A DNA stretch of 63,788 nt, filler included, from Reclinomonas americana ATCC 50394 (GCA_048213135.1; 5 parts of 4 records of this genome joined end to end with filler, not necessarily neighbours in it); one strand, 5' to 3'; shown: positions 1 through 63,788, counted from the whole stretch's first letter. Notes: generated by a model from the sequence alone, not told the origin. Program-made: numbers and translations.

Positions 1-3000
1 GAGAGAGAGAGAGAGTGAAGGATGGAAAGAGAATAGCATGCCTCCCCATTACTCCTTTTCGTCACGCAACTCTCTTTCGCAGCAAAAGACGTCGTGACGA
101 CAAGGTACGTGAGCACGGCGACGGCAATACCAATCTTGCCAATGTCGGTGGCCAGCTTCGTCAGCTTCTTCTGCAACGGCGTGTCTTCCGGTTCGGCCTC
201 GTCAATGAGGAAAATCAGGCGGCCGTATTCGGTCGACGTTCCGACAGCGGCCGCCAAGAATTCACCACTGCCAGTCGACACCTGCACGACCAAGGTGATG
301 ATGAGGGGACGGAAACAGGCGTGGATGATGGGGTCAGCAAAGACTACGCAACAGCTGTGCCAGCCAACATAATGGGGCGACTTGCGCTCTTCTTCACGGG
401 TGCGTTTTCGCCAGTCATCGACGCCTCGTTGATGTTGAGATCTGCAACAATAATAGCACAAGAGTGTTAGTGAACAAACAGAGACGAGACTCTCTCATTC
501 TCAGGCCACACGCTCACCGTTGCCCTCAATAAAGAAGCCGTCGCACGGCACCTCGGAACCCGTGCTGAGGACAACAATGTCGCCTGCCACCACTTGGTAG
601 ATCGAGATTGGCTTGATTTCGCCGTCTCGTTTCACCCTGACGTCGCGATCCTCCTTGACCTTGTTGAGGGCGGCAAACTGTCGGTCCTTGCTCCAGTTCT
701 GAATGGAGCCGACCGACGCCACCACCACGACGGCGGCCATAATGGCCACGCCTTCAATCCAGCCGTTTTCCTCGCTGGAGAGGAAGAGACCGAAGAGGAG
801 GGAGACAATGGCGGCCACAATCTGTGTAAGGGAGAGAAAAGGACGTGGGTGAGGGTGGGAGAAAGAGAGAGAGGGGGGAGAGGGAGAGGAGGAGGGGGAG
901 GGAGGGGGAGGGAGAGGAGGGAGGGAGGGGGAGGGAGAGAGAGGAGGAGGGAGGGGAGAGAGAGGAGGAGGAGGAGGAGGAGAGGAGGGAGGAGGAGGGG
1001 AGGGGGAGGGAGGAGGAGGGAAGGGGGAGGGGAGGAGGGAGGGAGGGGGGNNNNNNNNNNNNNNNNNNNNNNNNNNNNNNNNNNNNNNNNNNNNNNNNNN
1101 NNNNNNNNNNNNNNNNNNNNNNNNNNNNNNNNNNNNNNNNNNNNNNNNNNNNNNNNNNNNNNNNNNNNNNNNNNNNNNNNNNNNNNNNNNNNNNNNNNNN
1201 NNNNNNNNNNNNNNNNNNNNNNNNNNNNNNNNNNNNNNNNNNNNNNNNNNNNNNNNNNNNNNNNNNNNNNNNNNNNNNNNNNNNNNNNNNNNNNNNNNNN
1301 NNNNNNNNNNNNNNNNNNNNNNNNNNNNNNNNNNNNNNNNNNNNNNNNNNNNNNNNNNNNNNNNNNNNNNNNNNNNNNNNNNNNNNNNNNNNNNNNNNNN
1401 NNNNNNNNNNNNNNNNNNNNNNNNNNNNNNNNNNNNNNNNNNNNNNNNNNNNNNNNNNNNNNNNNGAGGAAGAGGCATAGTAAAGAGAGATGAAGAGTGA
1501 GACACAACCAGTGTGCATCCCGTGTTTCTCCCTTTGTCTCACCAGAATAATAATGATTTCATCATTCAGCGCGTCCAGCAAGTGCGCAAAGTACGATTTC
1601 AGCTTCTTTGGTGGCAAGCGGTTCTCACCAAACCTGTGCGTGTGCGTGTAACATGAGACAAAGAGGCAACGCGTGGGAGGTAAAAGCAAGGAGCACGTAA
1701 AAACGCAACACTGCTTTGCGCTCCGCAATGCCGACAGCATCAGTCGAAGCAAGACCCGTACGCAGGTTCACATGCAGCACATTGGCAAGGCCTTCGGCGC
1801 CACCCATTTGCTGAATGCGTTGTGTGCTGTGTGTGGGTGAAGCAAAAGGTTAGTGAGGGACAGGGGGGGAGGGAGAGGGCAGGGAGAGGGCAGGGAGAGG
1901 GCAGGGAGAGGGGAGAGGGGGGAGGGAGGTGAGAAAGGGTTGAGAACATTGACGGCTTGAGGCGAAGTTATTGTATTCTCAGCGAAAACACGAGCAGGAA
2001 AGGAGATGCGAGGAAACACATCTTCAAAAATGGAGAGGAATGCGTCCTTCGTCAGGTTCGCAAGAGTGAAGGAGAATTGGTCAGAGAGCCCACAGAGCAG
2101 GAGAGGAGGATGAGCTTGCGGAGAAAGAGTGAAGAGGGGCAGGGTCAAAGGAACAGGGCGCATGATGCACAGGGAAAATGCAGTTGTCAAGATCAACAGC
2201 CAAGAAGGCGAAATGAACGAAAGAAGGATAACGGGTCAGAGAGCCCACAGAGCACGAGAGGAGGATGAGCTCGCGGAGGAAGAGTGAAGGGGGGAGGGAA
2301 CGCATGATAGGGAACAAACGAATGAATGCCAAACACCATTCGAGAGGAGAAGAGAGCGCGGTCACGAGTCAAGAAGGCGAAATGATCACGAGTGAAGGAG
2401 AATGGGTCAGAGAGCCCGTAGAGCAGGATAGGAGATGAGGGTGGAAGGAGTGCGGCACGAACGAGAGAGGAGAAGGCCCACAAAGATGTAACTCGGTGCA
2501 CAATCTCCCAAAATCCCCCCTTCGCAAATCACGAAGAAGCAGCAGCAGAGGAGAAGGAGCACATGGCGAAAGAATGCCGACGTTCACGAGGAGTGAAATC
2601 ATGTCCTCGTCCTCCCCGCCAAAAGCGACAAACTAATCCCGAAACAACACACGCGGCACGCATAATCGCACGCGCACCGCGATCGAGATAGGAGCGGAGG
2701 GGGGGAGAGAGAGAGAGGCACACAAGAGAGAGAGGACGCGACATTTCCGACACACAAAAAAACTAAACTGAACGCCCGCTCAGCAGCAGCACCACAAACC
2801 CCGCGGCAAGTGAGAGAAAGAAAGAAGAGCGAGAGAGGGCGAGAGAGCGAGGAGAGAAATGATTCTGTGTGCGACCTCAAATTCGACAATGGCCGCCAAT
2901 TTCCCAGAACGGCAAGTAGGCACACCGCGACGCGCTGGCGATCGCCCCCTCTCTCTCCAGCAACACGGAGACACACAACAGTACACGCACAGACTGAGCA

Positions 3001-3304
3001 CAAGAGCACGCGAGAGGAAAGAGCAGACAAGTGGAGTCAAACACATTGATTTGAGGTGTGCGCACACACTTTGCTCTCTTGTGTGCGCACGTGTGTGTTT
3101 GAGATGCGTGTGCGCGTGTATGTGTGTGTGAGAGAGCGCAACTCTCGATCCTTGATAATCGCCATGAGCGTCTCCTTCAACATGGGGTCGAAGCGCCCAT
3201 TGGACGACTCAGCCTACACAACGCAAACGTGTGAGCAAACACACACACACAACACAAGCGCGCTCACAAGAGTGCTCAACACGCACCATATCGACGGTCG
3301 TCAT
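1..3304 (-). CDS. P-type IIB Ca2+-transporting ATPase (PMCA-like), 5' part, spliced; runs off the window start
   Basis: Spliced exons give MTTVDM|AESSNGRFDPMLKETLMAIIKDR|DTQRIQQMGGAEGLANVLHVNLRTGL..ERKAV|FGENRLPPKKLKSYFAHLLDALNDEIIIIL|IVAAIVSLLFG..GWIEGVAI..NWSKDRQFAAL..VAGDIVVLSTGSEVPCDGFF|DLNINEASMTGE..TPLQKKLTKLATDIGKIG. These are typical PMCA N-terminal, TM1-2 and actuator motifs. ATG at 3304; about 1.3 kb intron at 1827-3142. Confidence 0.93.
2068..2450. repeat. Three diverged ~160-bp tandem repeats inside the PMCA intron
   Basis: Motif GGTCAGAGAGCCC(A/G)(C/T)AGAGCA recurs near 2080, 2234 and 2405. Confidence 0.85.
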
Positions 3305-4140
3305 TCTTTACACAGTCCTCTGCTCGGTGTGCACACACACAAATCGAGCGAGTCTGATTATTCGAGTACGCTCTCTCTGCCCTGCTCACTCGCACTCACA
3401 GACACAAGACACTAACGTGTGCGTGTGGGTGCGCGTGAATGTGGAGATGAGAGAAGACGGTTCACACACGCGCAAAAGCTGCAAAAGCTACAAATGCGAC
3501 AACGGCTGACGTTTCGGTCGATGCGGTGGATGTCTGAATGCGAGATAATTCCGGCTTGCGGAAGCAGGTGCAAACGGGTACAACGCCAGTTCCATTCTGA
3601 TTATCTCCTTTACTGAGCTTCGGAATGGGAGTCGAGATGGCGCGGAAAGGTGGGGGAAAACCGGATTGTCATTTCTCCTCCAGTTCGAATTCGAATTCTC
3701 AGGGGGAATGCAAGTCGAGAAGAAAAGTGCATGCACCAGGTGATCAGGTCTATGGCCTGGTTGGCGGAGTCCGGGTCCTTGTTTTGCAATTGCGAATTCG
3801 AAGTCGGCGTTTTCCATTCGGCAACAACAATTCATCAACAATCACCAACAAAAACAACTAACTCAAACAGCAACACAGCTGCATGATGATCACCATCTTG
3901 AGTTTGCACCAGAAACTCAGACATCACGGAAAAAAGCGAGAAAAAGTCGAGATGGCTTTGGCGATCTGGTAGATGCTCATTGTTGTGTATGGATCAGTGA
4001 TGTTTCTATTATTAATGCTGGCGGTTCTGCAAGAGAAACCACGGCTCGTGACAAGCATGGATTTGACGCCGAATTCCACAAAGGAAACGAGAAAGATAGC
4101 AAGAGGTGTTGGTGTCAGAACACATAGGGAAAACCAACAA

Positions 4141-4722
4141 AGCCAGTGCGTCAAATCCACTGGTCAACCACGCTTGCGGTGAAGATCGCAGTACTNNNNN
4201 NNNNNNNNNNNNNNNTTGTTAAAAAGGCAACGTGCAAGTAAGTCCGGGAAGGAGCTGAGGTGTAGTTGAGAAACAAGCAACAGCTGTCTTGATGGGGTCT
4301 TGATGACCAAGTTCAACCGTTTCCAAAACATCAACACAGACACCAATCTTGAGGCAGCACATTTCTCGAGCGTGTGCGTGTTCGAATTCGCTCTCGGAGC
4401 TCCGAACAAGTCGAGAACTTCGATCTTCACCGCACAAGCGTGGTTGAACAGTGGATTAAACGCACTTGCATAGACGCATAGCGTTTTCTGCGATCGTACA
4501 CGGCACATCGAATTCGGGAAAAGGCCATACGCCAGGCAAACAAAGCAAAAAAACTGTCCGGATCCGTGAATTCGAAGCGTGGTTGAACTGTGGACACCTG
4601 CATAGACAGACGCATGGAACTTTCTGTGATCGTATTACACGGCACATCCAATCTCGGGAAAGGCCGTGTAGCCAGCTGCAGGCAATTGCAATTGCAAACA
4701 AACCGGGTCCAGATCCGTGAAG
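4141..4722. repeat. ~140-bp diverged tandem duplication (4436-4574, 4575-4722) plus an inverted partial copy (4141-4188)
   Basis: AAGCGTGGTTGAAC..GTGGA..GCATAGAC..GATCGT..ACACGGCACATC..GATCCGTGAA occurs twice. TCCACTGGTCAACCACGCTTGCGGTGAAGATCG (4156-4188) is the near reverse complement of 4421-4455. Confidence 0.8.
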
Positions 4723-4881
4723 CAAGGGATTTGCAAAGGTATCGATATGTAGGACGTCTATTCGCGCCTGCGTATTTCAGATCCGGCACCGTAGCTTCCG
4801 TTCCGCACTTACGAATGGCCTCTCAAGTCGCAAACCGGTGAAATTTCACCCACTCCGATCACATATCCCCACCCGCGAGCC

Positions 4882-7800
4882 ATGGCGACCAAGACGACGA
4901 AGCGCAAGAAGATTGGCAAATGTTGCGTGGCACTCACACACTCACTCTCTCACTCTTGCTCTCTCTTGCGGTCTTTAGTGGCGGACGATGGCGCCATGAC
5001 ACGCACCCGAAAAAAAGCACACACCAGCAGTCACACACACTCGCAAGACAGAGAGTGCTGTGTCTCCACGTGTGCCACCACTGAGAGAGCAAGAGAGTGT
5101 CAGAGTGAGTGCACTTGTCACACTCCGCACGCGTTGATCAATTGAACAAACGCACACAGTGCACACACACACTCTCTCTCTCACACACACAGACACAGTG
5201 AGCAAGAGAAAGACACGCACACACAGAGGAATGCGCGTGTGCGTGTGCGTGCGTGCGTGCGTGAGTGATGAGTGACATGGCGTTTTTCTTCTTCTTTTTG
5301 TCTCTCACGCGTGAATTCCCCGCTCTTTTGTTTGTTTTGTTGTCGCAGATATCCTCGGCGAGAAGCTTGGCGAAGGCACCTTCTCGGTCGTGCGCGCTGC
5401 GGAGGTAATGTGTGATTGATTGTGTGTGTGTACAAGTGCGCCACTGTCATTTCAGTGATGAGTGCAAGTCATTCACAGGCGCTGTCACTCAGTGCTCTCT
5501 CTCTCTCTCACTCACACACACTCTCTCTGTTGCACTCTCACTCTTACTCAGTCGCTGCATTCATAGCAGACAGTCACGCCCACTACTCAATCTCCCTGTT
5601 TCTGTTTCCTGACTCCTTCGTCTCTCTCTCGCTTGCACACACACACTCTCTCTCTCACTCTTGCACTCTCTCCCTCTCTCTCACACACACTCAAGTATTG
5701 CATTCACAGCAGTCGGTCGCGCCCACTACTCAATCTCCCTGTTTCTGTTTCCTGACTCCTTCGTCACTCTCTCGCACATACTCTCTCCCTCTCTCTCACT
5801 CTCTCTCTCCCTCTCTCTCACACACACTCAAGTATTGCATTCACAGCAGTCGGCCACGCCCGCAANNNNNNNNNNNNNNNNNNNNNNNNNNNNNNNNNNN
5901 NNNNNNNNNNNNNNNNNNNNNNNNNNNNNNNNNNNNNNNNNNNNNNNNNNNNNNNNNNNNNNNNNNNNNNNNNNNNNNNNNNNNNNNNNNNNNNNNNNNN
6001 NNNNNNNNNNNNNNNNNNNNNNNNNNNNNNNNNNNNNNNNNNNNNNNNNNNNNNNNNNNNNNNNNNNNNNNNNNNNNNNNNNNNNNNNNNNNNNNNNNNN
6101 NNNNNNNNNNNNNNNNNNNNNNNNNNNNNNNNNNNNNNNNNNNNNNNNNNNNNNNNNNNNNNNNNNNNNNNNNNNNNNNNNNNNNNNNNNNNNNNNNNNN
6201 NNNNNNNNNNNNNNNNNNNNNNNNNNNNNNNNNNNNNNNNNNNNNNNNNNNNNNNNNNNNNNNNNNNNNNNNNNNNNNNNNNNNNNNNNNNNNNNNNNNN
6301 NNNNNNNNNNNNNNNNNNNNNNNNNNNNNNNNNNNNNNNNNNNNNNNNNNNNNNNNNNNNNNNNNNNNNNNNNNNNNNNNNNNNNNNNNNNNNNNNNNNN
6401 NNNNNNNNNNNNNNNNNNNNNNNNNNNNNNNNNNNNNNNNNNNNNNNNNNNNNNNNNNNNNNNNNNNNNNNNNNNNNNNNNNNNNNNNNNNNNNNNNNNN
6501 NNNNNNNNNNNNNNNNNNNNNNNNNNNNNNNNNNNNNNNNNNNNNNNNNNNNNNNNNNNNNNNNNNNNNNNNNNNNNNNNNNNNNNNNNNNNNNNNNNNN
6601 NNNNNNNNNNNNNNNNNNNNNNNNNNNNNNNNNNNNNNNNNNNNNNNNNNNNNNNNNNNNNNNNNNNNNNNNNNNNNNNNNNNNNNNNNNNNNNNNNNNN
6701 NNNNNNNNNNNNNNNNNNNNNNNNNNNNNNNNNNNNNNNNNNNNNNNNNNNNNNNNNNNNNNNNNNNNNNNNNNNNNNNNAAGAGGGAGTAGAGAGAGTA
6801 GAGAGAGAAGACGGAGAAGAGGGAGTAGAGGGAGTAGAGAGGAGAAGAGGGAGAAGGAGGGGGAGAGGGAAGGTTAAGAAAGGAAGGATGATGAGCACGA
6901 GGTGTTGGGAGGAGGAGGAGCGAGGAAATTGAGTGCAAGAAGGACGAGAAGGTGGCATTCTTTTGTGAGTGAGTGAGTGTCTCCACATCAACCGTTTGCG
7001 ATGTGGTTTGATTCTGCAAGTGAGTGTCTCCACATCAACCTTTTGCGATGTGGACTGATTCTGTGATTGAGTGGGATCTCCACATTGATCTCTGCGGCGT
7101 GGCATTGTTCTTGTGAGTGAGCGTCTCCACGTCGTTCCTCTGCGATGTGGCATTGTTCTGTGAGTGAGTTGTCGACACACCGATCCTCTTCGGTGTGTCG
7201 TAGTCCTGTGAGTGAGTGCGTTTCGCCGCATCCATTCTTTTCGATATGGCATTGCTCTGCGAGTGGTTTTCTCCGCACGATTTTCTGCAGTGTGACTTGG
7301 TGCACCGAGAGTTGTGATTTTCTCCACTTGATTCTCTGCGATGTGGCTTTGTTCTCTCTGTCAGTCAGTGGTCGACACAACGATCTTGATCGGCGTGGCA
7401 TTGTCCTGCGAGTGAGTGGTTGTCGCCACATCCATTCTTTGCGACGTGACATGGTTGAGTGAGTGTCTCCACGTCGATCCTCTGCGAGATGGACTGGTTC
7501 TGTGTGAGTGTCTCCACGTTGTGTGGCATGATGTTGCGAGTGAGTGAGTTGTCTCCACACCCGTCCTTGGCGATGTGGCGTGGTTTCGCGAGTGAGTGAT
7601 CTTCAGAGATCTAAGAAGGCAGACGGAATGGTGTGGTGGGGAAGGACCACCACCTCCCCTCCCCTTTCCCCCCCTCCCCTTTCCCTCTTCAGAGATTTAA
7701 GAAGGCAGGCGGAATGGTGTGGTGGAGAAGTACCATCACCTCCCCTCCCCTTTCCCTCCCCTTCCCTTTCCCTCCCCTTCCCTTTCCCTCCCCTTCCCTT

Positions 7801-8155
7801 TCCCTCCCCTTCCCTTTCCCTCCCCTTCCCTTTCCCTCCCTTCCCCTTTCCCTCCCCTCCCCTTTCCCTCACCACCTCCCTTTCCCTCATTGCAGGTCAA
7901 GTGCACTCGCGTCGCACCGCGCCTGCTCACCTTCTCGTGCCACGTGATTCCCACCGTCTCTCGCCGTCTCTCCATGGTCGACGTGCGTCGTGGAAAGGTA
8001 AAGTGCACCTGGTCGCCTCTTCTCCCCTCTTTATTGCTTGACTCACACTTCTCATCTCAAAGGGCGATCGTCTCGAGTTCAACGACGTGTACCGCGAGAT
8101 GGTGCAAGCACTCGGCGAGTTGACGGGCGAGGGCGCAGCGAGTGGCTCCAAGTAA
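4882..8155 (+). CDS. CIPK/SnRK3-like Ser/Thr protein kinase; N- and C-terminal exons visible, catalytic core in N-gap
   Basis: MATKTTKRKKIGK|YILGEKLGEGTFSVVRAAE is kinase subdomain I. C-terminal exons VKCTRVAPRLLTFSCHVIPTVSRRLSMVDVRRGK|GDRLEFNDVYREMVQALG..SK* resemble the CIPK C-terminal KA1-like domain (MVEVRKxKGDTLEF). Confidence 0.72.
5545..5864. repeat. ~135-bp intronic tandem repeat (2.5+ copies, truncated by gap)
   Basis: TGCATTCA(T/C)AGCAG..CGCCCACTACTCAATCTCCCTGTTTCTGTTTCCTGACTCCTTCGTC is repeated. Confidence 0.85.
6960..7600. repeat. ~55-60-bp diverged minisatellite (about 10 copies) in kinase intron
   Basis: GTGAGTGAGTGTCTCCAC...TGCGATGTGGCATTG unit recurs with about 60-bp period. 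Confidence 0.85.
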
Positions 8156-8866
8156 CTCCCCTCCAACCCCGACCAGAATTCGCTTTTTCCTCCCCTTCTC
8201 CATGTGTTTGTTCTTCTCCTCCTTGTACGTCTGCGAAGCAGCACCCGCTCCCACCAGCGGGATTTCCCCTTTCTTTTTCCCTCACACTCCTTTGTAAAAG
8301 TCGAAAGGAAATGCTTCTCCAAGCCAAGGTACAGTTGTCGACCTGTGGCAAGATCGAATGCCGACAAGTGGCGAGGTCAGGTTCAGGCCGAAGCTGAATG
8401 CCAAGACGTGTCGCGATGCAGATGCCGATCGCGATCAAAGGCACTGGCACAGATGCCATCGGTGGCGAATATTCGAAGGGATAACAATAGTCCGGTGCTG
8501 ATCTTCAGTGGTAAACGTGCCGCAGCTGCGTATCGTCGCTGAAGCATTTTGCGCCATGAAGTCCTAGGCCTGGACCACGTGCGCTTGCTTTGCCTCCTGA
8601 AAGGGAAGATGAATGTTTGTTGAAGAAAAATGGTAGTTTGTGCCTTGGTCATTGTCGGCAAGGGATTGGTGGGCGTTTAGAATGTGGTGAATGAAGTGTT
8701 CTTCTTTGCAAAGTCGATGTGCGGAACAATCCAAGGTCGATATCGACTCTCAAAACTGAAATCATGCAGGGATCGATCTGCACGTTTCCTTTATCCTGTT
8801 CGTGTGTCACCTCTATAACAAGCAGGCTTCCATGGCAGCGCGCCAAACATACAAAACAAACAAACA

Positions 8867-8924
8867 ACGTCATCGCCTCGAAATTTCGGCTGAAAACACG
8901 TGGCGTCTCGTGTGACACGTGGCG
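8867..8924 (+). promoter_or_regulatory. Candidate bZIP/UPR-element cluster upstream of GRP94
   Basis: ACGTCAT at 8867 and two ACACGTGGCG copies at 8896 and 8915 (CCACGT core on the minus strand), 150-200 bp before the ATG of an ER chaperone. Confidence 0.4.
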
Positions 8925-9073
8925 CGACACACTGAAATTCCGCAGCTCCTGTCTACTTTTCATTGTTTTTCGCCGCAGATCGAGAGAGGAACAGACGTTG
9001 CGTCACACTTACCATCCAGCACACACAAGCCTCTCTATTAATGCTCATCCCCTTTGCTTGTGTAGACGCACAA

Positions 9074-11173
9074 ATGAGACGGTGGACAGTGTACTTTGCG
9101 CTTCTTGCGCTTCTGCTGCTGACGGCGTCGGCGCTGATGGCTGCGGTGCGCGCCAGCGACGATGAGGACACGGAGGAGGATGCCGATGACTCACCATCAC
9201 CAAAGGTGGAGGAGGAGGAGGAGGAGGAGGCGCCGGCCGCCCCGGCCGCCGCCGGAAAGAAGAAGGCGATTGACGACACGGAGTTGGATGTTGCGTCACC
9301 ACACACTTTTCTTGCACTTTTGCGTCATCAACTTTGTTTTTTTTTAATGTTTGTTTGTTTGTTGCTGCGTAGGTGATTGAGTCGGTCAAGGCGACTGGTG
9401 AGTGCGCGCGCGTGTGTGTGATGACGTGTGACGTGTTTTGTTTTTTGTGTGCGTGCGTGCACATTTCGTGCTTTGGTTTTTTGTTTTGGTTTTTTTGTTT
9501 CTCCTCTCCTCCCCTGCGCACTCTCTTTCCGCACCACTGCGCGCGCTCGTCTGCGTTTCTCCGTGTGTGTCGGAGGGGTGTGCATGTCACGCGTGTGTTT
9601 TTTTTTGCTTGCCATGTTGGGGCGACAACTGACTCTTTGTTGCCTCTCTCGTGTTTGCGTGGTGCAGGCGAGACGCACGGCTTCAACACCGATGTCAGCG
9701 TTGCGTAACCACACTTGTCGTCGGAAATAGCCGAGTTGTCTTGCGCGGGAAATTGCTGACGTGGCACTTGTGCACACACAGCGCATGCTCAACATTATCA
9801 TCAACTCGCTGTACACCAACAAGGAGATTTTCCTCCGTGAGCTCATCTCCAACGGTGAGAAGCAGCCCCTCTTTCGTTCTTTTCTCTTTTGTTTTTGCTC
9901 ATCTCTTTATATCACAGCGAGTGACGCTCTCGACAAGGCCCGCTACCTGGTGCTGACCGAGAAGGAGAAGATTGTCGACCCGAACCTCGAGTACGAGATT
10001 CGCGTGAGTCACTCCTCCCTCACTCCTTCCCTCCCCTCCCATTTGCCACTTGTGTATTCACTTCTGTGCAGATCCAACCCGATCCGGAGCACAAGATGCT
10101 GCACATCACCGATACTGGTGTCGGCATGACCAAGGACGAGCTCATTGCCAACCTCGGTACCATTGCGCAGTCTGGCACTCGCAGTTGCGTCTCTCTCTCT
10201 CGCTCGCTCCCCTCCACAAAGTTTCCCTTTCCCTCATTACTACATCCCGACAGACTTCCTCGACAAGATGAAGGACGGTGTCGACAACAACCTCATTGGC
10301 CAGTTCGGTGTCGGTTTCTACTCATCGTTCCTGGTCGCCGATCAGGTCACCGTGGCCTCGGTGTCGGCCTACGGCAAGGAGCAGAACATCTGGCAGTCGC
10401 AGGCCGACGGCAAGTTCTCGATTGCTAACGACAAGCGTGGCAACACCCTGAAGCGAGGGTACGTAATTTTGTGTGTCATTGCCGCTCTTCGTAACGTGTG
10501 CGCGCTCACTCTTTCTTTTTTTGTATCCACAGCACCCGCATCTCGCTGCAGCTGAAGGACGACTGCGAGGAGTACCTGCAGGAGGACAAGCTCCGCGATC
10601 TCATTCGCCGCTACTCGGAGTTCATCAACTTCCCGATCTACCTGTACACCTCGAAGGAGGTCGAGAAGGAGGTGGAGCTGGAGGAGCCGGAGAAGGTGTG
10701 TGTCTCGGGTGACAGAATCAATGATTTCAGTGCGCTTACAAAAAAGAAAATACCATGCAGCCGCCGAAGCCAGAGAAGTCCGAGGACGAGAAGCCGGAGG
10801 AGGCCGCAGAAGATGACGAAGATGAGGAGGAGGAGGAGGAGGCTGAGGACAAGAAGAAGAGTTTCGTCTTGTGTCATTCACCTCACTGTTGAGATGCGTG
10901 GCTGACATAATCGTCGCGGAAACACAGAGACCAAGACCATCACCGAGACTGTCTACGAGTGGGAGCTTGTGAACGAGAACAAGCCCATCTGGACCCGCAA
11001 CCCGAAGGACGTCGATGAGGCGTTGCGTCTAACTTGCGCCTCTCTCTCTCTCTCTGATCACAACGAACAGCCCTTCTCACTCTGCGCACAACCACAGCGA
11101 GTACAACAAGTTCTTCAAGAACCTGACTCAGGAGACTGAGGCCCCGTCTGCCTTCATCCACTTCAAGGCTGAG
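9074..11173 (+). CDS. HSP90B1: Endoplasmin / GRP94 (ER Hsp90), N-terminal half, spliced
   Basis: Signal peptide [124 protein letters not shown]. Confidence 0.97.
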
Positions 11174-12169
11174 GTGAGCTCCTCTCTCTCTCTCTCTCTC
11201 TNNNNNNNNNNNNNNNNNNNNNNNNNNNNNNNNNNNNNNNNNNNNNNNNNNNNNNNNNNNNNNNNNNNNNNNNNNNNNNNNNNNNNNNNNNNNNNNNNNN
11301 NNNNNNNNNNNNNNNNNNNNNNNNNNNNNNNNNNNNNNNNNNNNNNNNNNNNNNNNNNNNNNNNNNNNNNNNNNNNNNNNNNNNNNNNNNNNNNNNNNNN
11401 NNNNNNNNNNNNNNNNNNNNNNNNNNNNNNNNNNNNNNNNNNNNNNNNNNNNNNNNNNNNNNNNNNNNNNNNNNNNNNNNNNNNNNNNNNNNNNNNNNNN
11501 NNNNNNNNNNNNNNNNNNNNNNNNNNNNNNNNNNNNNNNNNNNNNNNNNNNNNNNNNNNNNNNNNNNNNNNNNNNNNNNNNNNNNNNNNNNNNNNNNNNN
11601 NNNNNNNNNNNNNNNNNNNNNNNNNNNNNNNNNNNNNNNNNNNNNNNNNNNNNNNNNNNNNNNNNNNNNNNNNNNNNNNNNNNNNNNNNNNNNNNNNNNN
11701 NNNNNNNNNNNNNNNNNNNNNNNNNNNNNNNNNNNNNNNNNNNNNNNNNNNNNNNNNNNNNNNNNNNNNNNNNNNNNNNNNNNNNNNNNNNNNNNNNNNN
11801 NNNNNNNNNNNNNNNNNNNNNNNNNNNNNNNNNNNNNNNNNNNNNNNNNNNNNNNNNNNNNNNNNNNNNNNNNNNNNNNNNNNNNNNNNNNNNNNNNNNN
11901 NNNNNNNNNNNNNNNNNNACTGCCGGCACTCAACGCAGGTTATGCTCCTCATGTGTCTGCTCTACGTTATACCAGTCTTCTATTCTCTCTTTCCCTTGTC
12001 TACCCCTTCCCTCCCCGCGATGTACCACGCTACGTACACAATGTTCACTTTGCGTTCACAAAGCTACCACATATAAAGAAGAAAACAAGAGACTGTAGAA
12101 CGGGGGAGGGGCGCAAGCTGCGAGGCAAAAAAAATTCGTAAGAAAACCTAGCTAGTGACGAAAAAATGA

Positions 12170-12920
12170 TTACAGCTCGTCCTTGACGTTGCTGTCATCA
12201 TCGTCATCGTCGTCGGCAGCCGAGGCAGCGCCGGCGTCATCGTCGTCGTCACCGTCCTCAGCAGCCTCCTCGGCCTTGACCTCCTCCTTGGTCTCGCCGG
12301 CCGCCGCCTCCTCCTCCTCCTTCTTCTCCTCCTTTGGCGCTGGCTTGAAGCCGGCCATCAGCTCCTCGTTGTTGGCCTCCTCAGCACCCACTGCACATTG
12401 TGAAGGAGGAAAATGTGAGCGCACATGATGACGAGTTAACAGACGCGGCAAAAGAAAAAATGAAAACTCACCCAGGCGGCGGAGCACATCGAGCACCGTG
12501 CTGGCGTACTTGGGCGCGTCGCTCAGCTCGAAGCCGGTCTGGATCGACGCGGTCTCGAACAGCAGCTCAGCCAGTCTGGCCAGCTCCTCATCGTCGGCGT
12601 CGGCCTCGTAGCGGGCCTTCAGCGACTTGATCACAGGGTGCACCGGGTTGACCTCCAGCACCTTGCCACCATGGTACAGGCTGTGAACGCACGTCAGCAA
12701 CATTTCGATGCGGCAGTCTCTTCCTCTTCTGCATGCGTTCAGTACGAAACTCGTAGTCCTTGTCGCGGGCCAGAGCCTGAGCCTTCAAGATGCGCATCAT
12801 GTTGGCCGACACACCGTACTGGCCAGAGAGCAGCAGCGCTGGCTGCGACGAGCGGCGGTGCGACACGTGGACGCGGTCGACCTTGGAGCCGAGCAGCTCC
12901 TTGTACCACTTGATAAAGTC
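12170..12920 (-). CDS. HSP90B1: Endoplasmin / GRP94 C-terminal part ending in KDEL, on the opposite strand
   Basis: GQYGVSANMMRILKAQAL; KVLEVNPVHPVIKSL; LLFETASIQTGF; acidic tail ..NVKDEL*. Confidence 0.93.
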
Positions 12921-13937
12921 CTGCATTTGGTGTCAGACAAACGAGATCCAACGACCACTGGCAAAAAAATTCCTCATCAACGACAAANNNNNNNNNNNNN
13001 NNNNNNNNNNNNNNNNNNNNNNNNNNNNNNNNNNNNNNNNNNNNNNNNNNNNNNNNNNNNNNNNNNNNNNNNNNNNNNNNNNNNNNNNNNNNNNNNNNNN
13101 NNNNNNNNNNNNNNNNNNNNNNNNNNNNNNNNNNNNNNNNNNNNNNNNNNNNNNNNNNNNNNNNNNNNNNNNNNNNNNNNNNNNNNNNNNNNNNNNNNNN
13201 NNNNNNNNNNNNNNNNNNNNNNNNNNNNNNNNNNNNNNNNNNNNNNNNNNNNNNNNNNNNNNNNNNNNNNNNNNNNNNNNNNNNNNNNNNNNNNNNNNNN
13301 NNNNNNNNNNNNNNNNNNNNNNNNNNNNNNNNNNNNNNNNNNNNNNNNNNNNNNNNNNNNNNNNNNNNNNNNNNNNNNNNNNNNNNNNNNNNNNNNNNNN
13401 NNNNNNNNNNNNNNNNNNNNNNNNNNNNNNNNNNNNNNNNNNNNNNNNNNNNNNNNNNNNNNNNNNNNNNNNNNNNNNNNNNNNNNNNNNNNNNNNNNNN
13501 NNNNNNNNNNNNNNNNNNNNNNNNNNNNNNNNNNNNNNNNNNNNNNNNNNNNNNNNNNNNNNNNNNNNNNNNNNNNNNNNNNNNNNNNNNNNNNNNNNNN
13601 NNNNNNNNNNNNNNNNNNNNNNNNNNNNNNNNNNNNNNNNNNNNNNNNNNNNNNNNNNNNNNNNNNNNNNNNNNNNNNNNNNNNNNNNNNNNNNNNNNNN
13701 NNNNNNNNNNNNNNNNNNNNNNNNNNNNNNNNNNNNNNNNNNNNNNNNNNNNNNNNNNNNNNNNNNNNNNNNNNNNNNNNNNNNNNNNNNNNNNNNNNNN
13801 NNNNNNNNNNNNNNNNNNNNNNNNNNNNNNNNNNNNNNNNNNNNNNNNNNNNNNNNNNNNNNNNNNNNNNNNNNTACTCTCCCCGCCTTTGCTTCCTCTT
13901 CTGCTCTCTGTCTCTCATCATCACTTCTCTGATGTAG

Positions 13938-16900
13938 TGCGTCGATTGGCGATGCGTTTGCGTGGTGGCGGCTGTGGAACGTCCAAGCGACGAGACGTTG
14001 ACATTGTCGTGCAGTCGCCGTCGCCTGCGCGATATGGTGGACAGTGTTGCGTTGATGGGGAATGGGGGAGACAAGGGGAGACATGGGGAGGGGAAGGAGG
14101 GGAAGGGAAGGAGGGGATGAAGGGGAAGAAGGGGAAGAAGGCACAACGAGAGTTCAAGGAGGATGAAGGGGAGGGATGAGAGGGAAGGCACAGCGAGAGT
14201 TCAAGGATGATGAAGGGGAGGGCAGAGCGAGAGTTCAAGGAGTGATGAAAGGGAAGGCACAGCGAGAGTTCAAGGCGTGGGTGGATGGGAAGGCACAACG
14301 AGAGATCAAGGAATGGATGGAGGGAAGGCTCAACGAGAGTTCAAGGAGAGGGGAGGAGTGTAAGGCACAGCGAGAGTTCAAGAACGGATAGAGAGAAGGT
14401 ACAACGAGAGCTGAACAAGGGATGCAGGGGAAGACTCAGCGAGAGTTCAAGGAGTGATGAAAGGGAAGGCACAGCGAGAGTTCAAGGAGTGGATGGACGG
14501 GAAGGCACTGCAAGAGTTCCAGAAGGGATTGAGGGAATGGACACGGAGGAGTGAATGGAGGAGAAGGTACACCAAGGAGAAAGGCACAATGAAAGTTTCA
14601 AGGAGTGGATGAAGGGAAGGCACAATGGGAGTTCATGGAGTGGATGGAGGGGAAGGCACAACGAGACTTGCTGTGGCTTATTCTCGCTGCCCTCAGTCAA
14701 TCACCAGCAGTGCTCTTGCCTTTTCTAGTCGTAGTGAAGGATAAAGGGAAGAACTCAGATGAGCCTTGTTTCCATCTCTTCTTGAATTCTCGCTTTGCTT
14801 TCCTCTCAACCCACTCCTTGATCTCTCGCTGTGCCTTCCCCTGCATCCACTCGTTGAACTCTTGTTGAGCCTTCTCTCTATCCCTTCTTGAGCTGTCGGT
14901 GTGCTTTCCCCTGCATCCACTCCTTGACCTCTCGTCTCTATCCCTTCTTGAACTCTCGCTGTGCCTTCCCCTCCATCCACTCCTTGAGCTCTCGCTGTGC
15001 CTTCCCCTCCATCCACTCCTTGATCTCTTGTTGTACCTTCTCTCTATCCGTTCTTGAACTCTCGCTGTGCCTTCCCTTCATCCACGCCTTGAACGCAAGA
15101 AGATCGCAGTCGATTATGCGTGTCATCCGTTCACAGAAGGCGACGCACTCTGTGAGCAGCAGGCAGGCAAGAGAGACCATGTGAGATGGGAGCGAGAGAA
15201 GGGAAGATATCAGAAGGCAGAACAGAAGCTGCATGTGAAAGCAAAGTCACAGCAATTAAAGTACATCTCCTTTCTTTTTTCACTCTCTCTTCCCCTTTCC
15301 CCCCTACCCTCGCTCACCCTCCCTTTGCAGTCCTGATGAACGGCAACGGGCACAACGGTAACAGCATTCCGGCCGTGGCCATGGCCATGGTCGCTGCCGC
15401 TCGACAGAACAGTCCGTCGCCCGCTCCCGGTGCACCCAAGTCTCCCGTGCCCGTGCTGGCGGCACCATTGTCGCCACTGGCGGCGCAGCCGCGGAGACCG
15501 AGTTTGGAGTTGTCGGCGTCGGCGCCGTTGGATCGAGTGGCGCCGGTGTGGGAGGCCATGAGTCTCGGCATTTCGCCACCGTCGTCGTTCAACACGGCGT
15601 CCATCGATAATGCGTCGCCCACGGTGAGCTTGGGAAATGGAAGGGATCGATGGGAGAGGGAGACAGGCTCATTTAATCCTCGCAGGGTGCTCTCGTCATG
15701 TCTCGCGACCCGCTCCTCGACAAGGTGCTGGAGGTGGCACGACAGTGGAGATTACAGGAGCAGAGATGGAACGACATGGATGTGTTGCGACCGGCCAAGT
15801 TGGTGAGCTGCCGCCGCCGTCTCCACTTTCTCGCTCTTCACCGTGTTTCTTGCCTTTGCCCACACCACTCTCCGCTTCTCCACCATCCGCCACCTTCGCT
15901 TCTCACTTTCTTTCCATCTCCTTCTCCGTGTTCATCGCCTCTGCCTTTCTGTTTCCATTTCACTCTCCGCTTCTCCACCGTCCGCTCTTCTCTTCTCACT
16001 CTCCTCTGCTGTCCACTCTCTCACTCATTGCCGTGTATCTTCACTCTTTCACCGCGTTCGCCGCCTCTGCGTATCTGTTTTCCATTTCACTCTCCGCTTG
16101 CACCTCCATCTCTTCACTTTCTTCCTTCTCCACTCCCTCTTTGCGGTGTGTCTTTTGTCGCTCCACTCTTTCACACTCTGCTTCTCTACCGTCCACCACC
16201 TTCACTTGACTCACTCACTCATCTCCTGCGCCCTCACCCGCTGCAGATCTCATTACGTGCCTCGATGAGTGTCACCGAGTCGATGGATGCCGCTGGGGAG
16301 GTGGCCGATGAAGGACTGCGGGCGTGGGATGTGTGCGAGGAGTTCATGTCGTCGGCGCATGAGCGCATGGCCGCTCAAGTTGTGTCACTTTTGTTGCACG
16401 CCTTATTGTTGTAAGTGTGCCGACCACGTGTGTGTGTGTTTTGCAGGTGCTGGTGATTGCCGGGGCATGCGGCTCTGGTAAGACCATGTTGTGTCGCCGG
16501 CTAGTGTCGCGATTGTGGTCGATGGTGGAGGAGAGTGTTCACGTGCAGCAGCGCGGTCGCTTGCCACTTTACCTCGATCTGGCCTCGTGTCCCTACAGCG
16601 CGCTGCAGTCGGGTGAAGCGCTGTTTGCGCATCTGCTGCCTGGATTCACACCCGCAGAGGTGCTTGCGAATACTCTCTCCACCTTCGTCTCTCGTTCATT
16701 TTCGGCCTCATCATCCCCTTTCTGTGTCACTCTCGCAGCTGACGTCTCTGCGCATGTCGTTCGGATTCGTGCTTGTGCTAGACAGTTTCGACGTGTTGAC
16801 ACGCGCCCCATTCAATCCGTTCCAGCATTTCGCGCTGGGGGTTTGTGTGACAGCGGCCGCCATCCCTTGCCCCGCCCGTCGCACTCACCCACAATGTGTT

Positions 16901-19860
16901 GCAGTCGTGGAATGCACTGCTGGTCGTCGGCTGTCGCGTCGAGTACCTCACCAACCACTTGGGCCAGCGATGGCGATCGTATTTCTTCCCCGAGTCGACC
17001 ATGCAGGCGGCCACACAAGTGCACGAGTGCGTGCTGGAGCCCCTGACGCCGGAGCAGATTGATGCTTTCCTCGAAAAGTGCGCATTGCTTCTCCCCACTC
17101 TTCTTTTGTGTCACACGTGTGTGGCTAAAAAAATAAGCGACGCAGCAACTCGACGGCGGAGAGTGATTGGCTGGAGCGGCGCCACATCATTCACAGCGTA
17201 CCCGGACTGCTGGGGCTGGCATCTACGGTTTGCCGCGATTGACATGTGCAGAAGTGCGTGTCGAATTTCTTTGCTGAAAGGGGTTTACCACACAGCCGCT
17301 TCTGTTGTCTGCCATGAATGTCGTTCTTGCCGGTCTATCGGCCGGTGCTGACGATCGCAAGAGACCGTGGACGGCGGCTGCTGTTTTCGAAGTGTTGGTG
17401 GCGTGGAGCTTTGGCGAGGTTGTCGACGAGCCGAATGCGGCATTGGTGTGTCCTACGCGTCTATTTGCAATGTGTTTTTTTTTTTTGCTCACTCTGCGTG
17501 CCAGCCTCGCGCGTTTCTGCGAGATGATGCACTGCACAAGTTCTCAGTGTCCCTCGCCGGCGACATGGTCTCTGCCGACATTCACGTTGTGTGTCCGACG
17601 GTGCGTGTGCTTTCGCTGACAGTGACCGAGTAGCAGTAGCGACTGACTTTGTGAAATGCCATGGTGTTGTTACAGCCCACTTCGACCACTTCCAAACTCA
17701 TTCAGGATTTGCGCAAGGCTCAAGGAGTGGTGCGTGTTGGGATGTTGTGTGCGTGTACTTGGAGTCACGGGTTGTTCACTATTGTCTTCAGCTGGAAGCG
17801 CTGCAATCTCGCCTTCCGCCTCCGGAACATGACTCACCTGGCGAAAAGCCGCACGACGCCGTCGCCCGCAAAATCCGCTCTTTGCAACATGAGGTGGCCG
17901 CCGTCGACACTGCGCGGCAGTTGTGGGATCGACATTTTGGTCCACTCTCCGCACAGCAGCTCTACGCTCTCTGTCGTGCGGTGAGTGGTGAAGGGGCAAA
18001 GAGTGGCAGAAGAGGGGGAAGAGATGGGGGAGGCAAGAGTACTTAAAGGATGAGATTGGGAGGGAGACAGCGAGAAATATTGGAGAGGATGGATCGCAAG
18101 GAGGAATGTCAGCTGTTTTGCGTTGTGCGTGATGGATGCGAGAGATATTTAAACGGAGAGTGAGGAGAAGACAGTCGACAGAAGTGGAATGAGAGAATCC
18201 AGTGGCGTGGTTACGTTTAGTTCTCGACTTGGTTTGTCATTTGCTTAAAAGAGCAAATCCTCTGTTTCCCCTCATTTCATTCCTTTCCCCCACAGTCCTT
18301 CCTCATGGTCTGCAACTCGGCTTCCAGCAACAGTGGAGTCATGTACGTACACCGCGCCATCCGCGACTACTTTGCTGCCCTGCGCTGCAAAACCTATGTG
18401 GAGACGTGGCAACGCCTCGCCACATCACCTGCGGCTGGTTCATCGGTGCGCCGGCCTCAAATCTTCTCTATTTTCACCAGCCTTCTTGCTCACTGCGCTC
18501 ACTCTGCAGCAACATTCGCCATTCTTGGAGCGCATGCTGACTTCGCGCGATCAACTGTCGGTGCTCGGCTTCCTCTCGGAGTTCGTGTGGGATGCCGATG
18601 AGCCGGCGGTCATGTCACTACTCGGCGAGAAACTCGTGCAGTTGTCGCGCATCAGTGCCGATCAGTCGAGCATGCAAGTTGCTGCGATGAACGCGGCCAC
18701 CAGTTGCGTCGCCACATCCAGGTTGTCCACTCGCTTGTTCTTTCCATGGCTCATGGATTCGTCCTCTTCCTCCTTTACCACCAGCCCTGTCGCTTGGCCA
18801 CGCAAGCGCCCTGGTTGGCGATCGACCGGAGAGTCGACGTGCGAGCCTTAGTCCCGCCAGTGTCAACTCACCCGGGCAGAATCTATCGCCACGCATCTTC
18901 CGCATGCACGACCTGGCTGTGCGAGCGGTGGCGCTGGCGGCCGATCACGTGGTCTCCGGTAGTTTTGACGGCACAGTGCGTGTGGCGGTGCGAAAGACCG
19001 GGCGTGAAGTGCACTGTCTGCGCGGCCACACGTGCGAGGTGTTGGGAGTGGTGGTGGTGCATCAGCACAATTGGGTGGTGTCGTGCTCGGTGGACTCGTC
19101 GGTGCGCGTGTGGAGTCTGGTGACGGGTCGCATGGTGCACCAGTTGGAGGGTCACCACAGTGTGGTCACGTGTATCGCTGTGGCGAACTACGGTAATGCG
19201 GTGCTGAGTGGCAGCTGGGACAAGACGCTGCGACTGTGGGACCTCAACTCGGGCACCAAGCGTCTCGTTCTCGAGGGCCATCGCAAGAAAATCAATTGCT
19301 GTGCTGTGGTCGATCACATCGCTGCCAGTGGGTCGGCCGACAAGACGGTGCGTGTGTGGGATTTGGAGCAGGGAGTGGAGGTGAGTGTGAAAAGAGGGCG
19401 AGAGAAAAGAGATAGATGAGCGTGGGCACTGACAGCGGCGGTGCGGCAGATTCGGAGGCTGATGCACGGCGGCAGTGGCAATGGTGTGGAGGGTGTGGCC
19501 ATTTCTCACGATCGGCGGATACTGGTCAGTGCGACCACCGGCTGCGTGCTGCGCGTGTGGCAGCTGGAGAGTGGCGACTCGCTGTTCCGTCTGGAGGGGC
19601 ACACGGACGCCGTGTGGGGTGTGGCATTCCTGCCGCGCTCGCTGCGCTTTGTCAGTGCCTCCCTCGACGGGTCGCTGCGCTTCTGGGACAGCGAGCGGGG
19701 CGAGCTGCTGGAGGAATGGGACGGTGCGCATGCCGGTGGCGCGTATTGCTGCGATGTGTCGGTGGATGGGAGATTTGTGGCGTCGGGTGGAGCGGATGCG
19801 TTGGTGCGGGTGGCGCCGGTGCCGGATTTTAGTTTGTTGGTGCGGACGGGGGTCTCATGA
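13938..19860 (+). CDS. NACHT/STAND NTPase - WD40 repeat protein (NLR-like), spliced
   Basis: First visible exon 13938-14045 (MRLRGGGCGTSK..) splices in frame to 15331. Walker A VLVIAGACGSGKT; Walker B FVLVLDSFD; sensor LLVVGCRVEYL; LEPLTPEQIDAFL; GLAST|PLLL; winged-helix YVHRAIRDYFAA; about 7 WD40 repeats at 18904-19830 (GH..SGSWDKTLRLWD etc.). Confidence 0.88.
14130..15095. repeat. Foldback-like element: ~36-bp minisatellite array (14130-14670) and the same array inverted (14770-15095), inside intron 14046-15330
   Basis: GAAGGCACAGCGAGAGTTCAAGGAGTGGATGG units on the left; TCCATCCACTCCTTGAxCTCTCGCTGTGCCTTCCC on the right. A variant unit GAGTTCAAGAACGGATAGAGAGAAGGTACAAC is present in both arms. 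Confidence 0.85.
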
Positions 19861-20512
19861 GGTGTAAAATGCCTGGTAGTTTGACAGGGGGAGAGGGAGA
19901 GGGAGAGGGAGAGGGAGAGGGAGAGGGAGAGGGAGAGGGAAGAGGGAAGAGGGAAGAGGGAAGAGGGAGAGGGAAAGAGAGAGGGAAGAAAGGGAAAGGG
20001 AGAGGGAGATGGTGACGGACGGAAGGGGGAGACAAGGGGAAAGCTGAAGGGAAGGAATGAGAGCGAAGACGGAGAGGAAGGGGGAGAGGGATGAGGATGA
20101 GGGTACGCATATAGATGAAGATGACTTCGAGGACAGAAAGTGTGGGGAAAGAAGGGTGAGTGCGATAGACTGCACGAGAAAGACAGAGGAAGGAAAAAGT
20201 GCGGTGGGCGGAAATCATGGAAGCGGTGAAACGATGAGTGGGAGAAGAGGAAGGCAACAAATGGGGAAGGGGAGCATTTTCAGTAACATGACTTGAGCAG
20301 CCAAAACAGTGAGTGGGTTGGATCATGAGGGCATCGACATTGTGCACTGGAAGGAAGGCAGGCCTACCGGCGCAAATGATGTCCTCCACCAGTGATGACA
20401 ACTTCATCTTTGAAAGTGGATTCACAACTCCATTGGACACGGCGTACGTGTTGTCAACTTGCTTTATTCGCCACGAAACGACCGACGCGGCAGACCGTCC
20501 TCCAGCGGCACC

Positions 20513-23500
20513 TCATATCGCCTCCGTGTACGCATCGATGAGCTCCTTGGTGGCACCCATCAGCTCCGGATCTTGTGCATTGACAGCCTCGCAAATCGGT
20601 TCCATGGTCTGTCGACGACAAGCACGAATGTAAGTCGGGCTGCACAAATCCTGCAGTGTACTCCTAGGCTCGCGACTCACCGGCAACTCAAAGAGCGTGC
20701 TGAGGAACCATAGCACGTGGAAGTCGGCCAGTCGTTGTGTGATCGAGTAGCTCTCAAACTTGGTCATCAGCTCCTTCAAGTGAATCATCTCTTGCGGTAC
20801 GTCGTTGCGGTGCTCGACAGGGAAGTTGGTCACCAGCTTGCCGCGGCCATACACAATCGGAAGCTGGTGGCAAGGGAGTCAGATCACCAAAGAGTGCACA
20901 AGAGAGCGAAGAGGAATTCACCGGCACAAGGAAAATTGTTGGATCGGCCTTGTCGTGAAGCTCGTCGGCCGAGCCGCCCATGATCTCCTGGTTGCGGAAC
21001 TCGGTGGGGTACTCGAACTTCTTGCTGCCCTCGCCCACGTACACAAAGTCCTCGCCCGATGGTTCTGGTGCGATTTGATCCAGCACCTGGGCAAGGGGGG
21101 AGAAGGAAGAGGGAAGGGTCAGCGATGAAAAGCGATGGATGATCTGTGCAGGAAGAAAAGAAGACAAGGAACGGACTGCATTACTCCTGCACAAGCGCTC
21201 ACTCTCGCGCAGATGCGCTTCCTCTCACATATCCCACGCGCAGTTTTTGCCACTCTCTCACTCTAGTCATCATTTGACTGTCACTCGCGTTCGGTCACTA
21301 ACTCGTGCACAATTCTCACGCAACCTTCTGCAACTCACTCGCACGTGCACCTTATGTCACCCACTCACGTACAAACTGTCTTGCACGCGAACATTGGCCA
21401 CTCACTTGCACACACACGTTGTCACACTCTCAATCATGATTGACACTCGCGCTCGGTTATTCACTCATGTAGTCTTGCACGCGAACATTCTGAAGCTCAC
21501 TTGCACGTACACGTTGTCCCCGATTGACACTCACTCGCGCCTAGTCACTCACTCACGCACAAACTGTCTTGCACGCGAACTTTCTGTCACTCACTTGAAC
21601 ACACACATTGTCACACTCAGTAACTGATTGACACTCGCGCTCGGTCACTCACTCATGCACACTGTCAATAACGTGCACTTTCTGTCACTCAATTGCAGAT
21701 TATTTCACACTTTACACGCACTCACCCTCGGTCAGACATTCATGCACACACGTCCCTCTGCACTTTCTCTCACTCTCGTTCTCACTCACTCAACCATTCT
21801 CTCCCTCTCACTCTCCCTCCCTCCCCCGTCTCACTCATGCACACCAACCTCCAGGCACTGCTCGCTGCATTGGAACACCTCGAAACCCATTTGCGTCTTG
21901 CCGCTCTCGTCGTGAACCACTGCCGGAGAGAGGAGATGAGTAAAAACACAGGCAACGATTACTTACGGTCTGCTTATTGGGCGCTTCCACGCAACAGCTG
22001 CCAATCAGTGTGCAAAACTTGGAGCCAAACTGCCGTTGCAATGAGGCCGCATGGTGCACCTCGTAGGCCGTCAGCGGCTTGGCCTTGTCGCGCTCGTGCG
22101 GCACCGTGAACACCCACCCGACTGGCTTCATGCCGAGGAACGCCGCCAGTCCAACGGCCTTTTCCAGCTGACCCTCAAACTCCACGGCGCCGTGCGGTCC
22201 CACATCTTGCGGTGGTTCCCAGATGCAGTGCACCTCCACCGCGTCGAACTCGTTCTCGCTGTGCGATGGATAAGGGAGGTGAGAGGGGGAGGGAAGGGAG
22301 GAGGGGAAGGGGGAAAAGAGGGAGAGACATACAAATACACGAGAACCAATGCGCGACAGAGAGGAGGCTCACGCAACTAGCCAATCAAATAGCCCATCCG
22401 AGGTGTTTGGTACGCCGTCCGGTGCACGTAGTCGTGGAAATTGCGAATGCTCTGTCGGTCAATGGCCAAGAAGGCACACTTGCGGGCCTCCTGTTTTCCC
22501 CAGACCATTGAGGAGATGCGCGGCAAAAGAACAGCTGATATGAGGCTGCATGACGAACCGTAAACTGCGGCCTCAAGCGCAGAATCGACCGCTCGTACTC
22601 CTCAGTCATCTTGGAGATGTCCATCTCGCGGCTGCGTCCCGGGAGAGAGGGACCCGCTGCGCCACTGCCTGACGCACCAGAGCCGGAACCGCCGGCGGCC
22701 TCCTCGCCCGTGGCGATTGGTCGTCGGACGCCGGTACTGCAGACTGCAAAGTGAGAAAAAAAAGGGAAGAACTCTGATGATAACACAACCCTCTTACGCC
22801 AAAGGGACGAGATCACATCGAGGTGTTCTCTCAGCATGACAGACAGATCGCACACCGACGCCTTTTCAAAGACGCGAGATCTGCAATCAAGAAGCGCTCT
22901 TCCTCTCGCCACGGCAAGACAGCACACAAAGAAAGGACAGCACGACACACACTCCTTCTCATTGCTGCGAGATAAGACATCAAGGTGTGCTCTTTCTCGG
23001 GTAGCACGGAGAGAAAGACACGGGACATTTCTTCTCGATCATACCAGGCGATCAGATCACGATGCGCTGCTCCTCGCCAAGGCGAGATAGCACACAAAGA
23101 AAGGACAGCTCGGTGCACGCTCCCTTCTCACTGCTGCGAAGATGTGCTCTTTCTCGGGTCGAAGCGAGACAGCACGGAGAGAAAGACACGGGACACTTCT
23201 TCTCGATCATACCAGGCGATCAGATCAAGACATGCTGCTCCTCTCGCCAAAGGCGAGACATCACACAAAGAAAGGACAACACGGTGTACACTCCTTCTCC
23301 AAGAAACGCGATTAGGCGTCAAGATGCGCTCACCGAGGCGAGACAGCACACAAAGGACATGACGTTGCACACTCCTTTCAAACACGCGAGAGAAGACATC
23401 AAGATGCGATCTTCCTCAGAGTGCAAAACCATCGCCACGCACGAACATACAACGAAAGATGCGCTCGTTCTCATCACACTCGCCAACCTCGCTGACGCCG

Positions 23501-23830
23501 GACGACAGCAAACAAGCGACGCACATGAACGCGATGAGGTCAACACCGACAGAGTGACGCAAGAAGAAAGGAAGAGAGACAGAGAGCGATTGAGCCGAGG
23601 GTAGGCAATTGAGAGACAGAGAGAGACAGTCTGCGTGCATGTGAGAGAGAGAACAAGAGAGAGGAGGAGAGAGCGAAAGAGTGTGTGTGACAGAGAGAGC
23701 ATCCAATCTCGGATCCCCGCATGCAAAATCGCTTCGAAAATCCGCACAGACACAAAAGTGAGAACGCAACGTTGCGGCCTGCGGAAGCGACGCCTCATCC
23801 AAGAAGCGCACATACACCCAATCACCATTC
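20513..23830 (-). CDS. NPL4: NPL4-like Cdc48/p97 cofactor, 5' end lost at linker
   Basis: NGDWVYVRF (Ubl end); RMGYLIG|YENEFDAVEVHCIWEPPQ; LGMKPVGWVFT; PLTAYEVHHAASLQ; FEVFQCSEQC; TNFPVEHR; RLADFHVLWFL. Confidence 0.9.
21330..21740. repeat. Diverged intronic tandem repeat in NPL4
   Basis: CAAACTGTCTTGCACGCGAAC and GATTGACACTCGCGCTCGGT recur 2-3 times. Confidence 0.75.
22790..23420. repeat. ~180-bp intronic tandem repeat in NPL4
   Basis: AGCACGGAGAGAAAGACACGGGACA(T/C)TTCTTCTCGATCATACCAGGCGATCAGATCA at about 23003 and 23171; CACACAAAGAAAGGACA occurs 3 times. Confidence 0.85.
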
Positions 23831-23893
23831 CTAAACAAAAAAACAAACAAGGACAACAACAAATAAGAAAATGCTCACTTATGTAAGCAAATG

Positions 23894-23938
<45 letters not shown>

Positions 23939-24047
23939 CAAAGAGACTCTGTGTGCGCAACTTGACACCGAGAGACTCGAGTGCGACCGCGGGATTCGTG
24001 AGCNNNNNNNNNNNNNNNNNNNNNNNNNNNNNNNNNNNNNNNNNNNN

Positions 24048-24059
24048 TTAATTAATTAA
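24048..24059. other. Artificial six-frame-stop contig linker
   Basis: N-run/TTAATTAATTAA/N-run; identical linkers at 33681-33692, 38402-38413 and 59940-59951. Confidence 0.95.
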
Positions 24060-24103
24060 NNNNNNNNNNNNNNNNNNNNNNNNNNNNNNNNNNNNNNNNN
24101 NNN

Positions 24104-26324
24104 CACTTCGGGTGTGCCAATGGGGCGCCGCACCTTGGTCTCACGCATCGCCTGATGGCGACAGAAGGAACAGATGAGACAGCAGGAGGTGTGTGCAGCA
24201 CGCGGGGAGCGCAGTACGTACGTTTTCAAATTCCTCCTCAATGGCCTTCTCCATGACGCCGATGAGATGCTTGCGCGATTCGAGCTTGTCGGGGTCGTAG
24301 CCTTCGTCGGCGAGGAAGGTGCGCAACTTGCTGAGATCGGCGGTCATGCGTTGCAGCTGTGCCTTGAGTGTCGCGGCCGTTTCCGCCACAGATCGCAAAT
24401 CGGCCATCTGGGAGAAAGGGGGTCAGGTCACATGCGAGTCGAGAGCTGCCTCGCAGCCGGCTAGCAAACCTCGTGCTTGATCAGCTGCAGTTCGCTCATG
24501 GCGGCCTTCAACTCGTCACGAGTGGCCTGCAACTCGGCCTGCGTGCTCTGCAACGCGGCCTCGGTCATGTGCAACGTGCTTTCCGTCTCCCGCAGTGTGT
24601 CTTGCGTGGAGGCTAGCTCGGCCTGGGCGAGTGGAGGGAGAGGATGAGCGGCAGTCACAAGACAGAGAGGCAGGGAAAGACATCTATTATGCAAAAAACC
24701 TGCACACGCGACAGTTGTTCCTGCAACTCGGCGCACGCCTCCTGCCACCGCCTCGTCTCTTCGCGCTGCTGTTGCATTTCGGCCTCGTGTCGCATGCGCA
24801 TTCGGTCGCGCTCACGCACCATCTCCTCGCGCTCCTTGACCATAGACTGCAAGCGCCCCTCCATCTCCGCCAGCTTGCCTTCGTACTCCTTGCGCACGTC
24901 GGCGCACGCAGCCATCAAGTCGGCCTCGCTGTAGCCACTCTGTTCCATCAGCGCGGCACTATCATCCGGTCGCTGTTGGCCCAGCATCTTGCGCAGGCGG
25001 ATGGTCTCTTGCAGCAGCTCATTGCGCGTCTGCTGCCACCACGCCGCACGCTGCTCCAGCGATCGACTGACGTTGTCCAGCTCGGTCTTTTGCTCCCTGT
25101 TGGTGGCCTGTACCACATATACACACACAAAGAGCAGTCAGCGCATAGTGGAACAATCGCGACCGTGTGCCTGCAAAAAAACGCACCCGCAGTGTTCGAA
25201 TCTCTTCCGACCACGCCTGCAAACGAACCAAACGACGGTGGTGAGCAAGTGCACGGCTCTCTTTCCCTCTAACAGAGAACTCACCGTCTCTCGCCAGTGG
25301 TGCGTTTGCCGCTCAAACTCCAGCGCCTTGGCCATGAGTTCCACCGACTCGCGCACCGACATGACTCGCCTCTCCAGATTGTGCGAGCCCCGCTGCAACA
25401 GGCGCACCAGCGCATCCTTGTCCCACAGTACCTGCACTGCCACACTGGCCGGCGTGTTCGGCTGCGAACTCAGCACCGCGTACTTCCAGTCGTCGGCAGG
25501 CTCCCACGTCGGAACACTGATCGAGAGCGCCGGCGCTGGCATTGTCGACTGATCCTGGTCGGGCAAGCTGCGTGCGCTGCTCCCCGCCAATCCCACCATC
25601 GCCAGCTGCGGCGGCAGAGCTGGCGGCGCATCGCCGGCATTGGTGGCAGCCGCCACCGCCGAACTACTGCGCAGAGTGTTGTTGACCAGCTCCTCACTCC
25701 ACTCGGCCAGCGACACCAATCCGTCGTCAAACACCTGCCGTGCGAGTGAGCGACGCTGAGAGCGGGGAGAGACACGTAAGAGAGGGTGACAGCACCTCGC
25801 CGAGCCACAGCGCCACGGCATCGGTGACGAGTGCAGCGACTCGATGTGTCGCCGCGTCCAACAACAGCTAGTGTGTGTGCCTTGATGGCGGCCTCATCCT
25901 CGGCCTCATAGTACGGCACGCTGTTCGCCGCCGCCAGAGCAGCCGCCGAGGCAGCCGCCGCCGCTTCGGCCTCTGCGCGCTTACTCATACTCTCCTCGTC
26001 GGTGCTGAAAGAGACCACCGAGGGCGACTTGCGATGCATGCGACGAGCGGGTGAGGTGACCGACTTGGTCATCGCCGCCGCCGCCGCCGGCATCTCTCTC
26101 CACTCGGGAGTGCCGGGCACACCGGCACTGGCGCTGTGTGAGTGCCCGTGTGCGCGCCACGGCATAATGTGTGGCCACGGAATCGTCTTATCGACGTGTT
26201 GCATGTGTGTGAGGCCACTGCCGCGCCGGTGCTGACGTGGCGACGACAGCGGCGAGGCGCTGCTGCGGTCGGCATCGTCGCGACTGGGCGTGCGAAGCGC
26301 ACTGCGTGGGCTCTTGGAGGCCAT
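24104..26324 (-). CDS. Uncharacterised coiled-coil protein, 3' end truncated at linker
   Basis: ATG at 26324 (MASKSPRSALRTPS); GT-AG exons with heptad E/Q/R/L-rich segments (AELASTQDTLRETESTL..; KEYEGKLAEMEGRLQSM). Confidence 0.7.
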
Positions 26325-26430
26325 GCGCGAGAGGAGCAGAGGTGATGATTGAAGAGGTTGGTTGGTTGGTGGCGTCAATGTCCGATCATCGTCGATCATG
26401 CATGATATTGTTGATCGGTTTTACTACTCC

Positions 26431-28893
26431 TCACGTGGCCGCAGCTAACCTCAGAGCTGTGGCGATTGGCGTGGCTTCAACATCCGGTCGCACGTACACG
26501 TCGACAAACGAACGCTGCATGTCTTCGACGGTGGCATGCGGCGAGGCCAGGAAGACTTCGCGTGGCTGCTGCAACGCGTACAGGTCGGCCGGTGGCGACG
26601 ATGAGCGTGGCGATGAGACGGCAGCAGCACCACCACTGGCCATGTCGTTGCTCTGCATCACCACCTCGTGCAGCTCGCGCAGGCGCAGCTTCAGTTCCTC
26701 GCTGGCAATCTGCTCCCTCATCACCACACCCTCGAGCTGGCGCAGCTGTTGCGCCATTTTCTGCATCTCCGAGGCGTGACGTCGCTCCGCCTGCTGCAAG
26801 CGCGCACGTTCGGCTTCCACTTGGGCGCTCACTCGAGCCGCCGTGGAGCGCTCCAGTGCGGCCAGGCGCGACTGAATCTCGTCGAAAAAGGACGATTCGG
26901 TCGCGGCCAGCGTGCGAATGAGACGAATGTGTCGCTGCAGATCGGCACTCTCGCGAAGCGCGAGAGTGAGCTGTGGCGACGCGAATCAGCTAAGTATTGT
27001 CGACTTTGTGGTGGTGGTACTTGTCGTCGTCACATCACCTGCTCACTTGAGTCGTCAAACTCGACGCGCAGCGAATCGAGTTCCTCGCGCACGCGATCCA
27101 GCGAGTTGACGGCCGTGGTGGCCACCGAGTCTGTCCAGCCGTGAATGTCTTCCACCACACTGCGTCTTGTGTGAGAAAGGAAGAGGAGGGGGAGAGACAG
27201 GAAGAAAGGCACTCAACTGTGAAAACTGCTTCTCCACCGCCTGATATCGCATCGCGTCGAGGGAGGTTTGAACGGCCAGCGCCGGTCCCACAATCCGCTG
27301 GCTCACCCAATTCTCGGCCTCCGCCACGTCGAGATCGTCCTCCCGACCACAATAGTCGCGTGCCGTGCAGTCGGACTGCCGCTGCCGCACCATGTCGCCG
27401 GCCCACAAAAGACACCGCTTCAAGCACGCCACACTGTCGCGTTCGCGCGCCAGCTGCAGTCGCACCTCGGCCAGTGTCCGCTCGAGATCCGCACGTTGCG
27501 ACACCCACCCGCTAGGGTCGGGAGGCTGCTGCATGGCCTGTCGCACTTCGGCCTGCACCTGGATCTCGTCCAGTCGTGCGTACACATCACGGAGAGTGTG
27601 GCGATCGCGCTCTCGCAACGCCGCGCACTCGGCCTGCAACACCGTGAAGCGACTGGCCAGATGCAGAGTCTCCTCGCACGCACTGGAGTGCGCCGTCTGC
27701 AACTGGCTCACCACCTCGGCCATGCGAAGCACATCGTCCAGCATCGCATGTGGTGTCAGGGCGGCGTTTGTCGAAAGTGGCGCTCGCGCGCTGCTGCTGC
27801 TGCCGCCGCCACCGCCGCCCCCACCGTGTCGTAATCTCTGCAGTGGTGACATGGACGACGAGACCGCAATGGGCGGCTGGAGAACTTGCCGTTGCAGCAG
27901 CGTCAGTTCGCTGCGCAGCTCGTTCAGTTCCAGCTGACCGCGCGCAATCACCCGATCGGTGTTCTCCTGCACCGTCTGCATCTCCACTGTACCAAGGAGT
28001 CAGTACGTGTGCATGTGCGCATGCTACCAAACACACGTAGCACCGCACCATGAGCATGCCGGCGAAGGACATCGGCCTGCTCACGCGCCTCCTCGCACTG
28101 CTGCCGCAACATGACCAGCTGACTCTCCTGTCGCCTCGCCAGACCGATCACCGCCATCAGACTCTCACGCATATGATCAAACAGCTGACACATGACCACA
28201 TCCACCGACTGCAACAGCTGCGCCTGGAACGCTCCTGTTTTTCATGGATGATGAGGCATAAGGAACAAATCGTAAAAAAATCGAGCGGGCCCGCAACACA
28301 GACCTCGGTCCGCCACATGCCGCTCACTCCACTCCTCAAACGCCTGCAGCCGCGCTGCCGACTGCTCCAGCACACTAAACCGCGCACGAATTCCCCCATA
28401 GTCCTCCTCCAGCTGGCGCCACAGATCACCCTCGCGCGCGCGACGATCCTTCAACGCCGCCACCTCCTTGCGCAACGCCGCCACCTCCTCCAGTGCCAGA
28501 CTCTGCGGGCGGGACACTGTGAGACGACCGGCGCTCACATATACAGGCACACAGAGGAGGCGGAACCAGAGCAGCGTCGGGAGGAACGATTTGCGGAGCT
28601 GTTGTTGTTGTTGACGATGACGAAGATGAGGAATCGCGTCGCGTGATCGACAAGGTGGCGCGCAGCCGCTCCAGCTCGCGTTCTGCTGCCACTCTGCCCT
28701 CCTCTGCCACACGCGATCGCTCACTGGCCTCCTCCACACGCGTCTCCAGCATGATCAGTCGCCTGTGTATGCGCAGACGTCGATCACCACCTTCTCTCAT
28801 CGGATGAAGTGCTTGCTCACTGGCTCACCGTCGTAGTGTGCGGATCTGCACACTCTCAGGCACCTCCTCCGCACCATCGCCGTGATCCGACAT
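26431..28893 (-). CDS. Uncharacterised coiled-coil protein
   Basis: ATG at 28893 (MSDHGDGAEE..); spliced heptad-rich exons (LEEVAALRKEVAALK; ELNELRSELTLLQRQ); stop at 26431. Confidence 0.7.
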
Positions 28894-28987
28894 TTGAACT
28901 TCGGGACACCAGTCCGGACAGCCTTCTTTATTGGATCAACCTTGGCACGCGCTCAGCTCACACACACGCGCAAAACGACTCGCCCTC

Positions 28988-31336
28988 ATGAGCAGCAATG
29001 GCGCGCTGCTGAGTCACTTGAGTGGCGGTGACCAGTCGCGGTATGTGTGTATGTGTGTATGCGCGCGCGGCGAATCATACGTTTATCATCGCCTTACACG
29101 TTCTCTCTCTTCACGCGCACAGCAGACGCCGTCCAAGTCATCCACCAATAGCGACAAACGTTCTCGCACACGGCGCCACCATTCTGCTCCTCTCACATCA
29201 GCCAGCACCAGCGCCTCCTCCGCCACCGCCACCACTCACCGCATCGCAGTCGCTGTCTTCTTTTCAAAACACGCGACGCTCTTCTCTGCTGTACGCGGCC
29301 GCCACGCCCAACGTCCCTCATCCTCATCCATATCCTCAGCAGCAGCTACAACAACAGCAGCATCCGCCAGTGACAGCCACTGCATCAGCAACATCCATTT
29401 CATCGTCGTCGTCGTCGTCGCTGACCTCGTCGCCGACATCGTCGGTGCCTATGCTGCCGGCGGTTGGACGAGGCGGTGTGGTTAAACCGTCGCCTGCGGC
29501 TGTGGCAGTGTCGGCTGGTGAGTCTCATGTTGTTCCGAGTCATTTCGCGTTGACGGATCAGCGATTCAACGTCGGTGCGTGCACACAGAGCGACGGACGA
29601 CGCAGCGTGGGAGTAGAACAAAGCAGCTGGCGTCGTCCGCGTCGGCGGCGGCGGTGGTGAACACACCGTCGCCGGGGGCGCCAGTGGCTGTGGGGACTCC
29701 TCCGCCACCACCGCCGCCACCACCACCGGCGTTGTCATTACCGCTGGCCACGACGCGCCGTCGCACGAGTTCCGAGGGCGTGGTGGGCGATGTGCAGACG
29801 ACACCGGTGTTGTCGGCACGGCATCGTCTTTCGCCAATGCGACAACCACAAATGACGGAGGAGGTGCGGGCGACGGAACGACGGCGATCGGGTGGTCCTG
29901 GTGGCAGCGGTGTCTTTTCGCCGCCGCCGCCGGCGGGTGGTTTGTCGGGTAGGCGGCCACCACCCGGTGCCATGTCGTCACCGGCGGCTCCGCAGCATGA
30001 AGCGACCGCCACCATCACCACCAATGCATCCAATTCAACAACGGTTACTGCTGCTGCTACGGCGGCGGCGGCGGCATCACCCTCCACCGCAGCTGTGCCT
30101 CCAGTGGTGCAGATTCCGCAGTTCTTCCCGGCGCGCGGCTGGACCAACAGCAGTGGCCGCAACAAGGATCCGTCTGCGCCTTCGTCGCGCTCGTCGGCCG
30201 CCGGCGATGATCCACGACCGGCGGTGCCAGCGCTGGCACCACCGGCGCCAACATCGCCGCGGATGCGCTCGCCACAGATCGACTCGCGAGCTCTGCTGTC
30301 CTCGCTGCACTTGCCGGTGTCGGAGATGGCACGGCGTGCAGTGGTGGCACCGACGGGCTCGTCCTCGGCTCCCACCACACCGCGCATGTATCGTGTGGCC
30401 GACACGGACGCCGCTGCTACTGCGACGAGCGTCACGTCGCTGACGCCGGAGAGTCTGCATGCGCACAACCGACTGTTGGAGGAAGCGCAGCAGCGTGCGG
30501 CTGGCGCCGCCGCCGCTCACCCCTCTCACGGTCGGCAGCCACTGGCCGCAGTCTCCGGTCAGCGCAACAATGCCGCCGGTACTCCGCCTCTGACTCGCCA
30601 CGCATCACGCGGCAGCACGATTCTCAAGAACAGCCCCTCCACTCCACATCATCACCATCACAATCACCATCATCAGCAACATCACGTGCCCGAGCGCAGC
30701 GAGTTTGTGGTCAAGCTCGTTCTCCGAGTGCAATCGTGGCGGCGTGACTTGCCCGGTGAAGACTGCCCCTTGTCGCCAGTGCCGTCGCCTCGTGCGTCGG
30801 TGTCACCCACCAGGGCACCACCGGCAACGACTGTGGATCCGACACAGCGCGAGCGCAATCGTCGCGCGCAGAGTGTCTCGGGCCCGGCTGCCAACTCCAG
30901 CGGCAAGAGGTATCTGGGGGTGCCGACCGCCACCACGGCTGCCTCGTCGCGCTCCTCGAGTCGGCCGTCGTCGCCATCGGCGGCGGCCGCAGGATCCCAC
31001 TCCGACGCGCTCACCAACGTGTCCCGTCGCGGCTCCTCCATGCACTCCCACTCGCCACCACCATCCTCCGCCGGTAGCGACGACGACGACGACGGCCACG
31101 AGTACGCGCACGTCAAGAGCGGCGGCCGGCGACTGACATCCTCTCGACCGTCGCCGCTGGTCGCCGGTCGCACTCCGCCCGCCGCGCGCCACAACCACCA
31201 CCACCACCATCGCCGCATCTCGTCCTCCTCGTCGCTGATCGACGACCTCAGCCCGCACAGCAGCGCCAGTCACTCGACCGCCTCGCGCTTCTACTCGTAC
31301 CGCGCGATGAAGACGCGAAGCACCCGTCTCTTGTGA
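28988..31336 (+). CDS. Low-complexity Ser/Pro/Ala/His-rich, probably disordered protein
   Basis: ATG at 28988, short exons, then a 1.7-kb open frame to TGA at 31336; no recognisable domain. Confidence 0.65.
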
Positions 31337-32398
31337 AGGGGGGAGACAAATCTAGTGTACTATCAATGCCTGTAATGCCACACGAGACGAAGACATACAA
31401 GCGAGGCAGGGTGTTTTTTTCTTTTATGTATGGTACAAGGGTACTCGCCCTCGTCGAGGGCGGAAGGATCACTGGCTTCTCTTTTTTTTCCTTTATCACA
31501 TGGCCAGTGCGACTCTCGCCAGCTGCACGGCTAACATGGCCTCGGCCTTTGCGGCACGCTTGGCGACCAGCAGTGGCACAAGGAGAGCGTTGACTGTGAG
31601 TGAGCGTCGTGAGTGAGCGCGGGAGTGATCGGAGTCTCACAGATCCTCCTCGCGATCGCAACTGTCTTCGCGGCTATTGTAGGGTCCATCGGGGCGAATG
31701 GCAAAGATCTCACGCTGCCGCTGCAATGACCACTGCTGATACACGTAGAGTCCCACTGTGCGCGATGAGAAACACGAAAAGAGGAGTGAGATCGCAACAT
31801 ATCCCCGCGCAGACAAGTCAAATCCGACACACACACACACACACGCACCGGCGACATTGACACCCATGAGAACTGTACGCGCGTAGGCACACACACACAC
31901 ACACACACACGCAGGGAGAGAGAGAGACACACACACATGTGAGTGTGTTCGTTGTGTGATCATGACTGATCATGATACAAAGGCGATCTCAACTCTGGAT
32001 CGCTCCCTGCGCAAAGCGCACACGCTGAGCCAACATGGCCTGCACCAAAGGCGGAACAACAAACGTCATTATCCTCTTCCTCTCGCACGCTGCGCACAAT
32101 CAATACTGTCGCTCGCGAGTTGCCATCTGTCCCACTCCATTTTGAGTTGCAAAGCACAATCCATCCCCTCGTTCAGCTCCTTCATTGCGCCTTTGCCCTG
32201 CATTCGTCTGCGCCTTCCTCTGGTGACGGCCACCCGTGACGAGTTTGCGCGTGTGCGCGTGTGTTGCCTCTGCCTCGTCGACGAGATCATACCAACTCCA
32301 AGGTGTGCATTGCGCACATGTGTCATCATCCGTTTGCCTTTTTCTATGTGAGCGTGTGTGCCTCATGTATTGCTGTATCTCGTGCTCAGTGTGTGTGA

Positions 32399-34294
32399 AT
32401 GAGTGGAAGAGGAGGTGGTGGAGGTGGAGGTGGGAAGCGGCGACGACGAGGTGGAACTCACTACACAACTGTGCGGCGGCGAAGCAGTAGCGGCAAGAAG
32501 CGGCTGCATTCTGGGGCGACCAGTGATGGCTCACCGGCCAGTAGGCACAGTGGCGGTCGACATGCGCGCAGCAGTGGTGATACAGTGGATGTCGACGGCT
32601 ACAGTGACTCCTCCGTTCTCAGGGATGGCGTGCCTGCCGGTGGTGGTGCTGGTGCTGGTCGTCGAAAGCGGGGACGCCCTCCTCGCAAGCCCGCTCGGCG
32701 GAAGAAGGGTTACTACGATGACGACGATGATGAGGAGAGTGAGGACAGCACGAGTGAGAGTGACGACGATGATGACGATGATTACTACGACGATGACGAC
32801 GAGGACTATATCGGCGACTACGACGGTGACTACGGCGACAACGACGGCCGTGAGGGCAAGGGAGGCGACAGCGACGACGACGATGTTATTGTTATTGACG
32901 GTCCGCTGTATACCGGCATTGTATTGCTGCAGGGGAGTTTGTCGGCCGCCACGGACGCACAGATGTCATCCGACTCGGATCTGATGTCCTCCGATTCCGC
33001 GTCGTCCACAACAGTTGCGACTGGCTCGCCACGACGAGGAACATTGTCGCCACCACTGAAACGTGCTCGAGTCGATGATCCGCGGAGTGCGGCAGCCGCA
33101 GCAACAGCACCGTCGTCACCGCCGCGTTCGGCGGCTGCGGCACCCTTGGTCGACCCGCGTGCAATGCCTGGATCAGGCCCACATACCGCCACACCGACGT
33201 CCGCGCCGAACCCGGGTCCACCGCGGGCAGCAATGGCTCGTCGCCAGCATCCGTCGTCTGCGTCGCGCTCTGCGTCATCCACGCAATCGCAGCATGTTCG
33301 GGTTGTGAGACCACCAAACGTGCAGCTGCCCGGGGACGCGCAGTTGGCACGAAACATGCCGCCTGCTGGCAGTGCGGCGTCGCCGACGGAAGCCAGTGCA
33401 AACGCTCAGCGCGCTGCGCCTCAGCTGCAATCGCGTGTTCCACTCCCGCAGCAAGGGCAGACGACGCAGCCGCCACTATCGCAGTTGGAACTGTACAAGC
33501 AACGGTTGCTGCAGCGGGAGCAGCAGCAGCTGCAGCAGTATCAGCAGCATCAGATGCAACTACAACAGCAGCAACAATTACATCAACAGCAGCAGCAGCA
33601 ACAACTGCATCAACAGCAGCAACAACAGCAACAGCANNNNNNNNNNNNNNNNNNNNNNNNNNNNNNNNNNNNNNNNNNNNTTAATTAATTAANNNNNNNN
33701 NNNNNNNNNNNNNNNNNNNNNNNNNNNNNNNNNNNNAACAACAACAACAGCTTCAACAAGCGGTATCCCCGTCATCCGACGATCCATATGGTGCCGCGGT
33801 GACTCAGAAGTACTCGCTTTCCAGTGCGGAGCTCAGAGCGATGGGGTGAGCGGATGACGTTGCCGTTGTGTTTGTCATCTATGTGAATTGCTTACTGATC
33901 CTCTGAGTAGGGGAAACGCCCCGCAGCCGCAGAATCGCCCTCTCCCGCGGTCAGTTGTATGTGTCATTCGTGCAGCAAGTTGATGGAAGCTGCGCTGACT
34001 CAGTTTTCGTGTCCACTGCAGCCGCGATAGTGTCGAGCAGCAGCAGCCGACAAGTCCTATCACTCCCGGTGGCAGTGCGAGGTGCGGCACCATCGTATCA
34101 ATGTTCTTGTGTGGATTTGGCTCACTCAACACCATCGACAGCTCGTCGGTCGCCGTCCAACCACTCCGTCGCGATCGTCCGGAACTCGCAGTCCCCGCTG
34201 CGCGTGATTACAGTGGCATGACAATGCAGCAGGCCGGACTTGACCGCAGCACGCTGGCCCCCATGATTGCGTCTGCCGGTCAACAAATGTCCGC

Positions 34295-34386
<92 letters not shown>

Positions 34387-37094
34387 TAGTAGTACGTCGT
34401 ACGTACGTANNNNNNNNNNNNNNNNNNNNNNNNNNNNNNNNNNNNNNNNNNNNNNNNNNNNNNNNNNNNNNNNNNNNNNNNNNNNNNNNNNNNNNNNNNN
34501 NNNNNNNNNNNNNNNNNNNNNNNNNNNNNNNNNNNNNNNNNNNNNNNNNNNNNNNNNNNNNNNNNNNNNNNNNNNNNNNNNNNNNNNNNNNNNNNNNNNN
34601 NNNNNNNNNNNNNNNNNNNNNNNNNNNNNNNNNNNNNNNNNNNNNNNNNNNNNNNNNNNNNNNNNNNNNNNNNNNNNNNNNNNNNNNNNNNNNNNNNNNN
34701 NNNNNNNNNNNNNNNNNNNNNNNNNNNNNNNNNNNNNNNNNNNNNNNNNNNNNNNNNNNNNNNNNNNNNNNNNNNNNNNNNNNNNNNNNNNNNNNNNNNN
34801 NNNNNNNNNNNNNNNNNNNNNNNNNNNNNNNNNNNNNNNNNNNNNNNNNNNNNNNNNNNNNNNNNNNNNNNNNNNNNNNNNNNNNNNNNNNNNNNNNNNN
34901 NNNNNNNNNNNNNNNNNNNNNNNNNNNNNNNNNNNNNNNNNNNNNNNNNNNNNNNNNNNNNNNNNNNNNNNNNNNNNNNNNNNNNNNNNNNNNNNNNNNN
35001 NNNNNNNNNNNNNNNNNNNNNNNNNNNNNNNNNNNNNNNNNNNNNNNNNNNNNNNNNNNNNNNNNNNNNNNNNNNNNNNNNNNNNNNNNNNNNNNNNNNN
35101 NNNNNNNNNNNNNNNNNNNNNNNNNNNNNNNNNNNNNNNNNNNNNNNNNNNNNNNNNNNNNNNNNNNNNNNNNNNNNNNNNNNNNNNNNNNNNNNNNNAA
35201 TACCGCCGCCGATAGCTGAAGCACCTCCCAATCTAAAAATGACCCTCATACCGATGGTAATGTGTCTGTCGCGTGGCACGTATTTGCATGTAGCTGCATC
35301 TCACACGCGCGTCACAAAAAAAGATGGCCCCGGCCACCGGCGCTGGAACAGAGTCGCTGATATCGCGATTGGTTGATCGTTCGTTGTCGAGACCGAGCTC
35401 GTCGTCATCGTCAACCTCCACCTCGACAACGACCACCTCCACCACCACCACAACGACCACGCCAACGGCTGGTGGGGGCCCTGTAGCAGGAGTAGCGGCC
35501 GGCGGCACGGCGACTGCACCGACAGTGACATTGAAAACGCTGGCACGTGTGGCAGCACCCGAACGGAATCCACAAGCGGCGGCACCGTCGATTGCCAGCC
35601 TGCTGACCAATGGCGCGGCAGGAAACACTCACTCCAGTGGAGGAAAAGGAAAGGGAGCAGCACATCGCGCAGATCCGTGGCTGGTGTCTCGGGCGCTCGG
35701 GGTGGCGCACCCGTTTGAGACAGTGATGCCACACCAGCAGGCAACGAGGTTTGTCGCGCTGCGCATGCTTTTTAATGCTCGACGCATTGCCGGTCGCTCA
35801 TTATTGCAGCAACAGCGCTGAGGGGATGCACGGTGACATGAGCAACAGTGGAGGGCCGGCCAGGCAGCCTCAACAAGCGCGGCCAATACAACGCCCATCA
35901 CCGCCAACCCCGCCGCCGCCACCACCTCCCCCGCCACCACCCCCGCCACCTCCACCACCTCCCCCGCCACCTCCACCGCCACCTCCTCCGGTAGTACCAA
36001 CACCACAGGCAGCACCACCACCACAGGCGCCGGCGCAGCCACCGTCACAGCCGCTGTCGCAACGACAGCACATGTCTTCTGCGATGTCCACCATGGCCCC
36101 ACCACAGCAACCACCAGCACGGCCCCACGCAATCGTGGCACCCGCCGCAAGTCCGAGTCTTGGATCCATTGTGGCAACAGTCGCCGCAGCGAGTCCCGCA
36201 ACCAGTGCGCCCGCCGCGGTGGGCATTAACATGCCCTCTTCCGCATCGCTGATGGGGGCCAGTGTGGGATACCCGGCTGCGACTGCCGCTCTCAATGCGG
36301 CCGGTCTTGTTGTCCCGCCTGCTGCGCCAGCCGGTGCCAGTGGCAGTGGTGGTGGTGGCGCTGCACCGGCACCGTCATCAGCGGCATCCGTGATTGGCGG
36401 ACTCGCGTCATCGGGCAGTGCCACTGACGCCTCCGCAGCGCAGTCGCTGGCGACAATCGCACAACTGAGAGCCTCGAGTTCAACGACTGTCTACGACGCA
36501 TTCTTCGAGGTGTGTATGGCAAGTACGCCGGTTTTCGTGTGCTGATGTGCCCTGAGCATCTTGCACGCAGTTTTCGGATACGGCTGCCGTCATTTTCGGC
36601 CAAGACCTGCGCGTAATTCACGCGAATCAGGCTCTGCGTGCTCTTCTCGGCTTTGAGAATACGACCGTGGCGGGCGTGCCGATTACGGAGTTGCTGTGCG
36701 CGGGCAAGGTCTGTCCTCTTCTCTTTTTGTTGAGCGAGCGAGTCATTGACGATTGTTGTTGTCTTCCCCCGCAGGATGAGCTGCAACAACACACCCTGGT
36801 ACAGTACACCCGCAATGCGATGGAGTATCTCGGGTTCGCGAATGGGCTCGGGCGCAAGTCTGTACTCGTCAACGACATGTATGTGTGCCTGCCGTCCGGT
36901 GTGCGAGGACAGACATCTCGCGAGGTACGTTTGTTCTCGATCTGCGGTGCTGTGCGAGCAGCGTCGCTCACTCCTTAACACGCGGACGCCACCAGGTGTC
37001 CTATCGGAGCGTGGCCATCCGCATTCTGTGCTTTCCGCGTCTCGATGGTGCACAAACGTACTACGAATTTTGTGCCGAACTGCACCTCGTTTGA
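32399..37094 (+). CDS. Putative nuclear regulator: AT-hook, acidic tract, polyQ, polyP, C-terminal PAS-like domain (spans a linker and a gap)
   Basis: RRKRGRPPRK at about 32660; polyQ continues on both sides of the linker at 33681; in-frame spliced exons follow. C-terminus VYDAFFE|FSDTAAVIFGQDLRVIHANQALRALLGFENTTVAGVPITELL fits the PAS pattern. Confidence 0.6.
34297..34384. repeat. (GT)n microsatellite
   Basis: Long perfect GT run next to the gap; similar (CA)n runs at 23896-23936 and 52579-52660. Confidence 0.95.
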
Positions 37095-37142
37095 TCGCGG
37101 TAATGGCCGCTTACACGTAATTGAAACACCATAATTTATCAC

Positions 37143-38357
37143 TCATCGTACAGGCTCGCGAATGAACAACGATCCGTAGAGCTCGATCTGTGACAGATGC
37201 AACTCTAGACGGCCCGCGAGTGCCGACTGTATGAGCGACACTCGGAAGCGACGGAAGGCACGCGTAGTGTCCACAGGAAATGTTACAAAGGTTCCTGCAA
37301 GGAGTGTCGGTCATCCGCAACACAAGGAAAAGAGTGCATGCATACGTACCCGCAGGTCCACTCAGCGACGGATCTTGCACGTGCGACGACAATGTGACCC
37401 ATTCTTTGCCGTCATCGGAGCCCTCGAATCTCCACGACCGCATGTAGTTGTCTGCGACACAAGGGACGATGAGCACAGTCTCGGAAGCCTCTCTGGCCAA
37501 AATGATAACACGTGCAGCGCGTACCGGTGGTGCCGTCTTGCCGCAAAGTATACCCGGTGCAGATGAGTGAATGGTCGTCGAGCAGGTCGACCCGCACCCA
37601 CTGCTCGCGACGGCCTTCGGTGAACCACGTACTCAGATACGCGCGGTCCACGAGTCGCTCCGGTCTGTGCGTGTGTGTGTGCATGTAAAGCATATCATCG
37701 ATGAGCACAGCAGCAGCAGCAACGTCGTTCGTCGGTGGCACAGGCTCCACAAACCTCGAATATCGTGAAAAGGGCGACGACGTCGCTATGCGGCACATGT
37801 GCGACAAGTGTGGATTTTGCCACTTGCGCGTCCTGTGTGCGTGCGACTTGTCAGCGATGGCCCACAAGAGTGGGGAGACACGAGCGCTGCACACACTCAC
37901 CCGTACTTGGTGCCGAGGTAGTACAACACGCCGTTCTGATCGCCATCGTACATGTGAATCAGAAGAATGCCCTGCTGCACACGCCTGTCGTCGACGGCGA
38001 GCCAGATGCCAACGGTGAGTTCCTGACAACACTATGGCAACGAAACGAGATCAGCGACTCACCGCAGGCGAGTACGCGTCAGGGCACGTGGTTCGAGTTG
38101 CACGGCCGACGTCACATCGAGAATGTCGCATACGCCAGCAGCCGAAAGCGGCAGCGGCGGCGGAAAGTCCTCGCTGGCAGTGGGGCCAAGTTCCGGCGAG
38201 CACTCGCACGACGACGACGAAGTGGCCGTGCTGTCGACCACCAGCGAATCCATCTCCATCAAGTGTGCGGCGTCGCTGGCACCGAAATCGGCAAACACAC
38301 TGTCCTGCGTTCTCGGCGACGTCCCGGTACTTGAGGGTGGTGTGTCGACTGACAGGG
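37143..38357 (-). CDS. C-terminal galactose-binding/discoidin-like domain of an At2g30600-like (BTB/BACK-type) protein; 5' part missing
   Basis: YDGDQNGVLYYLGTKY..WQNPH..ATSSPFSRY..WVRVDLLDDHSLICTGYTLRQDG..YMRSWRFEGSDDGKEWVTLSSHVQD..FRRFRV..IELYG. Confidence 0.75.
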
Positions 38358-38457
38358 NNNNNNNNNNNNNNNNNNNNNNNNNNNNNNNNNNNNNNNNNNN
38401 NTTAATTAATTAANNNNNNNNNNNNNNNNNNNNNNNNNNNNNNNNNNNNNNNNNNNN

Positions 38458-38885
38458 TACGCCGTCGTGGGGCACGGCGGCCGACATTTGGTCGCTGGCC
38501 ATTACGCTGGCCGAGTGCGTGCTCGGATTCCACCCGCTGAACCCGAATGGCGCTGGTGCGTTTGTGTCGTCGTCTTGCTTATGCAGCATCGCACAGCAAC
38601 GAAGCTGATCTAGTATCTGTGTATGTGCACACAGATCTGACGCCATTCGTGTGGATGACGCGCATCTGCGACAACGGATCGGTGCTCGGCAGCTGCAGCC
38701 AGCTGCTGTCGCCGATGTTTTGCGATTTTCTGCACAAGTGCCTGCAGTTGAATCCGGACGATCGGCTGTCGGCCACGCAGCTGCTGCGCCACCCGTTTGT
38801 GGCGGCTGCCGACAGGAACTGCGGTGTGTTGCGCCAGCTGCTGGCCACGGCGCCGACGCAGGCGTGCTCCTTTGCCGCCGATTGA
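38458..38885 (+). CDS. Protein kinase C-lobe fragment (MAP2K/STE7-like)
   Basis: AADIWSLAITLAECVLGFHP..SPMFCDFLHKCLQLNPDDRLSATQLLRHPF. Confidence 0.8.
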
Positions 38886-39227
38886 ACCGAGCCACAAGAG
38901 GTGATGACTGGAAACTGGAATCTGGTGCATTGACGAGAAAAACGTCAAGCGTCCGCGTGCTACCGGCTGCAAGTCCGTCGTGTCCACCGAGACATTGTGC
39001 CGTCGACTGCGCCGTGCGGCGCCTGCTAGTCATGTGCGATCAGCAGTGCGAGCGGAATCAGAATGAGAGAGAGAAAGAACAGCGATTTTGTGAGAAGCAG
39101 AAGAGAGCAGAGTGTCAGCGAGTAATAAGTGACAGAAGTAGGTTTTTTTGGGTCGTGAGTAACGTAATAATAAGAGCGACATAATTTTTGGCCTTACATG
39201 AAGTGGTATTGGTGGTGGTGAATGTCT

Positions 39228-42132
39228 TCAAGGCGACGTGGAAAAGATCGGCCGAATGTCGACCGGAATGCCGAGCGTGGTGGCCTTGTCGAGCACCGCC
39301 TGCATCTCAGGCCGCACAGAGCCGCGTGAGTCCAACAGGGAACGCGCCAGCGCGACATTGCCTTGCGCTTGCATCGTCAACAGCGTGGTCGTCAGGTCGG
39401 CGACGCAGCCCTCAATCTGTGCACCAAACCCCTTGAGTTTCATCACTCACGCACGATTCCCTTGCAATGGTACGTACCTTGCTAAAGTCGACATAGTACA
39501 TCTGCACACATATCGACGAATCAGTGTCATTTTCAAAGAGAGAGAGAGAGAGAGGCAGCGCCACGCAACCGATGCCGATGAGTCGTACACAAAACCGCCG
39601 CACTCGACAAACGAGTTGAATGACAGCGCCACGGCTCGTGCATGCGCCTCGTTGGTGCCGAAGCGCACCGACCGGAAGGCGCTCGCCAAAAAGGTGACGT
39701 ACAGCGACTTGACCTGGTCGGCGGTGAGGGTGATAAAGTTGTTGTCGTTGAGCAGCACGAGCATCCACAGGGCGGACACATCTGCAGCAGCAGCAGAGGT
39801 GAGGGATTTTGATCTCACAGTCGACAGCAGACTGGAGCACTCACCAGCCTTGGCCTCCTCAATCGGCGAGTACAACGCTTGGAACACCAAGCGGACTGTC
39901 GTGTGCATGCCATTAATCTGCACGCCACCTCAATCGTGAGCTGTGGAAGCGACACATGCGAAAAAATTGGAGTCACGCACCGTGATGTTGTGTGGTCCCA
40001 GTCCGTGCATGAGCTCGTGAGCCAGAATGTGCGTGAAAAAGGCATCGAAAGACACCATGGAGCGCTGATCATCACGCACACCGAGTCTGTGGACGCAGTC
40101 AGTGAGACACAGCAGCCGTGAGACATCATCGCGCGGTTGATCACAAGCGCAACTCGGCGAGTCGCAGCAGAATGCGATCGTATTTGCCGCGCTGCACGTT
40201 CTTCAGCAGTGTGCGCTTGCTGCCCTCTGCATCCAACACACACAAGCGTGATGATGAGCAACGCAGTCTTCATATCAATCAGCAGCGAATTAGCCGCACC
40301 TTGCTCCACGACACGCGGATCATTCGGCAGGTTGAAGGCGGCACTCTGCACACGCCAGAGGTGAGTATCTCTTTCTCTCTTCCCACTCTTCTCACACACA
40401 AGAGCCAACACACCTGCACACCAGGCGCTGCCTCTCTGCATGTAAAGAAGAGCAGGATGAGTCACAAGAATGCGAGAAAGCCCTACTGCACGTCTACGCA
40501 CCCTCCATTGTACACCTCGTTCACGGCGACGAGCACGGCGGCCTTGCCGAGTTGCGGGTTGCGGTAGGCGGGGTTGATGGGCAGATTATCCTCCACAAAC
40601 TGCAGGTGCTGCGTGAATGTCTGCAGTTGCTGCGTCGACTCGGGATCCTGCGCGAGCACAGTCGTCAGTGACATCACACTCAGCCGACACGCCGCCGCGT
40701 ACACACGCACCTTGATGGTCACGTATGCCTCGAAGGCGGCCTTCAGACCCAACAAGTTGTCCTCGTAGGTCTCATACGGTCCAATCGTGACCTCGATCGG
40801 CGAATCCAGCTGCATCCACAACACCTGCGCTCGGCGAAAAGCAATCATCATCAGCATCTGGTTGCCACTTCTCTCTTTCCCACATGCAGCAACAACACGA
40901 AACGTCGCTGGCAAAGTAGTCCTGCGCAGGGTCGAGGAAGGCGGCGGCGCGAGACTGCAGGAAGCTGTGGTACGAAGTGAGTGTAAGAGGGGAGAAGGAA
41001 AAAAAGAGACTTGCTTCACACGAACTTTTTCAGCGACTGGTTCGTCGTCGCCTGCGCAGCGGCCTGCATTTCAGTGGCCGCGGCTTGCAGTTGCGTGGCG
41101 TACGCCGTCGAGTACGGCACCGACATGAGCTCTGGGTGCACGCACACACGTGAGCAGCGACGCATCCGGCAAGGAAAGACATTTCCTCAGCCTCGCAACT
41201 TCCTTGCGCATCTCGACGAATGACAGTGAAGAAGCTCTCGGCCTGATCGCGATCCGCCGGCGACAAGCTCGCCGTCCACGTCTCGAACCTGCACGGTCAT
41301 CCACAATCAGCTTTACGCGCGCGATGCCAGCACCACCAGAGCGAGAGAGAGATGCGCATACTCACTCCTGCTTGCTCATGTCGAGCGGATAAAAGCCGGC
41401 GCCTGGCGGCTTCTCCCCGACGCCCGCGACAAACGCATGCTCATCGTCAAGCCGCGACCACGGACCAGCATTCAGCTCAAACGCGCCCAACTGCTGCACC
41501 GGGCACTCGGTAGTGTTCTGCGCCGCCGCCATTTGCAGCGCCGTCTGCGTCGCCTCATTGTTGACCCACACCTGCTCGAGATAGATTGGATTCATCTGCT
41601 GCGCAGCGCGCACCAAATGCTGCAACGCCGTGCGCTCACTCTGCGGCAACGCCGTCGTGTCGGCCGTCATCGCCACCGTGACAAACGCCCTCAGATCCGA
41701 GTCTGCATTGCGCGCCACATAACAAGTGAATCATCCCAGCTGCAGTCAGTCGATTGCCTCGTCACGCAACTTGCAATGGTGCACTCGGTAGATGGTCCCA
41801 CTGGCGTCGAGTTATCACCGCTCTTCTTGCGCGGTAACACCAGCAGCACAATCACCGCCGTGACCAGCACACCAATCACCACGGCACTGATAATCACAAA
41901 GCGACGATTGCCGCGCGAGATCCACGTGCCTCCGGAACCATCGCTCTCACCAGTGGTCGGCGTGCGACTCGGCGACGATGCCTCCGAGCCCGTGTCGGAG
42001 AACGAGGCACCGAGAAAGCGTTTGGTGTCGCCCACCACCTGCACACTGTGTGTGTAAGCAAGCAGGCAGGCGAGAGTGGCAAAGGGCACGCACCTTCTTG
42101 CCAATCACGTTGGCCGCGAACGAGCTTGCCAT
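39228..42132 (-). CDS. Peptidase M49 / DPP III-like (plant NUDT3-type catalytic domain) with N-terminal TM anchor
   Basis: NAGPWSRLD; KPPGAGFYPLDMSK; VTIGPYETYEDNLLGLKAAFEAY; SAAFNLPND; FFTHILAHELMHGLGPH (40005-40019); SPIEEAKA; FRSVRFG..EAH; IPVDIRPIF. Confidence 0.92.
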
Positions 42133-42227
42133 CCTGCAAGAGAGTGCGAATGCTATTTGTCACCTCGCAGCGCGAGCTGTCAACTCCTCTATCACTCTCT
42201 TTCTCTCACGCGCACCGACGCACACAC

Positions 42228-44229
42228 ATGGTGGACATTGACGTGAGCTGGGTCATCACCACCAGCGTGGTGGCCATTGCACTGTACGCGCTGCTCTCAT
42301 GGCTGTGGCGCTTCATCAGTGACCCATTTGGCACCTCCTCCTCTTCATCCTCCTCCATATTCTCGTGGTCATCCGCCAAGGATGACGAGGACGTCTACTC
42401 CGCAGCAGTCGACTCCTCATTATCTGCATCTTCATTGTCGTCTTCATCCGGTGGTGCATTGTCTTCGTCTGTGCGAGGCAGCAACTGGTCATTAGTGCCG
42501 TCGTTGGACGCGGTTGGTGGTGGCGGAGGTGGTTCGTTGGCACTGGCAGGTGCCTTTGGGCAAGGCCCCTCGTCGGTCGCCTCGGCTTCGGCGGCTGGAG
42601 GCGGCGCAGCTGCTGCGGCGGCCTCCTATGCGCGTCTGCCTTCCTCTTCCTCCTCTTCTGCTGTCAGTGGATCACCGCTGGTGGAGCGTCGAGTGTGGGG
42701 CGTGGAGGTTAGCCTTGTTCTTCTGCTTCGTTGCTGGTGCGATTCGGCGCTCATTTCGCTTTGGAGTCACAGCCGCGCAAGGAGAGCGGCGAATTGCCGC
42801 TTGGTGTGTTTGCGCTGCAGGAGTTGGAGGCGAGTGAGGATGCTCGTGGCTTGCTCCGGCGACAGATTCGTGACAAGGGGTATGCGCGATGTGTGTGTGA
42901 GAGAGAGAGAGGTTCCGCAGCAAGGTGTCCTCACAGCTCCGTCTGTGATGCAGGTGTGCTCGGCTGCGTGTCGCCAACTGCGGAGGCGCGTATGAGGCGT
43001 CGTTGAATGCGGTGATGGAGTTCATGTCGTTGTGCACCGAGGGCGAGAAGCGGGAGCTGGCCATGCGAGTGTCGGTGGAGGGCGCTGAGTTGCCGTGTGG
43101 CCACGCGGCTGATGGGACGCTGGAGTGGTTGATTGTTGCGTCGGTGTTGTCTGTGCCCCTTTTTGCTGTCTGCGGCTCATGCGTGGGTGCGCGCAGACGC
43201 GACGGGAGCACGACGGCAACGTGTGTCCGCAGTGGCACACGGAGGCCCGACAACGTGTTGATGAGACGCTGGCCGCCGACGCTCTGGAGGCCTCCACCGC
43301 CATGTACACCATGATGGACTCGCTGGCGCGGTTTGTCATGCGGTGCCTCGTGCTGCCGGTGAGTGGGAGGAGAGGAGGGAGAGGGAGAGGGAAAACCAGT
43401 GTCTCACCTGGTCTGACAGGAGGAGATTGAGCCATTTTTGGAGCCCGCGCGACCGGTTGAGCCGGAGGAGGCCACGGCCTCGTTCCAGCGGGTGGTGTTG
43501 CGTACTTTACTTGTCTGACGATTGTTTGTCTTCTGTGTTGCTCACCCCACGGATGCAGGTGGTCGAATCTAATCAACCACTCGAAGCGTGTCGGATTGAC
43601 CGGTGAGCGACACGCCCAGCTTTCCTGTCGCCTGCATACAGTTGTTGTCTTATGTCGTGGGAACACAGAGACAACCGGTGCGGAATTCGGCATTCCTGGC
43701 CTCTGTTCGGTGGCATTCATCGGTTCCGGAGCCTGCCTCGAGTCGCGCGGCGGCCTGTCCACGGTTTGCACACAAGCTTCTTGCGCGCTGTGCTGACGAA
43801 CGATAGAAAGCTAATCGCGGCTATATCGCAGCGCGTCCAAGTCGACCACCACGAGCCCGTAGAGCTGTGCGTGTTTGTCGGCCGCCAGTTGGAAAACATG
43901 ACGGATCGTCGCTATCGCAGCGCCATCGTGCGCGAGGTCTGTGTGTGTGTGTGTGTGCGTGCGCGCTGTCTCCGCACACGGTGGAGAGTGCTGACCCTTG
44001 TGGATTGATGCAGGTCTTCTCGACCGATCCACATGCGGCGCGCGCCATCACCTGGTACAACTTGTGGATGAGTCCCGAGTTCGATCTGCAGACGCAGGAA
44101 CGGGAGCGCGTCTTTACCTTTACATCGCCCGCGCACGGTTCGTCCCAACTGCGTTTTATTTGTTTGTGTGTTTTCTTGGCCTCACGACGAGCCGATGCAG
44201 CGTCGAGTGGTTCTCTGCGCGACCGACGG
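42228..44229 (+). CDS. Degenerate IPNS-like 2OG-Fe(II) oxygenase-fold protein with N-terminal TM; 3' end in gap
   Basis: TM VSWVITTSVVAIALYALLSWLW; LRRQIRDKG; GEKRELA; SFQRVVW..GAEFGIPGLCSVAFIG..CLE; LCVFVGRQLENMTDRRYRSA follow the DIOX_N/2OG-FeII_Oxy motif order. Confidence 0.55.
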
Positions 44230-44514
44230 NNNNNNNNNNNNNNNNNNNNNNNNNNNNNNNNNNNNNNNNNNNNNNNNNNNNNNNNNNNNNNNNNNNNNNN
44301 NNNNNNNNNNNNNNNNNNNNNNNNNNNNNNNNNNNNNNNNNNNNNNNNNNNNNNNNNNNNNNNNNNNNNNNNNNNNNNNNNNNNNNNNNNNNNNNNNNNN
44401 NNNNNNNNNNNNNNNNNNNNNNNNNNNNNNNNNNNNNNNNNNNNNNNNNNNNNNNNNNNNNNTGTCTCCCGTGAGAGAGACAGGCGATTCGTTGATTTGA
44501 TTGCATATGCGCAG

Positions 44515-45912
44515 AGTGTCAGTGTGACAGAGTTGCAGCAGTGTTACGACGCGGTGTTCTTGGCGTATGGGGCGCAGCGTGATCGGCTGCTGAGGATCCC
44601 GGGAGAGGAGGTGCGGGGAGTGGCCAGTGCACGGGCGTTTGTGGAATGGTGATGCTCGTCTGCGTTGTCGTCGAAGTGAACAGCGCGCGCTCACATCCAA
44701 GCAGGTACAACGCGTTGCCGGATGCCACCACGTCGATGCCGCTCGACTGGCCACGCGTGCTCCACGAGAGCCGACGTGCGGTGGTCATTGGGCAAGGCAA
44801 TGTGGCGGTGGATGTCACGCGGCTGCTGGCGCACACGCCGGAGGCGATTCGTGGCACGGATATCGCGGCGCATGCGGTGGAGGCGCTGTCGCGCTCCAAC
44901 ATTCGGCATGTGACCATGGTTGGGCGACGCGGGCCACTGCAGGCGGCGTTCTCGTTGGCGGAAGTTCGTGAGCTCACCAAGTTGGTTTGTTGTCGGCCGC
45001 ACACGCCCCCTCTGTTCGGGACGTCTTCTCAATTGTCGCGCAGGATCGCGGTCGAGTGCGCGTGCGTCGGAGTCAAGTGGAGAGCGCGATGGAATTCGAA
45101 CGAGTAGCGGCGGCGGCCTCACGCACGCCGGAATCACTGCAGCATCGTCGTCATCGTGAGCGACTGATGGCGCTGCTGAAGCCGTGTGTGGTGGACGATG
45201 TGCTATGGGATGGCGAAATGCAGCAGCTGCAGCGCGACGGCATGGTGGTGATCGAGCTGGCCTTTCAAATGCAGCCGGTGCGTGTTCTCGAAAGCGTGTC
45301 GGCGAGCACGGAGAGCCGGGTGAGTGGTGTTGAATTCGAGCGCACCTACCTGACACTGGACCCGACGAGCATGGAGTGCACGGCGCGTGGAACAGGCGAG
45401 CACGTGACGGTGCCTTGCGAATTCGTGCTGCGCAGCATCGGCTACCAGTCGGTGCCGCTGGCCGGCATTCCGTTTGACTCGCGCAAGTACATTGTGGAGA
45501 ACGAGTTGGGCCGTGTGCGCGGCCTGGATGGCGTCTACGTGGCGGGCTGGTTGAAACGCGGTCCGTCGGGTGTCATTGGCACGAATCGCGACGATGCTCT
45601 GGAGTCGGTGACCACGTGTCTGGCCGACTTGGAAAAGGCGGGGAACGGGGCCGCGGAGAAGGGCGGTCACGAATGTCTGCAGCAGCTGCTGCGCGCCAAG
45701 GTCCGTTCGTCGCCGGGTGCATGCGCATGAGTGCCACATCTCACTCACTCCTGCTGTAGAGCATAAGACCGGTGTCGTGGGACGAGGCGTGCCTGATCAT
45801 GGGCGAAGAAGAGCGCCGCGGCGCACAACGCGGCAAGGTGGGCGAAAAGTTTCTGAGCGTGGCCGACATGCTCGCCCTGCTCGATGAGAAGAGCAAGAAG
45901 AAAAGTACATGA
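44515..45912 (+). CDS. FDXR: NADPH:adrenodoxin oxidoreductase (N-terminus in gap)
   Basis: YDAVFLAYGA..IPGE..SARAFVEW|YN; VVIGQGNVAVDVTR; TDI; VGRRGPLQAAF; LRSIGYQS; YVAGWLKRGPSGVIGTN; EKF. Confidence 0.95.
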
Positions 45913-45974
45913 GTAGAGTTGTCTTTCGTCGCCGTCGCAGGACTTCATTTTTCAATCACATCATCGTGTGAGCA

Positions 45975-46423
45975 ATGGTGGTGCGTGCATACGCTCTATG
46001 CTGTCCCCCACACGTGCGCTCCACTCACTCTCCCTCTCTCTCTCACACACACACACACCAGTTCGCGCTTCTCAACTTTGACGTGGTGCTCACGGTGGTG
46101 CTGCTCTTCATCTGCACATGCACCTACATCAAGCCATACGCACAGTCCTACGTTGCGCATGCTCTCTCTGTGCGCACCACTGTCTCTCTCTCACACACAC
46201 ACATGCTGGCCAACAGAGGATGTTTGCGCAGTACTTTGACCCACAGAAGAAGGGGTGAGCACCAACTCGCGCGCGCGCAAAATCGTCACCACTGAGCTCA
46301 CTCGCCACACGCACGCACAGCTTCTCGAGCATGGTCTACAAGGCCACAGTGGTGGGCAACCGCCTCAGTCCCGTGGTCTCCATTGGCTGCATTCTCATGG
46401 GCCTGCGACTCCTCTTTGCATAA
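45975..46423 (+). CDS. TMEM167: Protein Kish (TMEM167), 4 exons
   Basis: MV|FALLNFDVVLTVVLLFICTCTYIKPYAQSY|YFDPQKKG|FSSMVYKATVVGNRLSPVVSIGCILMGLRLLFA*. Confidence 0.92.
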
Positions 46424-46473
46424 GAATGAACGCACACACGTGGAGAGAACGTATACTAGTTACACAGGTATCA

Positions 46474-47268
46474 TCAAAAGGGCGTCTTTGCAGCGGAAGC
46501 AGAGGATCGCCCACGCATGGACGAGGGCGAGATACCGGCGGCGGCGAGTGCATCGGCCACGCGCTCGCGCCGCGACACCTCCTTCTCCGTCGGCTTCAGC
46601 AGCGTCATCTCGCGCACGTCTGGGCGCGACCAGCCCGACTGGTACCCGCGCCACCCGTTCGCCGCACCCGAGATCAGCGCCAGCCCGCCCAGTGCCATGT
46701 AGATCAACAGAAACACGCGGCCCCACCAGCCTAGCAAGTCAATAGTTAAGTCAGTTACTCGATCGAAGGGTGGAGTGAGTGGGTGGCAGTGTACAGTACC
46801 CATGTTGTTCTTGTCGGTGCTGAAGAAGAACTCCCAGCGCAACGCGAGCAGCACGTAGCCGGTGATGCTGGCGGCGACGGCGAACATGAGGACGATGTTG
46901 GAGAACATGGTCGGTCGTCGCTGTGAGTAAGGGTGAGCACACAATGATCACACACGCAAGAGGCGCATGCGTTGTAGTACCTGCACTCTCCACAGGAGCG
47001 CCAGCAGGAACATGAGGAGGCCGCAACCGACAAAGACCCACACAGTGGCGAAGCCGAGAGCTGTGTCAAGGAGTGTGAGAGGCTGGCAGAGAGCGTGTGT
47101 GTGTGTGTGAGTGTGTTACGTACTGTTTGTGCGCAGAGTTTGGAACTGGATGAGAGGCGCGATGACGCCTCCCCAGTGCAAGAGACCCGAGATGAAGAAC
47201 GTGGTGAGGTACATGCGAGAGCGAAACGGGTGCGTTCGCACCACCTTGCCGCTTTTTGTTACTTCCAT
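46474..47268 (-). CDS. Small 4-TM membrane protein of unknown function
   Basis: ATG at 47268 with an in-frame upstream stop; hydrophobic exons YLTTFFISGLLHWGGVIAPLI, LGFATVWVFVGCGLLMFLLALLW, IVLMFAVAASITGYVLLAL, VFLLIYMALGGLALISG. Confidence 0.7.
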
Positions 47269-47651
47269 TGCTTCTTCTTCTTTTTTTCACTGGTGTTGCT
47301 TGCTGATGGCGTGAGCGAGCGAGCGAGAGAGCGAGAGCAAGTGAGTACGCGGAAGAATTTTGGTGTCCGGTGCGTCGATATCGGCGACGTTCTCCTGTAC
47401 ACGCCCGGTGTCAAGCCGATGCAGCGCATTGTGTAAGGCGATGGTGTGCGCGACGCGGTCCTTCTGTGCCCGAGAAAGAGCATGAGCGACAGTGACGCGA
47501 AGTCATCAAAAATCATGCTCTTTTGCTCTCTCTCGCCTTGTCGTTGCCTTGCGTGCGTGTCACAGAGCTTCTACTGCACATAAGGAGGCGTTGATTGTGG
47601 GCGTGAAACAATCGCTGTCTGTCCGGCCACGCGCGGACAACATTCAAAATC

Positions 47652-48641
47652 ATGACTGGCACGGAGAACGCACCGTCTCGTCGTGTGGTGGCGCGTGTGA
47701 TTGGCGTCTGCGGTGGCATGGGTGCGCCTTCTCTCTCCTCTCCTTCTCTCCATCGCTGTGACTCATGCATGCCTGTGTGTGTGTGTGACAAGGCGCGGGC
47801 AAGGAGGAGGTTCTGAACTTTTTCCGCGCGCGTGGCTACATGGCATTCTCGCTCAGCAACGTGCTGCGTGCTCGCATTGCCGCTCGTCTTGGCCCCGATG
47901 CAGTCACTCGGTGCGCATTTTGCATTTTGCATGCACGACTTGCATGTCATTGACTGACCAGACTCCTCTCCCAGTGACAACCTGCGCAAGGAGGGCAACG
48001 AGCTGCGCACACAGTACGGACCTGGTGCGCTCGGCGTCAAGGCCGTCGACTACATCCAGGCCGAGGAGCAGCAGGTGAGCAGCACTGGGTCTCCCTGCCC
48101 ACATGTTCCGCGTTCCAGTCGCTCACTCGGTGACTGGGTGAGCAGAAGCACCCCGCCGGCTTCATCATTGACTCGATCCGCCACCCCGACGAAGTCCGCG
48201 CTCTCCGTGCCGCCATTCCCCAGTTCCGCTTGATTGCTCTCGATGCACCCATGGCTGTTGCGTTGGCGCGTCACTCTCTCTTATCTTTTCCACACGGCTC
48301 TGTTGTTATTGTCGGGTGTGACCCGCATGACAGCAGTGGTAGCAAGCGGAAGAGGCCGTACAGTCAACGCAGGCACAGAAACACAGCTGACTGTTCGCTC
48401 ACTCTCCCTTTACCAGCTGCGTTTCCAGCGCTGTGAGAAGCGTGCCCGCGAGGCCGATCCCACCGCAACACTGCTTACGTTCTTGGAGGCTGACGATCGC
48501 GAGTCGTATGGAGAGGGCGCCGGACAGCGTGTCCGCGAAACCATGGCCCTGGCCGACGCTTACATTATCAACGCCACGACCCTGCAGGATTTGCATGCCA
48601 AGCTGGAGAACCTCGTCCGTGAGTGGGAGAAGCAGCAGTAG
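47652..48641 (+). CDS. UPF0200-like / dephospho-CoA-kinase-fold P-loop kinase
   Basis: VIGVCGGMG|AGKEEV..FSLSNVLR..TR|DNLRKEGNELRTQYGPGAL..FIIDSIRHPDEVRAL..IALDAP..|LRFQRCEKRAREAD..FLEADDRE..MALADAYIIN..TLQDLHAKL; 5 exons. Confidence 0.8.
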
Positions 48642-48775
48642 GAAGGCAAGGAAGAAGAAGACACGGTGAGATGATACCACTCTCTCACTGCATCACCCCC
48701 TCCCTGCGTGGGAGGAGTACACAGACACTTTTTAAAAATGATGTGCAAAATTTTTTATCGTCCATCGTGATTGCA

Positions 48776-51700
48776 TCAACTGACAGCGAGGAGCGAGTGC
48801 GTGAGGTGCTTGACCAGCCGCAGGTGGTGCGGCACTTGTGAGTCGTTGCCGAGGAACTGGGCACTAAAGATGCGAGTGTTGCCCAAAATCACCCTGTCAT
48901 GGTGGTGAGTGCGCTGGCAAGAAGCAAAAACAAACATGAGCTGCAGACACTCAACTTATTGTATACGGTGGTCTCGCGAGCGCCGGGGGCCGGCGAAAAG
49001 GTGCCGCCGAATTCGTAGCAGTCGAAGCGACCCAGGTGACGGCCGAACGTGGGTTTCGTGTCCTTCAGGAACGACCAGGTCTCCATCATGGAGTTGGCCG
49101 ACAACTCAAAGTGCTCTTGTGGTGTCATGCCCTCTGGTCTCTCCTCCGAGACCACCTGGAACAGCGACTGTCCAGCCGTGCCACTCACAATGAGGAACGA
49201 CATGAGTGCCAGTGGTATCCGCTGCACCGGCGGGCGCCGTCAGTGAGCGACACACAGCAGCTTGCGGTGAGAAGACGAGGAGGAGAAAACACACACACAC
49301 CTGCGACAATGGTGTCCACCAGCCGGGAATGGAGACAGAGCAGCGCGCCGGTGGTGCAATCTCGTACTCCCACAAGCAGCGTGGCTTGTCGCACACGGCA
49401 GCGTACTCCCACACTGGTCTCATGCGCGACAGGTCGCCGGTTGCCGGGTCGATGAAGCGCACCGACGAGGCGATTTCGTGAATCTCTCCCGCGTCAAAGC
49501 TGCAAAGAGAGGAGGAGTGAGGCAATGAAGTGGCAGGAGAGCAGCCAGCGACACACGACGCAACTCGAGATCATCGGGCGACGCAAAAATGAGCCATATG
49601 ATGCTGCAGACGACAGAACGATGAGATAGAGTGCACTCGTGGGCGTTCTTGACTCCCTTCCTCCACAAACCGTACGCCGCTGGTGAAGAACCAAAACTGG
49701 TAGCGCACGCCATCCTGCAAACACAAACCCTGGTTAGCATCCTCTTCCTCCACTCTCCCCCCTCACCACACCAACCTCGTGTACTTCAGCCACCGGGATG
49801 TGCTGGTCGTTGCAATCGACCAGCAGCATCCGCACCTCGCTGTCGTCCTCCACAAATCCAGCCACCCGTTGCTGTGCGCAGCGATGAGCAACTACCCCGA
49901 CTGTTCTTGCCTCGCCCCACCCAACCCAGCCCAACCCACCTCCACCGAGGCAATGTCTGACGAGATGGGCGCCTCGTCCTCGTCGCATAACAATTTGATT
50001 TCTGTACCATCCCGCTCCCACGCCAACCATGATTCGCCATCCGAACTCAGCTTCCAGTCCTCCGACATGGACACGCGGAGACCGTGCGAGTACGACACCA
50101 CCGATATTGTGTCTTCGAAGATGTCGTCCAGGGGTTCCGCGATTTCCGGCTCCGGGATGACTTCTACTTGCGGCTGTGGTGGCTGCGGGGGCGACGGTGG
50201 TGCCTCCACTGCTTGTGCTTGCACTACTGTTGGTGGCGGTGGTGGCGGGCGTTGGAACGCCATCGAGGGTATACGCTGCAACGTCGGCTGTGGCGACACG
50301 GGCGACGATTGCTCCGGGTCCGCCGCCGGCTGCGGTGACGGGTTGGACGACGGCATTTGCAGCGGCGTGACGGCAGTTGGCAGACTCGACTCTTCCTCTG
50401 TGGGAGCATGGTCAGCGTTTCCTTGACGGGAGAGAGAGGTGGCAAAGGCAGCAAAAAGGGCACGTACCGGTGGTGGTGGCCGAGCTGGCTTCTGAATCGT
50501 CGCCAATCAATGTGCACCGTCGGAGCATCATGTCGACAGCCTCCTTGCACTTGTCAAATGCTGAGTCGGCGGCCGTCAATGCACAGCTGTAAAACGTGGT
50601 GCCCACTTGAATGCACACCACCCTGTGCGTGGAGGAGGGTATGATAGGTGAGCACGGGTGACTAAAGTGGGAAGCAGCTCACACAGAACAAACCAGAATC
50701 GTGTTTTTTGTTGAGCCGACTGCCGCACGCACACACAGAGAGACAGAGTGAGCGAACGGAACACACGTGAACATCACATGTTAGAAGCGCGCAACATGAG
50801 AGGCGAAAAACTGCAGGCCATCGTGCCCGAGGAAGGCTTCGTCGGGTGTGGAGAAGGGCATCACCACGTTGCCGAGCATGACCACCGGCACGCGCGTAAT
50901 CTCTGTACAAAAAGTGTGAGTCATGCTGAATATCCTCCCTTGCCAGCTCAAAGAGTACGCACCCTCCAGTGCGCCATTGAGCGAGTCAAAGAAGCCCCAC
51001 AGATAGTCGTCCACCGTACAGGCGCCATTAACGTCGGTTTGCACGTGTTCTCGCATCAGCGCAATCGTACCGAGCCTGCACAGTCGACGGTGAGCATGTC
51101 CGGACACGACACCAAAAATCCAAAAACCCCAGCAACACGAAACTCCAATCCCACACCCGACTTGATGATCAACCGCGTGATCTGCGTCTCATTCACCGGT
51201 TCCAGCTCGGCCCAGCCCTCCGGGAATACCAGCTGCAGCGCATCACGTTCAGCAAGAAACCGAACAGCGAGCGAAAAAATGACATGTCTTCACCGTCAGA
51301 GTGGCCTCCGGATCCGCAAACACCCGCTGCACAGGACTACGATGCGCCAACGTGAGCGGATCCTGAGGCGACACAATCGGCGCCGCACTGTGCTCATGCG
51401 AGTGTTGCTGCTGTTGCTGCTGATGCATCTGCTGCTGCAGCGCCGGTGAATAGTCGAACCGTCCGGATCGTGGCGACATGATCTGCACCCCGTCTGTGCG
51501 TGAGAGAGGGAGAGGGAGGGACGCACGGAGGAAACACGCAAGGAACCTGTCGCGACGGATGATCCAGCGGCAACTCATTGTGCTGAATGACCTGTGCGCA
51601 TGTACGTGAATCGGAGGCCCTCTCACCGATTGACACACACACACACATAGGAGATGCGCATGCACACCTCCATCATCTGACACAGCGCCGCAATCCACTT

Positions 51701-52144
51701 CTTCTCGTCGTCCACACTATCCGCTTGCAACCTTTTCGCACAAGAGCAACACATGAGCTCTTTCTCTCTCCTTCTTTGTCTCTCTCTCTCTCTGTCTGTC
51801 TCTCACCGATGAGTGACTTGGCCTTTGGTGTCGTGCAGCATAAACACTGCACTTCCCGTGTCAATGAGCTCCATTCCGCGCAACAGCAGCGAATCCGTGT
51901 AATCAGTCGCCTAGGTAAGAGAGCTGATGAGGAAAATCTCCGATCGCACACGCACACACACAGTTGAGAGAAAGAGAGAGAGGAGGGAGGAGGAAGGAGA
52001 GACAGGAAGACGTGTGTACGTGTGTGTGTAAGAGAGAGAGAGACGCACGTAATTGTCGGGGTAAAAGTACAGTTTCCAACCACGCAGGCGCGCATAATGC
52101 GACGAGTTGGCGCCGTGCACGCGTCGCTGCAGAGCACCTTCCAT
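48776..52144 (-). CDS. PH-domain protein with C-terminal repeated, possibly Mog1/PsbP-like domains
   Basis: N-terminal PH: MEGALQRR..HYARLRGWKLYFY..LQADSVDDEKKWIAAL. Later segments start LVFPEGW, VSMSEDW and VSIPGWW; stop at 48776. Confidence 0.65.
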
Positions 52145-52366
52145 CTCTCACACTCACACACACACACACACACACGCGCGCAAGAGACAGTCGTGCGTCA
52201 GTATTACGTCACCGATCACTCTGTCCACTGCAATTTTTGCGCATCCATCGCGTGCGTGTTGTGTGAGGCAGCGAGAGCAAAGAGACACTCGCACACACAC
52301 AAGTCGACAAGGAGCGCAGCGAGTGTGAGAGAGACGCAGAAAAAAAAGAGTGCGTCTCACAGAGTC

Positions 52367-52576
52367 ATGACTGCAAATGTTGTTGTCCAGTGTGTGTTCT
52401 GCTCACTCACTCTGTGTGTGTGTCTTTCTCTCTCTCTGTGTGTGTGTGTGAGTGCAGTGGCGGCGAATGTCGACTATCGCGAGGTGGAGGGCGTCATGGA
52501 TCGCCTGGCATGGAACAATCCGCGCATCATGGAGTTGTTGCAGCAAGTCGCCGACACTATTCCGCGATCAGGTAAG

Positions 52577-52663
<87 letters not shown>

Positions 52664-54220
52664 CACACTACTACTNNNNNNNNNNNNNNNNNNNNNNNNN
52701 NNNNNNNNNNNNNNNNNNNNNNNNNNNNNNNNNNNNNNNNNNNNNNNNNNNNNNNNNNNNNNNNNNNNNNNNNNNNNNNNNNNNNNNNNNNNNNNNNNNN
52801 NNNNNNNNNNNNNNNNNNNNNNNNNNNNNNNNNNNNNNNNNNNNNNNNNNNNNNNNNNNNNNNNNNNNNNNNNNNNNNNNNNNNNNNNNNNNNNNNNNNN
52901 NNNNNNNNNNNNNNNNNNNNNNNNNNNNNNNNNNNNNNNNNNNNNNNNNNNNNNNNNNNNNNNNNNNNNNNNNNNNNNNNNNNNNNNNNNNNNNNNNNNN
53001 NNNNNNNNNNNNNNNNNNNNNNNNNNNNNNNNNNNNNNNNNNNNNNNNNNNNNNNNNNNNNNNNNNNNNNNNNNNNNNNNNNNNNNNNNNNNNNNNNNNN
53101 NNNNNNNNNNNNNNNNNNNNNNNNNNNNNNNNNNNNNNNNCCCTACTTCCGCACAGGTGCCCCTGACGCACAACAGATTGGCGCTCGGCTCATTGACCGA
53201 CTCATGGACGCGATTCAATTGGAGAACGACGATGAGGCCAGATGTGACAGCGTGCGATTGCTGTTTACTTGCCTGGACGGTCTGTGCTTCTTTCTTCTTC
53301 TTCTTCTTTTCTCTGCAATCCCAGTTGACCATGTGGTGACTGACTCGGCGTGTTCTTGTTGCAGCGCATGTTGATTTCAAGCAAGTGATTAGTGAGCACC
53401 CCGATCACCTCGTGTTCCTCATCACACTCCTGGATTATACCACGGAGCGCCTGCTGGAGAACACTTGCTTGGCCATCGAGGCGTGTGTCTTTGGCCCCGG
53501 AGGTCAGTTTGCTACTCACTTCTGCTTGCCTCAGGCACGCGCTGACACTTTGCTCCCTGGCACAGTATCGTCGGGACCAGTTACAGTGAATCGAAACACG
53601 CTTGGCGATGCTGGCTGCGTTGAGAAGCTGCTGGGACTACTCGTGCCGTCACCCTATCACACGCCAACTGTGCGTGAACGTGCGAGTGCCACTCTGTGCC
53701 ACTTGGTGGCACGACATCGCGCCAACCAGGATCGCCTGCGCGACGCTGGCGGATTCGAGTTGCTCGTGCAAGGTCTTCGCTGCTCACACGCGCAAGTGAT
53801 CCGCAACTGTGCCGCCGCTCTCTCCACTGCCGTGTATGGTGCGTAGTCATCACTCTGTTGTCAGGAACGGAAGTGACATGATCTCATCGCCACCCTCACT
53901 TGCGCAGACAATGCGGAGAACAAGGAGGCTCTGATCTCCTCTGGAGCTGCACGGTTACTTCGTCAGCTGCTGAATCACGTTGCGTGCGATGATACGAGAG
54001 GCTTGTTGTTGCCATGCCGCTGATGAGATCTGCTCGCACCACACGACAGTCTGTGGAAGTGGTGGCCAGCAACTCTCGCATTGCACTGAATAATGCCGGT
54101 CTGCCACTCGTTGAGCCTGGCGACGGAGCCGGTGGTCCGCGAGCAGAAGGAGACAATGATTTCGATGGTGGCATTGGTGGTGGTGGCAATGTCGATGAGG
54201 ATGCACATGATTTGGACTGA
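52367..54220 (+). CDS. Armadillo-repeat protein
   Basis: NRNTLGDAGCVEKLLGLL; ERASATLCHL..NQDRLRDAGGFELLVQGL; RNCAAALS. Confidence 0.8.
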
Positions 54221-54413
54221 CGCTGTTTTGCTTGTCTTCAACTGCCCTCACAAGTATATATTCACACACAAACACGAATACTACTACTCCTTACGCGTCT
54301 CGCTTTACATTTCATTGTGTGCAGTGCTGCTTTCTGTGTGATTCACGCGCGCCCGCCTTCCATCCTGACCATTGTTCCTCGGTGACCATTTCTCTTTCCC
54401 CCAAGCGCGCGCG

Positions 54414-55993
54414 TCATGGCGATGCTGGTGCAAAATGCATGCGATTGGTGGTGACGGTGACGAGGGGAAAGTCGCGGCCGAGGACATTGCCCGACGGTGA
54501 CGGCCTGATGGGCAGGGTGCGCTGAACATCCGTGGGCTTGGTGAAGGCCCGAGACGTCTCCGTGACGCACTCTTGCTTCCACATGGCCACCGCACTTGGG
54601 GCAACTTGCAGGCCACTGGCCCCACCACGACTCTTGGTCGGGCTGCAGGCACGAAGGGAATAAAAAGTAAGGTTTCCAAGCTTGCAAGCGTATTGGTTTT
54701 GCCACCATCCCGACGCACCTTATCCGTGAAGCAAACCCGCCGTGTGCAGCAGCAGCTGCTGCACCAGTGGCAGATCCAGTCGGCGAAGCAGCGGTGGCGG
54801 CGGGTGGCACGTAGTGCGCACCGGTCGTGGTGGAGAAGAGGGAGGCGGTTTGATCGCTGGCACCCAGGTTGAAATGAGTGGTTCGGTGGTACGTGCCTGT
54901 GCTGCCCCGAGTTGTCGGCGACAGCGGAGTGTTTCTCTCCGTGAAGGACGGACTGCAGATGGCGGTGCCGTCAGAAAGCATGTGTCATGGACAGAGGGAG
55001 TCGAGGGTGAAGGAAAGAGACATGCCTGGACGGGTCACGGCGAGCATACGTCGGGGTCGTCGGCGACGGAGGTGTCTCGCGTGATTGCGGATTAATGTAG
55101 CTCTGGGCGGTGGTGGTCGTAAACGTGTTCGACTCGTGGACTGTGCATGCATATGCAGGAGTGAGCCAAGGTGATGAAACGTGGGCGGGATAGGTGTGGC
55201 TGTCTGTCACCTTTGTCGCCAAACGTGATGCGCGAGCGGCCGCGTGTTTCTTTGGATGGACTCGGCGGCAGGGTGGGATCCGCTTCTGCACGTTTTCGGT
55301 GAGTGCTGCTGTCGTGGCGAGCACATACAAGAGTCACACAGCGGGGCACGAAACTGGGTGTACGAGTGTGCGGTGGCGAGAATGTGGCCTGCGTCTCTGT
55401 TTGGAAACCTGTGCCGCCAGCAGTGAGCTGGCCGCGGAAGCAATGGGACGAAGACGAGTGAGAGACAGACGAACCCTCGTACCACTTGTCGCGAGTTGGA
55501 GTCCCCGCGAGGGAGCTGGGCGATCGCATGGAGCCCTGCAGCGTTGTCAGTCACCGTGGAATCGATGGATTCGTGCGCAAGTGGAGAAGGAGAACTCACC
55601 GGGCTGGATGGCGACTTGATCGAGGACTTGGGCGAGGACTTGGGCGACGGAGCTGCGGGGGCACAAGTGGTGTGAGAAGAACTCCAAGTTGTCACGCCCA
55701 CTCGTGGAGCGGTTTCATCGCGCTCACCAATCGCCGCCGGTCCCATCTGCGCCTGAGGATGAATGTACGCGCTCTTGGTCATGGAGACGACGCCTAAAGG
55801 CAGCAGGGGGTGCACGTGAGCGACCAGGGGCGGGTAGACAAGCGTGCATCTGACTCCACGCACACACACACACCTTCCAGACCGTGTTCCGGAGCGTAGC
55901 GCTTGTACTTGAGCGGGCTTGACTGTGGTGGGCGAAAATGATGAGACACTTTGTGGGAGCTCGCGACGCCGCTGGTGACACACTCACCGCCAT
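54414..55993 (-). CDS. Ciliary microtubule-inner-protein-like (SAXO/TEX45-type short repeats)
   Basis: Repeated [ST][TE]xxxx[YF]xxP motifs: SMTKSAYIHP, TETQATFSPP, TTTAQSYINP, TTTGAHYVPP, TETSRAFTKP; also THFNLG and SRITFGD. Confidence 0.55.
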
Positions 55994-56127
55994 TTGCGAG
56001 GTTGCGGTGAGGAGCAGGGAAAGAGGAGACGCTGGGGTATTCGCGCGCGCGCGCTAAAATATGGAGAATTGAGAGGCAGTTTCGAGGGAGCTGCGCAGGA
56101 GGAAACGCATCGCTCGCTGTAGACAGA

Positions 56128-57364
56128 ATGCCGATGGACCGAATCGACCGTGAAACCTTTCCTGAATCGACAACTCTCATCGATGCTCGTGCGATTAGTG
56201 TGCCTCACTGCGGTGAGTGCAGCATGGGTGGCCGTGCTCGGCCTCACCACTGGCGCCCTGGTGGCCGAGGTTGCAATTTCACCCACACATGCCATGGTTT
56301 GAGCAGCACAACACGTGTGCATTGCATGTTTGCGTGGGCGCGCACAGTACTCACCGCGCAGTGCGCCGCAACACACAGTGGATTGGCATCATTATGCTGT
56401 CGGGCGGGCTGGTGGGCTTGTGGCGTGCCTCGCGCACCACATGGTCACGTCGCGAAGCGATCGTCGCTGCTCGTGGTCGCTCACAGGCCTCCTACGAAGC
56501 TATGCCGATGGGCGAAGCAGGACTCGATGAGGGCACAGAGTTGGCCTCGGCATCGGCGTCGCAGCTGCCGACCGAGGCACTGGTCGAGTATCTGTTGCAT
56601 GCACTGGTCATTGTCGGTGGTTTGTTTTGTCTGTGGTGCGACGATCAGTGGTTCTACGCGCTGGACGATCAAAAGGGGGAGTTGTCGAATGCACTGCTAC
56701 CCGGCAGCACCGCCATCACCAAGGCGCACCAGCCGACGCGACGAGCGCGCTTCGTGTTGCTCTTTTGTGTCAGCATCTCGTTGTTCTTGTCGTCGGTGGC
56801 GCGCGATGTGCTGCCTGGCATTGGTCGATGGTGCGCGCGTGAGCAAGTGTGGCGCGATCTGGATTGCGAGGTGGCGTCCTCACCTCTCTCTCTCTGTGTG
56901 TGTGTGCAGGCTGGGATTCCCACCGCGTGGAGAGCACTGGTGGCGTGGTCCGCTGGTGGTGTGGACCACGTCGCTTGCCATTGGCATTGTGTACGTGCTG
57001 TGGTTTGCCGTGTGGTACCCGTTGAACGTCGATCTGCGCCTGGAGGCCTTCCCGCAGAGCATCTTCATGCCCGTTCTTCTCGGCCGATGGTGAGCCCTGT
57101 GACCGAGGGAGTCTCTCGACTCTTTCTCACACCCTCCCCTCCACGCGACGCAGCCTGCCGTACTGCGCCTTTGTCGGCCTGCTTATCACCGGCCCGCTGG
57201 CACACGTACTGACCGACGACCTGGCGACGCAGCAATACCTGCAGCATCGCGCCTCTGTGCTCCTGCACAATGCGGGCGCCGACGATGACGGACCTGGCGG
57301 TGGTGGAGTGGCAGGCGCAGGCAATCCACGAACTGCCCGCGACATTATGCTTCGAGAAATGTAG
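56128..57364 (+). CDS. Multi-pass membrane protein of unknown function
   Basis: Several hydrophobic exons (WIGIIMLSGGLVGLW; YLLHALVIVGGLFCLW; LAIGIVYVLWFAVW; LPYCAFVGLLITG); TAG at 57362-57364. Confidence 0.65.
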
Positions 57365-57435
57365 ATCGTCGCTTGATGTCCTTCGCAGCGTCCTCGTCGC
57401 AGCGTTGTTGTGTTTTCGAGCCTCGTCGCAGCGCT

Positions 57436-59895
57436 ATGGCTGTGCTGCTGCAGGCCGTGCAAGAGGTGCTGGTCAACCCGGCAGTGTCGCTGTCGGCACG
57501 CGATGCTGCACTGAGCGAGATGCGCAGTCTGGTGGCCTCACTCACGCAGGTGAGTGTGTGAGTGCGCGCGCGCGATGAACAAATTTGCGCTCACTGAAAG
57601 AGTGACATGCACCGCAGGCCGATGTGCGCAGCATGCAGCCAGCGTGTGTGCAGACTCTGCTGCTGTTGACCGACTCCAAAGGTGTGTGCGTGTGTGCACG
57701 TGGATGTGTGTGTGTGTGTGTGTCTCACTGATCGCCTCATCGTCATCATCACACAGAGGCTGCATGGCCGCTGCGACATCGCATTGGCCTCTCGCTGAGT
57801 GCACTCTTCCGCGCCAGCGGCGATGTGAACAAGGTGGCCGAGGTGTCGCGGGAGTTGCTGACTCGTGCGTCGGCGAGCAAGAGCACAGTCAGCTCACGCA
57901 TGTTGCGTTTGTTTGCCGGGGATGTCTGTCTGTGAGTGAGTGTGTGTGTATGGCAGTTGGAGTGAACCTCTCGGCTGCAGCTGTGCGTTGACGTGCTTGT
58001 CGTCGCTATGGGGAGACTTTGGTCGCGTGCTGAGTCGCGAGGTCGGCGACCACTTTCGCGAGCTGTCCAAGCTCGTCAAGTCGGAAGAGGTTCTTTTGGG
58101 TCGTGCCGTTTCGCTCCTCCCCGCAGAGTTATCTCATCGACAGGAGTGCAATGCAGGGCAATCTGAGATACTCGGCTCTGGTGTGCTTGGCGGCGTTGCT
58201 GGCCGGCAGCACACGAGTCATCGATGAGTTGTTCCCGGACCTGTGCAAGGCGATCCAGCGTGGCTTGTCGGTGCGTGGGAGGGGAGCAAGTGTGCACCTC
58301 TCTCTCTCATGCCTTACGCGGGTGCTCTTTGCAGGACTCGATGGTGCAGGTGCGCGAGGCAGCCGTCGAGTGCCTGGTTGGATTGGCGCGCACTTCGCGA
58401 TTGGCGGTGTCGACTGCGGTGGAGACGCTGATCACCATGGCGCTAAAGGTGGGGGCGAAGGAGCGAGTCTTGTTTCTGCACTTGCGTGTGTGTGTGACTG
58501 ACTTGTTGTGGGGGGGTTAGACGCTGGAGGACGCAAACTTGCATGTTCGCGAACGCATGTGCGAGACCCTCGGTGTGCTGCTGGCCCGAGCGGTGCAGTT
58601 CAATGCTACCGACAAGCCCGAGACTCCAGTCAAGGCGGGCGCGGCGGTCAAGACCTCCTTCTTCTCCTCCAAGAAGCGCACCTCGTTCTCCATCGTGGAT
58701 GTGCTGGAGGTGCTCGGCACCCAATTCAAGCGCTGTTGCGTCTCACTTGACGTACGTGCAGTTTGCATGCGGCGTCTTCTCATGCACAACGTTTCGGTTC
58801 ACAGCCTCGTCGTGCGTGGCACGAACGAGTATCTCGCGGTCTCTCGTTCACATGTGCCGTTTCATTCCGTCACTCGATGCCTTGTTTGTGCAACCCGACT
58901 TTACCGTGCGTGTGCTGGAGAGTGTTCTCGACTACTTGTCTTGCATCAAGGCCTCCACATCGCCACTGGATCTGCGCAACATTCGTAACTGTGTTAGTGT
59001 CATGCTGCTCGATGGATTCCGGTGCCGATCGGGTTAGAGCATGCTGGCGACGAAAACTGAAGCGCCTTGTTCGTTGTTCTCATCCGCGACCGCTGTCACA
59101 GACGCTTTGGATGCACCGTTTATCGAGTGTGTGCTGACGCTACTCGCTGGCTGTCCCGCCCGCACAGACGAGTGGCGGACAGCATGCCTGCTGGACCTTT
59201 TGCGGTGAGACTGTGCGCTTCTTCTTTCTCTGCCGCGCAAGCACCCCACCTGACGTGCATCTGCCGTACCAGACAACGCATCCTGAGTGGCAGCTCTGGA
59301 GTTCTCTCACTGCTCGACAAATGCGTCGACTGCCTCATGCAGCAGACGCACGCTCCCACGCTGACTGCGGCGGTATGTGAGCTGCTGCTCCATGGACGAA
59401 CAGTCCCGATCTCACTCCGTCTGCCCGCGCGCAGTGCTTCCATGCGATTTGCACCGTGTCCACTTCCTTTGGCAACACGCTACTGGCAAACTTGCTGAGC
59501 AACGTGCAAGTCACGATGCAGTCGTTACAGGCGCTGAATAAGAAGTCGGCACGTGCGGTGAGTGCGATGAATGCCACCACGGTCATGCAACGCACTTGTG
59601 GGTGACACGTGGTGTGAGCACAGGCCCCGCCACTGTGCCGACAGCTGGAGAACGTGTCCTTGTACGCCTCGGCCTGCATGAGCGCACTCGCGTCGTCGTT
59701 CACCACCTGCGTATTCAGCAGTGTGTGGTCCTCCATCGACACAGCGTTCAAGATCTTCTCGTCGCCCAGCAACGAGGTCCAGAGTGGTTTGTTCCCGCAT
59801 TTTTCACCGCTGTCTCGCTCTCTTTCCTCGCCCCTCAATCAGCGATTGCACGCGACAGCACAAGAGTCTCTGGACAGCGCTTGCTGGCGTCTGCT
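57436..59895 (+). CDS. HEATR5: HEATR5 / Laa1 / SWEETIE-like HEAT-repeat protein, N-terminal part (truncated at linker)
   Basis: PLRHRIGLSLSALFRASGD; CALTCLSSLWGDFGRVL; DLCKAIQRGLS|DSMVQVREAAVECL; LK|TLEDANLHVRERMCETLGVLLA follow the HEATR5 N-terminal motif order. Confidence 0.8.
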
Positions 59896-60540
59896 NNNNN
59901 NNNNNNNNNNNNNNNNNNNNNNNNNNNNNNNNNNNNNNNTTAATTAATTAANNNNNNNNNNNNNNNNNNNNNNNNNNNNNNNNNNNNNNNNNNNNAACGA
60001 CACGGCGAGCTTGCGCTCGTCTTCTGGTGATGCTTTTGTCGCCGCCACATCATCGCGCCTCAAAGCTGCAGGTCGACCGGGCGCAGCAGGATCGAGCTGC
60101 AGCAGTAGACAGTGCACGCGGCGCTGCATGCCGTCGGCGCCGCCGCGTGTTTCTTTGGTAAGGTCCTCTAAAATTTGGCGCTGCAGCTGGATCGATCGCG
60201 ATTTTTTTGTGTTTGATGAATTTCAATGCAAGCCACACGCATCGCCACGCAGAAAGACACGGCGCAGACAGGCCACACGGGAGCAGACAAACAAGAGGAT
60301 GCACAGGAAGAGAATAAACGACGAGCGAGAGAAGATAACAGGAGGCAGCACACACAACAGACAAGACATTGTTTCCGCTGCCGCTGCTGCTGTTGCTGTT
60401 GCTGCCACCCCCATCCAGTGTCTCCACCTCTCCACGCCCCTCTTTGTAGTCCCGTGATCACCTGCTCGCCCACACCCATCCGACTCGCCCACGCCACGCC
60501 TCTCAACGCACCAACAGGTTGTCGTGAACATGTCCACAGA

Positions 60541-60912
60541 TTAGAAGCCCATCGCTCGCAGCTCAGCAGCCTGCTGCGGGTTCTTCTCGGCCACGGCCTC
60601 CTTTGCAGTGCTCTGTGGTAATAGAACATATAGATGAGCACAGTGTGTCGGAGACGCCTGCAGCTGCAAATCATCGCGAACCATGAGCTTCAGCATGGCC
60701 TTCGTCTTCTGGTGGTATGCGACAGACTTGGCCTTGCGCTTCTCCTCCAGGCGGGCAACGACGTCCTGGTACTTCCAGCCCACCTCGGCTGAGAGGCGAG
60801 CCAGTGTGCAGTAGCGGCGGCCAGGGGCCAGGCGAGTCACGCGGAGTGCCGACGGGATCACCATGCGCTTCGACTTCTGGTACTGTGGCGGAATGCCCTC
60901 CACCACCTAAAA

Positions 60913-60950
<38 letters not shown>

Positions 60951-61936
60951 CCCAGTGAGCACACGTGTTCCGCTCGCTGCACCTGTGCACGACAAACCGT
61001 GAGGCGCTCCAGAGCGGCCGCACCACGAGCAGTCTTGTGAGGAATCATGCCGCGGATCACACGGTACAGGATCTTCGAGGGTGCGCGGAAGTGGAAGGCA
61101 CCACGGCGCGGGTTAGTGCGGGTCTTCTTGCGCAGGAAGGCCAAGTACTGAACGACGCGAGAAGAGCGAGCGTGTCAGCATTGATGCTCTCATCATCATA
61201 AAATCATCATCCAAAGAGAAAAGGCAGGAAACCTTCAGCTTGTTGCGGAAGAAGGAGCCCGAGATGTTGATGCCCTCGGTGCGGACGACGGCAATCGGCT
61301 GGCCGTTCAACAGCTGCTTGGCGACAATGGACGCCAGGCGGCCGAGCAAGTGGCCACGTGCGTCGACAACAATGTACTGAATGAATGCACAGTTGCAAGA
61401 GTGAGCACAACGAGTGTTTCTTCTTCTTCTTCTCCTGAGCACTATCATCGCTACGCTCGCTCATCACAAACAGCCCAGAGGATAGATTGTGAATGAGCGT
61501 GAGTGTGTGTAACAAAGAAGCCATGACACACCACCCCCACCAACATACGTGCAAGTACAACGAATCACCACAGCACACCGACGCAGACAGGTGGAGAGGA
61601 GAAGGCGAGAGGGAGGCAGAGGCGAAAGGAAAGGGGGCAGACGGCGTACGCGCGCATGTCATGCACATCCACATGCGCCATGACCAACGACGGCGCCGCC
61701 ACCTCCCATCGTCGCCCTCACCCCCGCACACGCTTCCATACACCACCACATGACCTCTGCTGCTCAACAACGAAAGATTGCGCACATTGTGGCCAAGGAA
61801 ACACGCGCAAACAATGCACACAAAAGACTCTCACTACTTTCTCATGCCCCAACACACGCATGCACACACAGACACGCCGGACTGTGCGTGCGGGCCCCAC
61901 AGACAACCGGCCGCAGCGACTGACCTTGCGGACCAT
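60541..61936 (-). CDS. RPL13A: 60S ribosomal protein L13a (uL13), 5 exons
   Basis: [86 protein letters not shown]; first intron 61377-61924. Confidence 0.98.
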
Positions 61937-62033
61937 GGCGCGTGGGTTTAGTGTGGCTTTGATGTAGGTTTGTCCGTCGATTGCGATTTCATTTTCACAC
62001 GCACACACAAAACACTCAAACTCTTGTGAGAGA

Positions 62034-63776
62034 ATGTCGGGTCCTGCTGCGTACGACGAAGACGAATCAGTGTACAACATCATCGAGACTCGCCCGGCGG
62101 CAGCTCGCAAGAAGGTTCCGTTGCCAGTGTGTGTGTGTGCCTGTGCCTGTGTGACTGACTCTTTGTGTGTGCGCACACAGCCGTTGTACAAGAGTCAGTA
62201 CCCGGGCACGCTGCCGCCCTCATGCTCCACTGTGGCACTGCAAGGCACCTCCAAGCCAGGTGTGTGTGTGTATGGCTGTGTGCGTGCGTGTGTGCGTGTT
62301 TGGGGAAAGAGATGGAAGCCGTTTGTGTGTGCGTGTCAACGGCCGTTTAGTCGGACATGTCGGACTAACTTCCCTCGCTCTCTCTCTGCAATNNNNNNNN
62401 NNNNNNNNNNNNNNNNNNNNNNNNNNNNNNNNNNNNNNNNNNNNNNNNNNNNNNNNNNNNNNNNNNNNNNNNNNNNNNNNNNNNNNNNNNNNNNNNNNNN
62501 NNNNNNNNNNNNNNNNNNNNNNNNNNNNNNNNNNNNNNNNNNNNNNNNNNNNNNNNNNNNNNNNNNNNNNNNNNNNNNNNNNNNNNNNNNNNNNNNNNNN
62601 NNNNNNNNNNNNNNNNNNNNNNNNNNNNNNNNNNNNNNNNNNNNNNNNNNNNNNNNNNNNNNNNNNNNNNNNNNNNNNNNNNNNNNNNNNNNNNNNNNNN
62701 NNNNNNNNNNNNNNNNNNNNNNNNNNNNNNNNNNNNNNNNNNNNNNNNNNNNNNNNNNNNNNNNNNNNNNNNNNNNNNNNNNNNNNNNNNNNNNNNNNNN
62801 NNNNNNNNNNNNNNNNNNNNNNNNNNNNNNNNNNNNNNNNNNNNNNNNNNNNNNNNNNNNNNNNNNNNNNNNNNNNNNNNNNNNNNNNNNNNNNNNNNNN
62901 NNNNNNNNNNNNNNNNNNNNNNNNNNNNNNNNNNNNNNNNNNNNNNNNNNNNNNNNNNNNNNNNNNNNNNNNNNNNNNNNNNNNNNNNNNNNNNNNNNNN
63001 NNNNNNNNNNNNNNNNNNNNNNNNNNNNNNNNNNNNNNNNNNNNNNNNNNNNNNNNNNNNNNNNNNNNNNNNNNNNNNNNNNNNNNNNNNNNNNNNNNNN
63101 NNNNNNNNNNNNNNNNNNNNNNNNNNNNNNNNNNNNNNNNNNNNNNNNNNNNNNNNNNNNNNNNNNNNNNNNNNNNNNNNNNNNNNNNNNNNNNNNGCAA
63201 TGCAGGCGTGGCGAATGTAGGCGGCGACCTGCTTGACCCGGATCTGGTGGGCAGCGGGCACCCGATTCGCAAGCCGGTGGGTGTGATTGGACGCAAGACG
63301 GAGCGACCGGAGGCGACGTCGTTTACGCGGAAACGCGAGAAGGAGCCAGTGCTGCCCGACCCGCAGCACTTTACGTACCCCGACGAGGGCAGGCGACGCA
63401 CGGGGGTGCCGAAGCGCGATGAGAGGCCGGTGATGGGACTGACGAGCGGGAAGAACTTTATCACGGCGAATGCGGTCGAGGCGATTCTGGCGGTGCCAAA
63501 GAAGGTGCCGCAGGAGGCGCCGCGCTACGTCGAGAAGCCCGACTATGGACAGCGGCCCAAGTACCTCGACCGTGTCAAGGACGAGATTGAGGAGGAGTAC
63601 CGCTACGTGCGCGACTTGCAGCAGCAGGTCGCCGAGGCCAATCGGGAGAATGTGCGCCTGCTGACCGACGCCGAGCGTGAGGAGCTCGTACGCGGACTGC
63701 GACAAAAGTGGGATGAGGTGCAAAAGTCGTACCAGACGCTCAAGTTCTCCTCTGACACGCCCGGACACTTCCAAAG
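62034..63776 (+). CDS. ENKUR: Enkurin (ciliary protein), 3' end beyond window
   Basis: ESVYNII..PLYKSQYP..VPKRDERPVMGLTSGKNFITANAVEAILAVPK..KPDYGQRPKYLDRVK..LLTDAEREELVRGLRQKWDEV..YQ. Confidence 0.93.
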
Positions 63777-63788
63777 GTGCGTTCATGT

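Follow-up and report, generated by a model that had tools for sequence, protein, structure and literature searches.

A second, mainly GTTGCGT, class of GT-AG donor used beside the ordinary class within the same genes

The 64-kb window considered here (the whole stretch of DNA that was analysed, built of joined contigs) raises the question of whether introns can be marked, on a regular basis, by a 5′ splice site in which the conserved G lies at +6 instead of +5. The first-pass annotation had listed 25 putative donors reading GTTGCG(T), and had proposed that they represent a major second class beside GTGAG, GTGCG and GTACG. Inspection of the nucleotide sequence located the motif at every one of the 25 positions, on the strand given. 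The hexamer itself is not enriched: the two strands together hold 64 copies, while 100 shuffles gave 57.46 ± 7.00 and 20 of them contained 64 or more. What exceeds chance is its use as a donor. The heptamer GTTGCGT is present in 25 copies, 21 of which are listed sites, and 23 are either listed or predicted donors. The two unlisted donors, both predicted by the donor-trained gene models, open an intron of a gene with a WD40 family match (18703..18784, + strand; donor GTTGCGTC, 82 nt) and one of an ARM-repeat gene (53979..54049, +; GTTGCGTG, 71 nt). The last two copies lie outside the donors of these models, at +41090, antisense to the M49 peptidase gene, and at −21324, within a purine-rich, apparently non-coding stretch.

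Junctions were regarded as pinned when they could be placed against intron-free homologues, which gave 24 introns in four genes of this single window. Seven listed sites are homology-pinned (+9700, +10184, +11022, −352, −41199, −40153 and −39569), nine have ab initio support only, one is ambiguous and eight remain. In the GRP94 gene, three introns were placed without gaps against the homologue P0001: 9700..9781 (+; donor GTTGCGTA, 82 nt; DVS|RML, score 147 vs 136 for the next option), 10184..10253 (+; GTTGCGTC, 70 nt; SGTR|NFLDK, 264 vs 248) and 11022..11097 (+; GTTGCGTC, 76 nt; DVDE|AEYNK, 262 vs 251). The intron 10861..10927 (+; GTTTCGTC, 67 nt) is the top junction against the same protein, narrowly (197 vs 196), and 10004..10071 (+; GTGAGTCA; 224 vs 174) provides an example of the ordinary class. 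The C-terminal piece of GRP94 is inverted and lies on the − strand; it contains the intron 12681..12750 (−; GTTTCGTA, 70 nt), with a P0001 score of 233, a margin of 27 and a length difference of 0. The N-terminal intron 9290..9372 (+; GTTGCGTC, 83 nt) was predicted by both ab initio runs and is not pinned, because this region of the protein is not conserved.

The PMCA gene contains the intron 282..352 (−; GTTGCGTA, 71 nt), which is the top junction with both P0230 (108) and P0292 (109). A further candidate near its N-terminus, 1633..1709 (−; GTTGCGTT; the span extends one base into the following exon), is the ambiguous site, since its best GT donor (68) is not separable from GC alternatives scoring 70 and 69. 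Relatives of the M49 peptidase gene come solely from bacteria or metagenomes (35-50% identity), and the copy in the window carries many introns. Three have listed donors: 41132..41199 (−; GTTGCGAG, 68 nt; 8/12 homologues, length difference 0, mean margin 22.4), 40087..40153 (−; GTTGCGCT, 67 nt; 7/12 homologues, length difference 0, mean margin 6.6) and 39502..39569 (−; GTTGCGTG, 68 nt; 10/12 homologues), whose acceptor was taken from a MAFFT alignment and which is followed by a 25-nt micro-exon. The same gene yielded 40825..40903 (−; GTTTCGTG, 79 nt), gapless with P0122 (59 vs 47) and P0121 (54 vs 42); 40965..41025 (−; GTTCGTGT, 61 nt), scoring 89 with P0122 vs 79 for the ab initio choice 41019, and having T at +3 with ordinary spacing; and the ordinary-class example 39918..39980 (−; GTGCGTGA; 12/12 homologues). 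In the uL13 gene, the exons flanking 61148..61232 (−; GTTTCCTGC, 85 nt) abut at residues 53|54 of PDB chain 4v91_O, and those flanking 60907..60997 (−; GTTTGTCGT, 91 nt) at residues 103|104; both introns have G at −1. The pinned T-rich donors GTTTCCTGC, GTTTGTCGT and GTTCGTGT fall outside both donor classes. The proposed shift of G from +5 to +6 therefore describes the GTT[G/T]CG class and not every donor, as the two uL13 introns illustrate.

Two discrete kinds of GT-AG donor are used within the same genes. The ordinary kind reads G|GT[G/A][A/C/T]G(T), and the second reads H|GTT[G/T]CG(T), mainly GTTGCGT. Among the 24 pinned introns, seven begin with GTTGCG and three with GTTTCG, so that GTTGCG alone marks about 30% of the introns with a secure placement, and the two hexamers together 40%. 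Were positions +3 to +6 independent, 0.80 GTTGCG donors would be expected, compared with the seven observed. T is found at +3 in 13/24 pinned introns, and C occupies +5 in 11 of these 13 and in none of the 11 introns with another base at +3 (Fisher p = 3e-5). In the donor-agnostic ab initio run, which like the donor-trained one is error-prone, GTTGCG was the most frequent donor hexamer (9/109), and it made up 6/44 introns after filtering by length, acceptor and branch motif; the same filter applied to all GT sites gave 21/1055. The donor-trained call at 44637 was later refuted. The two classes adjoin each other in every multi-intron gene examined. GTTGCG thus exceeds what independent positional frequencies predict, and the annotation was right that a discrete and abundant second class, with the related GTTTCG, exists beside the ordinary donors. 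A literature search found GTTGCG(T) nowhere described as a donor motif.

The nine listed sites with ab initio support differ in how they were predicted. The two runs, donor-agnostic and donor-trained, agreed on +9290, +48257 (48257..48416; GTTGCGTT, 160 nt), +58735 (58735..58804; GTTGCGTC, 70 nt) and −21995 (21920..21995; GTTGCGTG, 76 nt). The last lies in the NPL4 gene, and the exon upstream of it encodes the MPN domain. Predicted by the donor-trained run only were +57902 (57902..57980; GTTGCGTT, 79 nt), −22377, again in NPL4 (22259..22377; GTTGCGTG, 119 nt), and −49564 (49500..49564; GTTGCGTC, 65 nt). The introns 43135..43196 (+; GTTGCGTC, 62 nt) and 43497..43558 (+; GTTGCGTA, 62 nt) are present only in a raw donor-trained model (gene 42228-44229) that was removed by the overlap rule between gene models. 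Neither pinned nor ab initio support was obtained for the listed sites +4922, +8997, +14046, +46152, −70, −3142, −23770 and −41770; in the last case the ab initio model prefers the donor −41818 (GTGATAAC), with the acceptor unchanged. Occurrence of the class in conserved proteins was accordingly borne out for GRP94, M49 and PMCA, while for NPL4 it has ab initio support.

Apart from the donor, introns of both kinds are alike. Their median lengths are 70 nt (GTT[G/T]CG) and 71 nt (ordinary; Mann-Whitney p = 0.78). A CTVAY motif is located approximately 18-19 nt from the 3′ end in 21/23 GTT[G/T]CG and 29/38 ordinary introns; in the former its median distance is 18 nt and it reads CTCAC, CTCAT or CTGAC (CTSAY), as in other introns. 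The acceptor is CAG in 23/24 pinned introns, and taking the 10 pinned GTT[G/T]CG introns out of the sequence restores the reading frame and collinearity with P0001, with bacterial homologues of M49 and with PMCA homologues, as expected of U2-type GT-AG introns. The 21/23 also agree with the YTNAY-type branch motif and YAG acceptor of such introns. Judged from these features, GTT[G/T]CG introns are probably ordinary short U2-type introns. Genes in the window contain about 10 or more introns each.

The differences are confined to the donor and its immediate upstream neighbour. While C+5 and G+6 are set by the definition of the class, T+7 was observed in 20/23 introns; in the ordinary class G+5 (38/38) is definitional and T+6 occurs in 22/38. 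Position tables revealed no conservation past +7 in donors of the GTT[G/T]CG class. An extra U follows the GU, and the conserved G-U is moved from +5/+6 to +6/+7, as in shifted or bulge-type sites; C+5, G+6 and the usual T+7 may thus be read as the GT[G/A]CGT consensus displaced by one base. G at −1 was found in 1/10 pinned GTT[G/T]CG introns vs 11/14 ordinary ones (p = 0.0028), and in 1/23 vs 27/38 with ab initio introns included (p = 1.6e-7); A (10/23) and T (8/23) are the bases most often present there in the second class. It is questionable whether the class is a plain shift of the ordinary one, since GTTGAGT and GTTACGT would then be expected to be common: GTTGAG donors number only two in the donor-trained run and no GTTACG donor was seen.

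Several known systems resemble this class in part. U12-type introns (donor consensus RTATCCTT, branch TCCTTAAC) likewise form a minority of introns set apart by a strongly conserved donor motif of their own. U12-type identity was rejected, as the donors GTTGCGT and GTTTCGT and the branch-like motifs CTCAC, CTCAT and CTGAC fit neither U12 motif. Shifted and +2/+3-bulge registers between the 5′ splice site and U1 were reportedly described in human cells by Roca and Krainer in 2009 and by Roca et al. in 2012. The accessible part of Tan et al. 2016 (PMC4856993) presents such registers as validated and rare: the validated non-canonical registers amount to 1.5% of 201,541 sites, and 68 predicted +2/+3-bulge sites are tabulated. 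The likeness comprises an extra U after the GU, a U1-paired G-U one position deeper, and cleavage at the true GU. These registers are, however, rare exceptions in human cells, whereas the class described here accounts for 7-10 of the 24 pinned introns, and the human shifted type carries A at the position of the invariant C of this class.

Lineage-wide atypical donors with altered U1 partners are described in the available sections of bioRxiv 10.1101/2022.06.08.495308, namely in Entamoeba (U1 ACAAAC, matching GUUUGU donors) and Mastigamoeba balamuthi (U1 ACGUAC, with GUGCGC donors), both of which set a precedent for an altered pairing region in U1. As far as those sections go, the shared features are a U at +3 and a consensus extending to +7 (Entamoeba, GUUUGUU) and, in the ordinary class, a preference for C at +4. 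Each of the two is described there with one consensus, in contrast to the two discrete classes of different lengths that occur within the same genes of the window. In the Entamoeba donors presented, G stays at +5 (+6 in our class), and this organism is characterised as intron-poor, unlike the window with its 10 or more introns per gene.

Possible pairing with U1 was evaluated using a nearest-neighbour duplex model (duplexfold), which leaves out pseudouridine, proteins and U6. With canonical U1 (AUACUUACCUG), GUUGCGU yielded no more than a 3-bp helix (−1.3 kcal/mol); the shifted helix, which GUUGAGU (−5.7) and GUUAAGU (−5.6 kcal/mol) do form, was absent, and in this model no non-canonical register was clearly better for GUUGCGU on canonical U1. 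With a U1 of the ACGUAC type (AUACGUACCUG), the same donor pairs in the shifted register at −7.2 kcal/mol, while GUGCGU and GUACGU reach −10.9 and GUGAGU −6.2 kcal/mol. These values speak for a non-canonical U1 rather than for simple bulging on a standard one. In the shifted register, U10 would be the partner of an A at −1, whereas T at −1 pairs with nothing on ACGUAC U1. G at −1 (−7.1) is as good as A (−7.2), so the energies leave the scarcity of G at −1 unexplained. A search of the window, a small target, with Rfam models revealed no snRNA genes, U11 and U12 included.

From these calculations we propose, tentatively, that one ACGUAC-type U1 may serve both classes; this is a reasonable possibility, if short of a probable one. 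GUUGCGU would represent the GUGCGU consensus lengthened by an extra U and read in the shifted register. Because C+5 is invariant and pairing with canonical U1 is very weak, the U1 pairing region is predicted to be non-canonical (not ACUUAC), with a G opposite C+5, i.e. ACGUAC. The later U6 and catalytic steps would have to tolerate an additional nucleotide separating the cleaved GU from the paired one.

The weak pairing can be turned around: U1 and U6 may be canonical, with almost no U1 pairing at GTTGCGT, and the very short introns (61-91 nt) may be recognised through intron definition spanning a strong branch site and the CAG acceptor, by U6/U5/Prp8 at the GU, or by a UUGCGU-binding protein. 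The value of −1.3 kcal/mol, the tight length distribution, the strong 3′ signals and other pinned donors lacking G at both +5 and +6 (e.g. GTTTCCTGC) agree with this, and the available sections of bioRxiv 10.1101/2022.06.08.495308 report that Thecamonas, Micromonas and yeasts prefer a pyrimidine at +4 with U1 unchanged. Yet a 7-base motif, near-invariant from +5 to +7, implies sequence-specific reading of a stretch normally read by U1 and U6, and no candidate binding protein was identified, which leaves this explanation rather doubtful. A dedicated second U1, ACGCAAC, the exact complement of GUUGCGU, perhaps accompanied by a U6 variant and coexisting with a GTRNGT-reading U1, would replace two registers with two snRNAs. 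It would account for the discreteness of the class (no intermediates in the pinned set; T+3 with C+5 in 11/13 vs 0/11), for near-invariant C+5, G+6 and T+7, and for a −1 preference wholly unlike the ordinary one, as would follow from an snRNA whose next base is other than C. The perfect complement gives −10 kcal/mol in the duplex model, and Physarum has U1 candidates of standard and modified types according to the same preprint sections. Against this stand GTTTCGT (3/24 pinned), mismatched to ACGCAAC and pairing at only −3.4 kcal/mol, and the presence of both classes side by side in all multi-intron genes examined; we consider a second U1 unlikely.

Two further explanations concern the introns themselves. 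The junctions could be misplaced, for instance if the true donor were of GC-AG type and lay 3 nt further downstream (GTT|GCGT), or these genes could be pseudogenes that are not spliced. A GC alternative is indeed in frame at every site, but it adds one residue and at each site tested scores below GT (136/147, 248/264, 251/262, 103/108 and 98/109), three junctions align without gaps to a relative of 844 residues with 78-95% identity in the flanking exons, and reading through the introns breaks the frames, so that an error of this kind is very improbable. Introner elements, known from Micromonas, Aureococcus, dinoflagellates and fungi, combine shared sequence at intron ends with intron gain in a lineage, and the annotation had suggested, as one of several options, that the motif was spread by such an intron-generating element. 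The motif does occupy the very first positions of the introns, and M49, intron-rich with bacterial or metagenome relatives only, points to intron gain in this lineage. However, an introner family shares sequence along its length, and when 129 introns were compared with one another by blastn, the 44 matching pairs proved to be (CT)n/(GT)n microsatellites or overlapping alternative models of one intron; there is no conservation past +7, and lengths and 3′ ends match those of other introns. With neither shared internal sequence nor distinct length families, the class is not an introner family, and this part of the earlier interpretation can be given hardly any credence, although its discrete, abundant second class stands.

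Returning to the shifted reading by an ACGUAC-type U1, a broader formulation, which we regard as somewhat doubtful, is that the major spliceosome of this intron-rich protist may operate with two 5′ splice-site grammars of different length side by side, namely G|GURNGU and H|GUU(G/U)CGU, by means of a diverged or duplicated U1 and a U6/active site that takes the extra nucleotide, the second grammar lacking G at −1 and serving at least a third of introns. If true, shifted or bulged donor registers, otherwise rare exceptions, would for the first time be known as a principal way of splicing in an organism, and the GTTGCG(T) class would offer a natural experiment on how the spliceosome recognises where an intron begins.

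The first-pass annotation had described GTTGCG(T) as an abundant second type of 5′ splice site and had listed 25 such sites, all of which are present as stated. The GTTGCG hexamer itself is not over-represented in the window (64 copies, compared with 57.5 ± 7.0 in shuffled sequences), so the claim depends on these copies being donors. Introns were therefore considered at two levels. "Pinned" introns are those whose junctions are fixed by intron-free homologues: these were aligned to the DNA, and all frame-keeping GT...AG pairs between neighbouring exon matches were scored (GC donors were also permitted in some junction-scoring runs). "Ab initio" introns are gene-model predictions. Simple open-frame heuristics proved too noisy in GC-rich sequence and were replaced by a dynamic-programming gene finder, which was run in a donor-agnostic form (donor knowledge limited to GT) and again with a self-trained donor table, the latter run being partly circular and error-prone.

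The window is eukaryotic, highly intron-rich and GC-rich (40-62% per 4-kb window). It contains genes for GRP94/endoplasmin, a P-type Ca-ATPase (PMCA), NPL4, an M49 peptidase and uL13, an adrenodoxin-reductase/FprA-like gene, and WD40, kinase, ARM and Enkurin pieces. Searches within it gave neither Rfam nor tRNA matches; no snRNA gene was found. The Enkurin domain (63199-63786, + strand, E = 9e-15) is known from a ciliary and flagellar protein, which suggests a flagellated organism. Four blocks (24004-24103, 33637-33736, 38358-38457 and 59896-59995) have the form N44-TTAATTAATTAA-N44, the linker letters having been read in two of them and deduced from the same N pattern in the other two. This is an artificial six-frame-stop linker, and the window thus consists of separate contigs chained together, with genes broken at the joins; ordinary N gaps are present as well.

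The GRP94 junctions were scored against the closest relative, P0001, a protein of 844 residues that is 81% identical over the GRP94 query exon (named matches, e.g. those of Toxoplasma and Besnoitia, are about 61% identical). P0001 fills almost the whole of its 2,595-nt contig and is therefore intron-free; the contig is most likely an assembled transcript. The N-terminal half of the gene lies on the + strand (9079-11201), where the best junctions have their donors at 9700 (GTTGCGTA), 9855 (GTGAGAAG), 10004 (GTGAGTCA), 10184 (GTTGCGTC), 10459 (GTACGTAA), 10696 (GTGTGTGT), 10861 (GTTTCGTC) and 11022 (GTTGCGTC). All three GTTGCG junctions are gapless with respect to P0001. A GC-AG reading, using the in-frame GC donor located 3 bases downstream, loses to them by 11-16 score units, and was also rejected after scoring of the PMCA junctions. 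The C-terminal exons are inverted (11919-12987, with − strand exons from 12932 to 12476) and flanked by two N gaps, the likeliest explanation being a mis-oriented scaffold part; this piece contributes the donor at −12750 (GTTTCGTA).

For the M49 peptidase gene (39228-42358, − strand), 12 bacterial or metagenome homologues were given one vote each. Donors on the − strand were placed at 41365 (GTGAGTAT; 9 votes), 41199 (GTTGCGAG; 8 votes, no length difference), 40710 (GTGCGTGT; 9 votes), 40299 (GTGCGGCT; 1 vote, margin 21), 40153 (GTTGCGCT; 7 votes), 39980 (GTGCGTGA; 12 votes), 39844 (GTGAGTGC; 3 votes) and 39569 (GTTGCGTG; picked by 10 homologues), with those at 41025 (GTTCGTGT) and 40903 (GTTTCGTG) resting on homologue junction scoring and that at 39477 (GTACGTAC) on a MAFFT alignment. 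The intron at 40648-40710 (63 nt, in frame and stop-free) was missed by the gene finder and exposed by the homologues; a micro-exon of approximately 24-25 nt occupies 39478-39501. The relatives of the gene are all bacterial or metagenomic (35-50% identity; those with names belong to Luteitalea and Acidobacteriota), yet it has at least 12 spliceosomal introns with both donor classes represented, and an N-terminal extension of membrane-spanning appearance. It is a candidate for acquisition from bacteria with extensive intron gain afterwards.

The remaining pinned donors, all on the − strand, belong to PMCA (517, GTGAGCGT, and 352, GTTGCGTA, both by homologue junction scoring) and uL13 (60541-61681). 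In the latter gene, the exons around donors 61232 (GTTTCCTGC) and 60997 (GTTTGTCGT) abut at residues 53|54 and 103|104, respectively, of PDB chain 4v91_O; these two donors fall outside both main classes and have G at −1. In the adrenodoxin-reductase/FprA-like gene (44464-45912, + strand), the intron predicted by the donor-trained run at 44637 (GTTTGTGG) is wrong, as the exon runs on through SARAFV in the alignment, and the donor is likely that at 44649 (GTGATGCT). A homologue search with NPL4 gave no match at E ≤ 0.001, and a PDB search confirmed the MPN exon only, the upstream exon having no match; the NPL4 junctions are thus ab initio models only. Upstream of the MPN exon (22400-23900, − strand) the translations contain a motif repeated several times, and a G-rich repeat occupies 14050-15100, downstream of +14046; these repeats make the listed sites −23770 and +14046 harder to judge. 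Introns that the homologues fail to cover or resolve were excluded from the pinned set of 24. These are +9290, approximately +9398, the intron ending near 9666, approximately +11176 (which enters an N gap) and −12471/−12432 in GRP94; −42242, −42093, −41770/−41818 and −40501 in M49, the last with a donor (GTGCGTAG) picked by 5 of the 12 homologues and an acceptor that they do not fix; −1709 in PMCA; +44649 and +44985 in the adrenodoxin-reductase-like gene; and −61642 and −60655 in uL13.

The 24 pinned donors comprise GTTGCG (7), GTTTCG (3), GTTCGT, GTTTCC and GTTTGT (1 each), GTGAG (5), GTGCG (3), GTACG (2) and GTGTG (1). Independent base frequencies at +3 to +6 predict 0.80 GTTGCG donors in this set, compared with the 7 observed. 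C occupies +5 in 11 of the 13 donors with T at +3 and in none of the other 11 (p = 3e-5). The donors thus form two discrete classes rather than one fuzzy consensus: an ordinary class, G|GT[G/A][A/C/T]G(T), with G at +5, and a long class, H|GTT[G/T]CG(T), with G at +6. GTTGCG was also the commonest donor hexamer in the donor-agnostic run (9 of 109 predicted introns). When introns were filtered for a length of 55-95 nt, CAG at the acceptor and a CTVAY motif, it accounted for 6 of 44, compared with 21 of 1055 among all the window's GT sites that satisfy these criteria; the partly circular, error-prone self-trained table gave 17 of 117, and 13 of 50 after filtering. The heptamer GTTGCGT occurs 25 times in the window; 21 of these copies coincide with listed sites, and a further 2 were predicted as donors. 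As regards the use of the 25 listed sites as donors, 7 are pinned and 9 are supported by ab initio models only, while one is ambiguous and 8 lie beyond the present test; 16 of the 25 escaped the donor-agnostic model. The core observation of a GTTGCG donor class is right and statistically solid, as judged from homology rather than from RNA.

The two classes differ by exactly one base, since GT + T + [G/T]CGT equals GT[G/T]CGT plus an extra T; GTGCGT is among the commonest ordinary donors, and GTTCGT was pinned once. T at +7 of the long class (20/23) is more tightly constrained than T at +6 of the ordinary class (22/38), and no conservation was detected past +7 in GTT[G/T]CG introns. The classes also differ on the exon side: G is present at −1 in 1 of 10 pinned GTT[G/T]CG introns vs 11 of 14 with other donors (p = 0.0028), and, with ab initio introns added, in 1 of 23 long vs 27 of 38 ordinary introns (p = 1.6e-7). 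It occurs once among the 25 listed sites (binomial p = 0.003 vs base composition), and is present in T-rich donors that are not of the GTT[G/T]CG type (GTTTCC, GTTTGT). In other respects the introns are alike. Pinned introns all fall within 61-91 nt, and 23 of the 24 have a CAG acceptor; median lengths are 70 nt (long class) and 71 nt (ordinary class; p = 0.78). In 21 of 23 GTT[G/T]CG and 29 of 38 ordinary introns, a CTVAY branch-like motif precedes the 3′ end by approximately 18-19 nt, and the two kinds are interspersed within the same genes. U12-type introns were rejected on the sequences of the donor and the branch-like motif. Spread by an intron-generating element had also been proposed. 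GTT[G/T]CG introns share no sequence past their first seven bases, and an all-vs-all blastn comparison of 129 introns returned only (CT)n/(GT)n matches and overlapping alternative models, which leaves an introner-like origin unsupported.

How U1 might read the long class was considered with a nearest-neighbour duplex model, which leaves pseudouridine, proteins and U6 out of account. A study of human cells describes a small number of 5′ splice sites that pair with U1 one base out of the usual register, or with a U bulged at +2/+3. Such registers have been validated, but they are rare (68 predicted +2/+3 sites; all validated registers together account for 1.5% of sites; PMC4856993). GUUGCGU matches the shifted geometry (+1G:C9, +3U:A7, +6G:C4, +7U:A3), in which −1 would lie opposite U10, favouring A (observed in 10 of 23). 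On a canonical U1 5′ end (ACUUAC), the human-type GUUAAGU and GUUGAGU form a shifted helix of about −5.6 kcal/mol, but GUUGCGU does not (−1.3 kcal/mol), because its C at +5 is opposite a U; were the snRNAs canonical, the donor would be recognised by other means. If the pairing region were instead ACGUAC, as reported for Mastigamoeba balamuthi in a preprint (bioRxiv 10.1101/2022.06.08.495308), a single U1 would read ordinary donors in the normal register (GUGCGU and GUACGU −10.9 each, GUGAGU −6.2 kcal/mol) and GUUGCGU in the shifted one (−7.2 kcal/mol).

Such an ACGUAC U1 would explain why ordinary donors favour C at +4, together with the invariant C at +5 and the tighter constraint in the long class; as it would explain all three features at once, a non-canonical U1 is predicted. 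A rival is a second U1 that is the perfect complement of GUUGCGU (ACGCAAC); it would pair well with this donor (model duplex −10), but poorly with GUUUCGU. We lean towards a non-canonical U1 in this organism, on the strength of the modelled duplexes. No version explains the avoidance of G at −1, for which the model gives G and A like scores, or the near absence of GTTGAGT and GTTACGT although GTGAGT and GTACGT are common.

Few rules of splice-site recognition are as conserved as a G at +5 that pairs with U1 and then with U6. To our knowledge, registers shifted by one base have been recorded only in human genes, as rare exceptions validated one by one. The general kind of phenomenon is already known, both as non-canonical U1 registers and as donors peculiar to a lineage whose U1 has changed to match; the same preprint (bioRxiv 10.1101/2022.06.08.495308) pairs the GUUUGUU donor of Entamoeba with U1 ACAAAC. 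A one-base-longer second donor class, comprising at least a third of introns, sharing its genes with the ordinary class and having its own exon-side rule, was not found described in the full-text literature within reach (subscription journals and supplements lay outside it), where GTTGCG/GUUGCG with splicing terms gave only unrelated primer or sequence mentions. Metagenome contigs were searched for genomic DNA of relatives with two exon queries. The first gave no match and the second 44 loci, those tested sharing 35-59% identity with P0001 in individual aligned segments and so being too distant to judge whether relatives share the class; no genomic DNA of a close relative was found in these contigs.

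Gene finders trained with a single donor weight matrix will mis-annotate a large share of the introns here. An organism in which such a donor serves at least one intron in three would reveal the extent of slack in the U1, U6 and Prp8 steps, and would show whether snRNAs change alongside a split consensus and why the last exon base goes from G to non-G.
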